Of a stretch of DNA of 64,000 nucleotides, positions 1-64,000 are shown one piece after another. This DNA is from an uncultured Acidobacteriota bacterium (lineage in GTDB: Bacteria > Acidobacteriota > Vicinamibacteria > Vicinamibacterales > 2-12-FULL-66-21). The notes under the pieces were generated by a model that ran no database searches, was not told the DNA's origin, and saw only the letters and a program-made list of their open reading frames with translations. The DNA is taken from NCBI GenBank assembly GCA_963749835.1, contig CAVVOD010000004.1, forward strand, positions 361,061-425,060, given 5' to 3'. Each line of letters begins with the position of its first letter. The first letter of the stretch is position 1. Made by a program: the position numbers and the translations under genes.

Positions 1-1317
1 GGTCTTGGCGGCCCCCTTTTCGATCTGTTCGAAGATGTCGGTGAGCATGTCGCCAAGGAAGATCGAGAGGATCGCCGGAGGGGCCTCGTTCGCGCCCAGC
101 CGGTGGTCGTTGCCGGCGCTGGCGATGCTGAATCGCAGCAGGCCCTGGAACTTGTTCACCGCGCGGAGCACCGCGGCGCAGAACACGAGGAACTGCACGT
201 TGTCGTGCGGCGTCTCGCCGGGACTGAGGAGATTGTTGCCGAGCTCATCGCTCATGCTCCAGTTCAGATGCTTGCCGGAGCCGTTCACCCCCGCGAAGGG
301 CTTCTCGTGCAGGAGGCAGGCGAGCCCGTACTTCGGCGCCACGCGCTTCAGCATCTCCATCGTCATCATCTGGTGGTCGGTGGCGACATTGGCGTTCTCG
401 AAGATCGGCGCGACTTCGTACTGTCCGGGCGCGACTTCGTTGTGCCGTGTCTTGATCGGCACACCGACCTTGTACAGCTCGCGCTCGCATTCCTGCATGT
501 AGGCGAGGACACGGTCGGGAATCGATCCGAAGTAGTGATCCTCCATCTCCTGTCCCTTCGGCGGCTTGGCGCCGAAGAGCGTGCGGCCCGCATTGATCAA
601 GTCGGGACGCGTGAAATAGAACTGGCGGTCGATGAGGAAGTACTCCTGCTCGGGCCCGCAGGTCGCGTAGACACGCTGCGCCTTTCCTCCGAACAGCTTC
701 AGGATCCGGACCGCCTGCTTCGAGACCGCTTCCATCGAGCGGAGGAGCGGCGTCTTCTTGTCGAGGGCGTCGCCGGTCCAGCTGAGGAAGGCCGTCGGGA
801 TGACGAGTGTCGTGCCGTTCGGCGTCACGAGGAGCCAGGGCGGGCTCGTGGGGTCCCACGCGGTGTAGCCGCGCGCTTCGAAGGTCGATCGCATGCCGCC
901 GGAGGGGAAGCTCGAGGCGTCGGGCTCACCCTTGATGAGTTCCTTGCCGTTGAATTCGGCGACGCCGCGGCCGTCAGGCGTCTGCGAGAGGAAGCTGTCG
1001 TGCTTCTCCGCCGTGATGCCGGTCATCGGCTGGAACCAGTGGGTGTAGTGCGTGGCGCCGTGCTCGACGGCCCAGTCCTTCAGCGCGCTGGCGATGATGT
1101 CGGCGACCGACGAATCGAGCGCCTCACCCTGCGCGACCGCACGCCTCAGTGCGCGGTAGACATCCTTGGGAAGCCGGGCCCGCTGAACCGTGTCGTTGAA
1201 CGTGAGGGAGCCAAAATCGTCGCTCATTTTCTTGGCGGCGACGACCGGCCGCTGGCTGATGGTCGTACCCCATTCACTGATGCTTCGAATGGCCTGGCCG
1301 GAGGAGGCGGAACCCAT
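1..1317 (-). CDS. glnN: glutamine synthetase type III (GlnN), N-terminal ~439 codons; the C-terminus lies beyond the left window edge
   Basis: Absent from the ORF track because it has no stop in the window. My minus-strand translation from ATG ~1317 runs open to nt 1: [92 protein letters not shown]. These are GS-III type signatures. The + ORF 103..1350 is its antisense shadow. Confidence 0.85.
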
Positions 1318-1460
1318 TTTTGTGTCCTTTCGTATTCGGCGGCTGGATGATGGCGCGGATGAAAAAATCTCCGAATGCGTATTATCTGTGCGGGTGAGTT
1401 GCGCTTCAAGTGGTCTGATGCCGCCTGACGACTTTCGGCAAATGGCGCGTGCAAACAAGA

Positions 1461-1479
1461 CAAAATTGTCTGAATTTTG
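1461..1479. promoter_or_regulatory. AT-rich inverted repeat CAAAATT-N5-AATTTTG about 145 nt upstream of glnN; candidate regulator binding site
   Basis: Perfect 7-bp inverted repeat with a 5-bp spacer, read directly. It sits in an unusually AT-rich patch of a GC-rich spacer upstream of the glnN start. No known motif assigned. Confidence 0.3.
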
Positions 1480-1520
1480 CAACCGGCAATTTCGTCGTTT
1501 TGGGCGTCCGGACGACGCCC

Positions 1521-2489
1521 CTACCAGCGGATGGTGTGCGGCTCGTACGGATCTTCCAGCCTGCGGAGATCCTCGGCGGACAACGTCAGGTCGAGCGCGG
1601 CGACGGCCTGATCGAGCTGCTCCATTTTCGACGCGCCGACAATCGGCGCGGTGATCCCCGGTTTGTGGAGCACCCACGCGAGCGCGATCTGCGCCGACGA
1701 GACGCCGCGCTCGCGCGCCAGCGCGGCCACCTGATCGACAATGCGGAAGTCGGACTCCGCGTAGTAGAGCCTGTGTGCGATGTCGTCTGTCCGCGCGCGC
1801 TCGGTGTCCGCTTTGTCGCGCCGGTTCCCGGCGAGGAAGCCACGTGCGAGCGGGCTCCACGGAATGACGCCGATCCCTTCCGCCTCGCAGAGCGGCAGCA
1901 TCTCGCGCTCCTCCTCCCGATAGACGAGATTGTAGTGGTTCTGCATCGACACGAAACGCGTCCATCCGTGCCGCCCGGCGAGCTGGAGCGCGGTCGTAAA
2001 CTGCCAGGCCCACATGCTCGATGCGCCGATGTAGCGCGCCTTCCCGGCGCGCACGACGTCGTGGAGCGCGAGGAGCGTCTCCTCGATTGGCGTGTCCGGA
2101 TCCCACCGGTGGATTTGATAGAGGTCCACGTAGTCGGTGCCCAGCCTCCGGAGCGAGGCGTCGATCGCGGACAGGATGTGCTTCCTCGACAGCCCGCGAT
2201 CGTTCGGGTTGGTGGACATCGGGTAGAACACTTTTGTGGCGATGACCACATGGTCGCGAGTGGCGAAGTCGCGCACGGCGCGGCCAAGGATCTCTTCGGA
2301 GACGCCGTTCGAGTACATGTCCGCGGTATCGAAGAAGTTGATGCCGTACTCGAGCGCGCGCTTGATGAACGGACGTCCGGCGTCCTCAGTCAGCACCCAC
2401 GAGCGCCACGCCGGATCGCCGTACGTCATCGTCCCCAGGCAGAGTTTCGAGACCTTCAGGCCCGTCCGGCCGAGACTCACGTAGTCCAT
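1521..2489 (-). CDS. aldo/keto reductase family oxidoreductase
   Basis: 322-aa [27 protein letters not shown].., ..[11 protein letters not shown].., ..[11 protein letters not shown].. are the typical AKR N-terminal and active-site context. Confidence 0.9.
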
Positions 2490-2522
2490 CCCTCAGATGT
2501 TACTTCGGCCGGTACCTTCGCC

Positions 2523-2603
2523 GGGGTCAAACCCCGGTCGTCGCTTTACGTACTTCTGGTATCACGGCGGGTGGGGTCAGACCCCGGTCGTCGGATTACG
2601 CAC
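2523..2603. repeat. two copies, 50 nt apart, of a 31-nt repeat GGGGTCARACCCCGGTCGTCSSWTTACRYAC containing the palindrome GGGGTC-A-GACCCC
   Basis: Copies at 2523-2553 and 2573-2603. A third copy at 31872-31902 matches copy 2 at 29 of 31 positions. Confidence 0.8.
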
Positions 2604-2615
2604 TTTTTAGCGGGG

Positions 2616-2885
2616 CTATCGCTCGTGGAGGCGGTACGCGAGCTCGCCGGCTTCAATCCTGATCGGCAACTGGTTCTCGCGGGTCGGGAGCGGGCATGTC
2701 GCGAAATCGGTGAAGGCGCACGGAGGGTTGTACGCGTGGTCGAAGTCGAGGATGACGATGCCGTCCTGCGGGAGCGGCGTGTGGAGAAAACGGCCGGCGG
2801 GATTGGTGGCGTCCCGGCTGGTCAGATCCTTGAAAATGAAGAACAGATCCTTCCGCTCGTCGGTTTCGTAGATGAGAGCTGACAG
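2616..2885 (-). pseudogene. DUF1684 family protein, C-terminal remnant (~88 codons, no start codon)
   Basis: My minus-strand translation gives [86 protein letters not shown]. It carries the DUF1684 hallmark (LDFNxAYNPPCA..CP.P..EN.L). An in-frame TAG lies immediately upstream inside the heptamer array. There is no room for the N-terminal half before dinB. Confidence 0.6.
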
Positions 2886-2930
2886 CTAATAGCTGACAGC
2901 TGAGAGCTGAGAGCTGAGAGCTGAGAGCTG
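2874..2930. repeat. tandem heptamer array (NANAGCT)x8, mostly GAGAGCT
   Basis: gagagct gacagct aatagct gacagct gagagct gagagct gagagct gagagct, read directly. The same family in opposite orientation is at 8503-8573. Confidence 0.9.
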
Positions 2931-3025
2931 CCCCCCGTGCGTGTTACGCTCGTCGAACCCTGTCACCCGGACCGTGTGCCGTCGGCCTCGCGAACCGGCG
3001 CGCAACGGCTGTCCGTGCTGCGAAC

Positions 3026-4135
3026 ATGCTGAACGTGCGCCGCATCCTTCACATCGACATGGACGCGTTCTACGCCTCGGTGGAGCAGCGCGACAAACCG
3101 GAGCTGCGCGGCCTGCCTGTTGCTGTCGGCGGATCGCCGGAACATCGCGGGGTCGTGGCGGCCGCGAGTTACGAGGCGCGGGCATTCGGCGTGTACTCAG
3201 CGATTCCGATGTCTCGGGCGGTGCGACTGTGCCCGTCACTCGTGATTGTCCGGCCTGATTTCGCGCGCTACAAGGCGGCGTCGCAGGCCGTGTTCGACAT
3301 CTTCCGGTCGGTCACGCCGCTGGTCGAACCGCTGTCGCTCGACGAGGCCTACCTCGACGTCACCGACAACGCGTGGGGGGAGCCGCTTGGCCGGACGGTC
3401 GCCGGCCGGCTGAAAGTGGAAATCCGCGCGGCAACCGGTCTCACAGCGTCGGCGGGGGTCGCGCCCAACAAGTTTCTCGCGAAGATCGCGTCGGGATGGA
3501 AGAAGCCGGACGGCCTGACCGTCATCCCACCTGGGCGTGTCGAACAATTCCTGCACAGGTTGCCGGTGGACGCGCTGTGGGGCGTGGGGCCCGTCACTGC
3601 AAAGCGGCTTCGGGAGCGCGGCATCGAACGTCTCGTGGACGTTCGCGCGATCGATGAGACGGTCCTCCGGGAGGCCGTCGGCAGTAACGCCGACTGGCTG
3701 CGTCAACTGGCCGCGGGCATCGACGATCGGCCGGTCGTGCCCAACCGCTCGGCAAAGTCGTCCGGCACCGAGAACACGTTTTCGGACGACCTGACCGACC
3801 TGTCGCAGATTCGCGCGGAGGTCGATGAAATGGCCCGGGGGGGCGCCGCCTGGCTCGAGCGAAGGACGCTGACCTGCCGGACGGTGACGATCAAAGTCCG
3901 GTACTCAGATTTCACGACGATCACGCGCAGCCATTCGACGGTGCCCTCGACGCGAGATCCCGACGACATCGCCGCACGAGCGGTGGCGCTCCTCGAACGC
4001 ACCGAGGCCGGCCAGCGCCCGGTGCGGCTTCTGGGTGTGAGCGTGCACAACCTGATCGATCCGTCTGGAGCGCCGGAAGAGGAAGTCGCCGCGCTGCCGC
4101 TGTTCGACAACAGCAGCGCGGATGAAGAGGACTAG
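3026..4135 (+). CDS. dinB: DNA polymerase IV (Y-family translesion polymerase)
   Basis: 369-aa ORF. ILHIDMDAFYASVEQRD.., ..SLDEAYLDVT.., ..ASAGVAPNKFLAKIAS.. are canonical DinB motifs. Confidence 0.95.
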   Translation: MLNVRRILHIDMDAFYASVEQRDKPELRGLPVAVGGSPEHRGVVAAASYEARAFGVYSAIPMSRAVRLCPSLVIVRPDFARYKAASQAVFDIFRSVTPLVEPLSLDEAYLDVTDNAWGEPLGRTVAGRLKVEIRAATGLTASAGVAPNKFLAKIASGWKKPDGLTVIPPGRVEQFLHRLPVDALWGVGPVTAKRLRERGIERLVDVRAIDETVLREAVGSNADWLRQLAAGIDDRPVVPNRSAKSSGTENTFSDDLTDLSQIRAEVDEMARGGAAWLERRTLTCRTVTIKVRYSDFTTITRSHSTVPSTRDPDDIAARAVALLERTEAGQRPVRLLGVSVHNLIDPSGAPEEEVAALPLFDNSSADEED

Positions 4136-5739
4136 AGCGCCGGAGTTTCCTTGCGCGTCCGGGCACGGGGCGCGCGCGGCTTCGCGGGACCCTTCCGCGC
4201 CTTCGTGGCCGCACCATCCGCAGACTTGCGCCTGCCCTCCGACGATGCCGACGGAGATTTTGCCTGGGTCTTCGACCCTGATGCCGTCTTGCGGCCGCCA
4301 CGGCTCCGGGTCCTCGCCGGGGCAGCAACGGGCTCGGGCTGCGGCTCGGCGTTCTCGACACCGTCGACGATCGGCGGTGCGGCGTTCATTTCCTGAACCA
4401 CGTCTCCCTCGACGACTTCCGTCTCGACGGCCGCGACCGTTGCGGACCACTCCTCCACGGGCGACTCGTCGATGGGCTGCGGCTCCGCCACGTTCCCGCG
4501 GTTGTCGTCCTCGTCGCCCGCCGCCTGGGGACGGTCGGCGGCCTGCATGATGTTGCCGGGGAACACCCGCATCACACCCTGGCGATCCCGCTCGATTCGG
4601 AACAGCCCCTCGCGCTGACACGCGCGCAGCAGGTCCACGAGGCTGGCGAACCCGAACTTCCGCTCGTCGAACGTCGAATCGATATTGCGAAGGAACTGCT
4701 TGGCCTGCCGGATGTACATCGGCCAGCGCGGGGGAGTCTGCGCCGACTGGAACAGCCGCCGAACTTCGCGGATGCCGTCGGCCGTCCGCGGTTCGGGCTC
4801 GCCGTTGACCGGCATCGCGTCCGCCTGGACGCCATCCGCCTGCTCTCGCTTTGGCTGCGGTTGCGAGTATTGCTGCGGGGCGCGAGGCTCGCGCGATTCA
4901 CGCGGCTCTTCCACCGATGCCACGACGCCGCTGCCCTCGGCGAGCTCGACGAGCACATTCCGGCCGGACTCACGGAGGACGACATGCCCTGCCGACGCCA
5001 GCTTCTGCGCGAAGTCACGGAAGCTGCCGGCGCCGTACGTCCGCTCGGAGAAGGTGGAATCGAGCTGCAGCAACGTGCTCTTCAGCAGACCCAGCTGCGG
5101 AGAGACCTCGCGATCGCTCAGCACCTTCAGCGCGCGTCGCACCAGCGGCACGGCCACTTCGATCGACGTCTGCGAGACGGGACCGGCCTGCCGTCCGCGA
5201 TCGGCCGGCGAGCGTCTCGAACCCACGAGGTTTTCGTAGGCGATGAACTCGTGACAATTGCGCTGCATGACCATGCTGGTGAACGCGCGGCCGCCCACCA
5301 CGAAGATCTGCTTGTCGTACTGCTTCAGCTTTTCGACGAGCGTGATGAAATCGCTGTCGCCGCCGACGATCACATACGCGTTGATGTGACCGTGGGTGAA
5401 CGCCATTTCGAGCGCGTCGAGCGCAAGGTTGATGTCGGCGCCGTTCTTGTCGCCGCCCGGTGTGAGGTTCCGCTGGACCAGTTTCGTCGCATGCTGCGTG
5501 AGCGACCGGCTGTAGTCCCCCGCGCGTGTCCAGTCGCCGTAGGCGATCTTCGAGACGACGTCGCCGCGCTCTTTGAGAGCCTCGAGGACGACGCCGATGT
5601 CGAACTGCACACCCAGTGTGCTCTTGACGCCGATTTCGATGTTGTCGAAGTCGATAAAAACCGCGATCTTCAGTCGTGTGTCTGCCAAAACGTTCTGTCT
5701 TCCCTTCCGTACAGCCGCGTCCAATCGCGGCCCGGCCAA
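4132..5739 (-). CDS. NYN (LabA/limkain-b1 type) domain protein with two OST-HTH/LOTUS domains and a basic low-complexity tail
   Basis: KIAVFIDFDNIE..AYGDW..GADINLALDALE..VIVGGDSDFITLVEKL is the NYN core. Two OST-HTH-like segments follow (..LGLLKSTLLQLDSTFSERTYGAGSFRDFA.. and ..IRQAKQFLRNIDSTFDERKFGFASLVDLL..). The C-terminus is K/R/P/A-rich. The listed start is TTG; a start nearer ~5688 is possible. Confidence 0.85.
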   Translation of the reverse strand: MAGPRLDAAVRKGRQNVLADTRLKIAVFIDFDNIEIGVKSTLGVQFDIGVVLEALKERGDVVSKIAYGDWTRAGDYSRSLTQHATKLVQRNLTPGGDKNGADINLALDALEMAFTHGHINAYVIVGGDSDFITLVEKLKQYDKQIFVVGGRAFTSMVMQRNCHEFIAYENLVGSRRSPADRGRQAGPVSQTSIEVAVPLVRRALKVLSDREVSPQLGLLKSTLLQLDSTFSERTYGAGSFRDFAQKLASAGHVVLRESGRNVLVELAEGSGVVASVEEPRESREPRAPQQYSQPQPKREQADGVQADAMPVNGEPEPRTADGIREVRRLFQSAQTPPRWPMYIRQAKQFLRNIDSTFDERKFGFASLVDLLRACQREGLFRIERDRQGVMRVFPGNIMQAADRPQAAGDEDDNRGNVAEPQPIDESPVEEWSATVAAVETEVVEGDVVQEMNAAPPIVDGVENAEPQPEPVAAPARTRSRGGRKTASGSKTQAKSPSASSEGRRKSADGAATKARKGPAKPRAPRARTRKETPAL

Positions 5740-5774
5740 ATGGGCCGTCCGTCTATTATGGACTCATTCGAGGT

Positions 5775-5989
5775 GATCGACTCGGGATCCGGGACTCGGG
5801 ACTGGGGATTCGTGGCCGAGCTGGACTGCCAGAGATCGAGCCCGAATCCCGAGTCCGGTCCTATCGAGTCCCGAATCCCGACTGACCGAGTCCCGAATCC
5901 CGACTGACCGAATCCCGAATCCCGACCGACCGAATCCCAAATCCCCACTGACCGATCCCGAGTCCCGAGTCCCGGATCCCGAGTCGATC
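5775..5989. repeat. composite hairpin element: 29-bp perfect terminal inverted repeats (5775-5803 / 5961-5989) enclosing 4 tandem 22-bp units (5866-5953) built from CCCGARY heptamers
   Basis: gatcgactcgggatccgggactcgggact is the exact reverse complement of agtcccgagtcccggatcccgagtcgatc. The units are gagtcccgaatcccgactgacc x2, gaatcccgaatcccgaccgacc and gaatcccaaatccccactgacc. Confidence 0.9.
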
Positions 5990-7235
5990 ATTTCTGCCGG
6001 ACGTCGAACGCCGTCACATTGTCCTGATCGCGGATGAAGAGCTTGCCGTTCGAGACGACGGGATGGCTCCATGTCGGCAGGCTGCCGGTTGGAATCTGGA
6101 AGCGGCCGTGCTCCCGGTATCCGGCCGGGCTGGCCTCGGCGAGGCCGACGACTCCCTGCTCACTGTAGAGGTACAGCCGGTCGTCCGCGAAGACCACGGA
6201 TCCCTTGCCCACGCTGCGATCTCGCCACGCGACCTCGCCGCTGTCGAACTTCATGGCGGTCAGGATCGCGTCGGAGAACCCATAGAGATGATCGCCGATG
6301 AGCACCGAGCTCGCGTGATGGTTCCGCATCTCGCGCGTGAAGTAGACCTGCTTCGCGTCGATGCGGCCGCTCCCCGGCGTCAGCTCGAGGAGCGCGGCCC
6401 CTGTGCTGTAGCCCGACGAGAGGAACACGTGGTTCCCACGGACAATCGGCGTCGCGATGTTGGCCGTGCGGTTGGCGACCTGGGTGTAACTCCACTGCAG
6501 CTTCCCGGTTTCGATGTCGATGCCGAGCGCCCGTTCACCGGTGAAATAGATGGCTTCTCGGATGCCTCCGGCTTCGTGGAGCACGGCCGACGAGTACCCG
6601 GGCTCATCCGCGAGGCTCTTCCAGATAAGGGAACCGTCCGTCTTCTTGAGCGCCACGATGGAGGCTCCCTGGCCTCCGGGGCTGACGAGGATCCGATCGC
6701 TCAACACCAGCGGCGATTCGCTGAGCCCCCACTGAATGTTCCGGCCACCGAACTTCTCCAGGACGTTGACCTTCCAGAACACCTTGCCCGTGGCGGACTC
6801 CACGGCCGCGAGATCACCGCTGGCGCCGAACACATACAGGCGGTCGCCGTCCACCGTCGGCGTGGCCCTTGGACCGTCGCCCCGATCATTTCCGAACTGG
6901 CGGCCGTGCGGGACCTCCCACAGCTTCTTACCGGTCGCGGAATCGAACGCCATCACATATTCGGTCCCACCTCGTGCGCCGAGGGTATACAGGCGCCCGT
7001 TGCCGGTCGCGAAGGATGAGTAGCCCGCGCCGGCGCCCGCGGCGCGCCACGCGACGGGAGGTCCGGTCTTTGGCCAGTCCTTGAGAAGGCCCTTCTCGAC
7101 CGACACGCCGTCCCGCTTTGCGCCCCGCCACTGGGGCCAGTCGTCCAGCGAACGGTTCGAAACCGCCGCCGGGAGGGAGAGCATGGCAATTACGGCCAGG
7201 GCAGGACCCGCCGAACGGCGAAAGCGTGAATTCAT
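5988..7235 (-). CDS. secreted PQQ-like / BamB-type beta-propeller repeat protein
   Basis: ORF 5988..7322. I prefer the internal ATG at 7235 (MNSRFRRSAGPALAVIAMLSLPAAVS signal peptide, GGAG about 8 nt upstream). Repeated ..W....G......P.v.dg.vy.. blades are typical of PQQ-like propellers. Confidence 0.85.
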   Translation of the reverse strand: MNSRFRRSAGPALAVIAMLSLPAAVSNRSLDDWPQWRGAKRDGVSVEKGLLKDWPKTGPPVAWRAAGAGAGYSSFATGNGRLYTLGARGGTEYVMAFDSATGKKLWEVPHGRQFGNDRGDGPRATPTVDGDRLYVFGASGDLAAVESATGKVFWKVNVLEKFGGRNIQWGLSESPLVLSDRILVSPGGQGASIVALKKTDGSLIWKSLADEPGYSSAVLHEAGGIREAIYFTGERALGIDIETGKLQWSYTQVANRTANIATPIVRGNHVFLSSGYSTGAALLELTPGSGRIDAKQVYFTREMRNHHASSVLIGDHLYGFSDAILTAMKFDSGEVAWRDRSVGKGSVVFADDRLYLYSEQGVVGLAEASPAGYREHGRFQIPTGSLPTWSHPVVSNGKLFIRDQDNVTAFDVRQK

Positions 7236-7330
7236 TGAGACGCTCCAGATTGCAAAGTTTAGCTTTGGACGCCGCCGGTCCGTGATCGGACTGTCCGGTG
7301 CTCGCGTTGCGGATGAGGACAATCGTTCCG

Positions 7331-8476
7331 CTATTGGACGATCTTGATTCCTCGCAGGTCGATACGCGTAACCGGGGCCTCTCCGTTTACCGGCGCCTGG
7401 TCCATTGCGTCAACCGCCGGCATGCCGTCGACGACCCGGCCGAACACCGTGTACTTGCCGTCGAGCGAGCTCGCGTTGCCGGTCACGATGAAGAAGGATG
7501 TCATCGCGCTTCCCGGGTCGTCGCCCCGCGCCATCGAGATGATGCCTTTCACGTGCTTCGTCTCGTTGAACTCCGGCTGAATCCTGCGGACGTACTTCTG
7601 CTGGCGCTCCGAGAGCGGTCCGCGCGTATTCAGCGCGCCCCCCTGGATGACGAAGCCACGCACGACGCGGTGGAAGGCGGTGCCGTCGAACACACCCGAC
7701 TGCGCGAGCCGGAGGAAATTGCGGACGTGCTCGGGTGCGAGATCCGGGAAGAATTCGATCGTGATCGGTCCAACGCTCGTATCGAGCACCGCGCGGTACC
7801 TGGCCAGTTCCGCTGCGGTCTCGGTCGAAAACGGGTCCGGCTCGGGTGGCGGCGTGTCGCGGATCGTCACCGACTCGATGACGATGCGTTCGGCGGGAAG
7901 TCCGTCGGCTGACGCGGGGGCCTCGGAAATTTTCTGCACGACGTCCATCCCCTCGAGCACGCGGCCGAAAACGGTGTACTTGCCATCGAGAGCGGGCTGG
8001 TCCGTCACGCAGACGAAGAACTGCGCGCCGCCGCTGTCCGGACGACTGGGCTGCAGGACCGCGGCGACCGCACCGCGCGTGGCGCGCTCGGCGTTCGGTT
8101 CCGCCGCGAGAATTCCGAGGCCGCCGGTCCCATACAGCTTCACCTTCGAGGGATCCCTGGACAGCGGATCTCCGCCCTGAACGATCGCAAGCCGGATGAC
8201 GCGGTGGAAGATCGTCCCGTTGAACGCGCGCTCGCGCGCGAGCTTGATGAAATAGCCGACATGATTCGGCGCGAGGTCCGGTCGCAGGGCGACGACGAAC
8301 ACACCGGCGGACGTCGTGACGACCGCCTGCTTGCCCGTCATCTCCGCCATGCTCAGCGTCGTCGTATACGGCGCCGCCGGCCTGGCTGGTTTCTGAGTGC
8401 CGCGCTGGAGGGCAGCGTCCGGCGCCGCAGCGAGGGCGGCGATGATCGGAAGGAGGAGCGGCGCGAGCATGGGCAT
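7331..8476 (-). CDS. secreted peptidylprolyl isomerase with two tandem cyclophilin domains
   Basis: 381 aa with a signal peptide. Two copies of the cyclophilin core are present (..FHRVIRLAIVQGGDP.. and ..FHRVVRGFVIQGG.., each followed by ..LDGKYTVFGRV..GMD.V..I). Confidence 0.9.
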   Translation of the reverse strand: MPMLAPLLLPIIAALAAAPDAALQRGTQKPARPAAPYTTTLSMAEMTGKQAVVTTSAGVFVVALRPDLAPNHVGYFIKLARERAFNGTIFHRVIRLAIVQGGDPLSRDPSKVKLYGTGGLGILAAEPNAERATRGAVAAVLQPSRPDSGGAQFFVCVTDQPALDGKYTVFGRVLEGMDVVQKISEAPASADGLPAERIVIESVTIRDTPPPEPDPFSTETAAELARYRAVLDTSVGPITIEFFPDLAPEHVRNFLRLAQSGVFDGTAFHRVVRGFVIQGGALNTRGPLSERQQKYVRRIQPEFNETKHVKGIISMARGDDPGSAMTSFFIVTGNASSLDGKYTVFGRVVDGMPAVDAMDQAPVNGEAPVTRIDLRGIKIVQ

Positions 8477-8502
8477 GCGCGAATTATACGGGGCGGGCAG
8501 TT

Positions 8503-8612
8503 CTCAGCTATTCAGCTCTCAGCTCTCAGCTCTCAGCTCTCAGCTATCAGATCTCAGCTCTCGGCTAACAGGCTTTTCCGGCGAGCCCCGGGCCCCGAAT
8601 CCCGAGTCCCGA
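8503..8612. repeat. tandem heptamer array (CTCAGCT)n, about 10 units (8503-8573), followed by a short CCCGARY run (8590-8612)
   Basis: tcagcta ttcagct ctcagct x4 atcagat ctcagct ctcggct, then ccccgaatcccgagtcccgaac. Read directly. Confidence 0.85.
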
Positions 8613-8836
8613 ACTGGACCTCAGCCCTCGCCGCGAGAGCGCGACGACAGATCTACTCATCCGCGCAGTCTCAGCAATATACGGATCGTGCTCCCTGAAC
8701 ATCGAAACGCAGTTCTCAGCCCAGCTTTTTACATCCCAATTAAGATATTGCAAACAAAGCACTTATGTCATGCATGGATACTACGGTAGCGGATGAGGCG
8801 GTGTAATGCTGAGTTAGAGGAGTATAGTGTCCTACC

Positions 8837-11803
8837 ATGATTCAGGCACTTCGGCAACTCATCCGCATTTTCGTCATCGTTCTCGGCGTGCAAAGTCTCC
8901 TGCCGGGCGTTGCGTCCGCACAGCAGCCGCCATGGGTCAACGTGACGGGCAATCTGGCGAATATGCCGTCCGAGTGCGGAAACCTGACCATGGTTTCTGC
9001 GGTGCCTGGCGCCAGCACGGTGCTTGCGGGCGTCGCAACCAAAGGCCTGTGGGCGAACAGCACCGGAGATCAATGGGTTCAGCTCGGGACCGGGGCCTCG
9101 TCAGCGACCATCCTCAATCGACCCATCGGGATTGCTTACGATCCCGTCAATTCGGGCGTCTTCTGGGAGTCAGGTATTTACGGCACTGGCGGTGGGGTGT
9201 ACAAGACTACGGATGGCGGCAGTACGTTCGTCCAACTCGGGACCGTATTTCACAACGACTATATCAGCGTTGATTTTGCCGATCCTGCCCGTCAGACGTT
9301 GCTGACCAACGGTCACGAAACGCAGCAGCAGGTGTACCTGTCGACCAACGGCGGACAGGCGTGGACCAATATCGGTTTGAACCTTCCTGCCAATACTGCG
9401 GCCGGCTATCCCCTGCTCCTGGACTCTCAGACGTATCTGGCCGGCGCAGCCCAGGATTTCGGGACCCCTGGCATCCATCGAACAACGAACAGCGGGGCCA
9501 GCTGGCAAAAGGTCAGCGACGACGGACCTAACGCGGCACCGCTGGTGGCTTCAGACGGCATTATCTATTGGTCTCATGCCGACAAGGTTCTCAAATCCAC
9601 GAATTCCGGAGTGACCTGGACTCAAGTTGGAAGCGGCCTGCAGATTGGTCCGTCCGTTGCGATCATCGAGCTGCCCGATGGAACGCTGGTGGGCGTGGGG
9701 ACCACGACCCTGATGAGGTCCGCTGATGGCGGGTCCACGTGGTCTCCGATTGGCCCGACACTGCCGCTATTCAAACCCATATCGTTGACGTATTCGGCGG
9801 CCCGCAAGGCCTTCTTCATTTCGCATTTTGACTGCAACAACTTCGTGTTGCCCGATGCGGTCATGAGCCTTACCTTCGACCCCCTGGCGCAGCCACCGAC
9901 AATGACGCTGGACAGGACGGCGCTCAGTTTCGGCGCGACGAGCGCCGGAGCCGCGTTCAGCAGCAAGACCGGCGCGCAGACGGTGCGGCTGACGCAAACC
10001 ACCGCCGGCACGGTCACGTGGACGGCGACGTCGAATCAGCCGTGGCTCTCCGTGTCGCCCGCATCGGGCACCGGCTCAGCGACACTGACGATCAACGTGG
10101 CGTACTCGAGCAGCGTCGCCACGGCGGGAGTGCAAAGCGGCGCGATCACCCTCGCGTTCAACGGCGCCGCGAACAATCCCGGGCCGGTCAACGTTTCGCT
10201 CAGGACGCTCGTCAACGGCACGGGCCCCACCGGTGCGTTCGATACGCCGACCCACAATACGACGGGCGTGACCGGCTCGATCCCGGTGACCGGCTGGGCG
10301 ATTGACGACCTCGAGGTCACCCGCGTGCGGATCCTGCGCGATCCGGTCGCCGGCGAAGGGGCCGCGCCGGTCTTCATCGGCAACGCCGTCTTTGTCGACG
10401 GGGCTCGCGTGGACGTCGCAACGCGCTACCCGGGCGCGCCGCGCAATACGCGGGCGGGCTGGGGCTATCTGATGCTCACGAATTTCCTGCCCAACCAGGG
10501 GAACGGGACGTTCAAGCTCTATGCGTATGCCGACGATGCCGACGGGAATACGACCGTTCTGGGCACAAAGACAATCGTGTGCGACAACCTGCACGCCATT
10601 ACGCCATTCGGGGCAATCGACACGCCCCTGCAGGGGGCGGTCGTCAGCGGGGTCGTCAACAACTTCGGGTGGGTGCTGGCGCCCGGGACAGGGTCAGTCC
10701 GCGCCGATGTCCCCGGAGGCGGCACGGTGAATGTCGTGATTGACGGAGCGGTCGTGGGCGCGCCCGCTGGGTGGACGTCTCGCACGGATCTGACAACGCT
10801 GTTTCCGACCGGGTTCTCGTCCCTGGCCTCGACGCTTGCGGTGTTCCCCATCGATACGACCGGGCTCACCAACGGCGTCCACACGATCGCCTGGGGGGTC
10901 GTGGCGAACACCGGGCCGGCCTCCGGGGTCGGCAGTCGCTACTTCACGGTGAGCAACGGCAGCGGTCTGCAGGCAGGCGTCCAGGCGCCCCGGGTCAGCG
11001 GCGCGGGGCCGGCCTCGATGACCGCGGTGCGCTCGCACGCACGCGGGTCGGTCGCAGAGACGATCGCGCGTAGTACAGAGGTGAACGCCGCGCCACTGGA
11101 GCGCGCGTCGATCAGCGGGCGTCGTGGTTATGACATCGATGCGCCGTTCCAGCCGTTCCCGGTTGCGGCCAGCGGCCGGACCACAGTGCAAGGGGAGGAG
11201 CTGGACCGCTTCGAGCTGCGGTTGAGCGAAACGGACGGGGAGCGCTACACCGGCTACATGCGCGGCGGGGCCGAGTTGCACGCGCTGCCGATTGGATCGC
11301 GCATCGATCCCGCGACCGGTGTGTTCACGTGGGCGCCCGGAGTCGGTTTCGTTCGCAACTACGACCTCGTGTTCGTCCGATGGACCGATGGTCAGGCGGT
11401 AGCGCGACGGGAAGTGCGATTCGTCCTGCATCCCAGGGGCAGCAATCGGCTTGGGCCGCAGGTCACCATCGACACGCCGGCTGCGAAGGCGACGGTCGGT
11501 CGCGCGTTCTCAATCGGCGGCTGGGCGATCGACCTCGATGATCGCGTGGGCACCGGAATCGACACGCTGCATGTGTGGGCGTATCCGGCGCGCGGCGGCG
11601 ACCCGATCTTCCTCGGCGCGGCGGCGTACGGCGGTGCCCGCCCCGATGTGGCGGCGATCTACGGCGATCGGTTCAAGAACAGCGGCTACGGGATCCGCGT
11701 CGACTCGCTGCCACCGGGACAGTACGATGTAGCCGTGTTCGCGTGGAGCATCCTGAAGGACGGGTTCGTGCCCGCGAAAGTGGTGAGAGTGACGGTTCGA
11801 TAG
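8837..11803 (+). CDS. large secreted protein: BNR/Asp-box beta-propeller N-terminal half plus repeated Ig-like C-terminal domains
   Basis: 988 aa with a signal peptide (..LLPGVASAQQ). Five Asp-box-like motifs are present (TTDGGSTF, STNGGQAW, TTNSGASW, STNSGVTW, SADGGSTW). Three C-terminal repeats have the form ..IDTP....V.G.....GWA.D.. An AT-rich promoter-like island lies at ~8700-8836. Confidence 0.85.
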   Translation: MIQALRQLIRIFVIVLGVQSLLPGVASAQQPPWVNVTGNLANMPSECGNLTMVSAVPGASTVLAGVATKGLWANSTGDQWVQLGTGASSATILNRPIGIAYDPVNSGVFWESGIYGTGGGVYKTTDGGSTFVQLGTVFHNDYISVDFADPARQTLLTNGHETQQQVYLSTNGGQAWTNIGLNLPANTAAGYPLLLDSQTYLAGAAQDFGTPGIHRTTNSGASWQKVSDDGPNAAPLVASDGIIYWSHADKVLKSTNSGVTWTQVGSGLQIGPSVAIIELPDGTLVGVGTTTLMRSADGGSTWSPIGPTLPLFKPISLTYSAARKAFFISHFDCNNFVLPDAVMSLTFDPLAQPPTMTLDRTALSFGATSAGAAFSSKTGAQTVRLTQTTAGTVTWTATSNQPWLSVSPASGTGSATLTINVAYSSSVATAGVQSGAITLAFNGAANNPGPVNVSLRTLVNGTGPTGAFDTPTHNTTGVTGSIPVTGWAIDDLEVTRVRILRDPVAGEGAAPVFIGNAVFVDGARVDVATRYPGAPRNTRAGWGYLMLTNFLPNQGNGTFKLYAYADDADGNTTVLGTKTIVCDNLHAITPFGAIDTPLQGAVVSGVVNNFGWVLAPGTGSVRADVPGGGTVNVVIDGAVVGAPAGWTSRTDLTTLFPTGFSSLASTLAVFPIDTTGLTNGVHTIAWGVVANTGPASGVGSRYFTVSNGSGLQAGVQAPRVSGAGPASMTAVRSHARGSVAETIARSTEVNAAPLERASISGRRGYDIDAPFQPFPVAASGRTTVQGEELDRFELRLSETDGERYTGYMRGGAELHALPIGSRIDPATGVFTWAPGVGFVRNYDLVFVRWTDGQAVARREVRFVLHPRGSNRLGPQVTIDTPAAKATVGRAFSIGGWAIDLDDRVGTGIDTLHVWAYPARGGDPIFLGAAAYGGARPDVAAIYGDRFKNSGYGIRVDSLPPGQYDVAVFAWSILKDGFVPAKVVRVTVR

Positions 11804-11885
11804 CGTGGCGTCAAGAGAACGTACAGCTCTCAGCCGTCAGCTGCGAGTTGGCCGGAAGTGCTTCAGAGGTTTTGCGAAGAAGATC

Positions 11886-12233
11886 AAACACGGAGGCACG
11901 AAGACACGGAGTCCGGACGGAGGCCCCACGAAACGGGTGGTCGGGGCGCGCTCCGCGCGGTGCGGCGAGGACATCTCGCAAACACAAACTCCATCTCACT
12001 TACGGGGAGCTTGTGTTTGCGAGATCTCCTCGCTGCACTCGCCGGCCGAATGGCCGGCGCCCGACCACCCCGGACTCCCCGCAGTCCTATGGCGACAGCG
12101 ACAACAGCCACGGTTGGACACGGCCATCCTCCGAACGGCCCGTGCCTTCGGGTAACCCCCAATCTCTCCGTGCGTCCCCGTGTCTCAGTGGCTCCGTGGT
12201 GGAATTTTCCGTGCCCTCCGTCTCCTCCGTGCC
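11886..12233. mobile_element. MITE-like multi-hairpin element, copy D1 (CACGGAG-type inverted termini, central ~26-bp-stem hairpin 11966-12030)
   Basis: Left end is aacacggaggcacgaagacacggag. The right end ctctccgtgcgtccccgtgtctcagtggctccgtggtgg is the reverse complement of a sequence nearly identical to the left end of D2 (ccaccacggagtcactgagagcacggagacgcacggagag). Internal inverted pair: gggtggtcggggcgc / gcgcccgaccaccc. No ORF with protein character. Confidence 0.65.
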
Positions 12234-15200
12234 CTATCCCCCCGGCGCCACTGGGACAGGCGCCGGGTCGTACGCGAGGTTCGGCGCGAGCCAGCGCTCG
12301 ATGGTCTCGATGTCGGCATCCTTCCGCATGGCGTAGGACTCCACCTGATCCCGTGCAATCCGGCCGACGTTGAAGTACTTCGCCTCCGGATGTGAGAAGT
12401 ACAGCCCGCTCACCGAGGCCGCCGGCAGCATCGCAAAGCTCTCCGTCAGCGTGAGCCCCTGCCGGCCCGCGTCCAGCGCGTCGAACAGCTTGCCCTTCTC
12501 GGTGTGGTCCGGACACGCGGGATAGCCGTATGCCGGACGGATGCCACGATACTTCTCGGCGACGAGATCGTCGTTCGACAACTGTTCCTGGTCGCCGTAT
12601 CCCCAGTCCTTCCGCGCCTGCGCGTGGAGGTACTCCGCGAACGCCTCGGCGAGTCGGTCGGCCAGCGCCTTCACCATGATCGCGTTGTAGTCGTCGTGAT
12701 CCCGCTCGAAGCTCCGCGCCAGTTCGTCAGCGCCGAGTCCGGCCGTCACCGCGAACATCCCGATGTAGTCCGGCACGCCGGTGTCCAGCGGCGCGATGAA
12801 ATCCGCAAGCGATCGGTTCGGACGCTTGTCGGCAATCACTTCCTGCTGGCGCAGCATCGGCAGCCGCGTCAGCTCGACGCGACGCGTGTCGTCCGCGAAC
12901 ACGACGATGTCGTCGCCGACGCTGTTGGCGGGCCAGAAGCCATAGACACCACGGGCCGACAGCAGCTTCTCCTTGATGATCCGCTTGAGGAGTTCCTGCG
13001 CGTTCGCATACAGCTCGCGTGCGGCCGATCCGTAGGTCGGATGTTCCAGGATCGCGGGGAAGCGCCCCTTGAGCTCCCAGGCCGAGAAGAAGAACGTCCA
13101 GTCGATATACCTGGCAATATCCTCGAGCGCCACGTCATCCAGGTATCGGCGCCCGACGAACCACGGTGACGCAATGACGTGACCGTCCCAGTCGATCGTG
13201 AGGCGGTTCGCGCGCGCCTGCTCATACGTCAGCAGCGGTTTCTGCCGCCGCGTGGCGTAGCTCTCGCGAATCTCCGCCTGCGCCACACGGTTCACCCGGT
13301 CGAACTCCTCCCGCCTCTCGCCGATGACGCTTGACACCACGTCCACCGCCCGCGACGCGTCGAGCACGTGGATCACCGGGCCGGAGTATTCGTGCGCAAT
13401 CTTGACGGCCGTGTGCTGCCGGCTCGTCGTCGCTCCCCCAATCAGGAGCGGCGTCGTGAAGCCGCGGCGCTCCATCTCCCGCGCGACGAACGCCATCTCG
13501 TCGAGCGACGGCGTGATGAGCCCGCTCAGCCCGATGATGTCGGCCTTGTGTTCCACCGCCGCATCGAGGATCTTCGCCGCCGGGACCATCACCCCGAGGT
13601 CGATCACCTCGTAGTTGTTGCAGCCCAGCACGACCCCGACGATGTTCTTGCCGATATCGTGAACGTCTCCCTTCACCGTCGCCATCAGGACACGGCCCTG
13701 CGCCGACGCGGCGCCCGTGATGCGCTTACGCTCTTCCATGTACGGCAGCAGGTAGGCGACCGCCTTCTTCATCGCCCGCGCGCTCTTGACGACCTGCGGC
13801 AGGAACATCTTGCCCGCACCAAACAGATCGCCGACGACCTTCATCCCGTCCATCAGCGGGCCCTCGATGATGTGCAGCGGCTCTTCATACTTCTGCCGCG
13901 CCTCCTCGACGTCCACCTCGATGAAGTCCACGACGCCGTGCACGAGGGCGTGCGACAGCCTCGCCTCGACGGTGGCCTCGCGCCAGCCGAGATCGGCTTC
14001 CCGCTTCGTCCCGCTCCCCTTGACGCTGTCCGCGAACTGCACGAGCCGCTCCGTCGCGTCAGGACGACGGTTGAAGATGATGTCTTCGACGTGTTCCAGC
14101 AGGTCCTTCGGGATGTCTTCGTAGACGATCAGCTGTCCGGCGTTGACGATGCCCATGTCCATGCCGGCCTTGATGGCGTGATACAGGAACGCGGAATGGA
14201 TGGCCTCGCGGACGACGTCGTTGCCGCGGAACGAGAAGGACAGGTTGCTGACGCCGCCGCTGATCTTGGCCCCCGGACAGGTCGCCTTGATGATCTTCAG
14301 CGCCTCGATGTAGTTGACCGCATAGTTGTTGTGCTCCTCGAGCCCTGTCGCGATGGCGAGGATGTTCGGATCGAAAATGATGTCGGTCGGATCGAACCCC
14401 GCCTGCTGGATGAGGAGCGTGTAGGCGCGCTGGCAGATCTGCACCTTGCGCTCGACGGTGTCCGCCTGGCCTGTCTCGTCGAAGGCCATGACGACGACGC
14501 CGGCGCCGTACCGGCGGACCGTCCGCGCCTTGTGGAGGAAGTCCTCTTCCCCTTCCTTCAGGCTGATGGAGTTGACGACCCCCTTGCCCTGGACGCACTT
14601 GAGTCCGGCCTCGAGCACGGTCCACCGGGAGCTGTCGATCATCACCGGGACCCGCGCGATCTCCGGCTCCGTCGCGATGAAGTTCAGGAACGTCGTCATC
14701 GCCTGCTCGGAATCGAGCATGCCTTCGTCCATGTTGACGTCAATCATGTTGGCGCCGCCGCGCACCTGCTCGACCGCGACGCTGACGGCCTCGGTGTAGT
14801 TCCCGCTCTTGATCAGCCGCGCGAACTTCGCCGACCCCGTGACGTTGGTGCGCTCGCCAATCATCTGGAAGTTGCTCTCCGGACGGATCGTCAGCACTTC
14901 GAGCCCGGAGAACTGGGAATAGTGGACGGGATCGGGACTCGGGGCTCGAGACTCGGGATTCGGGGCTCGGGACTCGGGGCTCGGCTCGGATTCGGGACTC
15001 GGGATTCGCCCGCCCCCGCTCGCATCCACATCTGTGCGAGCTACGGCGAGGCCGCGCCGTAGCCGCGCCGCGGCGGAGGCGGGGGACTCGGGGCTCGCCG
15101 GATCGGGACTCGGCGACCCGGGCGCCGTAGCTTCCGCCTTCAGGCGGAAGGATGCTGCAGACACCCATGACGGCGACGGCAGCGGCCGCGGCGTCACGCG

Positions 15201-16190
15201 CTCGACGGCCCTGGCGATGGCCGCGATGTGTTCCGGCGTCGTGCCGCAGCAGCCCCCGAGAATGTTGGCGAAGCCGCTGGCGGCGAAATCCTCGAGCAGG
15301 ACGGCGGTTTCCTCGGGCTGCTCGTCGTACTCGCCGAACGCGTTCGGGAGCCCCGCGTTGGGATAGCTGCTGACGTAGCACTCGGATATCCGCGCGAGCT
15401 CCGCCATGTACGGCCGCATCTCGCGCGCACCGAGCGCGCAGTTGATGCCGACGCTGAACGGCTGCGCGTGCCGGATCGAGGTGTAGAACGCGTCCACTGT
15501 CTGGCCGGACAGGGTTCGGCCGCTCCGGTCCGTGATGGTGACCGAGATCATGACGGGCAGGCGCGTGCCCTTTTCCTCGAACACGTTCTCAATCGCGACG
15601 ATCGCGGCCTTGGCGCCCAGGGTGTCGAAGATGGTTTCGAGCAGGAGCAGGTCCGAGCCGCCGTCGATGAGGCCGCGGACCTGCACCTCGTAGGCCGCGC
15701 GCAGCTCGTCGAAGGTGATGGCGCGAAAGGCGGGGTTGTTGACGTCGGGTGAGATGGAGAGCGTGCGATTGGTCGGTCCGAGCGCGCCCGCGACAAAGCG
15801 CGGCCGGTCGGGCGTCCTGGCCGTCCAGGCGTCGGCCGCCTCGCGCGCAAGCCGCGCCCCTTCGACGTTGATCTCGTACGCGAACGGCTCCAGCTCGTAG
15901 TCGGCCTGTGCCACCGCGGTGCCGCCGAACGTATTGGTCTCGATGATGTCGGCGCCGGCCGCGAGGTACTCGAGGTGAATCGCGCTGATCACATCCGGGC
16001 GCGTCAGGACGAGGATGTCGCTGTCCCCCTTCAGATCCCGGGGATGCGTGGCGAACCGTTCGCCGCGGAAGTCCGCCTCCGTCAGTTTCGCGCGCTGGAT
16101 CATCGTGCCCATGGCGCCGTCGAGAATGAGGACGCGGCGTTCGAGGAGAGAGCGAAGCGTGTCGACGGCAGGACTCTTCATACTGGTCAT
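12234..16190 (-). CDS. metH: cobalamin-dependent methionine synthase
   Basis: 1318 aa. All MetH modules are recognisable: Hcy-binding (..[20 protein letters not shown]), pterin-binding (..GERTNVTGS..), B12-binding (..[13 protein letters not shown]..) and the AdoMet activation domain (..[12 protein letters not shown]..). About 90 aa longer than the 1227-aa E. coli enzyme because of the linker insertion annotated separately. Confidence 0.97.
14926..15172 (-). repeat. intergenic-type repeat cassette (heptamer run + GCGAGCTACGGCG + CTTCCGCC-TGAA-GGCGGAAG-CTACGG hairpin) embedded in-frame in metH
   Basis: + strand 14928-15008 reads gggatcgggactcggggctcgagactcgggattcggggctcgggactcggggctcggctcggattcgggactcgggattcg. 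Position 15044 has gcgagctacggcg, and 15125-15150 carries the hairpin module. It is translated as ..[86 protein letters not shown].. Confidence 0.85.
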
Positions 16191-17245
16191 CTCTTCTGTC
16201 CGGTCTCGTGCTGCGCCGGGACTCGCGCCTTCGACGCTCCGGTCGTCACGCGTTTTCGGGGCGCCGTCTTCTTCGAGGTGCCCGCCGGGCCGGCGCCGGC
16301 CACCGCGGCTTTCCGTCCGCTGGCGATCAGGACGGTGAACGGATCCCCGCTCTTTCTGGCTCCGATGGTCACCCTGACGTCCTCGAGGCCGGCATCGGTC
16401 ATGAGCGCCGCCAGGCGGCCGTCAGAGAACCCGAGCGCGTGGTCGCCCAGACGCTCACGCACCCATGTCTGAGCATGTTCCCGCAGGTCCAGCACCAGGA
16501 CGCGTCCGCCGGCGACGAGGATGCGGACCGCTTCGCGCATGGCGCGCGCCGGATCTTCGGCGTGATGCAGGGCCTGGGAAAACAGTGCGACGTCAACGCT
16601 GGCGTCTCGCAGCGGCAGCTTCTCGAGCTCGCCGCGCTTCCAGATGACGTTCGTGACCCTGCGGCGCGATGCCAGCGACCGTGCGCGCTTCAGGACCTCC
16701 GGCGACCGATCGACCGCCACGACGCGCGACGCCCAGCGGCTCGTCTCGACGGTCAGGTAGCCCTCGCCGCAACCCAGATCGGCCACGCGCAACGGCTGGA
16801 GCAGGTGGCCGAGCGCGCGCGCCCATGCGGCCCAGCTCCGGCCCGGCACCAGCTGACGCTCGTTCGTGTCCGGCCCGGCATGCGCCTCGAAGTTCTCCTT
16901 CCGGACGCGGCGCACTTCCTCCAGCCGCGCATCGTCCGCGCGGCCGGCCGGGGTGGCGCCGATGGCGCGAAAGTGGGCTTCGAGGAGGGGCCACAACGGG
17001 CCGAAGCCGTTCTGCGCCTCGCGGAGCGCGGCGGGAATGCGGTAGAACGTGAAGCCCGCCTCCCGCTCCTCGGCGATGATCGAGGCGTCCTTCAGGAGGC
17101 CGAGGTGACGGGACACCCCCGACTGCGCCAGCCCCAGGATGCCGGTCAGCTCGGTGACGTTCAGCCGCTCCTCCGCCAGCACCCTGAGGAGCCTGAGCCG
17201 CACGTCGTCGCCGAGCAGGCGGAAGAGCGCGGGCGCACCAACCAT
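16187..17245 (-). CDS. SahR-like regulator: ArsR-type winged HTH fused to a class I SAM-methyltransferase-fold domain
   Basis: The N-terminus ..[41 protein letters not shown].. is an ArsR HTH. The C-terminus ..[11 protein letters not shown].. plus ..[11 protein letters not shown].. gives MTase motifs I and post-I. Its stop overlaps the metH ATG (ATGA at 16187-16190). The track start 17281 is TTG; I prefer ATG at 17245. Confidence 0.85.
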
Positions 17246-17275
17246 ATCTACTAATCTACATGTATTGATGCGAGA
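17246..17275. promoter_or_regulatory. AT-rich island directly upstream of the SahR-like gene (direct repeat ATCTAC-N2-ATCTAC, palindrome TACATGTA); candidate promoter or operator
   Basis: atctactaatctacatgtattgatg, read directly. It is the only AT-rich stretch in this spacer and abuts the preferred ATG with no Shine-Dalgarno, so a leaderless transcript is possible. Confidence 0.3.
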
Positions 17276-17300
17276 TGGCAAGGGCGGTGTCGCTTCGAGC

Positions 17301-17373
17301 GGTCAGCTCTCAGGTCTCAGCTGTGAGCCATTGGTATCGGAGCTGAAAGCTGAGTGCTGAGAGCTGAGAGACC
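17301..17373. repeat. inverted pair of GAGAGCT-family heptamer runs forming an imperfect hairpin
   Basis: ggtcagctctcaggtctcagctgtgagcc .. ggagctgaaagctgagtgctgagagctgagagacc. It lies between the M13 peptidase stop and the SahR-like start. Confidence 0.75.
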
Positions 17374-17379
17374 GCGCGG

Positions 17380-19422
17380 TTACCAGACCCGGCAGACGGG
17401 TTGATTCACCATGGGCGAGCCGCTCGGGCAGGCGAAGGCCTTCTGGAACTCGGGGAAGTTCGACACCACGCCGTTCACGCGATACCGGCCCGGAGCGTGG
17501 GGGTTCGTGGTCGCGTACACGCGTGCGATTTCGTCGGTCTTGTTCTCGCACCACATCTGACCCCAGCCGATGAAGAACCGCTGCTCGGGTGAGAACCCGT
17601 CGGCCTGGCCGAGCGGCCTGGTGGCCAGCCTGTCCATCAGCGCCATCCAGCCCAGCCTGAGCCCGCCGTTGTCGGCGGCGTTCTCGCCCAGCGTCAGCTT
17701 GCCGTTGATCTTGACGTCGGCGACGGCGGTATAGCCCGAATACTGATTGGCGATGCAGGCGGCGCGCTCTTCGAATGCCTTCGCGTCGGCGGGCGTCCAC
17801 CAGTCGCGGAGGTTGCCCGACGCATCGAACTGGCGCCCCTGGTCGTCGAAGCCGTGGGTGAGCTCGTGCCCGACGACCGCCCCCGCGGCCCCGAAATTCA
17901 CCGCATCGTCGGCCGAGTTGTTGAAGAAGGGAGGCTGCAGGATGCCGGCCGGAAAGTTGATGTTGTTCTCGAGCGGGTTGTAGTACGCGTTCACCGTCGG
18001 CGGGGTCATCAGCCACTCGGTCTTGTCCACGGGCTTTCCGATCTTTCCCAGCTGCCGGGCGAACTCGAACGTGTTGGCCCGCTGCGAGTTGCCGAGCGCA
18101 TCACCGCGCACGATGCTGAGCGCCGAGTAGTCGCGCCACTTGTCGGGGTACCCGATCTTGTTGGCGACGGCCTTCAGCTTCTCGGCCGCCTGCTTTTTGG
18201 TGGCCTCGGACATCCACTCGACGCCGACGATGTCCCGGCCCATCGCCTGTTCGATGGCCTCGACCATCTCGAGCGTGCGGGCTTTCCCCTCGGCTCCAAA
18301 CGCCTGCGCGATGTAGGCCTGGCCGACGACCTCGCCGAGATCGCCGTTCGTGTAATCGACGCAGCGCTTCCAGCGGGGGCGCTGCTCCTTCGCGCCGGTG
18401 AGCGTGCGAGTAAATGCGAAGTTCTCCTCGACGAACGGCTTCGGCAGGAATTCGGCGTTGCCGTTCACCAGGTGCCAGCGCAGATACGTCTGCATGTCGC
18501 CAAGCGGGGTCGACGAGACGATCTGGTTGACCGCGCGCATGAACTCCGGCTCGCTCACGTTGATCGCGCTCACGGCTCCGGCCTGCACCTCCCGCAGATA
18601 GGCCGTCCAGTCGAAGGCCGGCGTGAGGGCTCGGAGCTCGTCGACGGGCATCTTGTGATAGACGTTGGCAGGCGTCCGGCGGCTCACGCGGTCGAGGGCG
18701 GCTTTGGCGAGCGCGGTCTCGATGCGCATGACGGCCTGGGCGCCGGCGTCCGCCTGGGCGGGCGCATCACCGGCGAGGCGAAGCACGCGGCCGACGTGCG
18801 CCACGTATTCCAGCTTCACCTTCTGTGAGCTCGCGTCCTCCTTCAGGTAGTAGTCGCGATCCGGCAGCCCCATGCCACCCTGCGCGAGGCCGGCAATCAC
18901 CGATGACGCATCCTTGAAATCCGGCGTGGACCCGAACCCGAAGAGGACGCCGGTTCCCTTTCGATGGAGTGCGGCGACAACCGGGGGCAGGTCAGCCGCG
19001 CTTCGGAGCGCCGCAATGCGATCGAAATCCTCCTTGAGTGGCGCCAGTCCCTTTGCCGCGATGCCGCTCTCGTCCATGCAGCTCGCGTAGTACGCGCCAA
19101 TCTTCGCCGTGTCACCATCGGCGCGCGACGAGGCGGCTGTTTCGAGAATCTGGTGGAGGATTTCGTTGTTGCGTTCCTGCAGCTCGTTGAAGCGGCCGTA
19201 GTTGGACTGGTCCGCGGGCAGCGGATGCTTCGTCATCCAGCCGCCGCACGCGAAGCGATAGAAATCGGTGCAGGCGTCCGCCGTGCGATCCATCGCCTCC
19301 GGATCGATGCCGGACACGCTGGAAGGAGCACCGGGTTGCTTCTGCGGTGCGGACGCGCGCTGAGCCGCGGCAGGCACGATTGCGAGTGCAATCAGGACGA
19401 GCGGGACAACTGTTTTTCGCAT
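17380..19422 (-). CDS. M13 family metallopeptidase (PepO / endothelin-converting-enzyme-like), secreted
   Basis: The track ORF extends to 19710. I prefer ATG 19422 (MRKTVVPLVLIALAIVPAAAQ signal peptide). Motifs: zinc motif VVGHELTHGFD and ENAADNGGL. Confidence 0.92.
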   Translation of the reverse strand: MRKTVVPLVLIALAIVPAAAQRASAPQKQPGAPSSVSGIDPEAMDRTADACTDFYRFACGGWMTKHPLPADQSNYGRFNELQERNNEILHQILETAASSRADGDTAKIGAYYASCMDESGIAAKGLAPLKEDFDRIAALRSAADLPPVVAALHRKGTGVLFGFGSTPDFKDASSVIAGLAQGGMGLPDRDYYLKEDASSQKVKLEYVAHVGRVLRLAGDAPAQADAGAQAVMRIETALAKAALDRVSRRTPANVYHKMPVDELRALTPAFDWTAYLREVQAGAVSAINVSEPEFMRAVNQIVSSTPLGDMQTYLRWHLVNGNAEFLPKPFVEENFAFTRTLTGAKEQRPRWKRCVDYTNGDLGEVVGQAYIAQAFGAEGKARTLEMVEAIEQAMGRDIVGVEWMSEATKKQAAEKLKAVANKIGYPDKWRDYSALSIVRGDALGNSQRANTFEFARQLGKIGKPVDKTEWLMTPPTVNAYYNPLENNINFPAGILQPPFFNNSADDAVNFGAAGAVVGHELTHGFDDQGRQFDASGNLRDWWTPADAKAFEERAACIANQYSGYTAVADVKINGKLTLGENAADNGGLRLGWMALMDRLATRPLGQADGFSPEQRFFIGWGQMWCENKTDEIARVYATTNPHAPGRYRVNGVVSNFPEFQKAFACPSGSPMVNQPVCRVW

Positions 19423-19448
19423 CTGGTGCTTTCTGGAAAGGCGAACGC

Positions 19449-22076
19449 CTACAACCCGGTCGGCAATGCGGCGGCGCGCCGCGCCCTGAGCCACTCGGTC
19501 AGCTTCGCGGGTTGCGTGGCGGCAAGCGAGGAGCACTCGTTGATCCGCTCGACCGCCTGCTGGAGTGTCCGCGTGGCATCCGGCACCTTGTGAAGGGTGA
19601 AGAACTGCTTCACGTTCACGGCTGTCCGCGCGTCGCAGAACGTGCCGAGCGCGGCAATCACCTGAGTATTGCCCCCGAACTGGCCGGTTTTCTTCTGCAC
19701 CTGCGCCCATCGTTCACGGAGGAGCGGCCAGGCGAGTTTCCGCGCGTCAGGGTTGCCCAGCAGATTCGCCAGGAAGACCTTGGCGTCCTGGCTGCGCACA
19801 TCCGGCCCGACGATGTAATCGATCGTCCTGCGCACCAGGGCGGGATCGGTGAAGCCGGCGAGCCCGTACAAATAGCGATAGTGCTCTTCGGGGTCCGTCG
19901 CGGCTTTGCTACGCTCGACATACTTGGCGTACAGCGCGGCGTCACCACGCCGGGCCGCCACTCTGACAGCGGCGTTCAGCAGGGTCGGCTCGACGGTGCC
20001 TGGTTTCGCAAGCTCCTCGAGGACCAGGCTGCGCGCCTTCGCGACGACGGCAGGATCGCCGGCGGCCTCGCCCAGTACCGAGACGAGCGACGCGCGAAGC
20101 GCGCGGGTCTCGTCGCTATCGGAGGCACCGGACGACCATCCGACCCGTTCGAGTGCCGGCCCCAGCAGCGAGCTGACCCACGCACTGTACGCCGGCCGCG
20201 AGCCGGGCGTGGTCAGGTTGTCGCCGATGGTTCCCAGCGAGGCCACCAGTGTGGCGACGACCGCCGCGTCCCGCTCCCCTTTGAATCCAGCGGCGAGGTC
20301 CATGAAGGAGCTGACATCATGCCGTCCCTGGAGCACAAGTGCCCACTCGTCGTCGAGGAGCGAGATCCGCTCGCCGGGCGTCAGTGACGTGATGCCTGCC
20401 GCAAGCTTCGGAAGCATCGCCGGCGGATTCACGACACGGTAATAGCCCCGCGCCCCTGCGTTGGCCATCACATATGCGGGGCACGACTCCAGCGGCACAT
20501 CCAGGGGCTCCTCGCCGACGACCTCGCATGCCGTCTTCCCGTCTGGCGTCTTTATGCAGACCGGAATGTCCCATGTGCGCGGCGGGGCGACGCGGCGGGG
20601 CCCCGAGGCGCCGGTCGGCGCCGTCTCCTGACTGACCGTCGCTGTGCCACGGCCGTCAGCGCACTTGACCGTCGCATCCACCATCGGCACGCCGGGCCGA
20701 TCCACGAAGCCGGCCATCACGCGATCGACGGGCTTCCCGGTGCTCGTCGCCAGCGTGCCCCAGAAGTCCTCTGCGGCGGCATTGCCGTACTTGAACCGTT
20801 CGATGTAGGCGTTGACGCCGGTCCTGAACGCCTCTTCGCCGACCCATGCCTCGATCATCCGGAGCACGGCTGCCCCTTTTCGTACGCGATCGCGTCGAAG
20901 AGCTCGCCGATCTCGTCGGGAGTCGATGCGCTGGTACGGATCGCGCGGGTCGTCTCGAGAGAGTCGAGCGCCATCGCTTTCTGGTTCGACTGAACCTCCT
21001 CGAGCTCCATGTTCCACTCGGGCTTCCATGCCTTGACCGGCTTGCTCGCCATCCACGTGGCGAACCCTTCGTTCAGCCAGATGTCGTCCCACCACCGCAT
21101 CGTCACGAGATCGCCGAACCACTGGTGGGCCATTTCGTGGGCGAGCACGCTGGCGATGTTCTTGCGGACCCTGACCGACGCGCCTTTCGGATCGGCGAGG
21201 AGGAGCGTCTCGCGGTAGAAGATCGCGGCGGTGTTCTCCATCGCTCCCGCGGCAAAGTCCGGGACGGCAACGATGTCGAGCTTCTTGAACGGATACTTCA
21301 CGGTGTAGTAGCGGTTGTAGTACCCGCAGGATCTCGGCGGCCGCCTCGAGCGCCAGGCCGGTCTGCCCCTTCTTGTCCGGTGTGGAGCAGATGCGAATCG
21401 GGATCCCGTCGGCGCTGCGTGACGAGCATTCGAAGTCCCCGACCGCCAGCGCCAGCAGGTACGTCGACATCTTCGGCGTGGTCTCGAATGTGACCGTGTG
21501 CTTCCCCGGCTTCGGGCTCGGCGTGTCGGACACGATCGCGCCGTTCGAGATCGCGTGGTCTCCCGTGTCGATCGTGGCGCTCAGCGCGAACGTCGCCTTG
21601 AACGCGGGCTCGTCGAACGACGGAAACATGCGTCGCGCGTCGGTCGCCTCGAGCTGCGTCACTGCGTAGCGGCGATTGTTGGCCTTGCTGAGATACAGCC
21701 CGCGCAACTGGTTGTTCAGGATGCCGGTGTATTTCACGGCGATCTCGGCGCGCCCCGCGGCAATGACCTGCGGCACCGTGAAGGTGGCCTGTTCGCGCTT
21801 CGGGTCCAGCGTGACGCGGGCGGTCTGCGTGCTGCCGCCGGCAGCGATGGTGACCGTGTCGAATGTGATCTCCGCAGCGTTCAGGGTGATCGTCCGCGAA
21901 GGCTTCTCGAGCGTCACGGTAATCCGCTCGGTGGCCGTAAAACTCGCCGCCGGGAGGTTCGGCTCGACGGCGATCTCGTAGTGCTCCGGGACGACGTTGC
22001 CAGGGAGCCGCTGGGCACGGGCGGGGGAGGCGAAGAGGATCAGCGCGGCACTGAGGACCAGAGGAAATTTACTCAT
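19449..22076 (-). pseudogene. pepN: M1 family aminopeptidase N, disrupted by two compensating 1-nt frameshifts (or sequencing errors) that scramble the catalytic core
   Basis: Begins MSKFPLVLSAALILFASPARAQ at ~22076 inside the 1401-aa track ORF. The catalytic segment ([22 protein letters not shown]) is only readable in another frame (track ORF 20855..21301). Frame switches are at ~21324-21326 (extra G: ctgcggGtactac) and ~20873-20876 (one G missing: gaaaagggg^cagcc, expected [10 protein letters not shown]). Confidence 0.85.
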
Positions 22077-22121
22077 GATGGCACCCGATGAAAGCTCCAA
22101 CTGACGGCCTATACTGGCCGG

Positions 22122-22742
22122 GTGAAAATGAAAGTGTACCCCAGCGCACGTCCTGTGGCCGCGCTCGTGCTGGCGCACGGCGCGGGCGCGGGGCAATCCA
22201 GCCCATTCATGGTTCGCGTCGCCACCGGACTGGCTGAGCGGGGACTCTCCACCGCGACCTTTGATTTCGGCTACATGAGCACGGGACGCAAGGTGCCTGA
22301 CCGCGCGCCCGTGCTCGAAGCCGCGTGGCGCGAGGCGATCGAGTCGGCCCGATCGGAGTTCAGGGGACTGGCGCTCTACATCGGCGGCAAATCCATGGGC
22401 GGACGCATCGCTTCCCACGTGGCCTCGCAGGGAGGAACCGGCCCGCTCGCCGGCCTGGTCTTCCTGGGTTATCCGCTGCATCCGCCGGGGCGTCCCGACC
22501 AGCGCCGCGACGCCCACCTGCCGGCCATCGCTGAACCGATGCTCTTCGTGCAGGGAAGCCGGGACGCCTTCGGCTCGGGGGATGAGATTCGTCAGCTGCT
22601 GCCGTCGCTGCAGCACGCGACGCTGGAGGAGATCCAGGGAGGCGACCACTCCTTCAAAGTCCCGGGCGGCGCCAGCCAGCAGGCGCCCGTCCTCACGGGC
22701 ATCATGGACGCGGTAGCCGCGTGGACACAGAGGACGGCCTGA
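22122..22742 (+). CDS. alpha/beta hydrolase (KANL3/Tex30-like predicted hydrolase family)
   Basis: 206 aa. ..LVLAHGAGAG.., nucleophile elbow ..GGKSMGGR.., ..FVQGSRDAFG.., ..GGDHSF. Confidence 0.8.
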   Translation: MKMKVYPSARPVAALVLAHGAGAGQSSPFMVRVATGLAERGLSTATFDFGYMSTGRKVPDRAPVLEAAWREAIESARSEFRGLALYIGGKSMGGRIASHVASQGGTGPLAGLVFLGYPLHPPGRPDQRRDAHLPAIAEPMLFVQGSRDAFGSGDEIRQLLPSLQHATLEEIQGGDHSFKVPGGASQQAPVLTGIMDAVAAWTQRTA

Positions 22743-22761
22743 CTTGCGCCTGCGCTCGATG

Positions 22762-22890
22762 CGGGAGCTACGGCGGGGCCAGGCCCCATTTCGGGATTCG
22801 GGACTCGGGACTCGGGGTTCGGAAATGCGGAAGCTGGAAGCCGGAAGCTGGAAGCCGGAAGCTGGAAGCTGGCAGCTGACAGCTGATGTC
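22762..22890. repeat. spacer holding three abutting heptamer families plus GGGAGCTACGGCGG and a GGGGCC-A-GGCCCC palindrome
   Basis: gggattc gggactc gggactc ggggttc, then cggaagc tggaagc x6, then tggcagc tgacagc tgatgtc. Read directly; all have a 7-nt period. Confidence 0.9.
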
Positions 22891-22898
22891 TGCCCCTG

Positions 22899-23555
22899 AT
22901 GTCTGAGTCTGACCTTCGCCTCATCGCTGCGACGACCCATGGCCGCGTCCTGGTGCGCGACGCGCGGGCGGCCGCCGCGCGGGGAGTCCTCGTGGGGTTC
23001 CATGGCTACATGGAACAGGCGGTCATCCAGATGGAGCGGCTGCAGGCGATTCCCGGAGCCGCGCGGTGGACGCTCGTGTCCATCCAGGCGCTCCACCGGT
23101 TCTACCGGGGGCGCAGCGAAGAGGTCGTGGCAAGCTGGATGACGAGCCAGGATCGCGAGGCCGCCATCGCCGACAACATCGAGTACGTCGATGCGGCGCT
23201 CGACACGGTCCCCCACGATGCGTCCACGAAGATCGTCTTTGCGGGTTTCTCGCAAGGCGTGGCCATGGCCTTCCGGGCCGCGGTCAGAGGACGTCGTCCC
23301 GCCGCGGGCGTCATTGCGGTTGGCGGCGACGTGCCGCCGGAACTGCTGCTGGATCAGGACGCGGCGTTCCCGTTCGTGCTGCTCGCACGGGGCGCGCGCG
23401 ACGAGTGGCTCACCGCACAGAAGTTCAGAGCGGACCTGAACGCTCTCGCGGAGCGCACGCCTGGACCGAGAGTTCGCGCCGTCGAATTCGAGGGCGGACA
23501 TGAATGGAACGACGCCGTGGCCGAGGCGGCGGGGGATTTTCTCGAGTCCGTCTAG
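22899..23555 (+). CDS. phospholipase/carboxylesterase-type alpha/beta hydrolase
   Basis: 218 aa. ..VLVGFHGY.., nucleophile elbow ..FAGFSQGVAMA.., C-terminal ..GGHEW. Confidence 0.8.
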   Translation: MSESDLRLIAATTHGRVLVRDARAAAARGVLVGFHGYMEQAVIQMERLQAIPGAARWTLVSIQALHRFYRGRSEEVVASWMTSQDREAAIADNIEYVDAALDTVPHDASTKIVFAGFSQGVAMAFRAAVRGRRPAAGVIAVGGDVPPELLLDQDAAFPFVLLARGARDEWLTAQKFRADLNALAERTPGPRVRAVEFEGGHEWNDAVAEAAGDFLESV

Positions 23556-23754
23556 TGTCCTGACCGCGTGGATCGTGCATAAGTCCCGGAGCGCGGCGCC
23601 CGGCTGGCTAGGCGCGACGACCGAGAATACTGGCCGTATTTGAGGGAGGAGCAACGCCGCCAGGCCGGGGCCCCCGCCGCGCGTGTTTTGCGCGGTGGGG
23701 TGGAGAAGGGATGCCCCGCCCGGGAATTATGTCGCGAACCACGCGGTCAGGACA

Positions 23755-24279
23755 CTAAGTCTCCGTCCTGGTCGCTGTGTTCGTGTTCGTCCCGGTGTCC
23801 GTCTTCGTTTCCGGCTTACTGCTCGGGGCTCCGGCCTTCCTCCTGTGCCGCACGCCGGCTTCTTCGACAGAGTGTGACTGCGTCAACGTGACATCGCGAG
23901 CCGCCATCGTCACGAGCTTGTGATAGTGCCGGCGAAGCAGGTTGAGCTCGTCCTCAGAAAGTGACTCCACTTCGATCAGGCGGTTGCTCGCGCCGTCCAG
24001 CGCGGCGACGATCTCGTTCAGCTTCAGGTGAATCGCGAGCGAGTCCTTGTTCTGCGAGCGCTGGATCAGGAACACCATCAGGAACGTCACGATGGTCGTG
24101 CCGGTGTTGATAATCAGCTGCCAGGTGTCCGAATATCCGAAGAGCGGTCCGGTGATCAGCCAGATGAGGATGGTGGCTGCTGCGATTGCGAACGCGGAGG
24201 TGCCGCCGGTCCAGTGCGTAACGCTCGTCGCGAGCCGCTCCAGCCCGCGGCCGAAAGAGTTGTGTGGTTTTCGCCCCAT
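23755..24279 (-). CDS. low-affinity iron permease family membrane protein
   Basis: I prefer the start at MGRKPHNSF (24279). ..HWTGGTSAFAIAAATILIWLITGPLFGYSDTWQLIINTGTTIVTFLMVFLIQRSQNKD..LHLKLNEI.. matches the family signature. Confidence 0.8.
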   Translation of the reverse strand: MGRKPHNSFGRGLERLATSVTHWTGGTSAFAIAAATILIWLITGPLFGYSDTWQLIINTGTTIVTFLMVFLIQRSQNKDSLAIHLKLNEIVAALDGASNRLIEVESLSEDELNLLRRHYHKLVTMAARDVTLTQSHSVEEAGVRHRRKAGAPSSKPETKTDTGTNTNTATRTET

Positions 24280-24392
24280 GACCCCGCCTCCTGGCTGAAA
24301 CTCTACCATCCGCGACTGAGGCATCCGCACCGGGCCGCACGTCCTCCGTCCACTCACCTTCGTGGGAAGCACGCTTCCGGTATAGTGATCGG

Positions 24393-26262
24393 ATGTCTTC
24401 TTCTGCGACCACTTCTTCGAACACCACTCCGGCTGAGCCGCCCGCCCGCAGCCGCCTGCGCGGAGAGATTCCCGAGCGATTCAAGTGGAACCTGGCCGAC
24501 ATCTTCCCGGATTGGCCGGCCTGGGAGGCAGGCTACAAGACGCTCGAAGGCATGATCGCGCACTACACGGCGCTGAAAGGCACGCTGGGGGGCGGCCCTG
24601 ACCGGCTGCTCGAGGCGTTCCGGCTCTCCGAGGAGATGGGACAACTCGCCTACCGGGTCTGGTACTACCCGTCGCTCCAGTACCGACGAAGACCAGCGCG
24701 ACAACCTCGTGAACGCAAAACGTCAGCAGGTCCAGATTCTGTTTGCTCGTATCGCGCAGGCGGAATCGTGGTTCAACCCGGAACTGCTCTCCATTCCGCT
24801 GGAAAGAGTCCGCGGCTGGATGGACGGCTCACCCGAGCTGACTGTCTACCGGTTCGTGATCGAGAACCTCTACCGACAGCAGGAACACGTGCTCGACGAG
24901 CACGGCGAGAAGCTGATGTCGCTGGCCAGCCGCCTGGCCTCCGCTCCGAACGACGCATACTGGGCGCTCTCCACGGCGGACGCCAGGTTCCCGAAGATCA
25001 CCCTGTCCACCGGCGAAGAGGTCACGGTTTCTTACGGACAGTATCGGGCGCTCCTCGCAACCCGGCGCGAGCAGTCGGATCGCAAGGCGGCGTTCGTGGC
25101 GCTGCACGAAACCTACAACGCGGCGCTCAACACCTACGCGACGCTGTACAACGGCGTCTGCCAGCGCGACTGGTTCCAGGCGCGCGCCCGCGGCTACGCC
25201 AGCACGCTCGATGCCGCCCTGCACGGCGACAACATTCCTCCGTCGGTCGTGGAAAACCTCATCTCCACGACCCGCGCCGGCGTCGAGCCCCTGCGCCGCT
25301 ATCATCGGCTGCGGCGCAAGGTTCTGGGAGTCGACTCGTACCAGGTGTACGACTTCTCGATTCCCCTCGTCACGTTCGACAAGAAATACCAGTACGACGA
25401 TGTGCTCGACTGGATCGTGGCCGCGGTGGAACCGCTGGGCGCCGAGTTCCAGGCGCGCATGCGCGAAGGTTTTCTCGGCCGCTGGATCGACGTCTACGAA
25501 AACGAGGGTAAACGCTCGGGCGCGTACTCGGCCCCGGTGTACGGCACGCATCCGTACATGCTGCTGAACTACAACGACACGCTCGACGACGTCTTTACGC
25601 TGGCGCACGAGATGGGGCACTCGATGCACACCATCCTGTCCCACGAGTCGCAGCCGTTCGTGTATTCGAACTACACGATCTTCGTCGCGGAGGTCCCTTC
25701 GACGCTCACGGAGGCGCTCCTGCTCGAGTACATGCTGAAGCACTCGACGGACCCGGTCGAGCGGATCGTCCTGCTGCAGCACGCCATCGACAACATCACC
25801 GGCACGTTCTTCACGCAGGTCATGTTCGCCGACTACGAGCTCCGCGCCCATCGTCTTGCGGAACAGGATCACCCGATCACGTCAGAGATCCTGACGGAGA
25901 CGTACAGCGCCCTGCTGAAGGACTACTACGGCGATGCGCTCGACATGAATCCCTTCACCGGCATCACGTGGGCGCGGATTCCGCACTTCTTCAACTCGCC
26001 GTACTACGTCTATCAGTACGCGACGTGCTTCGCGTCGGCCGCGCGCCTGTCGCGGGAAATCATGCACGGAAGCGGCGCCAGCGACTCGCGCGATCGCTAC
26101 CTGTCGCTTCTCAAGTCCGGCGGCAACGACTATCCGATGGAACAGCTGAAAAAGGCGGGGGTCGATCTCGCGCAGCCGGATACCGTCATGGCGGTCATCG
26201 AGCAGCTCGACGATCTGGTCACGCGGCTCGAACGGGAACTGGCGGCGCTCGAGCAGGAGTGA
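24393..26262 (+). pseudogene. pepF: oligoendopeptidase F (M3B), interrupted by a single 1-nt insertion (or sequencing error) at ~24684
   Basis: Two track ORFs (24393..25511 and 24709..26262) join as ..VWYYPSLQY|DEDQRDNLVNAKRQQVQILF.. if the extra C in cagtacCgacgaa is removed. The downstream part carries the zinc motif HEMGHSMH. Confidence 0.88.
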
Positions 26263-26269
26263 AGGGGGG

Positions 26270-27460
26270 TCACGCCCCCGAGAGGTCTTCCTGCTTCACA
26301 GGCGCGACGGCGGGGACCTTCGGGTCCGGGTGATACCGCAGCGCAAGAACCGCGGCGCCGACGAGCGCGATCGCTGCGGACCCATACGCGCTGCCTTCAC
26401 CGAAACGTTGCAGCGATCCGTTCCCCCACACCGGACCCATCGTCCTCCCGAGGCTTTCGAGCGCGCCGGCCGCCCCCTGCACCCGGCCCTGTTCGTGTGG
26501 ACCGGCGGCCTTGCTCACAAGGGCGCTGAGGGTCGCGTTGCACAAACCGATGCCGATGGCGCCCGGCACGAGCATGAAGACGAACACGGGGAGCGAATGC
26601 GTGAGGGCGCTGCCGCCCCAGCCGACGGCTGCGAACAGCAGCCCCGTGCTCAGCGTGCGGCGCTCTCCCAGCACGCGAACGATCGGACCGACCATTCCCC
26701 CCTGCACGACGACGCCGAGGACGCCGAAGGCGCTCAACAGATAGCCGATGTGGGCGGCGTCGAACCCGAATCGCCTGGCGCCGAAGAGCGCGAACGTCGT
26801 CTGGTACACCGCGAACGCCGTCCAGTACACGAAGTCGATGGTGAACAGCAGTCGAAGGTGCGGACGCCCCCAGAGCTCCCCGAGAGCCTGCCACGGTGAA
26901 CGGCCGGCCTCCGTCCGGTGCACAGTTTCGGGCAGCCAGAACCACGCCATCGCGACGGCGACGACCGTAATCGCCGCGGCGGCCCAGATCGGCGCCGTGT
27001 AGCTGATATGTGAAAACGCGGCTCCCAGTGCGGGGCCGACGATGAACCCGAGACCGAATGCCGCACCAAGCAGGCCGAACGCCTTCGCCCGGTTCTCCTC
27101 GGTCGAGACGTCCGCGATGTAGGCCCGCGCGGTCGTGATGTTGCCTCCGGAGAGTCCGTCCACAATCCGCGCCGCAAACAGCATCGCCAGGCTGTTCGCC
27201 ATCGCCATCATCACGAAGCTGACGACCGTTCCGAGCAGACTGAAGATGAGCACCGGACGCCGGCCCCAGCGATCTGAGAGATCGCCGAGAAGCGGCGACG
27301 CGATCAGCTGGCTCAGCGAAAACGAGGCGAACAGCAACCCGATGACGAGCGGAGACGCGCCGAACGTCTGGGCGTAGAACGGCAGCAGCGGAATGATGAT
27401 GCCGAAGCCGACGAGATTGACGAACGTCGTCAGAAAGATGATGAAGAGGGGGCGGGACAA
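26270..27460 (-). CDS. MFS transporter (TetA/DHA1-like)
   Basis: 396 aa with about 12 predicted hydrophobic helices. The motif ..GDLSDRWGRRPVL.. is MFS motif A. Confidence 0.88.
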   Translation of the reverse strand: MSRPLFIIFLTTFVNLVGFGIIIPLLPFYAQTFGASPLVIGLLFASFSLSQLIASPLLGDLSDRWGRRPVLIFSLLGTVVSFVMMAMANSLAMLFAARIVDGLSGGNITTARAYIADVSTEENRAKAFGLLGAAFGLGFIVGPALGAAFSHISYTAPIWAAAAITVVAVAMAWFWLPETVHRTEAGRSPWQALGELWGRPHLRLLFTIDFVYWTAFAVYQTTFALFGARRFGFDAAHIGYLLSAFGVLGVVVQGGMVGPIVRVLGERRTLSTGLLFAAVGWGGSALTHSLPVFVFMLVPGAIGIGLCNATLSALVSKAAGPHEQGRVQGAAGALESLGRTMGPVWGNGSLQRFGEGSAYGSAAIALVGAAVLALRYHPDPKVPAVAPVKQEDLSGA

Positions 27461-27517
27461 TGGAAATGCTGATTGCTGCTGATTGTGATCACCCGGGAGC
27501 TCGCGCGGCGGGCGGCC

Positions 27518-28249
27518 CTACATGCGCGGCTCCTTCTGGACGGCAACGCCCTTGATTATGACAGGCTCCACCGGCACATCGTCCATGCCTGCCGTCGACC
27601 GCGTCGGAACGGCGGCAATCCGGTCCACGACGTCCATGCCTGAGAGGACACGCCCGAAGACCGCGTACCCGAACTCGTCTGGAGCATAGCCTGTATGATC
27701 CAGCCGCCGATTATCGACGACGTTGATGTAGAACTGCGCGGTGGCGCTTCTGAGCGCCGCCAGTCGCGCCATCCCGACTGTCCCCCGGGCGTTCCGCAGC
27801 CCGTTGGTCGCTTCGTTCTGAATCGGCGGCCGCGTCGGTTTCTCGGCGAGCGACTCCGTGAATCCCCCTCCCTGAATCATGAACCCCGCCTTGACGCGAT
27901 GGAAGACCGTGTCCGCGTAGAACCCCTCGGTCGCGTATTGCAGGAAGTTCTCGACCGACACCGGTGCAAGCCCCTTGAACAGCTCGATTGTGATGTCGCC
28001 GAAGGAGGTGGAGACGGTGACCACGGGATTGCCGGGGGCGGGCGTCGGCGCGGGTGCCTGCAGCGGGGGGGCCTGAACGGCCTGATTGGGGTCTCGCGGG
28101 TCCGGCCGGTTCGGCGCCGAGGCCTGTCGAACGTCAGCCTCGACAACCGCTCCGCGTAAGACATTTACGGAACCCGGGAGCATTGGACTCCAACCGGCTG
28201 CGACAGAAAGAATGGCGATGAGCAGCCATAATCGATGGGAGGTCCGCAT
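27518..28249 (-). CDS. secreted peptidylprolyl isomerase (cyclophilin type)
   Basis: 243 aa with a signal peptide. ..FHRVKAGFMIQGGGF.., ..GTVGMAR.., ..YAVFGRVLSGMDVVDRI. Confidence 0.9.
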   Translation of the reverse strand: MRTSHRLWLLIAILSVAAGWSPMLPGSVNVLRGAVVEADVRQASAPNRPDPRDPNQAVQAPPLQAPAPTPAPGNPVVTVSTSFGDITIELFKGLAPVSVENFLQYATEGFYADTVFHRVKAGFMIQGGGFTESLAEKPTRPPIQNEATNGLRNARGTVGMARLAALRSATAQFYINVVDNRRLDHTGYAPDEFGYAVFGRVLSGMDVVDRIAAVPTRSTAGMDDVPVEPVIIKGVAVQKEPRM

Positions 28250-28399
28250 ACAACTCCATGGCGCGGGGATTCAACCCGATGGATCCGGCATGTTAGGCTG
28301 TCGCTGCGCCGCACGTCAATCCGGGCCTGAATTCAATCCCGGTCACGGCACGCAAATCGCATCATCACATGCGCATTCTCGCGCAGGGGGAGAACCGGC

Positions 28400-28744
28400 A
28401 TGGTCACAGACCTCCAGACCGAACAACGCGAGCTGGCCGATTTCATCAGGGCCGGGTCCTCGCGCGGGCCGCAGTGCTTCGGCAGTTACTTCGACGAGCA
28501 GGGGGGCTCGTGCGCCCTCGGGGCGGTTTACGAAGGCGTCTACCACCTGCCGCGCCAGCATGGAAAGTTGATCCCGGACCATCTCGAACGGCTGTTCCGT
28601 TGCCTGGATGAGATGACCAAGAAGTGCCCCGTGGGCTGCCCCAAGCGATTGCCCCTGGCCTCGATGATCGTGCATCTCAACGACGATCACCGGATGTCCC
28701 GCGAGGAAATCGCCGAGTGGCTCACCCAGGAATCCAGCGGTTAA
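28400..28744 (+). CDS. hypothetical small cysteine-containing protein (114 aa)
   Basis: Has protein-like composition, unlike the antisense ORFs. GGGGGAG lies about 8 nt upstream of the ATG. Features ..GGSCALGAVYEG.. and ..IVHLNDDHRMSREEIAEWL... No family recognised. Confidence 0.6.
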   Translation: MVTDLQTEQRELADFIRAGSSRGPQCFGSYFDEQGGSCALGAVYEGVYHLPRQHGKLIPDHLERLFRCLDEMTKKCPVGCPKRLPLASMIVHLNDDHRMSREEIAEWLTQESSG

Positions 28745-28847
28745 CGAAGTCGGAATCGTCGGTGGCCGGCAGGACCGTCTCGACGTCCTCGATGGACGCT
28801 CGGGAAACGGGAACGGCCAGATGCGGTTCGCGACTGCAGGGCTCGCG

Positions 28848-31836
28848 ATGTCTTTTCTAGACCGATTCAAGCCACAGCCGCGATGGAAGCATGCGGATGC
28901 CGCGATCCGGGCCGCGTCGATCCCTGAGGTGCCGGACGACGAGGAACACCGGGACGTCATTGCCGATCTGGCGCGTACCGACGAGGACGTGCGTGTCCGT
29001 CGCGCAGCCGTCGCGTATCTGTCGGACGCCGGAGTGCTGGCGACCCTCGCCCGCTCGGAAGTGGATGCCGATCTGCGCCGGGAGATCACCGACCGCCTCG
29101 TCGCGATTGCGACAGGGCCGTCGGACACGGACGCCTCCGCCGCACAGGCGCTCGAAGGACTCGACGATCCCAGGCAATTCGCGACGATTGCCAAATCCTC
29201 TCCCCACGACACGATCCGTGCGGCCGCGCTCGGCCGCGTGCACGAGCAGAAGATGCTCGGCAGCGTCGCACGTCACGCCGGCGACCCCCAAACGGCTCTC
29301 GACGCGGTAGCCCGCGTCAGCGAGGGGCCGGAACTGCTGAACATCGCCCTCAAGACCGATCACCGGGACGCCGGGCTTGCCGCGCTCGAGAAGTGCCTCG
29401 GGGACAGCGAAATGGACGAGGCCGCGGCTCGCGGCACGCTCGAAACCGTGCTGGCGAAGGCGAAGAACAAGGCGGTCTCGAAGCGCGCCCGCGCGATGTT
29501 GCAGGCGATGCAGGACGCGGAAATGGCCCGGCGAATGGCGATGGAACAATGGCAGCAGCGCGTCGCGTCGATCGTGGCACGCGTGGAGGCGATTGCGGCG
29601 AACCCGGCCCTGCCGAATGCGGCACGCGAGATCGGGGATGCCGAGGCTGAATGGAGCCAGGTGACGGCAAGCGCGACGTTCGAGCTCGATCCCGACACCG
29701 CCGGGCGCTTCGGCGCACTGGTCGAGACCGCGAGAACGGGGATCGCGGCGCATGAACGCGCCGAGGCCGAGCAGCGCGCCGCCGCGGAGCACGCCGCCGC
29801 CCTGCGCGCGGTGCGCGTGTCGCTCTGCGAACGGCTCGAGCATGCCGCGGCGGAGGCCGCGCTCGATGAGCTCGCCGCGGCGCGCGCCGAGTGGGAAGGC
29901 CTGCCGGAGCCGTCGGAGGACGCTGCGGATCAGCAGCTGCACTCGCGCTTCCTCGAGGCGTCGCGGCTGGCCGTCGAGCGCCATGACAATCATCTGAACG
30001 GCGCGCGCACCAATGCGCGGCTGGAGGAGTTGTCGCTCGAAGCGGAGCGGCTCTCCGCCGAAGATCAGGTACTCGGACGAAGCCTGGACCGCCGTGCAGA
30101 GTGAATGGGCGTCGCTGCAATCGAAGTGCGACGTCGTCGATCCGTCGACTGCCGAGCGCTACGCGTCGGCCGACGCGCGGGTCCGGCTCCGGGCCGAAGA
30201 AGGCCGGGCCGCAGCGGAGCGCACGCTCCGCCAGCAGGTCCAGCGCATCGAGCAGCTGATCGAGCGCGCCACGGCGCGGGCGGCGGCAGAAGATGTGACG
30301 CTCCGGGAGGCGGAACGCATCGCGCGCGAGCTCCGCGCGGCGATTGACGCGCCGCACCTCCCGGGCCGCGAACAGCAGGCCCTTATCGAGCGCCTCAAGG
30401 CCGCGCAGGGCGTGATTGCCCCGAAGGTCCACGAGCTTCGGGAGCTGGACGAGTGGAAGCGGTTCGGGAACGCAGCCGTCCAGGAAGAGCTCATCGCCAG
30501 GACCGAGGCGCTTCGCGCGAAGTACGGGTTCGACACGCCAGAGGGAGTGAAGCCGGAGGAGCTCGACAACGTGGCTCGCGAGCTCCATGAGGTCCAGGAG
30601 CGATGGAAGCAGGCGGCTGAAGCGCCGCGCGCCCAGGCGCAGGCCCTGTGGCATCGCTACCGTCAGGCCGCGGATCCGATCCAGGTCAAGGTCCGGGAGT
30701 TCTTTGCGCAGCGCGTGGAAGAGCGCAAGGGCAATCTCGCGCGGAAGATCGCGTTGATCGAGCGCGCCGAAGCGCTTGCGCCGTCGACCGACTGGATCAA
30801 GACCGCAGACGAGTTGAAAAAGCTCCAGGCCGAGTGGCAGGAAGTCGGCCCGGTGCCCAGGCAGGACACCCGCGCCACGTGGAAACGATTCCGTGAGGCG
30901 TGCGACGCCTTCTTCACGCGGCGGAACGAGGATCTCGCCCTGCGGAAGGCCACATGGGCGGCCAACCAGGCGCGCAAGGAGGCCCTCTGCGCGCGCGCCG
31001 AGGAGCTCGCAGCGTCCACCGAGTGGGACCGCGCCGCCATGGAGATTCGGCGCCTTCAGGCCGAATGGAAGAATGTCGGACCCGTGCGGCGCACGAAGTC
31101 CGAAGCGTTGTGGCAGCGGTTCCGCCTGGCATGCGACACGTTCTTCGACCGCTACAAGCGCCGGGATGAGATCGAGCTCGAGGTGCGGCAGGCCGATCGC
31201 GAAGCGCTCGTCACCGAGCTCGAGGCGCTGGTGTCCGCAGGCCGGAGCGACCAGTCGGAGCTGAGCATCCCCGAGGTCATGGGCGACATCGCGCCGCCGG
31301 CGCCGTCTCCCTTCGACAATGCGGCCCTCCTGGAGCGCGTTCGCTCGCTCCGCAACCGCTGGAACCAGTCGGCGGCCGCGGTACGCCAGGGGGCGGATCC
31401 ATTGAGCGCGCGCTTCATGGGAGCCCTCGAACGGTTGATTGCCGCCTATCCCGAGGCCTTCCGCGGCACCGAGCTCGACACGGATGCGAACCGCCGGAAG
31501 ATGGAGAAGCTCTGCGAGAAGGTCGAAGGCTTCCTCAAGGATGCCGCGGCCGCGCCCACGTCATCGCAGTCGCTCGCGGCGATGCTGCGCGAGGCGCTCG
31601 CGTCCAACACGATCGGCGGGCGGGCGGGAGAAGAGACCAAGTGGCGGGCGATGGCGGAGGAAGTACGCAACGCGCAGGCGGCGTGGACGCGCCTTGGGCC
31701 GGCGCCGGACGAAACCGGGCGTCAGCTGGGCGAGCGGTTCCACCGGGCCTGCAGCCGCTTCTTCGAGCAGTTCCGTCGCCATGTTCCGCAGAACGCCCCG
31801 CAGGTGCAGCGCGGAAGACCCGTCGGCGCGCGCTGA
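28848..31836 (+). pseudogene. DUF349 repeat protein, interrupted by a single 1-nt insertion (or sequencing error) at ~30069
   Basis: The track ORFs 28821..30104 and 30013..31836 join as ..LSLEAERLSAEDQ|YSDEAWTAVQSEWASLQ.. if one G in gatcagGtactcg is removed. Multiple DUF349 repeats are present (..W..VG.V.R....LW.RFR.ACD.FF.R..). The preferred start is MSFLDRFKPQ at 28848. Confidence 0.85.
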
Positions 31837-31871
31837 ACCCTTCAGACCCCAGCTGTCCGATTCCGGACACT

Positions 31872-31902
31872 GGGGTCAGACCCCGGTCGTCCGATTACAC
31901 AC
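31872..31902. repeat. third copy of the 31-nt GGGGTCAGACCCC-containing repeat
   Basis: ggggtcagaccccggtcgtccgattacacac. It lies in the 77-nt spacer between the convergent DUF349 and amidohydrolase genes. Confidence 0.8.
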
Positions 31903-31913
31903 TCTGACGGCGC

Positions 31914-33605
31914 TCAGCGCCGGTAGAGAATCTTCCCACCCACGATCGTGTACGCGACCTGCGCGGTACGGATCTGATCCTCCGGAACTGTCAGGATGTT
32001 TTTCGACAGGACCGTCATGTCCGCGAGCTTTCCGATCGCCAGCGACCCGCGCGTATCTTCCTGGAACGCCGCATACGCGCCATTGAGCGTGTAGGACTTC
32101 AGCGCTTCCATCCGGCTCATACGCTGGTCGGGATAAAACACCGTCCCCGCTTTCGTCTTCCGCGTGACGCTCGCGTAGTAGTTCGCAATCGGGTCGACAT
32201 CCTCGACGGGCGCGTCGGTGCCGTTCGCGACGACGGCCCCGCTCTTCATCAGTTTCTGCCAGACATACGCCCCCTCCTCCGCCCGCTTCGGCCCGAGCCG
32301 CTCCAGCACATATGGGGCGTCGGACGTGGCGTGGATGCCCTGCATCGAGGCGATCACGCCGAGCTGCCCGAAGCGTGGAATATCCTCTGGACTCAGGTGC
32401 TGTGCGTGCTCGACACGCCAGCGCACGTTCCGCTTCGAGGGGTTCGCCTTGAAGGCCCGCTCGAAGAGATTCAGCGTCTCGCGATTCGCGCGATCGCCGA
32501 TGGCGTGCACGCACAGCTGGTAGTCGTTGAGCAGCGCCAGGTGCGCGGTTTCGTCGATCGCTTCGATCGGCGTGGTGTTGAGCCCGACGCTGTCTGGCTT
32601 GTCGCTGTACGGCTCCAGCAGCCAGGCGCCGCGCGAGCCCAGTGCGCCGTCCATGACGCGCTTGATCGCCCGGACAGTCAGATGTCCCTCCCCATAGTCG
32701 ATCATCCGGTACTGCTTCAGCTTTTCCGCGAGCAACGCGTTGCGATCGCTGACCATCACCCAGAGCCTGACGCCGATGCGCCGTTCGTCGATCATCGCCT
32801 CCATCAGATCGATCGTCGCAAACGACGAACCTGCATCCTGGAATGAGGTCACTCCCTTCGACAGCACCTCCGCCGATGCGAGCTCCAGTCCTTTGCGGGC
32901 GCGAGCCGTGTCACGCCCGGTCATGCGGACCAGTCCTGCCGCGGTCTCGCGCAGGAGTCCGGTCGGCTCCCCGCTTCCATCCTTGAGGATCTCCCCGCCC
33001 GGCGGGTTGCGCGTCGCGCGTGTGATGCCAGAGATCGCCATCGCTTTCGCATTCACGAACGTCGCATGGCCGCTCGCATGCGTCAGCACGACAGGATTGT
33101 CCGGCGACACGGCGTCCAGCGAGGCGTGCGTCGGAAATCCTTCGACGGCGGGATCCGGACGCCTCGTCCACTTGTCCTGGTGCCATCCCCTTCCGACAAT
33201 CCACTCTCCGGGCTTTGACGTTTTGACCGCCGCCGCCACCTGCGCGACGATCTCGTCCCAGCTGGTCGTCTCCATCAGTTTCAGCTGCAGCTGCGCCTCT
33301 CCCACTCCTGAGAAGTGACCATGACTCTCGATGAAGCCGGGGATGACCAGCTGCCCGTGCAGGTCGATGACCTGAGTGGCCGGACCCGCGTATTTCCTGA
33401 GGTCCGCGCTGGTGCCAAGCGCAATGATCTTGTCGCCACGGACCGCAACGGCTTCGGCCTGCGGCGTCTGCTCGTCCACGGTGACGACCGTGGCATTCGT
33501 GAGCAGAAGATCCGCCGGCGCCGGCTGCTGCCGCGCCTGCGTGGCCACGACGAGAAGCGCAGCAGTGCCGAGCGAGAGGACCGACAGTCTGGATGTGAAA
33601 CGCAC
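31914..33605 (-). CDS. secreted amidohydrolase family protein (Amidohydro_3 / YtcJ-like metal-dependent hydrolase)
   Basis: The track ORF extends to 33881. I prefer the GTG at ~33605 (AGGAG 9 nt upstream; VRFTSRLSVLSLGTAALLVVATQA signal peptide). Motifs: ..VIPGFIESHGHF.., ..LCVHAIGD.., ..NGTDAPVE. Confidence 0.85.
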   Translation of the reverse strand: MRFTSRLSVLSLGTAALLVVATQARQQPAPADLLLTNATVVTVDEQTPQAEAVAVRGDKIIALGTSADLRKYAGPATQVIDLHGQLVIPGFIESHGHFSGVGEAQLQLKLMETTSWDEIVAQVAAAVKTSKPGEWIVGRGWHQDKWTRRPDPAVEGFPTHASLDAVSPDNPVVLTHASGHATFVNAKAMAISGITRATRNPPGGEILKDGSGEPTGLLRETAAGLVRMTGRDTARARKGLELASAEVLSKGVTSFQDAGSSFATIDLMEAMIDERRIGVRLWVMVSDRNALLAEKLKQYRMIDYGEGHLTVRAIKRVMDGALGSRGAWLLEPYSDKPDSVGLNTTPIEAIDETAHLALLNDYQLCVHAIGDRANRETLNLFERAFKANPSKRNVRWRVEHAQHLSPEDIPRFGQLGVIASMQGIHATSDAPYVLERLGPKRAEEGAYVWQKLMKSGAVVANGTDAPVEDVDPIANYYASVTRKTKAGTVFYPDQRMSRMEALKSYTLNGAYAAFQEDTRGSLAIGKLADMTVLSKNILTVPEDQIRTAQVAYTIVGGKILYRR

Positions 33606-33648
33606 GAGAAGAGACTCCTGTTTCGATGATGTCTGGGAGATGCCCGGC

Positions 33649-33692
33649 CGCCGTAGCTCGCACCGATCAGCGAACGGAGGCGAGCGAATCCC
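33649..33692. repeat. short repeat module: CGCCGTAGCTCGC (reverse of GCGAGCTACGGCG) plus GAATCCC x2
   Basis: ccgccgtagctcgcaccgatcagcgaacggaggcgagcgaatcccgaatcccg, read directly. Confidence 0.7.
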
Positions 33693-33702
33693 GAATCCCG
33701 TC

Positions 33703-34599
33703 CTAACGGAACAATCGGTCGAAATTGTCGCCGAAGATGAGCGCCCTGTCGGCGTCGGCGAGACCCGCTGCGCGCACCGCAGCATCCTGCGCCGCATACA
33801 CAGGCTCCAGCCATCCCCGTGGGAAGAACGACGAGTCCGTCCCGAAGACGACGCGCTCGGCTCCGACGACGGCGACGGCATGCTGGAACACGGCTTCGAG
33901 CGTCAGGCCCGGATGGTATTTCAACCACCGGTTCGAGCTGGAGGTATCCAGGTGGATGTTCGGGCACTGGTCCGCCGCCATGAGCACTTCGCGGAAGAGC
34001 CCCGCGCCGAAGTGCGGCACGATGACGGGGACATTCGGGAACCGTGCGGCGGTCGCGGCCAGCGCGAGCGGATCGCCCAGGCGCATGTCGAACGGCGAGA
34101 GCAGGCCCAGCTTCTTCCTGATACCCACGCTCAGCACGCCGCAGTGCGCGAACACCACCGCGCCGCCGGCCTGCGCCGCGGCAAAGACATCCCGCACGCG
34201 CTCGTCGTCCAGCCGGTACCCGTGCATCGCGGGGAAGAGGCAGACTCCGCTGAGGCCCTGCTCGCCGAGGACGCGCGACAGCCGGGTCCGCACATCTCCC
34301 TGCAGAGGGTTGAACATGAAGAAGCCGATGAACCTCGTGGGGTGCCTGCGGACGGCGGCGAAGACCGACTCTTCGTCGCCGGCGATGCTTCCAATCAGAG
34401 CGACCTTCGAAACGTTGTGCCTGTCCAGTTCGGCGACCCAGCGGTCAGCCAGCTCCTCGATTGTGCCCGGATCGTTCCATCCCACGCGGTGCGATACTGC
34501 GGTTGCGCGGCCGGTGTCCGGCAAGTCGCGAATGCCCTGAGTCAGCAGTTCGAGGAACCGGGACGAGAACAAGTGGCAATGAACGTCGCACAGGCGCAT
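33703..34599 (-). CDS. amidohydrolase family protein (Amidohydro_2 / TIM-barrel metal-dependent hydrolase)
   Basis: I prefer the start MRLCDVHCHLF (34599), which carries the HxH metal motif. ..VVFAHCG.. and ..VFGTDSSFFPRGW.. Confidence 0.8.
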   Translation of the reverse strand: MRLCDVHCHLFSSRFLELLTQGIRDLPDTGRATAVSHRVGWNDPGTIEELADRWVAELDRHNVSKVALIGSIAGDEESVFAAVRRHPTRFIGFFMFNPLQGDVRTRLSRVLGEQGLSGVCLFPAMHGYRLDDERVRDVFAAAQAGGAVVFAHCGVLSVGIRKKLGLLSPFDMRLGDPLALAATAARFPNVPVIVPHFGAGLFREVLMAADQCPNIHLDTSSSNRWLKYHPGLTLEAVFQHAVAVVGAERVVFGTDSSFFPRGWLEPVYAAQDAAVRAAGLADADRALIFGDNFDRLFR

Positions 34600-35076
34600 G
34601 GTGACGAGGTCATCATAATCGGGCTCGTCTCGGATACACACGGCCTTGTGCGTCCGGGCATCTTCGAGGCGCTGAACGGCGTCTCGCGGATCCTGCACGC
34701 AGGAGACGTGGGCGGCCGGTCAGTCCTGGACGAGCTGCAGGTGATTGCGCCCGTCCTCGCGGTCTACGGCAACGTCGATCCGCCGGGTCCGCCCCTCGAC
34801 GCGCAGCACATCGTCCGGGCCGGCGGTCTCACCGTTCATGTCTCGCACGGCCATGAGCTGGGGAGTCCGACCCCCGAGAAGCTGCTCGAGGCCTACTCGG
34901 CTGACGTCCTCGTCTACGGGCATACGCACAAGGCGCTCGTGCACCGCGCAGAGGGCCGGCTCGTGGTCAATCCAGGCGCCGCCGGGCCGCGACGGTTCAA
35001 CCTCATGCCGTCCATCGCAAGGTTGACGATTGCTGGTGGACGGGCGGATGTCGAGATCGTCGAGCTCCGCACGTAG
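34579..35076 (+). CDS. metallophosphoesterase (YfcE / MJ0936 family)
   Basis: C-terminal part of track ORF 33376..35076. ..IIIGLVSDTHG.., ..HAGDVG.., ..VYGNVD.., ..VSHGHE.., ..VYGHTH.. give the full phosphoesterase motif set. The start (ATG 34579) is uncertain and overlaps the divergent gene by about 20 nt. Confidence 0.8.
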   Translation: MNVAQAHGDEVIIIGLVSDTHGLVRPGIFEALNGVSRILHAGDVGGRSVLDELQVIAPVLAVYGNVDPPGPPLDAQHIVRAGGLTVHVSHGHELGSPTPEKLLEAYSADVLVYGHTHKALVHRAEGRLVVNPGAAGPRRFNLMPSIARLTIAGGRADVEIVELRT

Positions 35077-35204
35077 CGAGGCTCGAACTGCGAGCGAGTA
35101 ATGGTCTCGCTTTCGAACGACGTTCAGGACTCGCCTCCAAAAGAATCGTCAACAGGAGACCACGAGGTCAGGAGGAGTTGTGTGAAAAGGGTGGAGGAAA
35201 AGAT

Positions 35205-35555
35205 CCACCACGGAGTCACTGAGAGCACGGAGACGCACGGAGAGGCCCGGATGGCTTCGGGCGTTGTCTCAGAAATCAGCGTTCAGGCTTTGTTGCCGGA
35301 GTCCCGTTGGGAGGGTCGCGCGAAGCGCGGCCCGACCACCTCGATCTGGGACGGGTGGTCGGCCGCGCTTCGCGCGGTAGACCGGTAGGGGATCACTCAC
35401 ACACCAACTCGATAAGAGGGCATGCGCGAGCTTGTGTATGAGTGATCCCCTGCCGGTTCTGCGCCGGCCAAGGCCGGCGCCCGACCACCGACCAACAGCG
35501 GCAAGCCAGCCCGTTCCCTCCGTGCGCTCCGTGTCCCCGTGGTGATCTTCGTGAT
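35205..35555. mobile_element. MITE-like multi-hairpin element, copy D2 (central hairpin 35388-35450)
   Basis: Left end is ccaccacggagtcactgagagcacggagacgcacggagagg and right end ccctccgtgcgctccgtgtccccgtggtg, so the termini are inverted. Internal pairs: gcgaagcgcggcccgaccacc / gggtggtcggccgcgcttcgc and gcgccggccaaggccggcgc. Track ORF 35101..35388 is not protein-like. Confidence 0.65.
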
Positions 35556-35585
35556 CGCTCGTCTTTGCCGGTTTTGAGACGCCCC

Positions 35586-36740
35586 CTACTTTCCCCGCTT
35601 TCCGAAGCGTCGATCGGCCAGGAGAAAATACGGGAGTGCGAGGGCGGAAAGCGTTGCGGCGGCGCCGAACGCGCTTCGAAAACCGTAGTGCTGAATCATC
35701 CAGCCGATGCTCGTCGAGCCAGTGCCGACACCGGTATCGAACGCGGCGAGAATCGCCCCAAATGCGGCGCCCCGCCGGGCGGCGGTGACTTCACTCATCA
35801 CGTAGCCGACATAGACTGGGTATGCCGTACCGAAGCCGATTCCGAAAAACACCGCTGACGCAATCAGCAGCGGGCGCGTGCCGCCGATCGCGAGGCAACC
35901 CAGACCGACGGTGATGAGCACAAGGCACGGCAGGAACACCCGCCGGTATCCAAGTCGATCCCCCAGACGTCCGGCCATCGGCCGCGTGAGCAGCACGACA
36001 ATCGCCAGCGTCGTCAGGTAGATGGCCTGTGGCCTGACGTGATTGGCCTCCGCGTACATGGCCGTAAAGCTCGTGATGCCGCCGTACCCGAACGAATAGA
36101 GAAACAGCGTCCCCGAGATGATGAGGACGCGCCATTCGAGCACACTCTCCCGCGGGCCGGACGCGGGCCTCGGCGCGGGAGGGGTCGCGTGAAGCTGCGA
36201 CGCGATGATCGCCATCGTGATGTTCAGCGCCGCGGATACTCCGCAGAGCCACCACCAGCCGTGCCGGTAAATCCAGAACCCCAACGACGGTGCGACCGCC
36301 AGCGCGGCGACAGTTGACAGGCCCCAGTAGCCGATACCCTCGGCGCGCCGGCGCTCGGGGAGCATGTTCGTCATGTACGCCGCGGACGCCGAGAGCAGCC
36401 CGGACCAGAAGATGCCGTGGACGATGACGAGCGCGAACATCCATCGATAGTCCGTCAGCACTCCGTACAGAATCGAAAACACCGTAATCGCGATGCTGGA
36501 CGTGAGGAGCACTCGCCGCTGACCGACGCGGTCGGCGATGGCCCCCGTGAGCGGCGCGGACAACGCCGAGGAGTACGTCAGGAATCCGAGGAACAGACCC
36601 GACGCGAACGTGGATCCGCCGAGATCGCGGATGTGAAAAGGGGCGGTCGGCAGCAGCTGGAACAGCGAAAGAAACACCGTGAAGCTGAACCCGCACATCA
36701 CGAAGAAACGGGGTGTGAAGAGGCGATCGGGCGCGGACAT
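35586..36740 (-). CDS. MFS transporter
   Basis: 384 aa, about 12 hydrophobic helices. ..GAIADRVGQRRVLL.. and ..GRLGDRLGYRRVFL.. are MFS motif A in both halves. Confidence 0.88.
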   Translation of the reverse strand: MSAPDRLFTPRFFVMCGFSFTVFLSLFQLLPTAPFHIRDLGGSTFASGLFLGFLTYSSALSAPLTGAIADRVGQRRVLLTSSIAITVFSILYGVLTDYRWMFALVIVHGIFWSGLLSASAAYMTNMLPERRRAEGIGYWGLSTVAALAVAPSLGFWIYRHGWWWLCGVSAALNITMAIIASQLHATPPAPRPASGPRESVLEWRVLIISGTLFLYSFGYGGITSFTAMYAEANHVRPQAIYLTTLAIVVLLTRPMAGRLGDRLGYRRVFLPCLVLITVGLGCLAIGGTRPLLIASAVFFGIGFGTAYPVYVGYVMSEVTAARRGAAFGAILAAFDTGVGTGSTSIGWMIQHYGFRSAFGAAATLSALALPYFLLADRRFGKRGK

Positions 36741-36847
36741 CGGCCTCTCACTCTATCATTCGCACCTTGCGCCTCGTCCTCTGGCCCTTGGGCGGAGATC
36801 ACTCGAAGGCATGAGAAGGGCGGCAGAACTTACGTTAAGATCGACGC

Positions 36848-37342
36848 ATGACGCAGGATTTCACCGAGTTCAGACCCTCGAAGTTGTGGAAGCAGATGTC
36901 CTCCGAACGGCGGGTGGCCGCCGCGGAGCTCTTCTGGTCGGACGAGCAGTCGACCGAGCAGCAGCTCGAGGCAGTTGCCGCGCTCGCGTCGCACATGAAG
37001 TTCCGCGCGAAGAGCGTGATCGGATTGCCGCTGGAGAAGAAGGCGAAGTACCTGTCGACGCTGCCCGTCATCTCGGACGCCGTCGCGGCACGCGCGCTCG
37101 TGAACTACCACCTCGAACGCCAGCGTCCCATGATGGGCGCCTTTCTCGACAGCCTCGGCATCATCCACGAAGACGGGCTCATCAGCGAAGAGAACACCAC
37201 CAAGCCAGAGCCCGACAAGCTCCGCGCGGCCGCCGAGGAACTGGCGACCCAGTACCCGCAGCCTGACGTGTCGCTCTATCTCAGCACGCTGGTGTCGCAG
37301 GATCCCGAGACGTGGGGCAGCCTGGCAGAATCCATTCGCTGA
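36848..37342 (+). CDS. hypothetical protein (164 aa)
   Basis: Balanced, protein-like composition. It ends 17 nt before the next same-strand gene, so probably the same operon. No family recognised. Confidence 0.6.
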   Translation: MTQDFTEFRPSKLWKQMSSERRVAAAELFWSDEQSTEQQLEAVAALASHMKFRAKSVIGLPLEKKAKYLSTLPVISDAVAARALVNYHLERQRPMMGAFLDSLGIIHEDGLISEENTTKPEPDKLRAAAEELATQYPQPDVSLYLSTLVSQDPETWGSLAESIR

Positions 37343-37358
37343 TCGGCCGCGACCCCCC

Positions 37359-38225
37359 ATGCTCACGGCGCTCTTCACGGCGGCCTTGCTCGCGCAGGTG
37401 CGCAGTCTGCCGGCGTCCTCCCTCGAGACCACGCTGGCCCGGATCATTGCGGACAGCGGGGCCGAAGTCGCCGTCGCGTACCGGACGCTCGACGGACGCA
37501 CCGACGTGCGCATCAACGCGGACACTGCGTTTCATGCCGCGAGCACGATGAAAGTGCCCGTGATGATCGAGCTCTTCCGCCAGGCCCACGCAGGCACGCT
37601 CGCGCTCGGCGATCCTCTCCCCATCGTCAATGAATTCCACAGCATCGTGGATGGCAGCCGGTACGTCCTCGCCGAAGATGATCCGGCGGACAAGGACGTA
37701 GTCGCGGCTCTCGGCCGGACGCTGACACTCAGGCAGCTGTGCGAGGCGATGATCACCGTCAGCAGCAACTTCGCAACCAATCTCCTGATCGAGAAGCTTG
37801 GTGTCGAGAACATCCGACGCACGGTCACTGCCCTGGGGGCCGACGGCATGCACGTGCTGCGCGGCGTCGAGGACCAGAAGGCCTTCGACAAGGGACTGAA
37901 CAACACCACCACTGCCCGCGCGTTGCTGGTTCTCTTCGAACGTGTCGCGCAAGGCCGCGCGGTGGACAAGTCGTCTGACGCCGAGATGGTCCGCGTTCTC
38001 GAACGACAAAAGGCGTCCCCCAACGCGATCAAGGCGGGTGTCCCGGCCGGCACTGTCGTCGCGCACAAGACCGGCAACATTACACGCATTCATCACGATG
38101 CGGCCATCGTCTATGCGCCGAAGCCGTATGTGCTGGTGCTGCTCGTGCGCGGCATCGACGATCTCGACAAGAGCGCCGCGCTGATGGCAGCGCTGTCGAA
38201 GGCGATCTACGACTCACCGAGATAG
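37359..38225 (+). CDS. class A beta-lactamase-like serine hydrolase, secreted
   Basis: 288 aa with a signal peptide. SxxK motif (..FHAASTMKVPVM..), ..VSSNFATN.. (SxN-like) and ..HKTGN.. (KTG). Confidence 0.85.
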   Translation: MLTALFTAALLAQVRSLPASSLETTLARIIADSGAEVAVAYRTLDGRTDVRINADTAFHAASTMKVPVMIELFRQAHAGTLALGDPLPIVNEFHSIVDGSRYVLAEDDPADKDVVAALGRTLTLRQLCEAMITVSSNFATNLLIEKLGVENIRRTVTALGADGMHVLRGVEDQKAFDKGLNNTTTARALLVLFERVAQGRAVDKSSDAEMVRVLERQKASPNAIKAGVPAGTVVAHKTGNITRIHHDAAIVYAPKPYVLVLLVRGIDDLDKSAALMAALSKAIYDSPR

Positions 38226-38231
38226 GCCGCA

Positions 38232-38520
38232 GTCTTCCGGGACACGGATGCTACGGACGAGCACAGATGCACACGGATCGGACACGGCGTCCACAATCGG
38301 GATGGCCGCGGCGCTTCGCGCCGTGAGTGCGGCTGAGATCAAGAATGCGAGCACGTGAGGGAGCAGCAGTGTTCGCATTCTCGATCTCAGTCGCGCTCAC
38401 CCCGCAGGCCGGCGGCGGCCAGCACACTGCATATCGCACTGTATTAACAGTTGCCCACCCGCAGTGCTCTTGATCCGCGTTCTTCCGTGTTATCCGTTTT
38501 GTCCGTGTCCTGGTCTTTGT
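38232..38520. mobile_element. MITE-like multi-hairpin element, copy D3 (ACACGGA-type inverted termini; central 30-bp-stem hairpin 38325-38398)
   Basis: Left end is gggacacggatgctacggacgagcacagatgcacacggatcggacacgg; right end is gatccgcgttcttccgtgttatccgttttgtccgtgtcc. In the central stem gagtgcggctgagatcaagaatgcgagcac / gtgttcgcattctcgatctcagtcgcgctc, 26 of 30 pairs are Watson-Crick. Confidence 0.6.
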
Positions 38521-38541
38521 TGAACCGTCTACAGACCCGCA

Positions 38542-39399
38542 TCACTTGAACATGTAGACAAAGTTGATCATCGGGAAGGCGAACAGATCCTCAGCCCCTA
38601 TCGGGATGGCGATCGCGAGGTCTGCGGACAGCCGATCCCCGAAAAATCTGACGCCCCCGGACGCCATGCCTTTGCCGCCCTTCCAGATGTAGCTCTCCGT
38701 AATCAGCTTGAGACTGCGCTTGACCTGACGTTCTCCGCCAATCATCACCACCCCCGCCCGACCGCCTTCATTCCCATAGGCGAGCCCCGCTCCCACCGTA
38801 AAGGATCCGCCGCTGTCGCCGTGGGTGCCCACGACGTATCCGACGCCACCCCCGTCGCCGTGAGGATTCAAGACCTGGAAGGTCCCGACGGCGACCTGCG
38901 TCCGTGCTCGATTCAACAGCTGCAGCTTGGGCGTGATCCAGAATGGCCGATCCCCTTCGTCGTTGAGGCCGAACATGAGCGGCGTTCCACCGCCGATGGA
39001 CAAGCGGTCGGTGACGCCGACCTGGACGAAGGGCATCACGAACTCATAGACGCCGAAATAGGCCTGGCCTTTCGCGAGCGAGCGGCCGGTCGGGCCGAAG
39101 AACAGCCGCGTGGCGTTCGGATCCGGCGGCAGGAACTCGCCGTCCACGACCACGCCGGTCATCCTCTTGAGCGACGCGATCTCGACGCGCTGGGCGGTCA
39201 CGGTCGAGCCCGCCTCGGTCTGAAACACCACTTCGGATGCGTTCTCGCTGACGACGATCCCGAAGAGACGGGAGCCGTCGCGCAGCACGAGCTCGCACCG
39301 CGTCACCGGGCGGCGTGTTTCGGGCGTTTGTGCCAGCGCCCGACCCGGCTGCGAAAGGATCAGACAGACACTCAGAATCGCCATCAGTCGGGTCATCAT
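38542..39399 (-). CDS. hypothetical secreted / outer-membrane-type protein
   Basis: The track ORF extends to 39696. I prefer MMTRLMAILSVCLILSQPGRALAQ (39399), whose ATG overlaps the upstream gene's stop (ATGATGA). The C-terminal half is Gly-rich with alternating residues and ends ..NFVYMFK. Confidence 0.65.
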   Translation of the reverse strand: MMTRLMAILSVCLILSQPGRALAQTPETRRPVTRCELVLRDGSRLFGIVVSENASEVVFQTEAGSTVTAQRVEIASLKRMTGVVVDGEFLPPDPNATRLFFGPTGRSLAKGQAYFGVYEFVMPFVQVGVTDRLSIGGGTPLMFGLNDEGDRPFWITPKLQLLNRARTQVAVGTFQVLNPHGDGGGVGYVVGTHGDSGGSFTVGAGLAYGNEGGRAGVVMIGGERQVKRSLKLITESYIWKGGKGMASGGVRFFGDRLSADLAIAIPIGAEDLFAFPMINFVYMFK

Positions 39400-40877
39400 C
39401 GTTTCTCCGGGGCGGATTCGCCCAGCAGGCGGACGTGGTGGCCGTACCAGTCGCTCGTGAACACGGCGCGTGGATCGTGAGCCCGTTTCAGCGCGATAAA
39501 TTTCCGCATCCGCGGGTGGCACCGCTCGACCTGCCCGGCGGTCGCCCAGCGGTGGTAGGTCAGGTAGTAGCTGCCTCCGTGCTCCGCCGCGGCGTCGATC
39601 AGGCGGCGGAAATCCTCGGCCGCCTTGCGGAGGCCCTCCGGAGAGTGATCGACGTGAAGATTCACGACAACGCAGGCCCACGGTTGTCGGGCCCACGCGA
39701 GCACGCTCTCGTCATCCTGCTCGATGAGGCGAACCGTTCCGTAGATGATGTTCAGGGCGTGCGTTCGCGCCAGGTCGCGCGCCGCGGACATGAAGGCCGG
39801 AAGGACATCCCTCGGCACGTACAGCTCGGAGATCATCTCGCTGCCCTTGACCGTCGCGTTCAGCTGACGGTCGAGCGCGTCGTGATAGCCGTCCGTGTAT
39901 GACGCGAGCTGGTGCGTGTCCGACCAGTAATGCTGACCGTCGGTCGAGAGGTAGAAACGCGCGTATTCCTCGAATGCGCGGGATTTGTCGACGTGCGCGA
40001 GCAGGAGCAGCCGCTGCCAGTCAGCGGTCGACAGCGAACGATGATGATCCGGCGCCGGAGCGGGACTCTCGACCGGCTGGTAGCACGAGAAGACACCCGA
40101 GTGCATGAAACCGGCCGACGAGGGGTCGGTGGCGAACTGAAAATCACCGTACTCGAAGCCGTCGCGGATTCGGTCTTCGAACAGCGCGGGTAAGTCGTCG
40201 ATGCACGCGATCGACACCCTCCGCACCAGCCGTCGTCGGCGCGCAAGCCGCAGCGTGACCCGTGCGATGACGCCAAAGAGACCGTACCCGCCGATGGCCA
40301 GAGAGAACAACTCTGGATTGAGCGTTCGGCTGCAGGTGACGAGGGCGCCGGTGTGGTCCACGAGATCGAAGGCCTCGACGTCGGCGATGACGGGACGAAG
40401 GCGCAGTCCGCGGCCGTGAATGTTTGCCGAGAGCGCTCCGCCGATGGTCAGCCGGTCGGCGCCCGTCTGCTTCTGGATGATGCTCCAGGCGTCCTCCTCG
40501 CCGGCGCCGGCCCAGAGCAGGTGATTGATCAGTCTGGGCCAGTCGATTCCGGCTTCGACCGTCACCAGGCCACGCTCGACATCGAGATCGACGGGGCGGC
40601 AGAGGGCCCTCGTGTCAACGACGACGTCGTCGGTACGGAACTGCTGGCCTCCCATGGCGTGCCGTCCTCCAGCGATCGCGATGCCGAGGCCGGCGTCCGA
40701 GGCCTCCCGAACGACCTGCTGGAGGGCCTGGACGGAGCGCACCTGCTCGACCCGGCGGACGGTCGTGGGGTTCAGTTGGGAGTGGACGTCGTTGACGTCC
40801 AGGGGCAGCCGCGACGCCGCGCCATCGGCCTTCGGAAGCAGGGACGAGAACGGATATGCCGATGTGCCGCCAGCCAT
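39396..40877 (-). CDS. FAD-binding oxidoreductase (PCMH-type FAD_binding_4 family)
   Basis: 493 aa. ..GLGIAIAGGRHAMGGQQF.., ..ITVEAGIDW..L.., ..GGALSANIHGRG.. are typical of FAD-linked oxidases. Confidence 0.85.
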   Translation of the reverse strand: MAGGTSAYPFSSLLPKADGAASRLPLDVNDVHSQLNPTTVRRVEQVRSVQALQQVVREASDAGLGIAIAGGRHAMGGQQFRTDDVVVDTRALCRPVDLDVERGLVTVEAGIDWPRLINHLLWAGAGEEDAWSIIQKQTGADRLTIGGALSANIHGRGLRLRPVIADVEAFDLVDHTGALVTCSRTLNPELFSLAIGGYGLFGVIARVTLRLARRRRLVRRVSIACIDDLPALFEDRIRDGFEYGDFQFATDPSSAGFMHSGVFSCYQPVESPAPAPDHHRSLSTADWQRLLLLAHVDKSRAFEEYARFYLSTDGQHYWSDTHQLASYTDGYHDALDRQLNATVKGSEMISELYVPRDVLPAFMSAARDLARTHALNIIYGTVRLIEQDDESVLAWARQPWACVVVNLHVDHSPEGLRKAAEDFRRLIDAAAEHGGSYYLTYHRWATAGQVERCHPRMRKFIALKRAHDPRAVFTSDWYGHHVRLLGESAPEKR

Positions 40878-40938
40878 GGCAACACGATACGGCCCGGGTC
40901 AGTGAGGAGTCGTGAGGAGACGCTGAAGAAGCGTGAAT

Positions 40939-42864
40939 TCAGCGGGCGTGGGAGGCGAGGGTCGCCAGGACGGCCTTGAATTCGCGCCCTTTCGCGAGCG
41001 GTGCGAACAGGGGTTCTATAGGGATGGTCCACCCCGAAAACGGCAGTTCCGGCTGCGCCACGAGCCGTTTCAGGGCATCCACGGCTTCCGCCGGCCTGCC
41101 GCACACGGCGTGCTGAAAGGCCTCCGCGATTGTGGCCTCACCGTGGCGTCCGCCGAGACGCAGGGCCTCGATCGCGCCGGCGGCCTGCTTGAAGGCGGCG
41201 TCAGCCGCCCGTTTGTCGCCGTGGGCGGCGTGCGCGGCGCCGAGGCCGACGAGCGATCGGGCATGGGCGGGATAGAGCTCCAGCGCCCGACGGAACATGG
41301 GAACGGCGCCTGCCGGGTGATCGTCCGCGAGCGCGGCGAATCCGCTTCCGTCGTACGCGTTCATCGCGAATTCAGCGGCATAAAGCTGCGACGGACCGGC
41401 GACGACCTCCCGGTCGAACTCCGCGCGAGCCTCGTCGAGATCGCCTTGCGCGAGCCGGACGAGCCCGAGCAGCCAGTGCAGCCCCTTCGCCGGATATCGC
41501 TGGCGCAGGTGCGCCTGGCGATCCTGGACGATCGTGCCCTCCCGCAGGACGGATTCCGCGCGATCGAGCGCACCTCGAGCGATGTGGACCATCGCGGCCG
41601 AGAAGTGAGCAAACGGGAAGTCCGGGTTCAGCTCCATCGCGCGCGCGAGGGTGCGGAGCCGATCGCCGCCCCACTGCGCGTGTGCGAGACGGAAATGATG
41701 TCCCCAGTATCCCGGCTCGAGCGATACCGCACGTCGCGCCGCCGCGGCCGCCTCCTTGAAGCGCGCGGAGCTGACGAGAAGGAACGCGAGCGTTGCGTGC
41801 GCCTCCGCGAGATCCGGCTCCAGCTCGATCGCGCGACGGACATGGTCGACCCCGCGCGCGAGCAGCGCCGCATCAGGCTGGTTCCTGGGTCTCGACATCT
41901 GGTACTGGAAGAATCTCGCGTTTCCCAGGGCGACGTGCGCATGGGCGTAACGAGGATCGAGGGTGACCGCCCGCTCGAAGTCGCCGATCGCGCCCGTGAC
42001 GAGCGCCGCATCGAGCGACTCGAGCCTGACGCGTCCCTCGGTGAACGCCTGGTACGCTTCGAGATTGTCGGTCTCCCGGGTACGCCGCTGGGGGACGCCC
42101 AGTCCCGCGGTCGCGAGCGTCTCGGCAAACTGGGCGACGATGCGGTCCTGCAGTTCGAACACCTGCTCGAGGGCGCCGTCCGCTTTCGCGTCCGCGAGCG
42201 CGACCCCTGAACGGGCATCCACGATCCGCGCCGTAATCCGGAGACGATCGCCCGCACGCTGGAAACTGCCGACGACGGCGAGATCGATGTGCAGCTCGGT
42301 TCGGAGCGCCGACAGGTCCGTTCCCACTCGCCGCACAGCCTCGACAACACGGACGCGATCGATGATCCGCCCGGTGCCCGCGGCCCGGAGATCGTTCGTG
42401 ACGGTCTCAGCGATCCCGGACGAGAGCCAGGCAAATTCGCGGTCGGTGCTCACGTTCGAGAAATCCATCACCGCGATGGCCGGCGCCTCGCCGGCGGCGT
42501 GGCCCCGTTCGTCCTCCTCGCGCGGCTCCGGCTCGCGGGGGGATGCGGGCGTGACAGGGGCGATGAAGCGATAGCCCCGGCGCGCGACGGTCTGGATGTA
42601 GGTGGGGCTGGCTGGATCGTCGCCGAGCGCCTGGCGCAGCTCCGAGACCGCCTGCGTGAGCGCGTTGTCGGTGACGGCAACATCCGGCCACAGGGCGGTG
42701 AACAGCTCGTCCTTCGGCACGAGCGCGGACGGACGCGTCACCAGATACAGCAGCAGATCGATGATCTTCGGGGAGAGCGGGATCACCTCCGCGCCGCGGG
42801 ACAGACGGTACGAACCAGCATCCACGGTGAAAGCGCCGAAGCGATACGATCCAGCTGTTGTCAC
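40939..42864 (-). CDS. transcriptional regulator: OmpR/PhoB-type (CadC-like) winged-helix DNA-binding domain plus TPR repeats
   Basis: ..YRFGAFTVDAGSYRLSRGAEVIPLSPKIIDLLLYLVTRPSALVPKDELFTALWPDVAVTDNALTQAVSELRQAL..IQTVARRGYRF is the winged helix. The C-terminal half has TPR-like A/L-rich repeats. The start is uncertain: a GTG at ~42864 gives MTTAGSYRF, while the track ORF runs to 43188 across the divergent gene. Confidence 0.8.
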   Translation of the reverse strand: MTTAGSYRFGAFTVDAGSYRLSRGAEVIPLSPKIIDLLLYLVTRPSALVPKDELFTALWPDVAVTDNALTQAVSELRQALGDDPASPTYIQTVARRGYRFIAPVTPASPREPEPREEDERGHAAGEAPAIAVMDFSNVSTDREFAWLSSGIAETVTNDLRAAGTGRIIDRVRVVEAVRRVGTDLSALRTELHIDLAVVGSFQRAGDRLRITARIVDARSGVALADAKADGALEQVFELQDRIVAQFAETLATAGLGVPQRRTRETDNLEAYQAFTEGRVRLESLDAALVTGAIGDFERAVTLDPRYAHAHVALGNARFFQYQMSRPRNQPDAALLARGVDHVRRAIELEPDLAEAHATLAFLLVSSARFKEAAAAARRAVSLEPGYWGHHFRLAHAQWGGDRLRTLARAMELNPDFPFAHFSAAMVHIARGALDRAESVLREGTIVQDRQAHLRQRYPAKGLHWLLGLVRLAQGDLDEARAEFDREVVAGPSQLYAAEFAMNAYDGSGFAALADDHPAGAVPMFRRALELYPAHARSLVGLGAAHAAHGDKRAADAAFKQAAGAIEALRLGGRHGEATIAEAFQHAVCGRPAEAVDALKRLVAQPELPFSGWTIPIEPLFAPLAKGREFKAVLATLASHAR

Positions 42865-42973
42865 CCGGCCACAGCATAGCAGCCCCCGCCGATCGGTGTT
42901 CGATGACGCGCGCGCGGCGCGCGGCGAGGAGCCGGGTGGCTTAGTGGTCCCGTGACCACTTAGAATCGGTCGC

Positions 42974-44020
42974 ATGAATCGTCGACGCTTTCTCGGATCC
43001 GCGGCGGCGGCAGCAGCCGTTGCCGGCAGCATGCCCCGCGTGTGGGCGGGGGCCCAGCGGCTCACAGTCGTCAAACCGCGGCGGCTCGCTGCCGGCGACA
43101 CCGTGGGGCTCGTGGCCCCGGCGAATGCGACGTTCCAGTCCGTCGAGCTCGAGATCGCCAGGGAGTCGCTCCAGGCGCTGGGGTTCAAGGTGCTCGTGGG
43201 CGGGCACCTGCGCGACCGTCATGGCTACCTGGCGGGCCAGGACAAGGATCGCGCTGCGGACATCAATCGCTTCTTCGCCGACGCGTCCGTTCGCGCGGTG
43301 CTGCCCATCCGCGGCGGCTGGGGAAGCAGCCGCGTGCTTCCCTACCTGGACTTCGATGTCATTCGCCGCAACCCAAAGGTCGTGCTCGGGTTCAGCGACA
43401 TCTCGGCGCTGCTGCTGGCGATACACGCCAAGACCGGGCTCGTCACATTCCACGGCCCGAACGGTATGGGACGGTGGGATGCGTTCTCAGTGGACTGTTT
43501 CAGGCGCCTGCTGATCCAGGGGGAATCGATCCTCTTCGAGAACCCGCGTGAGCTCAACGAGCGAAACGTGCTGACCCCGATCGACAACCGCCCGATGACG
43601 ATCACGGGCGGCAAGGCGCGAGGCCGCCTGCTGGGCGGGAACCTGACCGTCCTCACGACGATTGGGGGATCGCCGTACCTGCCATCGTGGGACGGCGCGA
43701 TCTTCTTCTGCGAAGACGTCAACGAGGAGTACTACCGGATCGATCGGATGCTCACACAGCTGAAACTGGCCGGCGTGCTCTCCAGGCTGGCAGGGTTCGT
43801 CTTCGGCACGTGCTCCGAATGCGGCCCGGGGGACGGCGCCTTCGGCGCGCTGACGCTCGAGGAGATCTTCGCCGACCACATCAAGCCGCTTGGGATCCCG
43901 GCGTGGTCCGGCGCGATGATCGGACACGACATGTCGCAATGGACGCTGGCCCAGGGCATCGACGTCGAGGCGGATGCCGACGCCGGCACGCTCAGGATGC
44001 TGGAGCCGGGCGTGATCTAA
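42974..44020 (+). CDS. ldcA: LD-carboxypeptidase (S66 family, LdcA-like) with a Tat-type signal
   Basis: MNRRRFLGSAAAAAAVAGS is a twin-arginine signal. ..VGLVAPA.., ..IRGGWGS.., nucleophile context ..GFSDISALLLA.., ..GHD.. Confidence 0.85.
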   Translation: MNRRRFLGSAAAAAAVAGSMPRVWAGAQRLTVVKPRRLAAGDTVGLVAPANATFQSVELEIARESLQALGFKVLVGGHLRDRHGYLAGQDKDRAADINRFFADASVRAVLPIRGGWGSSRVLPYLDFDVIRRNPKVVLGFSDISALLLAIHAKTGLVTFHGPNGMGRWDAFSVDCFRRLLIQGESILFENPRELNERNVLTPIDNRPMTITGGKARGRLLGGNLTVLTTIGGSPYLPSWDGAIFFCEDVNEEYYRIDRMLTQLKLAGVLSRLAGFVFGTCSECGPGDGAFGALTLEEIFADHIKPLGIPAWSGAMIGHDMSQWTLAQGIDVEADADAGTLRMLEPGVI

Positions 44021-44030
44021 GCGCTGAATC

Positions 44031-44080
44031 CTTCCGCCTAAAGGCGGAAGCTACGGAGTCCCGATCCCCGATCCCCGATC
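44031..44080. terminator. hairpin module CTTCCGCC-TAAA-GGCGGAAG-CTACGG followed by CCCGATC heptamers, filling the 59-nt spacer between convergent ldcA and the M49 peptidase gene; candidate bidirectional terminator
   Basis: cttccgcctaaaggcggaagctacggagtcccgatccccgatccccgatc, read directly. It has an 8-bp GC-rich stem and a 4-nt loop. The terminator function is inferred only from its position. Confidence 0.5.
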
Positions 44081-46077
44081 TATCCTCGCCCCGAATATTC
44101 GAGCATCTGTCTCTTCAAGTCGCGCGGATAGGAGATCGTCACATCGGTGATGATCCCGTCCGGTCCCGTGACCGGTTCGAGCCTGGGCTGGACGAAGCCT
44201 GTGTAGGACGGCATGTTCAGGTGATCCACTCGCGCGACGACTTCGTCGCGCAGCGACGCCTCGAAATGCACACCGTACGTCTCGAACATCGTCTTTGCGG
44301 TCTCGTAGTCGCCTTCCGCCTTGATCCGTTGAACTTCGCCGAGCAGCCGTCCGACGCTCTCCTGGAAGTCTGTCGCGTTGACCATGACGTAGTACGTCTT
44401 GCCCTCGCGCTGCCGCACCTCGATCGCGTTCGAGTTGGCCAGGAGCCACCGCACGATCATCTGGCGGTTCCGCATGTGGTCTTCCTCGATCTGCGTCCCT
44501 TCGCGCACGCGCCGGAGCTGAACGAGGGCGTTGCGGGCATAGCCCTCATACTCGGCCTGGATGACTTCGGCGTGGTCGGCGGCCTTCACCAGGCCGAGCT
44601 CCACCATCCGCGGGCTCGGCAGGAAGTACAGCGCGACCAGATCCGCGCGCGATTCTTCCAGCGCGGAGTATTGCTCCTTCAGCACCGACTGCGGATTGCC
44701 CTTCAAGTGCTCGCCGATCTTCCCGGAGCCGTGGCCAATCACTTCGTGGAGATCGGTCGTCAATTCCCCCGCAAGGCTGCTCCATTTCTCGGCTCTCGCG
44801 GCCTCCTCGGGCGACCACGCGAACTCACGCCGGAACTCGGCCGACGTCGACTTGTCGTACGCCTCGTTGACGTTGGCCAGAGAGACGGACTTGCTGCCGT
44901 ACGTCTCGCGGATATCCTGATCGTTCGGCAGGTTGATGCCCACCGGCGTAATCGGCGAGGACTCACCCGATTCGACGACGACGTCGATGGCGTTGGCGGT
45001 GATGCCTCGCACACCCTGCTTCCGATACTGCGGCGCCCAGGGCATCCGATCTTCGAACCACTGCGCATCGGCAGCGAGCTTGCGGATGCCGGCGGTCTTC
45101 TCGCGGTTGACGTAGAAGACCAGCGCTTCCCATGCCCCCTTCATCCCCCGCGGGTCCATGTAGACCTCGACGAACCCGTTGATCGTGTCGACGGGAGACT
45201 CCTTGTCGTGGACCCAGGCGATGTCGTACGCCGCGCGGTCGGCCGTCTCACCGGTCGTGTAGAACCTGATGAGCGCGCGCAGCGCGGCGGCCATCGATTC
45301 GGTGGCGTACGGAATCGCCGCCTCCAGATGGCCGATGATGGCGCGGATCTCTTTGTCGTATCGTTCACCGACGCGGTACACCTCCTCCAGGACCCTGCCG
45401 CCGCGCTTCACGAGGCGTGAATTGAGGGGATATCGCTCTTCGAATCCTTCGAGGTCGTGCATCGATACGCCGACGTACAGGTTGTTCGCGCTGCCGGTCA
45501 GGATGTCCAGGCCCGGCCCAGGCGTCTTGTGCGTAACGGTCGGATCCACCGTGAGGTCGAAGAAGATCGGCCGAAGCCTGGTGAGCAGGGCATCGAGCGT
45601 CTCGCCCGGCTGGACGGGGAAGCTGGCTCCAGCGGCCGCCGCCGCCTGCGCGGCCGCCGCAAACGCCTCCGGCGTGCATTTGGGCACGAACTTACGCGCG
45701 GTCAGGTTGTTGAAAGGGCCCACGTTCAGCCAGAACAGCTTCGTGTAGGTTTCAATCTCACCGAGCGTCTGCGGGTCCACCCCGGCCGGGTGCGTGATGA
45801 TTTCCTCGAGCACGTCACGCATCTCGAGGTTGTGCGCGTACCGCTGGTCGTAGAAGATGTCGCGGCCCGCCAGCGCCGCCTGGTACAGGTGCCAGATGAG
45901 GATCTTCTGATCGACGGGGAGCGCCGCGAACCCGTCGGCGGACAGCTGTACAACGGCAGCTTCCTCCACGCGCTCCAGCAGATACGTGCGTTCCGCAGGA
46001 GCGTCCGTATTCTGCGCCGGGACCACCGGCGTCTCGGGCGCTGGCGTATTGCTGTTCCTGCTGTTTGCTTCGCTCAT
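44080..46077 (-). CDS. M49 family peptidase (dipeptidyl-peptidase III-like)
   Basis: 665 aa. It has the HExxGH zinc motif (..DLHEVIGHGSGK..) and the second motif EExRAD (..ALEESRADLVALYF..). Confidence 0.85.
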   Translation of the reverse strand: MSEANSRNSNTPAPETPVVPAQNTDAPAERTYLLERVEEAAVVQLSADGFAALPVDQKILIWHLYQAALAGRDIFYDQRYAHNLEMRDVLEEIITHPAGVDPQTLGEIETYTKLFWLNVGPFNNLTARKFVPKCTPEAFAAAAQAAAAAGASFPVQPGETLDALLTRLRPIFFDLTVDPTVTHKTPGPGLDILTGSANNLYVGVSMHDLEGFEERYPLNSRLVKRGGRVLEEVYRVGERYDKEIRAIIGHLEAAIPYATESMAAALRALIRFYTTGETADRAAYDIAWVHDKESPVDTINGFVEVYMDPRGMKGAWEALVFYVNREKTAGIRKLAADAQWFEDRMPWAPQYRKQGVRGITANAIDVVVESGESSPITPVGINLPNDQDIRETYGSKSVSLANVNEAYDKSTSAEFRREFAWSPEEAARAEKWSSLAGELTTDLHEVIGHGSGKIGEHLKGNPQSVLKEQYSALEESRADLVALYFLPSPRMVELGLVKAADHAEVIQAEYEGYARNALVQLRRVREGTQIEEDHMRNRQMIVRWLLANSNAIEVRQREGKTYYVMVNATDFQESVGRLLGEVQRIKAEGDYETAKTMFETYGVHFEASLRDEVVARVDHLNMPSYTGFVQPRLEPVTGPDGIITDVTISYPRDLKRQMLEYSGRG

Positions 46078-46098
46078 GCGTCCTGCTTTCCCGGTTTC

Positions 46099-46172
46099 TT
46101 CCTTCCGCCTGACCAGCCTGCGCCAAACCCCGAACCCCGAGTCCCGAATCCCGATCCCCCGAGTCCCGAATC
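46099..46172. repeat. half hairpin module (CCTTCCGCCTGA..) plus a CCCGARY heptamer run with six C-tracts
   Basis: ccttccgcctgaccagcctgcgccaaaccccgaaccccgagtcccgaatcccgatcccccgagtcccgaatc. It abuts the beta-CASP gene stop. Confidence 0.8.
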
Positions 46173-47626
46173 TAGTCCAACTCTACGGTCTCGCGGTGCT
46201 GCGGCATCATCGTCTTCCAGCCGAGCTTCGCGGTGATGGATGCGCCAAGTGCTTCCATCGATGCCGGCTCTCCATGCACCAGGAAGGTCGTGCGCGGTGG
46301 ACGGCTGAAGCCGCCGAGCCAGCGCAGGATCTCGGTGGAGTCTGCGTGGGCCGACATCGATTCAATCAGCTCGACCCGGCAGTTGACGGGAATCGTCTGG
46401 CCGTGGATACGGACCGTCTTCTGGCCGTCCACGAGTTGCCGGCCGCGCGTACCGACGGCCTGGTATCCGGCAAAGAGCACCGTGTTGCGGGCGTCGGGCA
46501 GGCATGCCTTGAGGTGATGCAACACCCGGCCGCCCGTCGCCATCCCGCTGGCGGAAATGATGATCGCCGGCGTTTTCGACTGCGTCAGCTGTTTGGATTC
46601 CGCCGCGGTCGAGATGGTCTTGAACCGCTCCGTGCAGAACGCACAAATCTGGCGCTCGCGCTGCGCGTGGCGGCGGCGGGTCTCCGGCGGGTCGAGCCGG
46701 GCCGCGGGCCCGTGCGGCGCCTTGTCGTCGTGCGCCTCCGGCTGCATGTCTGGATCGAGCTCGCGAAGCCGCTCGGTGTATCGGGCCAGCGCCTCGACGG
46801 CCATGGGGCTGTCGACAAACACTGGAAGCATCGGGATACGCCGCTCTTCCTCAAGCCGCTTCACCCAGTAGATCAGCTCTTCGACGCGCCCGATGGCGAA
46901 TGCGGGGATGATCACCCGGCCGCCGCGTCCTTCTGCCGCCGTGATCGCCTGCGCCAGCGCCGAGCCGCTGTCGTCTGCGTCGTGCACCCGATTGCCGTAC
47001 GTGGACTCGACGAGCAGGTAGTCGGCCTCCGGGACGAGCGTGGGATCGGGCAGCACCGGACGGTCGAAGCGTCCGAGGTCGCCGCCGAACAGAATCGTGC
47101 GTCCCCCTGTCTTGACGCGCGCATACGAGGAGCCGAGCAGATGCCCGGCGTTGATGAACTCGACCTCGACGTCGGCCGCCACCGGCATGGGGCGCTCGTA
47201 CCCGACGGGTTGCAGCAGCGAGACGGCGCGGAACGCGTCGGCCTCGCCATACAGCGGCAGCGCGGGGGCATGCTTCGAGTATCCGTGACGATTCGCGTTC
47301 GCCGCGTCTTCTTCCTGGATGCGGCCCGAGTCCGGGAGGACGATCCGGCACAGATCCTGGGTGCCGGCCGTGCAGAACACCCGTCCCCTGAAACCCTGCG
47401 CCACGAGCCGCGGCAGATACCCGCAATGATCCAGGTGCGCGTGCGTGAGGACGATCGCGTCGATTTCCCGGGGCGGTACGGGGAACTCCTGCCAGTTCCG
47501 CTCGCGCAGCTCCTTGAGCCCCTGGAAAAGACCCGCGTCGATGAGGACCTTGGCGGTGCCGGTGTCGAGCAGGTATTTGGAGCCCGTGACCGTCCGGGCT
47601 GCGCCGAGGAAGGTGATGGAAGGCAT
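46172..47626 (-). CDS. MBL-fold metallo-hydrolase of the beta-CASP RNA-metabolising family
   Basis: 484 aa. ..ITFLGAARTVTGSKYLL..VLIDAGLFQG.., ..VLTHAHLDHCGYLP.. (HxHxDH), ..ESTYG.., ..SMSAHAD.. Confidence 0.88.
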   Translation of the reverse strand: MPSITFLGAARTVTGSKYLLDTGTAKVLIDAGLFQGLKELRERNWQEFPVPPREIDAIVLTHAHLDHCGYLPRLVAQGFRGRVFCTAGTQDLCRIVLPDSGRIQEEDAANANRHGYSKHAPALPLYGEADAFRAVSLLQPVGYERPMPVAADVEVEFINAGHLLGSSYARVKTGGRTILFGGDLGRFDRPVLPDPTLVPEADYLLVESTYGNRVHDADDSGSALAQAITAAEGRGGRVIIPAFAIGRVEELIYWVKRLEEERRIPMLPVFVDSPMAVEALARYTERLRELDPDMQPEAHDDKAPHGPAARLDPPETRRRHAQRERQICAFCTERFKTISTAAESKQLTQSKTPAIIISASGMATGGRVLHHLKACLPDARNTVLFAGYQAVGTRGRQLVDGQKTVRIHGQTIPVNCRVELIESMSAHADSTEILRWLGGFSRPPRTTFLVHGEPASMEALGASITAKLGWKTMMPQHRETVELD

Positions 47627-47666
47627 GGAGGTTCAGTATAATCGTGGGCGGCAGGCAATCCGCTCG

Positions 47667-48530
47667 ATGCAACCCCTCCTCGACAATCTGCGTTCGGGAC
47701 GTCCGGTGATTGCGGCGGAGCTCCGGCCGCCGCGGGCCGAGCTGGAGACGTCCGCGAGCATGGATGCCTGGATCGACACATATCATGCCGTGCGGAACCT
47801 CACTCGCACCGGCACATTCGTCTTCCTGACCGACAGCGCCGTCGGCTCGAAGGAGGAAGACAATCTCCGGCATCTGGTGATCAATCTCGGGAGCGACGTC
47901 CCTCGCGCCGGTGTCGTGCCGTTCCTGACGTGCAAGCACCCGCTCGACTATTGCCTGGCCTACGCGGATCGCGCACGGGATCAGGGATTCGAGGCACTGG
48001 TCGTCCTCGGCGGCGACACGAGCGTCGGTGCCCCGCGGTGCCTCGAGCACGCCTGGCAGCTCCGCGGCGAGATCCGCCAGCGCGTGCCTGGCCTTACGCT
48101 CGGCGGGTGGGCCAATCCGCACAGGAATGCCGCCACGCAGGTCGGACACCTGCTCTCGGAGCACGCGAACGCCGAGTTCTACCTGACGCAGATCGTCTCG
48201 CATCACAGCCGCGCGCACGTCGAAGGGTTCCTCGAAGAGTCGGACAGGCGCGCCCTGTCACTTCCCGGCATGTTCGGCGTGTTCTACTACCGCTCGGCCA
48301 ATGCCAAGACCCTCGCCGCGCTCAGCGGCTTCCTGCCCGTTCCCGCCAGGGAACTGACAGCGGAGTTCGCGGCGGGAGCGACGCCGGAAGAGATCTGCGC
48401 GCTCTCGATCCGCAGCCTCACCGCCGCAGGCGTGCGGCATTTCTATGTGAGCAACCTCCCGATCAATCGCGCCGCGCAAACGCTCCAGCGCATCATGGAC
48501 CTGGCCGGGGCGGTGACCGCCATTCCCTAG
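47667..48530 (+). CDS. methylenetetrahydrofolate reductase-like protein
   Basis: In track ORF 47445..48530. Its segments are collinear with MetF (ELRPP, PFLTCKH, ALVVLGGD, GGWANP, FYLTQIV, PGMFGVF, VRHFYVSNL). The start is uncertain (ATG 47667 preferred; 47616 or 47625 possible). Confidence 0.7.
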   Translation: MQPLLDNLRSGRPVIAAELRPPRAELETSASMDAWIDTYHAVRNLTRTGTFVFLTDSAVGSKEEDNLRHLVINLGSDVPRAGVVPFLTCKHPLDYCLAYADRARDQGFEALVVLGGDTSVGAPRCLEHAWQLRGEIRQRVPGLTLGGWANPHRNAATQVGHLLSEHANAEFYLTQIVSHHSRAHVEGFLEESDRRALSLPGMFGVFYYRSANAKTLAALSGFLPVPARELTAEFAAGATPEEICALSIRSLTAAGVRHFYVSNLPINRAAQTLQRIMDLAGAVTAIP

Positions 48531-48542
48531 CCGCTTCGCGGC

Positions 48543-48646
48543 CGGATCGGGATTCGGGATTCGAGTCCCGAGTCGTCTTCCGGCTAAAGCCGGAAGCTAC
48601 GTGGTGCAGGTCCCGATCCCCGAACCCCGAATCCCGAATCCCGAGT
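48543..48646. repeat. composite: G-orientation heptamers, hairpin module CTTCCGGC-TAAA-GCCGGAAG-CTACG (48577-48601), then C-orientation heptamers
   Basis: ggatcgggattcgggattcgagtcccgagtcgtcttccggctaaagccggaagctacgtggtgcaggtcccgatccccgaaccccgaatcccgaatcccgag, read directly. Confidence 0.9.
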
Positions 48647-48660
48647 GTTAACATGGCCCG

Positions 48661-49314
48661 ATGCCCCCACGTCAGTATCGGGCCGGCGAGTCGATCGAAG
48701 ACTTCTGCCGCGCGTGCAAGACCGATCGCATGCACACCGTCGTCGCGGCGGACGCCGAGGGCCGGGCGATACGGGTTGTCTGCGGCTACTGCCAGAGTGA
48801 GCACAACTATCGGGGCGGTCCCAGGGTCGGCCAGGAGTCGCGCGTGGCGAGCTGGGGAAGCGACATCACCGCGCCGACCAGGGAGCCCGCGAAGCGCGTG
48901 GCCAGGAACGACCGTGAGCCATTTCCCATCGTCAGCGAGCGGGAACGGACGGCTCCACCCGTGAGCGAGGAGTCCGGCATGGACATCGAGATGATCCTGC
49001 GGCGTGTGATTCGCGAGGAGGCCGGGATAACAGCCGCGGCGCCCGCGGAGAAGTGGCGCAACGGCCACCTGGTTCTCCGGCCGGGAAACGCGGCGCTGCA
49101 GGAGAAGAGCTGGCCCATTGAGACGTTCTTTCACAAGATCGTGATGGTGCGGAACCGGCTGCGGACGCTCGAGCAGCAGGTCAACGCCGCGGAGATGCCC
49201 GAAGACGTGAAGGTGAAGCTGCAGGCATACGTGAGCGGGTGTTACGGATCGCTGACGAGCTTCAATGTGCTCTTCGCGGACGAGGACGATCAGTTCAAGG
49301 GGGTTGGTGGGTAG
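48661..49314 (+). CDS. hypothetical protein with an N-terminal CxxC..CxxC zinc-ribbon-like motif
   Basis: 217 aa. ..DFCRACKTDRMHTVV..VVCGYCQSEHNY.. The C-terminal half is helical-looking and protein-like. No family recognised. Confidence 0.65.
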   Translation: MPPRQYRAGESIEDFCRACKTDRMHTVVAADAEGRAIRVVCGYCQSEHNYRGGPRVGQESRVASWGSDITAPTREPAKRVARNDREPFPIVSERERTAPPVSEESGMDIEMILRRVIREEAGITAAAPAEKWRNGHLVLRPGNAALQEKSWPIETFFHKIVMVRNRLRTLEQQVNAAEMPEDVKVKLQAYVSGCYGSLTSFNVLFADEDDQFKGVGG

Positions 49315-49319
49315 AGGCT

Positions 49320-49354
49320 CGAATCCCCAATCCCTGATCCCTCATCCCTGATCG
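49320..49354. repeat. heptamer array (NNATCCC)x4-5 directly upstream of the aminotransferase ATG
   Basis: gaatccc caatccc tgatccc tcatccc tgatcgg, followed by tATG. It fills the whole 42-nt spacer. Confidence 0.85.
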
Positions 49355-49356
49355 GT

Positions 49357-50556
49357 ATGGGTAAGCACCTCGACTCCGTGCCCTTCTCCGGCATCATTCG
49401 CATCCGCGACATGATGTACACCATCAAGGATCCCTTCCGCCTCGATCAGGGAGACGTCAGCTTCGACGCGCCGGAGACCGTCACGCGCGCGATGCACCGC
49501 GCCATTGAGGACAACCGCAGTCACTATCTGCCGACGACCGGTGTCCCGCGGCTGCTCGAGCTCCTTACCGACAAGCTGCGACGCGTGAACGGGATCCCGG
49601 TGCGCACGCCCGACGAGCTGATGGTCACGACGGGCGGGATTCACGGTCTCTATCTGATCTTCCAGGCGCTGCTGGAGCCCGGTGACGAAGTGATCGTCCC
49701 CGATCCGACCTGGCCTCCTGCCATGGGCAACATCGTCGCCGCGCGCGGCGTCCCGGTCCCGTGCCGGCTGCACGAGACGAGCGGCTGGCGGTTCGACCTG
49801 CGTGAGCTCGAAACGACCATCACGACGCGGACGCGCGCCCTCTACATCAACTCACCCCACAATCCGACCGGCGGCGTATTGACGCGCCAGGACCTCGAGG
49901 CAATTGCCGCGATCTGCCGCGAGCGGAAGATCTGGCTGGTCTCCGACGAAGCGTACGAAGACGTCGTGTTCGACGACGCGGAACACGTCAGTCCCGCGTC
50001 GCTCCCGGACATGTATGAGCGGACGATCTCCCTCTTCACGTTCAGCAAGTCCTACGCAATGACCGGGCTGCGGCTCGGGTATTTGGCCGCAGCCGATCCA
50101 CAGTTGCGCGAGCGCATGAAGAAGGCACTCTTCTATACCGCGGGCAACGTCGCCTCGGTTGTGCAGTACGGCGGGATTGGTGCGCTCGAGGGACCGCAGG
50201 ATCGCGTGGGTGAGTTCCGCAACGAGCTGCAGGCGAGACGTGATCTGTTCTATGCGGGCATCCGGGAACATGCCGCGGACATCTTCAGCGGGTCCCCTCC
50301 CCGTGGTGCGTTCTACGCATTTCTCCGCATCGACGAGGGATGGCACCCCTCGCGAGAGGCTGCGAAGGGCTCACGCTCCTGGGCGATGGTCGAACACCTG
50401 ATCGCGCGCGGGCGCATCGGGTGCGTCCCCGGCGTGGACTTCGGCGTCAACGGCGAAGGCTACGTCCGATTCTGCTTCGCGAGAGATCGAGCCGAGCTCG
50501 CCGGCGCGATCGAGTCGATGCGCACGGTGTTTGCGGCGGCCTCGACAGATCACTGA
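49357..50556 (+). CDS. pyridoxal-phosphate-dependent aminotransferase, class I/II (aspartate aminotransferase-like)
   Basis: 399 aa. ..INSPHNPTGGV.., ..SDEAYEDVVFD.., PLP-lysine context ..FSKSYAMTGLRLGY.. Confidence 0.9.
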   Translation: MGKHLDSVPFSGIIRIRDMMYTIKDPFRLDQGDVSFDAPETVTRAMHRAIEDNRSHYLPTTGVPRLLELLTDKLRRVNGIPVRTPDELMVTTGGIHGLYLIFQALLEPGDEVIVPDPTWPPAMGNIVAARGVPVPCRLHETSGWRFDLRELETTITTRTRALYINSPHNPTGGVLTRQDLEAIAAICRERKIWLVSDEAYEDVVFDDAEHVSPASLPDMYERTISLFTFSKSYAMTGLRLGYLAAADPQLRERMKKALFYTAGNVASVVQYGGIGALEGPQDRVGEFRNELQARRDLFYAGIREHAADIFSGSPPRGAFYAFLRIDEGWHPSREAAKGSRSWAMVEHLIARGRIGCVPGVDFGVNGEGYVRFCFARDRAELAGAIESMRTVFAAASTDH

Positions 50557-50602
50557 CCCGCACTCTGTCAGCGAACGAGACGCGGTCGAACCGCCGGCTC
50601 CA

Positions 50603-51394
50603 TCAGAGGGACTGGCCCAGCCGCTCCTCGAGCTGCGCACGGTAAGTCCGGCTGATCCGCGGCCGCGATCCGTTCTTCAGCACCACTTCGAACTCCCCAT
50701 GTGAAATCGCCTCGAGCTGCTGGATGCTCTCGATGTTGACGATGGCGGATCGGTGCACGCGCACGAATCGCATGGGGTCGAGCCGCTCGGCTAGATCGTT
50801 CAGTGAGGCGCGATACAGCAGGTCCTTCCCCCCGACGTGGAGGTTCACGTAGACGCCCGCAGCCTCGATCCAGTCGATGTCCGCGGCTTTCACGAAGCGG
50901 GTTGTGCCGGCGGACTTCACGACGAATCGATCCAGTCGACGCTCGGGCCCGGGTGCGCTCGAGACAATGTTCAGCATCCGCTGTCCGAACTCGCGGATGC
51001 TCTGCGCGACCAGCAGGGCCTTCACGCGCGCCATCGCTGCCTCGTGCCGCTGATCGCTGAACGGCTTCAGGAGATAGTCCAGGGCGTTGGCTTCGAACGC
51101 ACGAATGGCGTGTTGATCGAACGCGGTGACGAAGATCGTGGGTGGCATCCGCTCGGCGCCGACCGCCTCGATGACACCAAAACCACCAACCTCGGGCATC
51201 TGGACGTCAAGAAAGATCAGATCGGGGCGCTGATCCTGAATCGAGACGATCGCCGCCTTCCCGTTCTCCGCTTCGAGAATGCTGCCGACCTCGGGATCGC
51301 GGCCGAGCAGATCGACAAGGCGCTGTCGTGCGGGAGCTTCGTCATCGACCACCAGCACGCGAATGCGATCATGCCTGGGAAGGACCATCGGCAT
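50603..51394 (-). CDS. two-component response regulator, LytTR DNA-binding family
   Basis: The receiver domain is ..IRVLVVDDE..PDLIFLDVQMP.. The LytTR domain is ..FVRVHRSAIVNIESI.. It overlaps the upstream kinase gene end. Confidence 0.92.
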   Translation of the reverse strand: MPMVLPRHDRIRVLVVDDEAPARQRLVDLLGRDPEVGSILEAENGKAAIVSIQDQRPDLIFLDVQMPEVGGFGVIEAVGAERMPPTIFVTAFDQHAIRAFEANALDYLLKPFSDQRHEAAMARVKALLVAQSIREFGQRMLNIVSSAPGPERRLDRFVVKSAGTTRFVKAADIDWIEAAGVYVNLHVGGKDLLYRASLNDLAERLDPMRFVRVHRSAIVNIESIQQLEAISHGEFEVVLKNGSRPRISRTYRAQLEERLGQSL

Positions 51395-52437
51395 ACTCTC
51401 CCATGAAGGTCAGCGGCAATGATATGCGCACTTCGGTGCCGCCGGACGCGCGGCGCCGCACCACAAGGCCGCTCGCGCCATCGTGGTAAAGGGCGGCGAG
51501 GCGGTCTCGCGTGACGGAAAGCCCCAGGCCCGTCGAGGTTTCGAGGCTCCACCCCGGCGGCAGTCCCACGCCATCGTCCAGGACCTCGAGCTCCAGGCGA
51601 CCCTCCCTCCGTTGCGCCGACACGATGACCGTACCGCCGGCCGCGCGGCGGGAGATTCCGTGCCGGATCGCGTTCTCCACCAGCGGCTGGACGAACAGGC
51701 ACGGCACGGATGCGTACTTGACCTCGGGCGCGATGCGAATCTCGATCTGCAGGTGTTCACCGAATCGGACCTTCTGGATGGCAAGGTAGTGATCGAGAAA
51801 TGCCATCTCTTCAGCGAGCGGAATCTCCTGCTTGTCTCGACTCTCGAGTGACAGCCGCAGGAGGTTGCCGAGATCCTCAATCATGCCCCGCGCCAGCCTG
51901 GGGTCCCGCTCGACCTGCGAAGAGATCGTATTCAAGGCGTTGAAGAGGAAGTGCGGATCGAGTTGCATCCGCAGGGCATTGAGCCGTGCCTCGGAGAACT
52001 GTCTCTCCAATCTCTCCATTCGGAGCTCGCTCGAAAGATAGCGCTGGGAGTAATGGTGCGCCTGCCAGACACCTCCGATCAGCCAGTAAACCAGCCAGCT
52101 CCAGAAAAACATCCCGCGCAGCGCGCCTGCGAGGAGCTCCGCGTCGAGCACGCCGCTCCAGGTCCCCATACCAAACAGCGCACGAACAGCGGCCAAGACG
52201 TAGATATAGCCGGCGGTGACGAAGAAGCTGAGGACAACATGCGCCATGACCCGCCGGTGCAGCTGCCTGGCGGAAAACGGCAGGCGACGGTCGGCTGCGA
52301 CGATCAACGGGGCCACCAGGCCCCATGACCACCACTGCGTGAGCGAGGACAACAGCGACCGCCGCCAGTTCCCCCCGCTCAGCCCGGGAAGCGCAAACAC
52401 GCAGCCAATCAGGGTCCAGCCCAGGGCCGCGAGCACG
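51369..52437 (-). CDS. sensor histidine kinase, LytS/YehU family
   Basis: N-terminus with about 5 hydrophobic helices. ..LRMQLDPHFLFNALNTI.. is the His_kinase domain. ..ENAIRHG.., ..DDGVGL.., ..GLGL.. form the HATPase domain. The track start 52646 would overlap the upstream gene by 95 nt, so I prefer the GTG at ~52437. The start is uncertain. Confidence 0.85.
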
Positions 52438-52551
52438 ATCCGGCCAGGCCGGCTTCCGGTTAGCAGATCCGCAGGACTGGATGTACTGCCGATGTGTGCG
52501 CCGGGCGCCCGGGTCGTCTTGTAGTCACTCGCTACCGATAAGGGCAGCGTC

Positions 52552-53667
52552 TCACTTGCGCGCAAACCGAATACCCTCGATGTCGTCGAGATGGAGGATG
52601 AGCGCCCATCCGTAAAAATTGTTCGCCACCGCGACCGCGATCTCATTCTCGCCGGTTTTCAACGGCAGCGCGAAGGAACCGTTCTCGAGTGAGATGCGCC
52701 CGTCCGGCGGTTTCCTTGCCGACGGAGGCTGATATAAATTCGCGTCCTTGAACACCTGCTGTCCATTCACGAACACCCACACCTCCCGGCCCCATCCGAT
52801 CGTCGCCTTTTTCGTCTGATCCTTTTCTGACCTGACGGTCGTCTTCAGCCACGCGATAGCGCGCCGGGGTCTGGCGAGCGGCAGGCCGTACTGCCGGCTG
52901 ATGTTCACCAGGCCGCCGCGCTCGGCTGCAATCGGCTGCCAACCCGTCCCGGAACCGGATCGCTCGGTGACATTGGGCTCCGTATCAGGTGGCAGCTCGT
53001 GAAACGGCGCGATCTGCCAGTCTCGAACGAAGCGGCGATCGTCCGCCGTCTGGTCCTTCTCCGGTTTCGGATCGAGTCCCTCGACTGCGCCCTCGGCGAA
53101 TACCAGATTCGCAAAATATCCTGGTCCCTGGAGCAGGAATCCTCCCTCCAGCGCGTCACCTTCAAGGCTGCCGACTTTCAGCGTCGGCGTCGTCGCTCCG
53201 TTGATGAACACATTCATCCGCCGGCCGGACACGACGACCTTGACGTGGTTCCAGTCACCCTCCCGCAATGGCGCGGGCGCCTGATATCCGGGAAACAGAT
53301 CCCAGAGCAGGACCCCGCGCGAGTACGGCGCGTACTGCACGCAATCGACGGCCTCCGAGCACTTCGGTCTGGGCCTGAGGTAGACGTCTTCGTAAGTGTC
53401 TTTGTCGCGCCGGCGGAATCCAATGCCGGCTCCCATCCCCAGGGGATCGACGTCAAACTCGATAGTTCCGTTCCGAAACGTGAGATCGTTCAGTACCGCG
53501 ACGCCTCCCTTCAGGTGCATCGCGTCCGCACCCTTGTGGCTCAGGTACTCCGCGTTGTCGATTGTCTGCCATCGGTCGGCGGTCATCGGCACTTTGATCG
53601 GTTGAGCGCCCGATGTCTCGTGTGCCGGCGCGAGGCACAGGCAGAGACCGAAGACGAACGAGGTCAT
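52552..53667 (-). CDS. secreted protein, possibly with a concanavalin-A-like lectin/glucanase fold (family call weak)
   Basis: I prefer the start MTSFVFGLCLCLAPAHE (53667), a signal peptide. ..LTFRNGTIEFDV..GIGFRR..WNHVKVVVSGRRMNVFING.. resembles DUF1080/LamG-type jelly rolls. The coding call is solid; the product call is not. Confidence 0.6.
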   Translation of the reverse strand: MTSFVFGLCLCLAPAHETSGAQPIKVPMTADRWQTIDNAEYLSHKGADAMHLKGGVAVLNDLTFRNGTIEFDVDPLGMGAGIGFRRRDKDTYEDVYLRPRPKCSEAVDCVQYAPYSRGVLLWDLFPGYQAPAPLREGDWNHVKVVVSGRRMNVFINGATTPTLKVGSLEGDALEGGFLLQGPGYFANLVFAEGAVEGLDPKPEKDQTADDRRFVRDWQIAPFHELPPDTEPNVTERSGSGTGWQPIAAERGGLVNISRQYGLPLARPRRAIAWLKTTVRSEKDQTKKATIGWGREVWVFVNGQQVFKDANLYQPPSARKPPDGRISLENGSFALPLKTGENEIAVAVANNFYGWALILHLDDIEGIRFARK

Positions 53668-53855
53668 GATGCGTACGGCGGACGTCAGCGTGGGCCGCCG
53701 CGGGTCTGGTGTGAGAGCAATCGTGGGCTGGATCATTCCCGGATCGTCAACCCTCGACCTGGATTCGGCGAGTCAAGTGTGGCGGCCCGGATTGTGATGT
53801 TGCGGAACGGCATCCCGCGGCCATGACACGGAGGGGATCAGCGAACAGGGGACCG

Positions 53856-54596
53856 CTACCGCACGTGACGTCCGCCGTCCACCCGCATGGTTTCGCCGGT
53901 GACGAAGTTCGATGCGATCAGGAACGCGACGGCCTTGGCGATCTCGGCTTCACCGCCCCAGCGGCCGAGTGGAGTGGAGGCCTCCACGGCCGCGAACTCC
54001 TCGGTGGACGTTCCGGGCGGCGCGAGGATCGGACCCGGAGCGATGGAGTTCACCAGAATCTGGTCGCCGGCCAGTTCGAGCGCCAGCGCCTCGCTCAGCC
54101 CGATGATCCCGCGCTTGGCGACGTAGTACGGCAGGTAGCCTTTGTACCGCGGTCTGCCGCTGACCGCGACCCAGTCGGAGAAATTGATGATGCGGCCGCC
54201 GCCCGCCGCGCGCATGTGAGGCACCGCGGCTCGCGCGCACAGGAACGATGCCTTGAGATCGATGTCGATGACGGCGTCCCACATCGCTTCATCGGTCTCG
54301 TCGAACGGCTTCTCGGTGTAGACCGACGCCATGTTGATGAGGATGTCGAGGCGGCCGAGCGCGGCGGCGGCTTCGTTCACCAGCCGCAGACACGCGCCGG
54401 CGTCGGACAGATCCGCACGGATCACCACCGCGCGTCGTCCCGCCAAACGCACAGCGGCCGCGGCGTCCTCGGCCTCCCGGCTGGATCGGTTGTAAGCGAG
54501 GGCGACGTCCAGCCCGCGCCCCGCGAGATCGGCGGCGACGACCGCCCCGATGCGCTTACCGCCGGTGATCAGTACGGCGCGATCGTGAAATTCCAT
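53856..54596 (-). CDS. SDR family oxidoreductase
   Basis: 246 aa. ..VLITGGKRIG.. (TGxxxxG-type), ..NMAS.., catalytic YxxxK (..YYVAKRG..). Confidence 0.9.
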   Translation of the reverse strand: MEFHDRAVLITGGKRIGAVVAADLAGRGLDVALAYNRSSREAEDAAAAVRLAGRRAVVIRADLSDAGACLRLVNEAAAALGRLDILINMASVYTEKPFDETDEAMWDAVIDIDLKASFLCARAAVPHMRAAGGGRIINFSDWVAVSGRPRYKGYLPYYVAKRGIIGLSEALALELAGDQILVNSIAPGPILAPPGTSTEEFAAVEASTPLGRWGGEAEIAKAVAFLIASNFVTGETMRVDGGRHVR

Positions 54597-54630
54597 GGCT
54601 GGGCATCGGGGAAAGTATGACGCCGAAAAG

Positions 54631-55506
54631 TCATACGCGTGGAAGGGTCTGACGGTGACCGAAGAAGCTTGACCATGGCGCCTTGGCCCCCATCCGCCGC
54701 TCCGCGGTCTTGATCGTGAAGACGTTGGGATCCAGGCGCGGACTCACTTCGTCCCAGTCGAGCGGCATCGAGACCGGAGCGCGGGGACGCCAGCGCACGG
54801 AAAACGGCGGGACGATCGTCTGGCCGGCGGCGTTGCGCATGACATCCAGATACACCGGGGCGCGACGCTGTGCCTTGCGTGCCTGCACCGTCACGAGCGC
54901 CGGGTGCTCCGCCGCCATTTCGGCGGCGATCGCCGCCGCGTATGCGCGGACGCGATCCTGGGGTGCGCCGCGCCGGAGCGGGACGAATACATGGAGGCCT
55001 CGTCCCCCCGAGGTCTTCACGTAGGGCTCCAGGCCATGATCCTCGAGCTTGTCGCGAAGCAACAGCGCCACGCGCGCGGCCGACGCGAAGCCATCCGCAG
55101 GGTCCAGATCGAAGGCCAGCCAGTCAGGCTTGTCGAGCTGATCGACGCGGCTGTCCATCACGTGCATGGCGATGCAGCCCAGGTTCACGAGCGTGAGCAG
55201 CGTCTTCCGTGTGCCGCCCACGATCCAGTCGATGTTGCGGCCAGCCGTCGGGGCAGGAATCGAAACCGTCGGGATGTCGGCAGGCAGGTTGGCGGGCGCC
55301 TGCTTCTGGAAGAAGCAGGTCTTTCGCACGCCGTCGGGGCATCGCTCGAGAGCGACGGCGCGACCTTTCATCCACGGAACGATCTGACCCGCAATCCTCG
55401 AATAGAACTGGGCCAGATCGAGCTTGGTCACGCCTTCGTCCGGCCAGAACGGCTTCGACGGGTTGGTGATGAGGGTACCGCCAAGCCTGACGCTGGATGT
55501 GGTCAC
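54631..55506 (-). CDS. stand-alone LigD polymerase/primase (NHEJ polymerase) domain protein
   Basis: 291 aa. ..TNPSKPFWPDEGVTKLDLAQFY.., ..FFQK.., ..DWLAFDLDP.., ..YVKTSGGRGLHVFVPL.. are LigD-Pol (AEP primase) signatures. No ligase or nuclease domain is attached. Confidence 0.9.
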   Translation of the reverse strand: MTTSSVRLGGTLITNPSKPFWPDEGVTKLDLAQFYSRIAGQIVPWMKGRAVALERCPDGVRKTCFFQKQAPANLPADIPTVSIPAPTAGRNIDWIVGGTRKTLLTLVNLGCIAMHVMDSRVDQLDKPDWLAFDLDPADGFASAARVALLLRDKLEDHGLEPYVKTSGGRGLHVFVPLRRGAPQDRVRAYAAAIAAEMAAEHPALVTVQARKAQRRAPVYLDVMRNAAGQTIVPPFSVRWRPRAPVSMPLDWDEVSPRLDPNVFTIKTAERRMGAKAPWSSFFGHRQTLPRV

Positions 55507-55976
55507 ACGCTTCCAGTCCGGACTCTCGCGCGGCCGTAGGCCCTCGCTTCCGCCGAGCGCGCGCGCCGTCCGTCAATCGACAGCACACCGGGGCCGGTCA
55601 GCATCAGCGAGACGAGCGCCCCGAGGAGCACCAGGTTGAACTCATAGCCGTGACCCTGCCCCGGCACCAGGTTCCAATTGAGAAAAAAACCGTTGACCAG
55701 ATGGACTTTCCAGACCGCGACTCCCGTCGAGACCGACAGCGCGAACGCGGCAAACAGCGTCAACGCACCGAGGAGCAGCATGATGCCGCCACCGAGCTCG
55801 ACGAGTGCGAGCAGAATCGCCAGCGGGTAGGCAGGCGTGAGACCCAGCTGCGTCAGAAACGCGGCGGTGCCGGCAATGCCCCCGCCCCCCCAGACGCCGA
55901 ACAGCTTCTGCGCGCCGTGCGCGACGAAGACCGATCCGACGACCAGTCGAAGCGCGGCAGGCCCGTACGGCTGCAT
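55503..55976 (-). CDS. DoxX family membrane protein
   Basis: 157 aa, four hydrophobic helices. ..LRLVVGSVFVAHGAQKLFG... Its stop overlaps the LigD-Pol ATG by 4 nt. Confidence 0.85.
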   Translation of the reverse strand: MQPYGPAALRLVVGSVFVAHGAQKLFGVWGGGGIAGTAAFLTQLGLTPAYPLAILLALVELGGGIMLLLGALTLFAAFALSVSTGVAVWKVHLVNGFFLNWNLVPGQGHGYEFNLVLLGALVSLMLTGPGVLSIDGRRARSAEARAYGRARVRTGSV

Positions 55977-56340
55977 CCAAACCTCCCGCGGGGGTCAATC
56001 CCGCCAGTAATCCGCGTATTGTGCCACCGAATCAAAGGGAAAAGACAGAAACTCCGTCACAACTTCACCGAGGCCGCGACGACGATGAGCACCGCTCAGC
56101 CGAAGACACGTGTCCGAACACCAGTGCCGCCGCCGCCATGAAGCGAAGGCGGGGGCGTTCGAGACCGAAGCGTCAACAGGCAAGTGGATGACGGGGATCG
56201 AAGGAAGGTCAAGGGGCTGAACGATCGACCGGAAGCGGAACGCGAAGCACCCTGCGAAAGTGCTGACGTTAGCCGCGGATGTCTTCACCGGACTATTCCG
56301 GCGGGACCTCCTGCGCTCCGCTCCCGGTCCACCGGGCCGC

Positions 56341-56371
56341 CGCGGATCCGCGCGCGTCGCGCGGATCCGCG
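56341..56371 (-). terminator. 14-bp perfect GC-rich hairpin 10 nt downstream of the OmpA-family gene stop
   Basis: cgcggatccgcgcg-cgt-cgcgcggatccgcg, read directly. There is no clear U-tract, so intrinsic-terminator function is only plausible. Confidence 0.5.
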
Positions 56372-56380
56372 AGGGGCATT

Positions 56381-57046
56381 CTAGGTCAGGACCTTGATGA
56401 CGACGCGGCGGTTCTGCGCGCGGCCGTCCTTGGTCTTGTTCGGCGCGATCGGCTTCTCTTCGCCGTAGCTGATCACGTTGATCTTGTGGAGAGGTACCTG
56501 ATGCTGGTCATAGAGATACCGCTTGACCGCCTCGGCACGCTCCATCCCCAGCTTGTAGTTGATCTCCGTGGGGCCCGCGTTGTCCGTGTGCCCTTCGATT
56601 TCGATGTAGGCGCCGTTCGGCTCGGACTTGAGCTTCTGCACGAGCGCGTCGAGGTCCGCCTTCGCCTGGTCGGGCATGGCGGCCTTGCCGAACTTGAAGC
56701 CGCCCTTGTCTTCGCTGAGCGTCACTTCGTAGACGAGCCGCTTCGACGCGCGCTCGATCTCGTCGGCGCGGGTGTTGACGGCCGCCGCCGCCGCGCGGGC
56801 TTCGGATGCACTCTTGTTGGCGGCGTCCGCGCGCTGCCCGGCGGCGACTGCGCGGCCGTCCACTTCGGTAATCTTGCCTTCGTTGGTGCGGGTACGCTCC
56901 TGGGTCTCTTCGACCGTCTTAGAGAGCGTTTCCACTTTGCCGTTCACTTCTCCGACCTGCGTCTTGACCATCTTCTTGGTCGCGCAGGCGGTGGTACCGC
57001 CGAGCGCGAGCGCAAGAACCGGTACGGCGAGCACGAGTTTCTTCAT
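56381..57046 (-). CDS. OmpA-family lipoprotein with a coiled-coil N-terminal region
   Basis: I prefer the start MKKLVLAVPVLALALGGTTAC (57046), a lipobox-like signal. The C-terminal OmpA-like domain is ..IEIEGHTDNAGPTEINYKLGMERAEAV..NRRVVIKVL. Confidence 0.88.
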   Translation of the reverse strand: MKKLVLAVPVLALALGGTTACATKKMVKTQVGEVNGKVETLSKTVEETQERTRTNEGKITEVDGRAVAAGQRADAANKSASEARAAAAAVNTRADEIERASKRLVYEVTLSEDKGGFKFGKAAMPDQAKADLDALVQKLKSEPNGAYIEIEGHTDNAGPTEINYKLGMERAEAVKRYLYDQHQVPLHKINVISYGEEKPIAPNKTKDGRAQNRRVVIKVLT

Positions 57047-57115
57047 CTTTGTCCTCCGGGGAGCCATGTTTCCGACGAGTGATTTAAGTGCGAATTCACG
57101 ATTGGTGCTCAGCAA

Positions 57116-58102
57116 TCAACGTTCCGCCATCCCGACTGTTCCCGCTACGGTGTACCCGGCGCGCGCGCGGACGGTCAGGTCGCGATCACGAGCGCGCACT
57201 TCGAGCGGACGCCAGCCTGGCGACGTCGACGCCTCGAAGGCGAGGACGTACTGGTGCCGCAATTCCTCGACAATCCGTCGTGCCGCCACGCTCGCGTGCG
57301 CAGGAGCGCTGGCCGAAAAGAACTCTCCACCGGTCCAGTGCGCCAGGTGGGACAACGGGCCGGCCGGCTCGGTCCGGCTTCCCTCTTCCCGGGTGTCGTC
57401 AATCGGCGACATGACGGCGATGATGTAGACCGGCACGTCGATCCCGCTCGCGATGCCCGCGACCTGCTCGGACGTCAGACGGCTGCGGGTGTCGATGCCG
57501 TCCGTCAGCACGACGACCGCGCTCCGCTGAGGAAGATGACCGGCGCTCGAGCCCGCGGCCGCGACCACCCGCGCCGTCTCGGCCACCGCGTCGTACATCG
57601 ACGTCTGACCGAACGGCGGCTCGACATGATCGAGCGCCTTTTCCAGCGCGCTGATGTCCGAGGTGAACCCGGTGACCCGATCCAGGCGCGTGTCGAACGC
57701 AAAGACCGCGGCCTGGTCGGTGGCCCGCAGCGCGCCAAACACGTGACGCGCCGCCTGCCGCGCGTCGTCCGCCTTCGACCCGACGCGCATGCTGCCGCTG
57801 ATGTCGAACAGCACCGCCACCTTGACCGGACCATCCGCCTCAGCGCGGAAATCCAGGATCTCCCGGGGCTTGCCCGCTTCCGCGACGATGAAATCCTTCT
57901 GCACCATGTTCGGGACGAATCGTCCCTTACGATCCCGTACCACCGCGCTCACCGACACCACATCCACCGCGGAGCGGAACGTCGAGGGAGCGCGTGGTGT
58001 GTCTGTCTGAGCGGGCGATTTGACCTGGGCCTCCGTCGGCCCATTCAACGGCAGGAGCCATAGTGCGATGACCCCGCCGATGCCGACGTAACGTCCGTTC
58101 AT
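57116..58102 (-). CDS. VWA domain protein of the 'VWFA-related acidobacterial domain' type
   Basis: 328 aa with a signal peptide. ..FRSAVDVVSVSAVVRDRKGRFV..L...DF.V.E.G.. is the N-terminal part, followed by the MIDAS motif ..VAVLFDISGSM.. Confidence 0.85.
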   Translation of the reverse strand: MNGRYVGIGGVIALWLLPLNGPTEAQVKSPAQTDTPRAPSTFRSAVDVVSVSAVVRDRKGRFVPNMVQKDFIVAEAGKPREILDFRAEADGPVKVAVLFDISGSMRVGSKADDARQAARHVFGALRATDQAAVFAFDTRLDRVTGFTSDISALEKALDHVEPPFGQTSMYDAVAETARVVAAAGSSAGHLPQRSAVVVLTDGIDTRSRLTSEQVAGIASGIDVPVYIIAVMSPIDDTREEGSRTEPAGPLSHLAHWTGGEFFSASAPAHASVAARRIVEELRHQYVLAFEASTSPGWRPLEVRARDRDLTVRARAGYTVAGTVGMAER

Positions 58103-58333
58103 GACGACTCTATCCCTCCAAAGAACTTGCCAAGTGGCTAAGCCGCTGGAACGGCGGAGGTTAAGTGCTGAGGTGGATTCCAGCAGGGAGGAAAACCCGG
58201 CAAAAACAGTGTAAAAATTTCCAACTTAGCGAATTCTCGACACATTTTCTACACGAGTTGGCTGGATGCGAGGTGAAGCCGGCGTTCCCGAGGACGCTGC
58301 CGCAATCGGCCGCGGTCGCGATAAAATTCGCCG

Positions 58334-59557
58334 ATGCCATCACGAACCGTCGCAAGTATCCGCGTCAATCCCCGGATCAGCGGCTTCGTCTACGCCATCC
58401 GAAACATCGTGGCTGAGGCGCGCAAGGTCGAAGCGTCCGGACGGAAGGTCCGGTACCTCAACATCGGCGATCCGATTATCTTCGGATTTCGGACGCCGCT
58501 CCATATGGTGGAAGCCGTCGAGCGGGCCATGCGGGACGGCGAGAACGGCTATGCGCCGTCGGTTGGCATCCCCGCAGCGCGCGAGGCCGTCGCCGCCGAG
58601 TGCAATCAACGCGGCATGCCCATGTCGCCCGATCGCGTCGTCATCACCTCCGGCACGTCCGAGGGGATCGAGCTTGCCCTCACGGCGATGGCCGGGCCCG
58701 GCGACGATGTGCTCATTCCGGTGCCGACGTATCCGCTGTACACGGCCGTGCTCGCGAAGATTGGCGCCCGCGCGGTGTTCTACCGGACCGATCCAGCCAG
58801 GGGATGGCAGCCGGACATCGATCACGTCCGCAGCCTGATCGGCCCGGCGACGCGGGCGCTGGTGGTCATTGACCCGAACAACCCGACCGGTGCGACGTAT
58901 TCGACCGAGGCCCGGCGTGCGCTGGTGCAGCTGGCCGAGGAACACAACTTTCCGCTCCTGGCGGACGAGGTGTACGCCGATCTCGCGTTCGACGGCCCCG
59001 TCGGCGCGCTTGCGGCCTTCAACCCCGAGGCGCCGGTCATCACCTTCTCTTCGCTCTCGAAGGCCTACCTCGCCCCTGGCTGGCGGGCCGGCTGGATGGC
59101 TGTCTCGGGCACCGGGCGACTCGATGATCTGTTGTCCGGAATCAAGAAGCTGGCGGACGGACGGCTGTGCAGCACGGGCCCCATGGAACATGCGATCGTG
59201 GCGGCGCTCAACGGCGACCGTTCCCATCAGCAGATCTTCCGCGATGCGCTCCGCGAACGCGCCGAGCTCACCCATTCCCGCCTGAATGCCATCGACGGCG
59301 TCTCCGTCGTCATGCCGACGGCGGCGTTCTATGCGCTGCCGAAAGTCGAGCTGCCACCCGGCGTCACCGACGAGGACTATGTGCTGGCGCTCCTGCGCGA
59401 GACCGGGGTGTTGTGCGTGCACGGCTCCGGATTCGGCGCGGCTCCCGAGGAGGGCTACTTCCGCGTGGTCTTCCTGGCCTCACCGGCAGAACTGGCCGGC
59501 ATTTACGATCTCGTCGCGGACTTCACGCGCGACTTTCTTTCGAGACAACCTCAGTAA
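58334..59557 (+). CDS. pyridoxal-phosphate-dependent aminotransferase, class I (alanine aminotransferase AlaA-like)
   Basis: 407 aa. ..YLNIGDP.., ..IDPNNPTGA.., PLP-lysine context ..FSSLSKAYLAPGWRAGW.. Confidence 0.9.
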   Translation: MPSRTVASIRVNPRISGFVYAIRNIVAEARKVEASGRKVRYLNIGDPIIFGFRTPLHMVEAVERAMRDGENGYAPSVGIPAAREAVAAECNQRGMPMSPDRVVITSGTSEGIELALTAMAGPGDDVLIPVPTYPLYTAVLAKIGARAVFYRTDPARGWQPDIDHVRSLIGPATRALVVIDPNNPTGATYSTEARRALVQLAEEHNFPLLADEVYADLAFDGPVGALAAFNPEAPVITFSSLSKAYLAPGWRAGWMAVSGTGRLDDLLSGIKKLADGRLCSTGPMEHAIVAALNGDRSHQQIFRDALRERAELTHSRLNAIDGVSVVMPTAAFYALPKVELPPGVTDEDYVLALLRETGVLCVHGSGFGAAPEEGYFRVVFLASPAELAGIYDLVADFTRDFLSRQPQ

Positions 59558-59569
59558 AGGCAGCACACA

Positions 59570-60622
59570 GTGACCATGGACCCGGCGGCGCAGAAGGCGA
59601 TCGTGGGATGGGGCATCGCGATGACGGCGCTGGCCGTCGTCATTCTCTGGTGCGCCTATCTGGTGCGCGAGGTGCTGCTCCTCATCTACGTCAGCGGGCT
59701 GCTGGCGATCGGGTTCAGTCCGATCGTGCGCCTGATCGAGCGGCAGAAAGCGCTGCCCATCGGGACGCGGCGGTTCCCGCGCTGGCTTGCCATCCTGACG
59801 CTCTACCTGTTCATCCTGGGGACGCTGACGGGCATCGGATTCATGATCGTGCCGCCCGTGGTCCATCAGGGGCAGCAGCTCTGGACGGCGTTCCCCGACA
59901 TGTTCGATCGCGGTCAGGAGTTCCTGATCCAGAAGGGCATTCTCAAAGAGCACCTGACGCTGCGGGAAGCGGTCGCGCGCGCTCCCAAAACAGGAAGCAG
60001 CGAGGCGGTCGGCACGGTGATGGGGGCCGTCGTCGGGGTGGTGGGCGGGCTCTTTGGTCTCCTCACGATCCTGATTCTCACCTTCTACCTCCTCGTCGAG
60101 GCGGACAACCTGCGCGAGACGATGCTCCGGCTGTTTCCCCGGCGGAATCGGACGCGCGTCGCCGCGGCGAGCCGGGACATCACGGTGAAGGTGAGTGCGT
60201 GGCTCGGGGGCCAGCTGCTGCTGGGCGCTATCATCGGCGGCTCATCGGCGCTTGCACTCTGGCTGCTCGGCATCCCGTTCTTCTACGTGCTGGCACTCAT
60301 TTCCGGGATTGGAGAGCTCATCCCGGTCGTCGGTCCCATCCTGGCGGCGATTCCCGCGATCATCGTCGCGTCCACGGTTTCGCTGAACAAGGCGATCCTG
60401 GTGATCGTGTTCTTCATCGTCCAGCAGCAGTTCGAGAATCACGTCCTCGTTCCCAAGATCATGGAGCGCCAGGTGGGTGTGAGCGCGGTGACCGTGATCA
60501 TTGCGCTGCTCATCGGCGGGAAACTCCTTGGCATCCCGGGAGCCATTCTCGCCGTGCCGAGCGCCGCGATCCTGCAGGTCCTCTTCACGGAATTCACCAC
60601 GCAGCGGGACAGGCAGAGCTGA
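59570..60622 (+). CDS. AI-2E family transporter (PerM/YhhT-like)
   Basis: 350 aa, about 8 hydrophobic helices. ..ELIPVVGPILAAIPAI.. and ..QQFENHVLVPKIM.. are family signatures. Confidence 0.88.
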   Translation: MTMDPAAQKAIVGWGIAMTALAVVILWCAYLVREVLLLIYVSGLLAIGFSPIVRLIERQKALPIGTRRFPRWLAILTLYLFILGTLTGIGFMIVPPVVHQGQQLWTAFPDMFDRGQEFLIQKGILKEHLTLREAVARAPKTGSSEAVGTVMGAVVGVVGGLFGLLTILILTFYLLVEADNLRETMLRLFPRRNRTRVAAASRDITVKVSAWLGGQLLLGAIIGGSSALALWLLGIPFFYVLALISGIGELIPVVGPILAAIPAIIVASTVSLNKAILVIVFFIVQQQFENHVLVPKIMERQVGVSAVTVIIALLIGGKLLGIPGAILAVPSAAILQVLFTEFTTQRDRQS

Positions 60623-60623
60623 A

Positions 60624-60754
60624 GGGGACTCTGGATCGGGGATCGGGGATCAGGGATTGGGGACTGGGGACTGGGGATAAGGGATTGGGACGTTCGAGTC
60701 CTCGAATCCTGAATCCCGAGTCCCCGATCCCTGATCCCCGATCCCCGATCCCGG
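60624..60754. repeat. long hairpin of opposed heptamer runs: 24-bp perfect inverted repeat (60634-60657 / 60727-60750); the G-rich arm has >=8 G-tracts
   Basis: gatcggggatcggggatcagggat is the exact reverse complement of atccctgatccccgatccccgatc. The sequence between the arms is also partly self-complementary (ggggactggggactggggataagggattggga / tcctcgaatcctgaatcccgagtcccc). Confidence 0.9.
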
Positions 60755-60840
60755 CCCGGTTGGCACCCGCATTGATGGGCGCCATCGCGACGGCGACTTC
60801 CTGGCCGGAATAGGCAGGCCGCGGGAGACTTGGCGGAAGG

Positions 60841-61176
60841 GTGAGTGGTGAAATGAGCACCGCCGGTGGTACCCGCCGGAACCTGTTCGGCGATGTCGCA
60901 CTCGTCGCGTTCCTGCTGGCGCAGGCATCGGACGGTGTGCTGACCTACATCGGCGTGCGCACTTTCGGGGTGCGCATCGAAGGCAACCCTCTCATCGCGT
61001 GGCTGATGACCGCCATGGGCGAAGTCCCCGCGCTCGCCACAGCCAAGCTGACGGCCGGGTTCTTCGGCGTCGCCCTCCACATGTCATCCGTTCACCGGGC
61101 TGTCGCGCTGCTGGCGGCTTTTTATGTCGCCGTCGCGGTCGTCCCGTGGATCGCGATCCTTTTCTACCTCAACTGA
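60841..61176 (+). CDS. small membrane protein, DUF5658-like
   Basis: 111 aa (GTG start in the track; ATG 12 nt downstream). Three hydrophobic helices. ..LAQASDGVLTYIGV...EGNPL..W... Confidence 0.65.
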   Translation: MSGEMSTAGGTRRNLFGDVALVAFLLAQASDGVLTYIGVRTFGVRIEGNPLIAWLMTAMGEVPALATAKLTAGFFGVALHMSSVHRAVALLAAFYVAVAVVPWIAILFYLN

Positions 61177-61278
61177 CAGACTGGTTGTCGATGAGCTCCG
61201 TTCGCGGGGCTCACGAAGGGTCGCGCCCGCGGTTCGGGCGCCGCCGGCCGCCGCTGGCCGAGGATATACTCGCCTCGT

Positions 61279-62460
61279 ATGCGAAGAGATCCGCTTGCGT
61301 ACCTCGGTGACGAGCTCGAGTCCCTCAAACAGCAGAATCTCTACCGCCATCTGCGCGTGCTCGAAGACGAGCAGAAGGCACACACGACGTTCGATCAGCG
61401 TTCGGTCGTCAACCTGTCCTCGAACAACTATCTGGGCCTGACGACCCACCCGCGCCTGCGCGCGGCGGCCCTCGGAGCGATCGAGAAATACGGGGTGGGC
61501 TCGGGATCGGTGCGCACGATTGCCGGCACGATGGATCTTCACGTCGAGCTCGAGCGAAAACTGGCCGCCTTCAAAAAAGTCGAAGCGGTGGTCGTTTTTC
61601 AGAGCGGCTTCACGGCAAACGCCGGCGCCGTCTCCGCGATCCTCACGAAAGAGGACGTGGTCATTTCAGACGAGCTGAACCACGCCAGCATCATCGACGG
61701 CTGCCGTCTCAGCCGGGCAGCCATCAAGGTATTTCCGCACAAGGACGCAGACGCCGCGCGCCGGATCATCGACGGCCTTCCCGCCGGTCAGCGCCGGCTC
61801 CTCATCACCGACGGCGTGTTCAGCATGGACGGCGACCTCGGCCCGCTCCCCGCGTTGTGTGACGTCGCAGAGCAGACGGGCTGCATCATGATGGTGGACG
61901 ACGCCCATGCGAGCGGGGTGTTTGGTGCGAACGGTCGTGGAACCATCGACCATTTCGGCGTGCACGGCCGGGTCGATGTGCAGGTGGGCACGCTGTCGAA
62001 AGCCATCGGCGCGCTCGGGGGCTACGTCGCCGGCACCCGCAACCTGATCGAGTTCCTGCAGCACCGGGCGCGGCCGTTCCTGTTCTCGACGTCGCACCCA
62101 CCGTCTGTCACGGCCGCGTGTATCGCGGCGCTGGACGTGCTGACGGAAGAGCCGGAGATCATCGACCGCCTGTGGGCGAACACGCGCTTTTTCAAGGCTG
62201 GGCTCGAGTGTCTGGGGTTCAACACGGGGCTCAGCGAGAGCCCCATTACGCCGGTCATCACAGGGGACAGCGCCAGGGCCAACGCGCTGTCGGACCGTCT
62301 GTTCCAGCAGGGGGTCTTTGCGCAGGCGATCGCGTTTCCGACGGTGGCCAAAGACAAGGCGCGCGTGCGGACGATCGTCACCGCGACCCATACCGTCGAG
62401 GACCTGCAATATGCCCTGGACATGTTCGAGTTGGTCGGTCGCGAGCTGAATCTCGTCTAA
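61279..62460 (+). CDS. kbl: glycine C-acetyltransferase (2-amino-3-ketobutyrate CoA ligase)
   Basis: 393 aa. ..NLSSNNYLGL.., ..FQSGFTANAG.., ..SDELNHASIIDG.., ..DDAHASG.., PLP-lysine ..GTLSKA.. Confidence 0.93.
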   Translation: MRRDPLAYLGDELESLKQQNLYRHLRVLEDEQKAHTTFDQRSVVNLSSNNYLGLTTHPRLRAAALGAIEKYGVGSGSVRTIAGTMDLHVELERKLAAFKKVEAVVVFQSGFTANAGAVSAILTKEDVVISDELNHASIIDGCRLSRAAIKVFPHKDADAARRIIDGLPAGQRRLLITDGVFSMDGDLGPLPALCDVAEQTGCIMMVDDAHASGVFGANGRGTIDHFGVHGRVDVQVGTLSKAIGALGGYVAGTRNLIEFLQHRARPFLFSTSHPPSVTAACIAALDVLTEEPEIIDRLWANTRFFKAGLECLGFNTGLSESPITPVITGDSARANALSDRLFQQGVFAQAIAFPTVAKDKARVRTIVTATHTVEDLQYALDMFELVGRELNLV

Positions 62461-62514
62461 TCTGAGCTAGGGGGATTCCTTGCGCATTTCTGTCGTGTTT
62501 CCGGGCCGACGTCA

Positions 62515-63732
62515 TTGAAAGGTTCCAGATCCGACCGGGCGCGCTCGCTGTTCGAGATCTACACCCGCGATCTGTCGCGCGAGGACCTGCAGCGCCTGTT
62601 CACCCACGACACGCGCGACGCTTACCGGTTCTTCGCCAGGGGGATCGACGAGGAAGAGTTCACCGGGCTCCCCTTGTGGAAGGGGCTGCCGCTCCGCGTC
62701 CGCCGGATCTTCATGGCGTTCACGCTCAAACTCCCCCCAGCACGGCGGGCGCTCTACCTGGTGGCCCTCTTCGTCGCGCTCCTCGGGGTTTTCCGGCTGT
62801 TCCGGGGGTTTGGGTCGGTCGAGATTCCATTCGGCCTGCCGTTCATGCAGGTCATGGTGCTGACCCCGATCTGGGCGGACGGCACGTTCGCATTGCTCCT
62901 CAGCCTGTTTCTCGTCAACCTGCTGGTCCTCCTCGAAGTGGCCGACCGCCTGTCGCTCAAGGGAGAGCTCGAGGTCGCACGCGAGATCCAGCTCGCCATG
63001 CTGCCAAGCGGCACGTACCGCGCGGGAGACATCGAAATCTGCGGCGTGACGCGTCCGGCAAATACCGTCGGCGGAGATTTCTACGACGTGCTGCCGCTTC
63101 GTGACGGGCGTGTGATCGTGACGCTTGGAGACGTCGCGGGAAAAGGCAGCCCCGCCGCATTGCTGATGGCCCTGCTGCTCGCGGTCCTGAGGACGCTGGT
63201 GGACGAGGAGCTCGAGGCGCCCGCGCTGGTGGAGCGTCTCAACGCGCAGATCTGCCGGCACAGCCCGTCGTCGCGCTTCATCACGCTCTTCTACGGCGTT
63301 TACACCCCGGCCACGGGCGCGCTCACATACGTCAATGCCGGACACCTTCCGCCTCTCATCCGCCGGCTGGATGGACACTACGAGCGTCTGGGGGGCACCG
63401 GCGTCGCCCTCGGCATGTTCGAAGGATCCAAGTTCGGTTCGGTCGAGACGAGGCTCGAGGCCGGCGAAACCCTGGTGCTGTACAGCGACGGAATCACGGA
63501 AGCGGAAGATCCCTCGGGCCAACCGTTCGAGGAAGCCGGCCTCGAAATGATCATGGAGCGCACGGCGGCCACACAACCGGCTGAAATGTGCGCGCACATT
63601 CTCAGCGGAGTCGCCGTCCATGCACAGGAGTCGCGGTTCGCGGACGACCTCACCATCCTCGTGCTCAAACGCGCGGAGGGTGTGCCGGAGAGTGATTCAG
63701 CGTTCGAACCCGTACACGCGCACGCCGGCTGA
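62515..63732 (+). CDS. membrane-anchored PP2C-family (SpoIIE/RsbU-like) serine phosphatase
   Basis: 405 aa (TTG start in the track, uncertain). Two or three N-terminal hydrophobic helices, then ..AREIQLAMLP..VGGDFYDV..LGDVAGKG..LYSDGITEA..DDLTILVLK. Confidence 0.88.
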   Translation: MKGSRSDRARSLFEIYTRDLSREDLQRLFTHDTRDAYRFFARGIDEEEFTGLPLWKGLPLRVRRIFMAFTLKLPPARRALYLVALFVALLGVFRLFRGFGSVEIPFGLPFMQVMVLTPIWADGTFALLLSLFLVNLLVLLEVADRLSLKGELEVAREIQLAMLPSGTYRAGDIEICGVTRPANTVGGDFYDVLPLRDGRVIVTLGDVAGKGSPAALLMALLLAVLRTLVDEELEAPALVERLNAQICRHSPSSRFITLFYGVYTPATGALTYVNAGHLPPLIRRLDGHYERLGGTGVALGMFEGSKFGSVETRLEAGETLVLYSDGITEAEDPSGQPFEEAGLEMIMERTAATQPAEMCAHILSGVAVHAQESRFADDLTILVLKRAEGVPESDSAFEPVHAHAG

Positions 63733-64000
63733 CACCCCCAGCGGCACGAGCCGGGCTGCGGCGCGCTGACCCGCCGCGCTGAACTTGCGGCGGAACTCCA
63801 CGTCCTCATCGCCGTCGAGCACCGCAAACGGCTCGTAGCCTTCCGCGCGCAGATTCGCGATTGCCTGATCGAGCGCCCCTCCACCGAGCAGATCCCAACG
63901 GAGCGTCGGCAGGTTCGCGTAGTAGCGCAGGCTTCCACTGTGCTGCGCCGCGAGCATGAACGCGGTCGCCGGCAGGTGCTCCCGCGCAAACGCGCCGGCG
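63697..64000 (-). CDS. hypothetical protein, C-terminal part only (continues beyond the right window edge)
   Basis: Track ORF 63697..63957, but the frame stays open upstream to nt 64000 (..AGAFAREHLPATAFMLAAQHSGSLRYYANLPTLRWDLL..). It overlaps the convergent phosphatase gene end by about 36 nt. Confidence 0.55.
   Translation of the reverse strand, partial: AGAFAREHLPATAFMLAAQHSGSLRYYANLPTLRWDLLGGGALDQAIANLRAEGYEPFAVLDGDEDVEFRRKFSAAGQRAAARLVPLGVSAGVRVYGFER

Follow-up and report, generated by a model that had tools for sequence, protein, structure and literature searches.

Why do the intergenic spacers of a soil acidobacterium contain tandem repeats with a unit of seven nucleotides, and do these repeats serve the genes beside them? 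A sequence-only reading of 64 kb of genomic DNA (hereafter, the window; one part of the source genome) had described heptamer arrays resembling the STRRs of heterocystous cyanobacteria. We analyzed the period, position, predicted structure, and conservation of these arrays throughout the window.

Period and coverage of the arrays

Tandem Repeats Finder detected period-7 arrays at essentially all sites described in the sequence-only reading (Table 1). We also scanned the sequence against itself, requiring 80% or more identity over 21 nt and using locally shuffled sequence as the control. This self-match scan revealed 15 period-7 arrays totaling 629 nt, compared to 0.2 arrays in local shuffles. 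The scan found no arrays in the window at periods 2–6 or 8–12, a single array at each of periods 13 and 15, and six arrays at period 14, a multiple of 7. Period 7, together with its multiple 14, is the sole clearly enriched period in the window. The strict 7-nt period that had been proposed gives way in the longest array, where 5842-5982 is best described by period 22 (7+7+8), which scores 163 versus 81 for period 7 in Tandem Repeats Finder. Units that are not G-rich behave similarly: 327 kb of acidobacterial sequence contains 26 such arrays of period 7, two of period 8, and seven of period 6. This preference for period 7 is independent of unit sequence and thus reflects how the arrays are generated rather than any one particular structure.

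The arrays are less pervasive than had been claimed. Our own gene map contains 36 spacers (gaps of at least 40 nt), and arrays occupy 12 of them, or about one third, rather than almost every one; co-directional (8 of 19), convergent (2 of 7), and divergent (2 of 9) spacers are all represented. Together with one site within metH, this makes 13 loci. Arrays total ~0.92 kb (0.84 kb of it intergenic) and are largely excluded from genes, as had been proposed. Intergenic arrays account for ~14% of the ~6.0-6.4 kb of intergenic DNA; the earlier total of 2-2.5 kb is reached only when three unrelated repeat modules are added, and even then the share is ~35% of non-coding DNA and not most of it.

Table 1. 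Heptamer arrays and associated insertions in the window (TRF, Tandem Repeats Finder; SM, self-match scan).
Feature	Position	Strand	Context	Detection
(GAGAGCT)x8 array	2873..2930	+	divergent spacer adjoining dinB	TRF period 7, 8.3 copies, 88% matches
G-rich arm GGGAYYC x5	5774..5812	+	distal arm of inverted pair 3' of PQQ-repeat gene	TRF 5779-5812
Longest array, ~20 units	5842..5990	-	begins 2 nt 3' of PQQ-gene stop codon; G-rich on minus (mRNA) strand	TRF 5842-5982
(CAGCTCT)x10 array	8498..8566	+	divergent spacer, 22 nt 5' of peptidyl-prolyl isomerase start codon	TRF, SM
GGGAYTC-type array, 3-4 units	8585..8613	-	G-rich on minus strand; contains G-quadruplex motif	TRF 8594-8613, SM
Weak AGCTCTC-like array, ~3.5 units	11822..11850	+	18 nt 3' of stop of 988-aa gene	read from sequence; below TRF score 30
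66-nt in-frame expansion of CCCGAGT/CCCGAAT array	14942..15007	-	metH	nucleotide alignment; TRF 14927-15008
57-nt in-frame insertion: 25-nt hairpin module CTTCCGCCTGAAGGCGGAAGCTACG, then heptamers	15099..15155	-	metH	
Inverted pair TCAGCTC x3 / GAGCTGA x4	17303..17370	-	hairpin 8 nt 3' of M13-peptidase stop, 5' of next gene's -35 box	TRF 17303-17322, 17340-17370
Period-7 tract GGGAYTC x4, GGAAGCY x7, CAGCTGA x3	22787..22888	+	between two hydrolase genes, 47 nt past stop, 11 nt before next start codon	TRF 22790-22886, SM
Short array, 2-3 units	33676..33700	-	2 nt past Amidohydro_2 stop; G-rich on mRNA strand	TRF 33685-33700
Hairpin module 44031-44055 + (GGGGATC)x3	44031..44080	-	convergent spacer; array overlaps M49-peptidase stop codon, G-rich on M49 mRNA	TRF 44060-44080
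~7-unit array	46123..46171	-	abuts beta-CASP ribonuclease stop; G-rich on mRNA; contains G-quadruplex motif	TRF 46126-46169, SM
Composite: G-rich arm, hairpin module 48577-48601, C-rich arm	48547..48648	+	begins 16 nt past stop codon, ends 13 nt before next start	TRF 48547-48563, 48612-48644
C-rich array x5	49320..49353	+	fills 42-nt spacer	TRF 49330-49353, SM
Inverted pair GGGGAYY x9 / CCCGATC-type x9	60624..60757	+	begins 1 nt past AI-2E transporter stop	TRF 60624-60689, 60694-60752

Position and polarity

Nine of ten non-divergent spacers have an array that begins 0-18 nt downstream of a stop codon. In seven of eight such spacers the G-rich strand runs in the sense direction, and a crude strand count over all loci likewise gives 56 versus 21. 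The sole case with the C-rich strand on the mRNA, 49320-49353, is unstructured (fold z +2.2). Genes that precede arrays are mostly housekeeping genes encoding peptidases, aminotransferases, and transporters. A conserved promoter sequence is the end point of two arrays, and a promoter-like site adjoins the 17303-17370 pair.

Three arrays (2873-2930, 8498-8566, and 22787-22888) reach promoter or start-codon regions. Their placement and the variable copy number would suit phase-variation (contingency) repeats, in which a change in copy number switches a promoter or reading frame, or sites at which a regulatory protein reads the 7-nt register. This explanation is very improbable: the units are too diverse for one binding protein, the sole gene-internal array stays in frame, and most arrays lie past the stops of housekeeping genes. 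The contingency repeats of Haemophilus and Neisseria are also slippage-prone tandem repeats that change in copy number, but their units are mostly 1-5 nt in length and they reside in the promoter or 5' coding region of genes for surface structures or restriction-modification systems.

Canonical hairpin-plus-T terminators were found at none of the gene ends in the window, and canonical terminator-like sites number 24 versus ~32 expected. Some other 3'-end signal must therefore exist. The arrays are candidates for this missing signal, a point against the slippage model that we favor below.

Predicted hairpins and G-quadruplexes

Folding analysis revealed four inverted pairs with predicted energies of -43 to -140 kcal/mol and z-scores of -4.4 to -9.2. 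Arms 5774-5809 and 5955-5990 are 36 nt each and 97% complementary (5760-5992 in transcript sense, -139.9 kcal/mol, z -6.7). The pair at 17303-17370 has 26-nt arms that are 85% complementary (-42.8 kcal/mol, z -5.0). In 48547-48648, 17-nt arms with 100% complementarity place the hairpin module at the tip (-62.9 kcal/mol, z -4.4). The 46-nt arms of 60624-60757 are 89% complementary (-108.2 kcal/mol, z -9.2), and their variant units are mirrored arm to arm. Inverted arms that are mirror copies, variant units included, indicate fold-back (template-switch) copying. Arrays of a single polarity show no stronger folding than shuffled sequence (z -1.8 or higher); the AGCT cores of the 2873-2930 array pair mutually on folding (z -3.9). 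The inverted-pair hairpins may have a role at RNA 3' ends.

The arrays could be selected 3'-end RNA elements that, like REP/BIME elements, block 3'-to-5' exonucleases or direct termination that needs no U-tract, and that would stand in for canonical intrinsic terminators in this lineage. Such a role is consistent with the position of arrays just past stop codons, the G-rich mRNA strand, the stability of the four inverted pairs, the deficit of terminator-like sites and their absence from gene ends, and the presence of an unrelated hairpin in the related locus L003 at the site of the 17303-17370 pair. Moreover, most heptamer repeats of Xanthomonas are transcribed (PMC4692102). We nevertheless consider it doubtful, because arrays occur in only about one third of spacers, are frequently gained and lost among relatives, lack a U-tract, and fold at shuffle level when of single polarity. 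In addition, the locations include divergent promoter spacers (two large arrays), a co-directional gene gap of 42 nt that one array fills, and a protein linker, where expansion has occurred as well.

The window contains 11 G-quadruplex motifs, ten of them within arrays. ViennaRNA, run with its G-quadruplex option, predicts a G-quadruplex in 22750-22898 and in the isolated G-rich arm 60620-60692 (-30.7 versus -13.3 kcal/mol), and oligonucleotides of the Xanthomonas and Nostoc repeats form G-quadruplexes in vitro (PMC4692102). These results raise the possibility that arrays with at least four G3 tracts at 7-nt spacing fold into G-quadruplexes, as DNA or as RNA, and modulate expression of the neighboring gene. 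We regard such a regulatory function as quite improbable. The hairpin far outcompetes the G-quadruplex in ViennaRNA wherever an inverted arm is present, several arrays contain fewer than four tracts, and no such role was detected by Rehm et al. (PMC4692102). Units AGCTCTC, GGAAGCY, and AATTCAC (the last in locus L123) have no G3 tracts, yet occur with the same period at the same locations; G-quadruplex formation can therefore account for neither the period nor the phenomenon overall.

Arrays within genes and the hairpin module

The 66-nt expansion in metH is translated as part of the linker that joins the homocysteine-binding domain to the pterin-binding domain, as judged from Pfam domain order. 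Nucleotide alignment shows that L001, L002, and L003 have just a 2-unit seed at this site; one such seed has thus expanded by 66 nt. Protein alignment reveals that the MetH interdomain linker is hypervariable, and different heptamer arrays occur in the same linker in L123 and L124. The array is truly gene-internal, as had been proposed. A second proposal, that a DUF1684 gene is truncated at an array, also proved correct: the start of 2873-2930 is the exact breakpoint of a pseudogene remnant that retains residues 237-334 only and ends at 2873 (tblastn).

The module in the 57-nt metH insertion translates as FRLKAEAT. The insertion is clean and lies beside a pre-existing heptamer seed; the closest relatives do not have it. 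Three copies of the 25-nt module, CTTCCGSCTRAAGSCGGAAGCTACG, lie in the window versus 0.00 expected, each with C-rich heptamers following on the same strand, and the 17303-17370 pair is likewise a discrete insertion. Module and heptamers might together form a mobile composite (MITE or REP/BIME-like) spread by transposition or distant gene conversion. This is unlikely: the module is found in none of 121 related or public loci examined, the annotated window genes include no evident transposase, no clear target-site duplication was seen, and the majority of arrays have no module and vary in the way expected of local slippage.

REP/BIME elements, known from enterobacteria and pseudomonads, resemble the arrays as short structured repeats on the 3' side of genes in transcribed spacers, with hairpins and mosaics of modules. 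They differ in being single imperfect palindromes, conserved in sequence and associated with RAYT transposases; no RAYT was seen in the window, which contains tandem 7-nt arrays of variable unit.

Turnover among relatives

The best MetH relatives are metagenomic (94% identity), and named matches belong to Acidobacteriota or Vicinamibacterales. The window derives from Acidobacteriota, probably from Vicinamibacterales, in agreement with the earlier description of the genome as acidobacteria-like. Syntenic contigs from six independent metagenomes contain the same array families, which excludes an assembly artefact, and differ in copy number and in presence or absence, which indicates fast turnover. 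Array density over the six contigs ranges from 0 to 7 per 16-24 kb.

Orthologous spacers vary in whether an array is present, in its copy number, and in its type of unit. The PQQ-gene spacers of L001 and L002 have units and lengths different from those of 5842-5990. The site of the 8498-8566 array holds a CCCGART array in L001 and a palindromic element in L002. The 17303-17370 pair occurs in the window only and is missing in L001, L002, and L003, while an iron-permease/M3-peptidase spacer has an array in L002 alone. All four close genomes have arrays in the hydrolase spacer, with a different unit mix and length in each. In the window this array, 22787-22888, is a single unbroken tract whose families merge in register, confirming that families grade into one another within a spacer. 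Two spacers retain an array across ~10-18% nucleotide divergence. This retention could reflect selection, a point against the slippage model that we favor below.

Relationship to known heptamer repeats

The repeat type is already known from Xanthomonas (GC content ~65%) and Nostoc; the apparently new part is the Acidobacteriota lineage. The premise that high-GC, acidobacteria-like genomes have no characterized equivalent is not supported, given the equivalent in Xanthomonas (PMC4692102); for Acidobacteriota, we found no description of such heptamer arrays in the literature. A 2014 survey had four acidobacterial genera to draw on and scored heptamer repeats in them as normally represented. Earlier surveys, as cited in PMC4692102, found an excess of heptamer repeats in many bacteria and a greater abundance of longer repeat runs in large, high-GC genomes. 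Among the matches listed, CCCGART x3 occurs in many genomes of Lysobacterales, Acidobacteriota, Planctomycetota, and Gemmatimonadota.

Heptamers are G-rich in both Xanthomonas (GGGAATC / (GGGANTN)n) and Nostoc PCC 7120 (GGGGA(C/T)T; Rehm et al. 2015, PMC4692102). GGGAYTC fits GGGANTN, and GGGGATT/GGGGACT occur at 60633-60689. The systems share a strong non-coding bias, location within 50 nt of a stop codon that some arrays overlap, a coding-sense G-rich strand, frequent convergent inverted pairs, rare arrays between divergent genes, housekeeping neighbors, and differences in length and sequence at the same gene pair among related genomes. Besides its phylum, the window differs in having non-G units (AGCTCTC, GGAAGCY) that merge in register with G-rich ones, no evident four-unit preference, occasional hairpin modules, and the in-frame expansion in a protein linker. 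Local density is also higher (~1 G-rich array per 5 kb, versus 186 arrays per X. campestris genome; PMC4692102).

Cyanobacterial STRRs are likewise tandem heptamers that are scattered between genes, and a single genome contains several unit families. STRR1 has the unit CCCCAAT (cited in PMC4692102; GGGGATT on the other strand), which occurs in 49320-49353 and 60633-60689, whereas STRR2 and STRR3 units were not seen in window arrays; the lineage is non-cyanobacterial and its dominant units are CCCGART, AGCTCTC, and GGAAGCY. TAACTGA repeats of Beggiatoaceae, Cyanobacteria, and Bacteroidetes (MacGregor 2015, PMC4679880) are also direct heptamer repeats in many spacers with a patchy phylogenetic distribution. 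However, they comprise one AT-rich unit in 2-6 copies, mostly a few nt 5' of start codons, whereas the window uses many units that follow stops.

Discussion

We favor, with a probability of about 55%, a model in which the arrays are slippage-generated heptanucleotide repeats of the Xanthomonas/Nostoc class, to which cyanobacterial STRR1 also belongs, and are tolerated from the stop codon to the next promoter. Their variation shows growth, shrinkage, and unit change by whole-unit slippage. Arrays would persist where selection is slack. One such place is the gap that separates a stop codon from the promoter after it; a flexible protein linker may be another, provided that lengths are divisible by 3. 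A polarity filter would retain the G-rich strand on the mRNA. It is tempting to guess that this filter is avoidance of C-rich RNA as a loading site for Rho; that the strand bias requires a filter of guessed nature counts against the slippage model. Together, persistence and the polarity filter would leave many mRNA 3' regions of this organism with very stable hairpins or tracts capable of forming G-quadruplexes. At some loci these would probably act as barriers to transcription or exonucleases, an effect that we regard as a by-product and not as the reason for the arrays' existence.

Period, units and coverage of the arrays

A self-match scan of the window, with a minimum identity of 80% across 21 nt, revealed 15 arrays of period 7, spanning 629 nt, and no arrays at periods 2-6 or 8-12. 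Periods 13 and 15 gave one array each and the multiple 14 gave six; locally shuffled sequence yielded 0.2 arrays. Tandem Repeats Finder likewise assigned period 7 to essentially all of the arrays located in the sequence-only reading, one of which is marginal (Table). The three unit families described there, GGGAYTC (CCCGART on the other strand), GAGAGCT (AGCTCTC) and GGAAGCY, are present, and they do merge within one spacer, where a single in-register tract changes its unit twice. The strict period of 7 nt is not exact for the longest array, which a 22-nt super-unit (7+7+8) fits better, with a Tandem Repeats Finder score of 163 versus 81 for period 7. Arrays contain ~2.3 to ~20 units (median ~5 in this small set), and those with G-rich units (GGGAYTC, GGGGATC, GGGGAYT) occur at 13 places from 5.7 to 60.8 kb. 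A CRISPR-like array was rejected because the unit is merely 7 nt long and spacers between units are lacking. Searches of the window against Rfam at gathering thresholds and for tRNAs returned no matches.

The gene map, built from codon statistics and checked against Pfam and the gene calls on syntenic contigs of relatives, contains 36 spacers of at least 40 nt that total ~6.0-6.4 kb. Arrays are found in 12 of these spacers (8/19 co-directional, 2/7 convergent and 2/9 divergent). One further site lies inside metH, the only gene in the window with a G-rich array. The summed array length is ~0.92 kb, or ~14% of intergenic DNA, so that the initial description of arrays in almost every spacer, making up with other modules most of the non-coding DNA, was overstated. 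Its figure of 2-2.5 kb is reached only when three other repeat modules are added, and that sum corresponds to ~35% of non-coding DNA.

Repeat features, genes and promoter-like sites in the window and in two syntenic contigs
Feature	Position	Strand	Remarks
Longest array	5842-5982		
Tract with two unit changes	22787-22888		
Marginal array	11822-11850		
G-rich inverted pairs	5774-5990, 48547-48648, 60624-60757		
AGCT-type inverted pair	17303-17370		
STRR1-type units	49320-49353, 60633-60689		scattered
AT-rich arrays AATTCAC/AATTGTG, L123	1991-2125, 21610-21641, 22844-22874		inverted pair included
metH	12234-16190	-	
metH expanded array	14942-15007		
metH 57-nt insertion	15099-15155		
Predicted transcript hairpin	5760-5992	-	-139.9 kcal/mol, z -6.7
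Predicted transcript hairpin	60620-60765	+	-108.2 kcal/mol, z -9.2
Predicted transcript hairpin	48531-48660	+	-62.9 kcal/mol, z -4.4
Predicted transcript hairpin	17290-17385	-	-42.8 kcal/mol, z -5.0
25-nt hairpin module CTTCCGSCTRAAGSCGGAAGCTACG	44031-44055, 48577-48601, 15126-15150	+, +, -	3 copies vs 0.00 expected
Palindromic element, ~300-390 nt	11880-12233, 35199-35560, 38226-38520		also L002, 14280-14705
20-mer GGGGTCAGACCCCGGTCGTC	2523-2542, 2573-2592, 31872-31891	all +	3 copies vs 0.02 expected
Aldo/keto reductase gene	1521-2489		
Local rearrangement	1521-2885		
988-aa gene	8837-11803	+	weak BACON_2 match
M3 oligopeptidase gene	24393-26262	+	split near 24684
Metallophos_2 phosphoesterase gene	34615-35076	+	
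TTGCCA-17-TAGATT promoter-like site	17253-17281	-	5' of ArsR-methyltransferase gene
TATAAT box	8477-8500	-	5' of peptidyl-prolyl isomerase gene

Position and polarity

Spacer arrays follow stop codons in 10 of 12 cases. In non-divergent spacers, nine of ten arrays begin 0-18 nt past the stop codon and the tenth begins at 47 nt; the arrays at 44080 and 46172 extend into the stop codon itself. On their other side, arrays give way to conserved promoter sequence, as upstream of the ArsR-methyltransferase gene, which is preceded by the TTGCCA-17-TAGATT site, and of the NYN-domain gene, which is preceded by a conserved CATAAT box. A TATAAT box with similarly conserved, promoter-like character precedes the peptidyl-prolyl isomerase gene. 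The TATAAT and TTGCCA-17-TAGATT boxes lie merely 6-7 nt from ATG start codons, a spacing that suggests leaderless mRNAs, and several array-preceded genes have no obvious ribosome-binding site.

In 7 of 8 non-divergent spacers with G-rich arrays, the mRNA carries the G-rich sequence (one-sided binomial 0.035), and a crude automated count across all fetched loci gave 56 G-sense versus 21 C-sense arrays. Across the window, array polarity matches the neighbouring gene whichever way that gene points, which makes a replication-strand bias an unlikely cause, assuming that the window lies on one replication arm.

Turnover and growth of arrays

Genes flanking the arrays share 82-92% nucleotide identity with their orthologues in relatives, and alignments are interrupted at the arrays. 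The hydrolase-hydrolase spacer carries arrays in all four genomes compared, with very different unit mixes and lengths, and all three genomes that span the spacer 3' of the PQQ-repeat gene have arrays there, with different units each time. Comparison of orthologous spacers revealed the AGCT-type inverted pair in the window only; the spacer between the iron-permease and M3-peptidase genes has an array in L002, a syntenic contig, alone.

The 988-aa gene stands in place of the PadR and MacB/FtsX genes of the syntenic contig L001; this synteny break lies between heptamer arrays and the palindromic element. Relative to the intact L001 orthologue, the M3 oligopeptidase gene falls into two reading frames (residues 13-98 in frame 3, 99-622 in frame 1), apparently by one extra C; the gene is either a genuine pseudogene or the product of a one-base error in the assembly. 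At its 5' end, the Metallophos_2 gene runs over the start of the Amidohydro_2 gene on the opposite strand.

Array evolution is clearest in metH. In relatives, the linker that joins the homocysteine-binding domain to the pterin-binding domain contains two seeds, each a heptamer stretch of two units. In the window, one seed has expanded by 66 nt, in frame, and a 57-nt in-frame insertion, lacking in relatives at 91-94% identity, adjoins the second. Together these additions exactly explain the 41 extra residues of the window protein (1318 aa versus 1277 aa in L001). Translation of the array gives PSPES and PESRAPS repeats. In the syntenic contigs L123 and L124, this linker holds other heptamer arrays. 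The earlier observation of an array inside metH is borne out. The accompanying argument that a period of 7 excludes arrays from genes is sound in spirit: genes tolerate such a period only where a linker is slack and the total length is a multiple of 3.

The reported truncation of the DUF1684 gene was also confirmed: only residues 237-334 remain, interrupted by stop codons, and the gene breaks off at 2873, where a (GAGAGCT)8 array has its first base. The aldo/keto reductase gene lies between the glutamine synthetase III gene and this remnant; the corresponding place in L002 holds an intact DUF1684 gene only. The segment 1521-2885 has been rearranged locally, with repeat modules and the (GAGAGCT)8 array at its borders.

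Folding and termination

Four spacers hold inverted pairs, three G-rich and one AGCT-type, and the transcripts of all four are predicted to form very stable hairpins (Table). The arms mirror each other, variant units included (89% complementarity over 46 nt in one pair and 97% over 36 nt in another), which suggests fold-back copying. Among single-polarity arrays, predicted folds give statistical support for self-pairing in the AGCT-core family only (z -3.9); G-rich arrays of single polarity are no more stable than shuffles (z -1.8 or higher), and the sole C-sense array is predicted to be unstructured (z +2.2). The comparisons show slippage-type heptamer repeats that grow from short seeds, change rapidly among relatives and have mirrored inverted arms.

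Arrays contain ten of the window's 11 G-quadruplex motifs, and ViennaRNA predicted G-quadruplexes in two of the ten motif-bearing arrays. Formation of such structures was rejected as the cause of the period, because the period is common to units without G tracts. Canonical hairpin-plus-T terminators in the window number 24 versus ~32 expected from shuffles, with none at gene ends. The arrays were rejected as canonical intrinsic terminators, since they have no T-run and the window holds no more terminator-like sites than shuffled sequence does.

A rival reading is that the arrays are selected as terminator or stabiliser elements. Against such a site-specific role stand the high turnover of arrays and their very uneven density among relatives, their occurrence in promoter spacers as well as within a protein linker, and the poor folding of single-polarity arrays; we consider this explanation unlikely. 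A role purely as G-quadruplex regulators, to which the motif-bearing arrays might point, is less likely still.

Accessory repeats and relatives

Three other repeats share the spacers. Each copy of the 25-nt hairpin module is followed by C-rich heptamers on its own strand, and the third lies within the metH insertion, where it is translated as FRLKAEAT; no match to the module was found in 121 related or public loci searched. The palindromic element consists of nested inverted repeats with ends of CACGGAG-type 8-10-nt repeats. One copy aligns to its own reverse complement, all three window copies occupy convergent spacers, and Rfam gave no match. The 20-mer folds as a small hairpin; two of its copies bracket the spacer next to the aldo/keto reductase gene, and the remaining copy is in a convergent spacer.

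The host had been taken as acidobacterial, and the named relatives of its MetH agree, being Acidobacteriota or Vicinamibacterales; the best relatives are metagenomic, at 94% identity. Exact matching of the proteins of three window genes against a sequence collection gave no hit. Period-7 arrays are present in five of six syntenic contigs (L001, L002, L003, L122, L123 and L124), all independent metagenome assemblies, and the five have essentially no arrays at other periods. Density ranges from 0 to 7 per 16-24 kb, with 16 arrays in ~126 kb overall versus 15 in the 64-kb window. The trait is common to the lineage and its density highly variable.

A scan for CCCGART x3 in one genome per species matched at least 118 loci. 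The matches listed include at least about 48 loci in Lysobacterales/Xanthomonadales, at least 28 in Acidobacteriota (11 in Vicinamibacterales or subdivision 6), at least 7 in Planctomycetota and at least 4 in Gemmatimonadota. The presence of arrays in the window, in five independent syntenic assemblies and in these acidobacterial loci excludes an assembly artefact. The acidobacterial loci contain further period-7 arrays with many other units; among non-G-rich units, 26 arrays have period 7, two have period 8 and seven have period 6. L123 (67% GC) even carries AT-rich heptamer arrays, and the period-7 habit is therefore not bound to G-rich units. Because non-G-rich units prefer 7, the period is a product of the generation mode and not of G-quadruplex geometry.

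Discussion

Heptanucleotide tandem repeats define the STRR families of heterocystous cyanobacteria, with units CCCCAAT (STRR1), TTGGTCA (STRR2) and CAACAGT (STRR3). The window arrays resemble them as tandem heptamers at many intergenic loci and differ in their dominant units, CCCGART, AGCTCTC and GGAAGCY; scattered STRR1-type units are the only match to the canonical ones, and the closest named MetH relatives place the host outside the heterocystous cyanobacteria. REP/BIME units are conserved imperfect palindromes of 20-40 nt associated with RAYT, an IS200/IS605-like Y1 transposase. The window arrays are built of tandem 7-nt units, only the accessory 25-nt module is REP-like, and no RAYT transposase was found among ~30 annotated window genes.

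Contingency loci carry a repeat in the 5' coding region or core promoter, where copy number switches expression. The window arrays instead follow stop codons in most spacers, and the in-gene array sits in frame in a linker; phase variation is an even poorer candidate than selected termination. MITEs have terminal inverted repeats, a target-site duplication and many near-identical copies. The AGCT-type inverted pair and the metH insertion are discrete insertions, as a mobile composite element would produce, and no clear target-site duplication was seen; this origin, too, is less likely than selected termination. It is a long shot that, in Vicinamibacterales-like acidobacteria, arrays and small hairpin modules form a self-spreading composite (through fold-back copying and inter-locus gene conversion) that supplies the 3'-end hairpins of a lineage without canonical intrinsic terminators and is occasionally captured in frame as new linker sequence, as in MetH.

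The closest counterparts are the (GGGANTN)n (GGGAATC) heptamers of Xanthomonas and the GGGGA(C/T)T heptamers of Nostoc (Rehm et al. 2015, PMC4692102), and their prior description in Xanthomonas removes the premise of novelty in the sequence-only reading. Those repeats are 89-93% intergenic, lie near the ORF that is 5' of the repeat, form many convergent inverted pairs, are rarer than expected between divergent genes and differ in length at the same gene pairs among related species; the authors found no link to phase variation or mobile elements and assigned no function (PMC4692102). Every positional and structural feature that they reported recurs in the window: tandem units of the same type in at least two copies, dispersal with a strong non-coding bias (here within 64 kb), frequent convergent inverted pairs, and a position less than 50 nt past the stop codon with the G-rich strand in coding sense (here 0-47 nt). 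As to their preference for four units, the G-quadruplex minimum, our few arrays span a wide range. Oligonucleotides of the Rehm-type repeats form G-quadruplexes, which are predicted for two of the window arrays. The density reported for Xanthomonas is below the local density of the window. Earlier surveys, as far as they are summarised in PMC4692102, found an excess of heptamer repeats in many bacteria, and longer runs of repeats more often in large, high-GC genomes. A 2014 survey found heptamer repeats normally represented in four acidobacterial genera, and no description of arrays of this kind in Acidobacteriota was found in the literature. The arrays are thus a real, well-defined feature, repeats of a known kind whose presence in this lineage is apparently undescribed.

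We slightly favor (probability about 0.55) the view that the arrays are a tolerated by-product. They would persist where selection is slack, between a stop codon and the promoter that follows it and within a flexible linker of a protein. A polarity filter would leave the G-rich strand on the mRNA, possibly because the termination factor Rho would be drawn to long unstructured C-rich RNA. The hairpins and possible G-quadruplexes that arrays bring to the 3' ends of mRNAs might serve as barriers in certain places.

The finding overturns no expectations. It adds evidence that the preference for a period of 7 is independent of unit sequence, be it G-rich, AGCT-core or even AT-rich, and points to the generation mode rather than to G-quadruplexes as its cause. 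In practice, the arrays are relevant to gene calling in high-GC metagenome-assembled genomes as well as assembly quality, and they are candidate strain-typing markers for uncultured acidobacteria. The MetH linker provides a clean natural case of a non-coding-type repeat grown in frame into a protein. More broadly, heptamer simple-sequence repeats, a poorly understood class, are extended to a soil phylum that ranks among the most abundant and the least studied.

Follow-up and report, generated by a model that had tools for sequence, protein, structure and literature searches.

The DNA analysed here, called the window throughout, is a stretch of 64 kb. At 5774-5990 it holds a non-coding element of 217 bp that lies between two genes, both on the minus strand; their co-orientation had been given correctly in an earlier note on this DNA. 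In the direction of transcription the features of the locus are as follows.

5988-7322, minus strand: upstream gene, a PQQ_2/BamB-like beta-propeller; the element begins within its stop codon
5961-5990, minus strand: stop-codon-proximal arm of the perfect 30-bp repeat, G-rich in the mRNA sense (GGGAUCC GGGACUC GGGACUC...), holding the TGA of the PQQ gene (5990-5988)
5842-5982, no strand assigned: long complementary array, 6.5 copies of the 22-nt unit CCGARTC CCGARTC CCGACYGA, GGGAYUC-rich in the mRNA sense, the best four copies at 5866-5953
5813-5841, no strand assigned: unique non-repeat core TGGCCGAGCTGGACTGCCAGAGATCGAGC with a small inner hairpin, from the fold and the window search
5779-5812, no strand assigned: a short array of heptamers, 4.9 units of GACTCGG on the plus strand, from Tandem Repeats Finder and relatives
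5774-5803, minus strand: promoter-proximal arm of the perfect 30-bp repeat, C-rich in the mRNA sense, complementarity extending to 5809 with one mismatch
5755-5760, minus strand: conserved -10-like hexamer CATAAT within GAATGAGTCCATAATAG, found in many orthologues at 41-66 nt before the NYN start
5686-5708, minus strand: conserved Shine-Dalgarno-like GGAAGGGAAG (5708-5699) and TTG start (5688-5686) of the NYN-LOTUS gene, from orthologue alignment
4132-5688, minus strand: downstream gene, a NYN nuclease domain with an OST-HTH/LOTUS domain (bacterial MARF1-like)

The gene calls in the window are based on GC3 and are crude (78% coding), and at least one of them, 31914-33881, fuses two genes. The PQQ-propeller gene and the cyclophilin gene at 7331-8476 are likely to form an operon. 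The right arm had been said to overlap the propeller stop codon by 2 nt; the overlap is real but its extent was underestimated, the whole TGA lying inside the arm. The left arm had been placed about 35 nt from the start of the NYN gene, which is correct for the longest open reading frame only (start at 5739), whereas the orthologue alignment puts the start at the TTG at 5688. In the same alignment coding conservation ends upstream of the Shine-Dalgarno/TTG region. A scan of the spacer for the sigma-70 promoter consensus found nothing. Judging from its conservation among orthologues, the CATAAT at 5760-5755 is a probable promoter of the NYN-LOTUS gene. The arm 5774-5803 ends 14 nt upstream of this -10-like box and would thus cover the -35 zone of the putative promoter.

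Recomputation of the arms found 5775-5803 and 5961-5989 to be exact reverse complements, as had been claimed. The perfect inverted repeat is in fact 30 bp (5774-5803 with 5961-5990), and if one mismatch is accepted the pairing reaches 36 bp (5774-5809 with 5955-5990) and encloses 145 nt. The general anatomy of terminal inverted repeats, internal tandem array and no coding capacity is therefore borne out. The four 22-nt units at 5866-5953 are also present as described, the first two copies being identical and the third and fourth differing at 2 and 4 positions. In Tandem Repeats Finder the array is longer, covering 5842-5982, with a period of 22, 6.5 copies, 82% matches and a 7-nt sub-period. 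Each 22-mer is made of two heptamers and one octamer (7+7+8 nt). Heptamers also make up the left arm, as a short array of 4.9 units at 5779-5812, and this array is probably older, since related promoter-proximal CGGATCCCG units are common to the relatives L009, L052 and L066 at the same place. Thus a 5-unit GGGAYYC-type array and an opposed complementary array of about 20 units fill the spacer, extending from the PQQ-propeller stop codon to 14 nt before the NYN-LOTUS -10 box. The heptamers found in the element are GGGATTC, GGGACTC, GGGATCC and GGGGATT, and an exact GGGAATC unit is absent from both strands. The dimer GGGAYTCGGGRYTC occurs 10 times inside the element. The sense strand of the whole element carries 14 GGG tracts. 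The canonical G-quadruplex pattern, here four GGG tracts with a 4-nt spacing, is present in it only once, in the arm 5961-5990.

Folding of the element as RNA gave -146.8 kcal/mol for the minus strand and -128.6 kcal/mol for the plus strand. With z of about -6.4 and none of 200 shuffles folding as well, the folded structure is far beyond chance. The stem is not followed by a U-tract, the tail being ACCUCGAAUGAGUCC, and a terminator consensus scan found no terminator-like site in 5400-6400. Any termination within the spacer would thus not be of the canonical intrinsic kind. The window as a whole has no excess of canonical terminator-like sites (24 versus about 32 expected), and Rfam covariance models applied to the whole window at the gathering threshold gave 0 matches. 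A role as terminator or insulator is plausible by position, as the element spans the distance from the stop codon to just before the putative downstream promoter and arrays of its class gather at stop codons.

Arrays with a 7-nt period form a class found across the lineage, and the element belongs to it. Tandem Repeats Finder reported 20 period-7 rows in the window, a multiplicity that the earlier note had missed, and a survey of 1.78 Mb of Vicinamibacterales DNA gave 154 period-7 arrays as against 7 of period 6 and 33 of period 8. These arrays are mostly intergenic (122/154, 79%), and 43 of the 154 (28%) have an inverted partner array nearby; a direct partner was found for 2 and the reverse-sequence control gave 1. 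They lie close to stop codons, with 24 of 61 no more than 15 nt from the upstream stop codon when 8.3 were expected, a count of 24 being reached in none of 5000 permutations. Most of the hairpin elements (n = 30) begin within about 25 nt of a stop codon. In the window, the GGGAYTC-type dimer GGGAYTCGGGRYTC occurs 32 times at up to one mismatch against an expectation of 0.43, and the GGGAYTC family is present at about 11 sites. The perfect arms of inverted pairs form a continuum of 30, 25, 25, 24 and 21 bp, with the 5774-5990 element as the longest. Three siblings in the window show the range of the class.

60633-60752, plus strand: (GGGGAYY)n array, short loop and complementary array; arms of 46 nt at 89%, 25 bp perfect; begins 10 nt after the stop of the gene 59570-60622
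48547-48644, plus strand: TCGGGAT array and inverted CCCGAAY array around the REP-like palindrome CTTCCGGCTAAAGCCGGAAG
17303-17370, minus strand: inverted arrays of TCAGCTC / GAGCTGA, which belong to a second heptamer family; the stop of the gene 17380-19710 precedes it by 9 nt

Heptamer arrays together with REP-like palindromes were also seen in frame in the linker of MetH. Two candidate generalities did not survive examination of the class. Inverted pairs that are perfect outside and degenerate inside are not a general rule, as the inner part is the better paired in L015. G-richness of the sense strand was rejected as a class feature, since G-rich and C-rich arrays stand at 28:28. Among the stop-proximal GGGAYTC arrays of the window, 6 of 7 are G-rich in the sense strand. 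Many arrays of the class use units without G-tracts, such as AGCTGAG, and about one fifth of the intergenic arrays lie between divergent genes. The 28:28 orientation and the arrays between divergent genes speak against an RNA role tied to one strand and would also fit arrays that have no function at all.

The spacer between the PQQ and NYN genes was compared among approximately 27 Vicinamibacterales relatives, the closest of which has about 87% identity in the flanking protein, and its length ranged from 8 to 590 nt. Eight relatives have short or empty spacers of 8-55 nt with no hairpin, and about 10 have arrays of other units (GGTTCTA, GGTTCAA, GAATCCT, CCAGCTK). Only a GGG-rich seed is found in the spacer of the closest relative, L013. 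Most orthologous spacers longer than 100 nt contain some strong hairpin, of unrelated sequence. Scanning metagenomes for nearer relatives of the NYN gene yielded none above about 82% identity. Look-ups of the exact PQQ protein, with two choices of start, and of the exact cyclophilin gave no record of strain variants. The 29-mer of the arm has no second copy in the 64-kb window at up to 5 substitutions and gave 0 matches in 160 related loci, 241 million metagenome records and viral contigs. Searches with the 29-nt core and the 19-nt terminus, allowing up to 3 mismatches, recovered nothing in the window other than the element. No direct repeat of 2 nt or more, as would be left by target-site duplication, flanks the element at cattcgagg/T and A/tttctgccg or at gaggt/ and /atttc. 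Since the heptamer arrays in this spacer differ from species to species, the 'empty sites' are probably better explained by rapid turnover in place.

We have good confidence that the element is an inverted heptamer microsatellite that arose in place and is not a mobile element. On the proposed origin there was no insertion; replication slippage would have added heptamers and then three-unit blocks of 22 nt, and an intrastrand template switch, of the type that 'corrects' quasi-palindromes, would have copied one end of the array onto the other. The perfection of the 30-bp arms would be due to this switch being recent. The gradient of 0, 2 and 4 differences among the 22-mer copies counts towards an origin in place. 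Recent origin and copy-number polymorphism are inferred only, the closest relative being at about 87% protein identity and the source DNA being 64 kb. Slippage acting at random is insufficient by itself to account for the recurrence of a few heptamer families at many sites in one genome.

The cyclophilin-PQQ message may include the element at its 3' end. The RNA of the element would then fold into a long stem, with 36 bp at the base and G.U-rich pairing among the GGGAYUC repeats, and might serve as a barrier in the manner of enterobacterial REP/BIME sequences, shielding the upstream mRNA from 3' exonucleases and damping read-through into the NYN-LOTUS gene, which would have its own promoter. 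If the hairpin is transcribed, this passive role at the 3' end is a tentative proposal that may well prove wrong. Selection on the 5774-5990 copy is probably weak, and the class of arrays could persist because slippage keeps making them and because hairpins after stop codons are tolerated or mildly useful. Taken as a whole, a compound heptanucleotide microsatellite forming an inverted pair, grown in place, acting and selected as just described, is favoured by us though not strongly.

Several other explanations were weighed against this one. A MITE or other non-autonomous transposable element, with the 30-bp arms as transposase-binding terminal repeats inserted between the genes, would account for perfect terminal repeats on a 217-bp sequence with no coding capacity and for the short 'empty' spacers of some relatives. 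The arrays and REP-like palindromes in frame inside the MetH linker could be read in the same way; mobile palindromic elements of Rickettsia also sit in frame within proteins. However, this MITE-like reading, which the earlier note had offered, is not supported by any target-site duplication at either possible boundary or by any second copy of the arms or core in the collections searched, the 29-mer being single in the window and absent from the 160 loci, the metagenome records and the viral contigs, and the core and terminus being unique in the window. The arms are heptamer units, as they are in the sibling hairpins whose arm sequences differ, and the spacers of relatives carry different arrays at the same site. 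We regard insertion of such an element as very improbable. Spread by a RAYT-type transposase of a mosaic REP/BIME/REPIN-like family in which heptamer arrays are a module is improbable too. The palindrome CGTAGCTTCCGSCTWWAGSCGGAAG is found three times in the window (44033, 48579, 15133), each time beside GGGAYTC arrays, and in 5 related loci, GAGCTACGGCG is found exactly three times in the window and also beside arrays, and the two heptamer families come back at numerous sites, but 5774-5990 itself contains neither this palindrome nor GAGCTACGGCG, its core sequence is found nowhere else in the window, and the unit sequences vary between species at the same site. An assembly artefact, either a fold-back chimera or collapsed or expanded repeats, can practically be dismissed. 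Perfect inverted repeats and tandem arrays are typical sites of assembly error and the window seems to come from an uncultured organism with only MAGs related to it; both flanks, however, are colinear with the conserved cyclophilin-PQQ-NYN synteny, the stop codon and promoter motif are exactly where they are in orthologues, and similar elements exist elsewhere in the window and in independently assembled genomes.

If long GC-rich hairpins at stop codons replace hairpin-plus-U terminators in this lineage, with heptamer arrays as the raw material, the element would be a selected factor-independent terminator or insulator. This would agree with the clustering of arrays at stop codons, with the preference of nearby second arrays for inversion (43 inverted versus 2 direct), with the strong hairpins of unrelated sequence in most orthologous spacers above 100 nt, with the lack of enrichment of canonical terminator-like sites and with a downstream gene having a probable promoter of its own. 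Hairpin elements also lie in co-directional and convergent spacers in 21 of 24 cases and in divergent spacers in 3 of 24, though against a baseline of about 80% this enrichment is not statistically significant. A terminator would be expected to have a U-tract and a better geometry than a stem around 145 nt, and in 8 orthologues the two genes are separated by just 8-55 nt that form no hairpin. Adjacency to stop codons could, moreover, just reflect constraint on the promoter-proximal half of spacers. Selection as a terminator is rather unlikely, though it is the most serious of these alternatives.

The G-rich sense strand, with its 14 GGG tracts, might instead form regulatory quadruplexes as RNA or as non-template DNA, and these might be bound by the MARF1-like NYN-LOTUS nuclease of the adjacent downstream gene. 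In vitro, G4 formation is on record for the Xanthomonas and Nostoc GGGANTN heptamers (PMC4692102), and LOTUS domains, including that of one bacterial NYN-LOTUS protein, bind G-rich and G4 RNA (PMC7498356). The sense strand is the G-rich one at the element and also at 5 further sites of the window close to a stop codon, and phased GGG runs in the window number 6 with 4 units versus 3 with 3 units. On the other hand, the single canonical stretch of G3N1-7 x 4 is in an arm perfectly paired to the C-rich arm, the class has no strand bias (28:28), and many arrays consist of non-G-tract units such as AGCTGAG. In the orthologous spacers, which border the same NYN-LOTUS gene, the units are C-rich or GG-only, so that the adjacency of element and gene looks coincidental. 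A quadruplex function is quite improbable. A bolder combination would make inverted heptamer arrays a self-generating substitute for intrinsic terminators, slippage and template switching continually building long hairpins at stop codons, with the G-rich repeat RNAs being bound or cut by the MARF1-like NYN-LOTUS nuclease. It would give heptameric SSRs both a function and a trans-acting partner if true, but we give it little credence.

The element has implications beyond this locus. In many bacterial genomes that are large and GC-rich, no long simple repeats are as over-represented as heptameric microsatellites. In the literature searched, no paper on heptameric or tandem repeats of Acidobacteria or Vicinamibacter came up, and the present arrays extend the phenomenon to soil Acidobacteriota (Vicinamibacterales). 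They indicate that one orthologous spacer can be refilled with different heptamers in different species and that arrays can lengthen a protein linker in frame, as in MetH. The inversion bias, the pile-up at stop codons and the refilling of spacers constrain models both of origin, by slippage and template switching, and of a hairpin role at 3' ends. For annotation, perfect terminal inverted repeats without an open reading frame should not be called a MITE in such genomes.

Among known systems, intrinsic terminators resemble the element in having a GC-rich stem right after the stop codon, followed by the promoter of the next gene; they differ in that the element has no U-tract, a 36-bp stem around 145 nt and many alternative pairing registers. 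'I-shaped' terminators consisting of a hairpin only have been reported for high-GC Actinobacteria. The element is like MITEs in being small and non-coding with terminal inverted repeats, and unlike them in its arms of tandem heptamers, with no target-site duplication, no other copies found and no related transposase ends. The REP/BIME/REPIN sequences of Proteobacteria are extragenic hairpin repeats after genes that stabilise the upstream mRNA and attenuate read-through. Being hairpin-forming, extragenic and located after genes, they are the best analogy for how the element would act. However, REPs are copies of one conserved palindrome of 20-40 nt, whereas the arms of the element are microsatellite units with no core common to another site.

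Cyanobacterial short tandemly repeated repetitive (STRR) heptamers and TAACTGA repeats are, like the present arrays, abundant intergenic tandem heptamers with few preferred sequences per genome. The TAACTGA heptamers are intergenic in Beggiatoaceae, Cyanobacteria and Bacteroidetes, with 169 direct sets and 1 indirect (MacGregor 2015, PMC4679880). They lie just upstream of start codons and are almost never inverted, whereas the arrays here favour stop codons and have 28% inverted pairs.

The closest match is with the G-rich heptamers GGGNATC / (GGGANTN)n of Rehm et al. 2015, PLoS One (PMC4692102), which are GGGAATC in Xanthomonas and GGGGA(C/T)T in Nostoc. Those arrays are 89-93% intergenic, at a mean of 28 nt from the upstream ORF, with 70-75 inverted pairs per genome, and no function was found for them (PMC4692102). 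Differences exist. The host phylum here is Acidobacteriota (Vicinamibacterales), the exact GGGAATC unit, at least one of which is demanded by the screening rule for Xanthomonas, is absent from the element, and the element has a higher order of 22 nt (7+7+8), with a G-rich interior of 145 nt enclosed by a perfect outer stem of 30 bp. Vicinamibacterales also add many unit families without G-tracts (AGCTGAG, GGTTCAA and others), and the class has no strand bias relative to the upstream gene. The likenesses are tandem 7-nt units that fit GGGANTN (here GGGAYTC, and GGGGAYY at 60633), a strong intergenic bias with location near the 3' end of the upstream ORF, many convergent (inverted) pairs able to form stem-loops, and variation of length and sequence at the same locus among related species. 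The element thus matches an already described kind, the GGGANTN heptamer arrays of Xanthomonas and Nostoc.

Sequence comparison bore out the claim that 5775-5803 is the exact reverse complement of 5961-5989, and the perfect inverted repeat was found to be 30 bp (5774-5803 / 5961-5990), one outer base beyond the 29 bp first described. Inward, complementarity reaches 36 bp with a single mismatch. Between the arms come a unique core of 29 nt (5813-5841) and then a long tandem array, 5842-5982 (Tandem Repeats Finder: period 22, 6.5 copies, 82% matches, 7-nt sub-period). The four 22-nt units described earlier at 5866-5953 are present as the best-preserved copies of this longer array; copies 1 and 2 are identical, copy 3 has 2 differences and copy 4 has 4. 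Each comprises two heptamers and an octamer (CCGARTC CCGARTC CCGACYGA). Since the left arm is itself a heptamer array (4.9 units, 5779-5812) opposite the long one, the element is two arrays of complementary heptamers, one short and one long, set opposite each other. Its neighbours are as follows.

5988-7322, minus strand: PQQ_2/BamB-like propeller gene, upstream of the element
Ending at 4132, minus strand: NYN nuclease gene with an OST-HTH/LOTUS domain, bacterial MARF1-like, downstream of the element

The right arm does overlap the propeller stop codon, but by more than the 2 nt first given since the whole TGA lies inside the 30-bp arm. When the sequences 5' of the NYN gene in relatives were aligned, the TTG start (window 5688), a Shine-Dalgarno-like GGAAGGGAAG and a -10-like box, [C/G]ATAAT (window 5760-5755), proved conserved; the box is found 41-66 nt before the NYN start in many orthologues. 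The true start is therefore probably not the one at 5739 that gives the longest ORF, which would be 17 codons too long, and the earlier distance of about 35 nt from left arm to NYN start holds only from 5739. In the window (5686-5771) and the orthologous loci, the NYN-LOTUS promoter and leader comprise GAATGAG-n-[C/G]ATAAT, a small GGCC...GGCC hairpin, a AAGGGAAG Shine-Dalgarno-like box and the TTG start. The element thus spans from the propeller stop codon to 14 nt short of this probable promoter; no consensus promoter or terminator was detected in the PQQ-NYN spacer. In ten related loci (L001, L002, L014, L029, L032, L034, L036, L037, L040 and L042) the propeller gene is missing and cyclophilin directly precedes NYN-LOTUS, so the propeller gene is a variable insertion/deletion in an otherwise conserved neighbourhood.

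The earlier note had suggested folding both RNA and DNA, and strong folds were obtained, each compared with 200 shuffles of which none was as good.

Predicted folds of the element
Sense (minus) strand RNA: -146.8 kcal/mol, z -6.4
Plus-strand RNA: -128.6 kcal/mol, z -6.3
Minus-strand single-stranded DNA: -62.5 kcal/mol, z -5.4
Plus-strand single-stranded DNA: -61.9 kcal/mol, z -7.3

In the predicted sense RNA the GGGAYUC repeats pair among themselves via G.U wobbles, lengthening the outer 36-bp stem. No U-tract lies 3' of the stem. Canonical hairpin-plus-T-run sites are not enriched in window 1-60000 (24, with ~32 expected from shuffles), suggesting that the organism makes scant use of canonical intrinsic terminators. 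An Rfam search of the whole window gave no matches, the hairpins at 11940-12060 and 35360-35480 included. These two ~120-nt elements share flanks (CGCGCTYCGCGCGG ... GCGCCGGCCRA-GGCCGGCGC) and a conserved apex (ACACAAACTC ... GAGCTTGTGT), with compensatory stem differences, and are candidates for either a structured RNA or a dispersed element. A further inverted repeat (23553-23597 / 23713-23757; 45-nt arms, 76% complementary, 115 nt apart, perfect outer 19 nt TAGTGTCCTGACCGCGTGG) lies between convergent genes. Elsewhere, at 33685-33705, a minus-strand gene ends at a TAG near 33705 (...FGDNFDRLFR*), followed 5 nt on by GGGATTCGGGATTC; the long ORF in another frame (31914-33881) is probably spurious in part.

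The same Tandem Repeats Finder run gave 20 period-7 rows in the window, and all arrays checked against gene calls were intergenic except one inside the metH ORF. Allowing up to 1 mismatch, GGGAYTCGGGRYTC is found 32 times, at ~11 window sites (0.43 expected). Several siblings share the element's architecture.

60633-60752: 46-nt arms, 25 bp perfect, beginning 10 nt past a stop codon
48547-48644: sibling
17303-17370: sibling built of a second unit family (TGAGAGC / CAGCTCT / GAGCTGA / GGAAGCT)

The second family (AGCTGAG / CAGCTCT / GGAAGCT) was found in at least 4 further window spacers. It lacks G-tracts; its arrays at 2873-2930, 8498-8566, 17303-17370 and 22829-22886 have up to 10 units, two sit in divergent promoter regions, and related CCAGCTK arrays occur in L008, L033 and L066. 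A REP-like palindrome, (CGTAG)CTTCCGSCTWWAGSCGGAAG(CTACG), occurs at 44033-44048, 48579-48594 and 15133-15148 (3 against 0.02 expected) and in L001, L030, L043, L046 and L141. Each window copy adjoins GGGAYTC arrays, which suggests that palindromes and arrays form BIME-like mosaics. The exact 11-mer GAGCTACGGCG (15038-15048, 22765-22775, 33649-33659), with a GGGAYTC array beside each copy, is probably a half-site of this family. In the MetH ORF (12234-16190, minus, 1318 aa) GGGACTC/GGGGCTC heptamers are translated in frame at 14927-15160, with a hairpin CTACGGCG...CGCCGTAG and the palindrome also in frame. The site is the linker joining the homocysteine-binding and pterin-binding domains, 285 nt long here and 45-159 nt in 11 relatives, several of which also carry heptamer-derived peptides there (e.g. 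L011, DPESDPESDPGSDPGS).

The element belongs to a class with marked positional regularities. The window and 160 related loci (1.78 Mb) contain 154 arrays of period 7, 7 of period 6 and 33 of period 8. Intergenic DNA, ~22% of the total by crude gene calls, holds 122 of the 154. Where a second array lies within 300 nt (gap at least 15 nt), 43 are inverted and 2 direct, a reverse-sequence control giving 1; the longest perfect arms of inverted pairs are 30 (the element), 25, 25, 24 and 21 bp. In co-directional spacers 24 of 61 arrays are no more than 15 nt from the upstream stop (8.3 expected; none of 5000 permutations reached 24). Most of 30 hairpin elements adjoin a stop codon; by context, 13 are co-directional, 8 convergent and 3 divergent. 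G-rich and C-rich arrays on the sense strand number 28 each, so the class has no strand bias.

The element had been called MITE-like. No target-site duplication surrounds it, the 29-mer arm sequence has no second copy in the window even when 5 substitutions are allowed, core and 19-nt terminus match only the element itself there at up to 3 mismatches, and the 29-mer had no matches in the related loci, 241 million metagenome records and viral contigs. The arms are ordinary microsatellite units. The mobile-element reading was rejected on the lack of duplication and second copies and on these arms, the search of the source genome covering 64 kb.

The orthologous spacers also speak against it. NYN protein matches came from Acidobacteriota / Vicinamibacterales MAGs (up to ~87% identity), and cyclophilin-PQQ-NYN synteny is kept in ~27 loci, where the PQQ-NYN spacer ranges from 8 to 590 nt. 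Turnover is rapid. Eight spacers are repeat-free (8-55 nt), among them that of the closest relative, L013, which has nothing but a GGG-rich seed, GTTCGGGGCCGGGCATTCGG. About 10 contain heptamer-like arrays built of other units, namely GGTTCTA in L015, inverted pairs of the GGTTCAA type in L020 and L055, GAATCCT in L009 and L052, and CCAGCTK in L008, L033 and L066. Strong hairpins of unrelated sequence occupy those of L022, L030, L039 and L043. Because promoter-proximal CGGATCCCG units are common to the window, L009, L052 and L066, the short array, C-rich in sense, probably predates the long G-rich one, which would be a lineage-specific addition. Judged from these spacers, the history is one of in-place turnover rather than of a single conserved or inserted element.

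The arrays would have grown by slippage of both 7-nt and 22-nt units, as the divergence gradient among the 22-mers supports, and template switching may create or perfect the inverted arms. Either template switching or selection for hairpins would fit the 43:2 bias in orientation and the graded series of arm lengths. Transcription would place the element at the 3' end of the cyclophilin-PQQ message. REP/BIME elements act as passive barriers in mRNA, and by analogy the stem may be such a barrier between this message and the NYN-LOTUS gene's own promoter. A dedicated function is disfavoured by the missing U-tract, the 8 hairpin-free orthologues, the lack of strand bias in the class, and the failure of Rehm et al. 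to find one for the arrays they studied (PMC4692102). A link between the G-rich sense RNA and the NYN-LOTUS protein encoded downstream has a low probability: the gene directly downstream is MARF1-like, the sense RNA has 14 GGG tracts, and LOTUS domains, one from a bacterial NYN-LOTUS protein included, bind G-rich and G4 RNA (PMC7498356), but orthologous spacers beside the same gene hold C-rich or GG-only units and the adjacency is therefore most likely coincidental.

Rehm et al. 2015 (PMC4692102) described (GGGANTN)n heptamers, GGGAATC in Xanthomonas and GGGGA(C/T)T in Nostoc. GGGAYTC, and GGGGAYY at 60633, fit this consensus, whereas the exact Xanthomonas unit is absent. In Xanthomonas 89-93% of the repeats are intergenic, at a mean distance of 28 nt from the ORF upstream; each genome has 70-75 convergent inverted pairs, and the repeats differ from one sister species to another and form G4 in vitro, with no known function (PMC4692102). 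TAACTGA heptamers differ from the class in lying upstream of start codons and being almost never inverted (PMC4679880). No paper on such repeats in Acidobacteria turned up in the literature collection searched. The element extends a known yet unexplained kind of repeat to a new phylum.

Follow-up and report, generated by a model that had tools for sequence, protein, structure and literature searches.

Three intergenic elements of an acidobacterial genome look like stripped-down relatives of an apparently undescribed nuclease-linked repeat element

Location and parts of the three elements

The window, a 64,000-nucleotide stretch of DNA from an uncultured Acidobacteriota bacterium, was placed by its metH and beta-lactamase homologs within the Acidobacteriota, near MAGs labelled Vicinamibacterales. 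Three of its intergenic gaps are occupied by copies of a noncoding repeat, at 11886-12233 (D1), 35205-35555 (D2), and 38232-38520 (D3). D1 lies between a BACON-domain gene (8837-11803, plus strand) and metH (12234-16190, minus strand), D2 between genes for a metallophosphoesterase (33376-35076, plus strand) and an MFS transporter (35586-36740, minus strand), and D3 between a class A beta-lactamase-like gene (37359-38225, plus strand) and an unannotated gene (38542-39696, minus strand). All three gaps are thus convergent junctions, as a first-pass annotation of the window had described. That annotation also proposed that the elements survive only at 3'-3' junctions, which does not hold for the family: in two relatives (L002 and L005) the D1 ortholog is flanked by genes in tandem, and convergence is thus not needed.

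The copies share a layout of outer inverted arms, built from CACGGAG-type repeats of 7 to 10 nt, a spacer, and a GC-rich core of ~130 nt. The core has a closing stem (P1), two short GC hairpins (P2 and P4), and one long hairpin (P3). Each copy, as a single strand, folds much better than shuffled sequence does (z scores, -7.9 for D1, -8.6 for D2, and -7.7 for D3), and no protein signal was found within D1, D2, or D3, in agreement with the earlier statement that they lack coding capacity. The parts of each element are listed below; bit scores and E values are those of R1, a covariance model built on 29 aligned cores (alignment A2) with which the window was searched with filters off.

D1 left arm: 11875-11923, unstranded; CGAAGAAGATCAAACACGGAGGCACGAAGACACGGAGTCCGGACGGAGG, CACGGAG-type repeats plus a terminal AAGATC motif
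D1 core, a four-way junction: 11939-12066, minus strand; 104.5 bits, E 4e-17
D1 P1: 11939-11944 paired with 12061-12066, with extension to 11935-11948 and 12057-12070
D1 short hairpin CGCGC-TCC-GCGCG: 11947-11959
D1 long hairpin P3: 11960-12038
D1 short hairpin CGCCGGCC-GAAT-GGCCGGCG: 12040-12059
D1 "extra" segment, from core to right arm: 12071-12160, unstranded; lineage-specific, with small hairpins, kept in L005 and different in L002
D1 right arm: 12164-12233, unstranded; CTCCGTG-type repeats that reach the metH stop codon (12234-12236)
D2 left arm: 35200-35244, unstranded; AAGATCCACCACGGAGTCACTGAGAGCACGGAGACGCACGGAGAG, homologous to arms of GxxExxY-bearing units
D2 "extra" segment: 35245-35312, unstranded; kept in the L103 ortholog
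Fragment of an older core at D2, 26 nt: 35315-35340, plus strand; a short hairpin and P1' strand, GTCGCGCGAAGCGCGGCCCGACCACC, in the L103 orientation
D2 core, a complete four-way junction: 35357-35486, minus strand; 102.2 bits, E 1e-16; inverted relative to L103 and with another long hairpin
D2 right arm: 35516-35549, unstranded; CCCTCCGTGCGCTCCGTGTCCCCGTGGTGATCTT
D3 left arm: 38237-38288, unstranded; a diverged array of ACACGGA-type repeats
D3 core, a diverged member: 38304-38420, minus strand; 56.5 bits, E 2e-8; long hairpin at 38318-38405
D3 right arm: 38472-38513, unstranded; GATCCGCGTTCTTCCGTGTTATCCGTTTTGTCCGTGTCCTGG

The inverted termini are present where the first-pass annotation had placed them. 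The best-paired arm segments are 81% complementary in D1 (11884-11909 and 12178-12203), 85% in D2 (35206-35232 and 35518-35544), and 76% in D3 (38237-38257 and 38493-38513), and the D1 right end resembles the D2 left end, as claimed, at 89.8% over 49 nt. Over elements of this type the terminal inverted repeats span 33 to 57 nt at 74 to 90% identity. CACGGAG itself is not overrepresented in the window (21 matches compared to 15.9 ± 3.9 expected); 10 of the 21 matches belong to the D1 and D2 arms, every one of them forward in the left arm and reversed in the right. In the window, every core has CACGGAG-type arms; none is found with GGGACTC or AGCTGAG arrays, which are far more frequent there.

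The typical arm, from a comparison of independent sites, is TTCACCAC-RGAG N CACRGAG NG CACRGAG ACG CACRGAG, and the CACRGAG-type arrays terminate in (GA)TCACCAC. The repeat unit varies by lineage (CACGGAG, CACAGAG, CGAAGAAA, or GATCCGAA), with left and right arms remaining matched. At a locus between ComEC and MazG genes, for example, the arms consist of CGAAGAAA units in L047 and GATCCGAA units in L093, and within each locus left and right match at 93 to 94%. Arms were also found without a core (L001, L008, and L012). A search of viral contigs with the arm pattern returned five loci of lower GC content, with single arms or with inverted pairs around ~100 nt of AT-rich DNA, and no core in any of them. 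Conversely, the cores at the ComEC/MazG locus lack CACGGAG arms. Arms and core are therefore separable modules, and the element is a composite of the two.

Structure and distribution of the core

In the core, P1 is formed by GGGTGGTCGG.. paired with ..CCGACCACCC. The short hairpins are CGCGC-TYC-GCGCG and GCCGGCC-loop-GGCCGGC, and the arms of the long hairpin measure 31 to 37 nt. The internal GC-rich inverted pairs reported in the first-pass annotation (GGGTGGTCGG.. with ..CCGACCACC, and GCCGGCC-loop-GGCCGGC) were found in both D1 and D2 and are degenerate in D3, where the P2 hairpin (GCCGGCC) has a 5-nt deletion relative to the intact copy in the ortholog L104. The L104 core scores 83.8 bits with R1. 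The description of a central hairpin that keeps its stem while its sequence varies was borne out: the arms are 33 nt and 91% complementary in D1, 31 nt and 87% in D2, and 37 nt and 84% in D3, and the sequence differs among the copies, with D1 and D2 recognizably homologous and carrying paired changes.

R1 returned exactly three real matches in the window, namely, the cores of D1, D2, and D3, all on the minus strand; the score of the third identifies D3 as a true but diverged member. In order to cover metagenome contigs, a 23-base pattern taken from P1 and the first short hairpin was used, which returned at least 80 loci. Approximately 45 of the 80 loci listed carry the whole core, and the others are plain hairpins or fortuitous matches within coding sequence. 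R1 also revealed second cores in several loci. Thus, the repeats form a real family, and the core is widespread in soil metagenomes.

Among 33 distinct cores, the total length is 128 to 133 nt and that of the long-hairpin region 80 to 85 nt. The sequence of the long hairpin is mostly unrelated across lineages, with length and pairing kept. RNAalifold analysis of the 29 aligned cores gave a four-way junction with nearly zero unpaired bases at the junction, and of the 28 pairs in the long hairpin, 27 showed double compensatory changes. In this alignment the sequences of P1 and of both short hairpins do not vary; for P1 and the first short hairpin the choice of sample accounts for part of this, because the loci were picked with a pattern that lies inside P1 and P2.

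The pairing is symmetric with respect to strand. The long-hairpin cells of the 29 aligned cores comprise 705 Watson-Crick pairs, 27 G·U pairs as read on one strand, and 27 as read on the other. Folding of the cores singly gave 47 G·U versus 26 A·C, which was treated as no asymmetry beside the 27 versus 27 of the alignment. With no G·U excess on either strand, the pairing constraint is symmetric, which fits either a constraint at the DNA level or an RNA structure that is needed in both transcripts. Close to the long hairpin's tip is a position that is G·T in 10 cores, A·C in 8, and G-C in 10.

Searches of databases and collections gave little. Rfam 15, including its acidobacterial motifs, had no match at gathering scores, and at an E value of ≤5 only generic microRNA-hairpin models matched the D1 long hairpin, far under their thresholds. 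D2 had no match in the plasmid and phage collections that were searched, and viral contigs contained neither the core pattern nor relatives of GxxExxY. The exact 26-base core pattern, when run against a genome collection, proved too strict and matched only L003 and L004, both by chance. A literature search for the arm sequences found no paper that contains them, and searches on Vicinamibacter or on heptanucleotide repeats returned nothing useful.

Association with GxxExxY genes and turnover among relatives

The first-pass annotation saw no transposase or reverse transcriptase near the elements. None is associated with them, and the likely partner is instead a gene for a GxxExxY protein, a nuclease of the PD-(D/E)XK type, which is found in metagenomic relatives and not in the window. 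A 144-amino-acid open reading frame of L047, whose 3' end directly adjoins the core, matches GxxExxY (TIGR04256, E 2e-34; PF13366 PDDEXK_3, E 1e-35). A search of all fetched loci revealed at least 24 in which a GxxExxY gene lies no more than 300 nt from a core. Many of these represent one orthologous locus, in which GxxExxY plus core stands between ComEC and MazG and has been inherited vertically over a range of 70 to 100% protein identity; there, gene plus core behaves as a resident and not as a jumper. Among independent sites, ~6 of 16 have GxxExxY beside the core, with paralogs that are only 36 to 43% identical. This is far above the expectation for a family that accounts for far fewer than 1% of genes, where the expectation is a rough estimate and not a computed test.

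The catalytic D..E-x-K motif of the GxxExxY proteins is invariant. The protein matched none of the defense-system models and has no solved structure, and its predicted fold (pLDDT, 74) gave just weak, generic PD-(D/E)XK matches, none at an E value of ≤1e-3; the predicted fold thus offers no pointer to junction-specific cleavage. In a 2012 survey of the superfamily, GxxExxY / PF13366 was listed as "function unknown" with multiple transfers (PMC3424549). Elsewhere in the literature searched there is almost no mention of the family. Many GxxExxY genes lie on contigs of 0.5 to 3 kb.

The fetched loci can be arranged in a series from complete to gene-less forms. The complete layout (arm, core, GxxExxY, core, arm) is seen in L075, where the two 54-nt arms are 100% identical, and also in L020. 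In L081 the two cores enclose a remnant of GxxExxY (tblastn, 1e-9). The cores of L058 and L084 stand in tandem, 58 nt apart, and the second, with its flank, is shared with L075. One core flanked by CACGGAG arms is found in L045, L066, L068, and L091, as in D1, D2, and D3. Gene-bearing and gene-less elements are matched by the same model, R1, the left arm of D2 aligns motif by motif with an arm of L075, and the only gene ever seen inside the arms is GxxExxY / PF13366. GxxExxY was not detected in the window, including D1 to D3, even at E values of ≤100 or of ≤1 with all HMMER filters off, nor was it found in the fetched flanks of the window's closest relatives or in the orthologs of D1 to D3.

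Comparison of orthologous sites in relatives revealed gain, loss, and replacement:

D1 site, L005 (metH 94%): full element with the same long hairpin
D1 site, L001 (metH 93%): arms only, joined directly, with no interior
D1 site, L002 (metH 91%): full element in the same frame, with an unrelated long hairpin and spacer and an extra truncated duplicate
D1 site, L006 (metH 90%) and L007 (metH 88%): no element
D2 site, L103: arms and spacer as in the window; core reversed, with another long hairpin
D2 site, L105: no element
D3 site, L104 (bla 91%): filled, with the GCCGGCC hairpin intact
D3 site, L103 (bla 95%) and L105 (bla 85%): empty, with spacers of 39 to 42 nt

At D2, the window keeps a 26-nt remnant of a core in the L103 orientation beside its own inverted core. 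Alleles that are missing just the long hairpin were seen in two comparisons (L015 versus L045 and L051 versus L005). No direct repeat is evident at the ends of D1, D2, or D3, and the spacers of the empty sites (L007, L103, and L105) cannot be aligned to those of the filled sites. Divergence from the window was as follows:

L005 (metH, D1): fourfold-degenerate sites 20%, whole element 8.8%, core 4.7%
L104 (bla, D3): fourfold-degenerate sites 31%, whole element 11.5%, core 6%
L103 (bla and MFS, D2): fourfold-degenerate sites ~10%, arms and spacer 8 to 11%, core replaced

Cores therefore change more slowly than synonymous sites within a lineage and are swapped wholesale between lineages, so that their evolution is punctuated and not gradual. 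The slow change fits a function for the host as well as it fits recognition by a nuclease.

Interpretation and comparison with known systems

We consider it about an even bet (probability, roughly 0.5) that D1, D2, and D3 are gene-less, nonautonomous copies of a palindromic element built from modules, which acts at the DNA level and in its full form carries a GxxExxY nuclease. Its hosts are soil Acidobacteriota (Vicinamibacterales-like) and neighboring lineages. The core can fold on either strand as a perfect four-way junction, and the element may act as DNA, by forming hairpins or a cruciform when single-stranded or supercoiled. The cognate nuclease would recognize the part of the core whose sequence is conserved; a master copy at another place in the genome might provide this nuclease in trans, and it might lead to copying, replacement, or inversion of cores inside pairs of arms, a role that would parallel that of the RAYT transposases thought to maintain REPINs. 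Loss of the gene and of one core would give single-core elements such as D1 to D3, and elements would persist just past the 3' ends of genes because insertions there are presumably harmless. The anatomy, the family relationship, the structural covariation, the turnover among relatives, and the association with the nuclease gene are observed. That the nuclease recognizes the core and promotes its copying or replacement we infer from the linkage of gene and core, the turnover at D2, and the sequences of P1 and the short hairpins, which are shared by hosts that are far apart.

A broader proposal, which we regard as doubtful but worth stating, is that GxxExxY proteins are the enzymes of an unrecognized class of selfish or domesticated elements, with the core as their recognition structure, with cores copied into arm pairs with or without the gene, and with D1 to D3 as nonautonomous copies. 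If so, this would be a REPIN/RAYT-like partnership built on an enzyme with a restriction endonuclease fold instead of an HUH or DDE transposase, and it would provide the first functional context for GxxExxY / PF13366, a large and widespread family of small nucleases. It would also be a second, mechanistically distinct case, beside REPIN-RAYT, of a long-term partnership in a genome between a protein gene and a noncoding repeat.

The main rival is that the elements are bidirectional RNA 3'-end structures that are useful to the host. Arms and core would fold in transcripts that arrive from either side and would block read-through or 3' exonucleases, or be cut by RNase III, and the nuclease cassettes would carry the same insulator. 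An element is always found just past the 3' end of at least one gene, mostly at convergent sites. Folding z scores are about -8, cores are 4- to 5-fold more conserved than fourfold-degenerate sites, and folding in both transcripts predicts just the symmetric, nearly all Watson-Crick pairing that was observed. The differing arms of the orthologous loci L047 and L093, which are nevertheless 93 to 94% complementary within each locus, would also be expected. However, there is no hairpin-plus-T-tract terminator; the one match to an intrinsic terminator (GC-rich hairpin and T-tract) lies outside D1, at 11823-11837, and is at chance level. The terminator that the first-pass annotation had offered as one option is weakened by this lack of a T-tract. 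Furthermore, an identical 26-base sequence shared by distant hosts is not something that a terminator requires, close relatives do without the element at these junctions and have a 39- to 42-nt spacer or a simple hairpin instead, a core has been replaced and inverted within ~10% synonymous divergence, and the core is specifically linked to a nuclease gene. We think this explanation on the whole rather unlikely. It and the nuclease-linked element are not mutually exclusive.

Two weaker rivals are less likely. The other option of the first-pass annotation, a structured noncoding RNA, would take the elements to be discrete RNA genes whose junction acts in trans or binds a protein, for example, as the RNA partner or antitoxin of GxxExxY. 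Strong covariation in the long hairpin, fixed length, sequence-conserved short hairpins, and genomic linkage to one protein family would all suit such a gene. It is weakened by the equal rarity of G·U pairs on both strands (27 versus 27), and stems of 28 to 37 nearly perfect pairs are unusual among functional RNAs of bacteria. No promoter-like site was found at D1, no Rfam family matches, and orientation relative to neighboring genes and to GxxExxY is variable (L049 versus L047; D2 of the window versus L103). Thus, discrete RNA genes seem improbable. The first-pass annotation called the elements MITE-like and offered nonautonomous mobile elements as one reading. The copies are indeed small, noncoding, nonautonomous, and present or absent in close relatives, and their inverted termini (33 to 57 nt at 74 to 90% identity) are what an internally deleted insertion sequence would have if moved by a DDE or HUH transposase that recognizes CCACCACGGAG termini. 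They are probably not classical MITEs, however: no target-site duplication was found, no transposase is associated, and copies in the same genome are not near-identical but only ~72% alike. The Pfam-annotated neighbors of the fetched loci include no transposase, the Y1 (HUH) type among those absent; the larger units with homologous arms encode the GxxExxY nuclease only; and the termini are tandem short repeats that vary by lineage and yet match between left and right. Of the readings considered, this is the least probable.

Several other candidates were dropped. A CsrA-type sponge was considered because of ANGGA motifs in the arms, but the complementary arm masks them. An integron attC site would have an R'/R'' motif and an integrase, neither of which was found, and a retron msr-msd region would have a reverse transcriptase, which is likewise lacking. 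In a type III toxin-antitoxin repeat RNA the repeats would be direct, whereas the arms are inverted, with units of 7 to 10 nt.

The partnership of REPINs and RAYTs is the closest known analogue. REPINs have conserved ends and a spacer that is constrained in length and in its capacity to form a hairpin, with compensatory changes common (PMC3116915). Similarly, the present elements are short, extragenic, palindromic repeats whose cores have invariant P1 strands around a long hairpin of 80 to 85 nt in which 27 of 28 pairs are compensated. Both systems combine dispersed noncoding copies with a single, vertically inherited, repeat-flanked gene; here, cores stand on both sides of GxxExxY in L075 and L020, and the ComEC/MazG locus is stable. 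The partner here is a PD-(D/E)XK nuclease, whereas RAYT is an HUH Y1 transposase of the IS200/IS605 type. The unit here is a 130-nt four-way junction rather than a simple hairpin, and the core sits inside a second layer of inverted short-tandem-repeat arms. REPINs typically number tens to hundreds per genome, and three copies were counted here in 64 kb. Owing to the differences in enzyme class, junction, and arms, D1 to D3 are not REPINs.

The BIMEs of enterobacteria are mosaics of a few short modules, are extragenic, and are located at the 3' ends of genes, in all of which they resemble D1 to D3. They have no sequence relation to the present elements and a different set of modules, with no internal four-way junction or linked nuclease gene. 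MITEs such as Correia or NEMIS elements are likewise small and noncoding, with terminal inverted repeats and presence/absence variation between strains, and differ in that here no target-site duplication or cognate DDE transposase was seen, the termini are tandem repeats, and the copies are diverged in sequence but conserved in structure. PD-(D/E)XK homing endonucleases such as I-Ssp6803I, which are free-standing or intron-borne, are cases in which a small nuclease is the sole gene of a compact selfish cassette. The decay here from gene to pseudogene to gene-less remnant recalls their life cycle, but there is no intron or intein context, and elaborate conserved palindromes and inverted arms are present. 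Intervening sequences of 23S rRNA with small open reading frames also have long inverted flanks that enclose a small orphan gene and form a long stem in the RNA; the present elements are located in intergenic DNA and not in rRNA. With the GxxExxY (TIGR04256 / PF13366) cassettes themselves, D1 to D3 share only the noncoding modules, core and CACRGAG arms, and not the nuclease gene.

The core is also a natural nested palindrome in which the sequence of the long arm is fully changeable while its length and its pairing on both strands are kept, which makes it useful for questions of palindrome maintenance. On the practical side, the elements fragment metagenome assemblies of soil Acidobacteriota and Gemmatimonadota. 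Called open reading frames are lengthened by the elements, as in the "VGPREARLK" tails and the metH linker.

A recurrent wobble near the tip of the long hairpin

In the alignment of 29 element cores (A2), the long hairpin P3 has one position close to its tip that is recurrently non-Watson-Crick (ACAAGCY / RGYTTGT; columns 59 and 83 of the alignment, region of 11984 / 12014 in D1, one of the three window elements). The pair was G·T in 10 cores and A·C in 8, with G-C in a further 10 and A-T in a single core. G·T and A·C pairs share one wobble geometry.

Reading frames that run through element and repeat DNA

Many open reading frames for GxxExxY proteins (PF13366) have no stop codon ahead of the core and run into it, as at 2848-2895 of the ComEC/MazG contig L047 and in the C-termini of the protein alignment A3. 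The core thereby adds a conserved-looking tail, P-V-G-P-R-E-A-R-L/P-K, which is merely the translation of the P1' strand of the closing stem and a short hairpin. MazG reading frames at the same locus are likewise lengthened, through the arm.

Repeat DNA of the intergenic type also codes for the metH linker, a stretch of about 115 aa that joins the homocysteine S-methyltransferase domain to the pterin-binding domain (window 14858-15203, within the ORF at 12234-16190, minus strand). It consists of a GGGACTC 7-nt repeat array and a CTTCCGCC..GGCGGAAG hairpin, keeps the reading frame and translates to peptide stretches of 25 and 10 letters. The linker expands and contracts between close relatives, whose MetH proteins are 1236-1339 aa long. 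It also contains one of three window copies of a small hairpin, CTTCCGCCTNNAGGCGGAAGCTACG (about 15127-15153, 44031-44068 and 48577-48614).

A duplicated element and arms without a core

In L002 (13870-14057 and 14058-14284), a relative with an element at the D1 site, a truncated tandem duplicate of the element lies 3' of metH and is followed by a complete copy. The duplicate retains the arm, spacer, P1 and first short hairpin, but within the long hairpin it is cut short by unrelated DNA, about 230 nt in length.

Among lower-GC contigs of the viral collection, L008 (4073-4209) and L012 (12491-12620) carry the arm motif as an inverted pair (TCCACCACGGAGGCACGGAGACACGGAGAA and its reverse complement), enclosing about 100 nt of AT-rich DNA devoid of hairpins. 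A third contig, L010, has a lone arm immediately upstream of a serine-recombinase-like ORF.

Other repeats of the window

Tandem arrays of 7-nt repeats distinct from those of the D elements (GGGACTC/CCCGAAT, AGCTGAG, GGAAGCT) occupy nearly all intergenic gaps of the window longer than 40 nt, and frequently form near-perfect inverted pairs that lack a core.

7-nt repeat arrays and coreless inverted pairs of arrays (window coordinates)
2873-2930, array
5779-5982, array
8498-8613, array
17303-17370, array
22790-22886, array
44060-44080, array
46126-46169, array
48547-48644, array
49330-49353, array
60633-60752, array
5774-5809 / 5955-5990, inverted pair, 97%
60633-60678 / 60706-60751, inverted pair, 89%

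Inverted copies of an AGCTGAG array lie 5.6 kb apart, at 2869-2924 and 8512-8567, and several arrays share a GATC start with the D arms. The arrays at 22790-22886 (TTCGGGA, GGAAGCT) fall within a single listed ORF of 1401 aa (19449-23654, minus strand). Either repeats have been inserted in frame here as well, or two genes are being read as one.

A 33-nt repeat, TGGGGTCAGACCCCGGTCGTCGGATTACGCACT, which includes a GGGGTC-A-GACCCC hairpin, is present in three copies of 85-94% identity (2522-2554, 2572-2604 and 31871-31903). Between two minus-strand genes lies a 45-nt inverted repeat (23553-23597 / 23713-23757) that is 76% complementary, encloses 115 nt and has no sequence relation to the D family.
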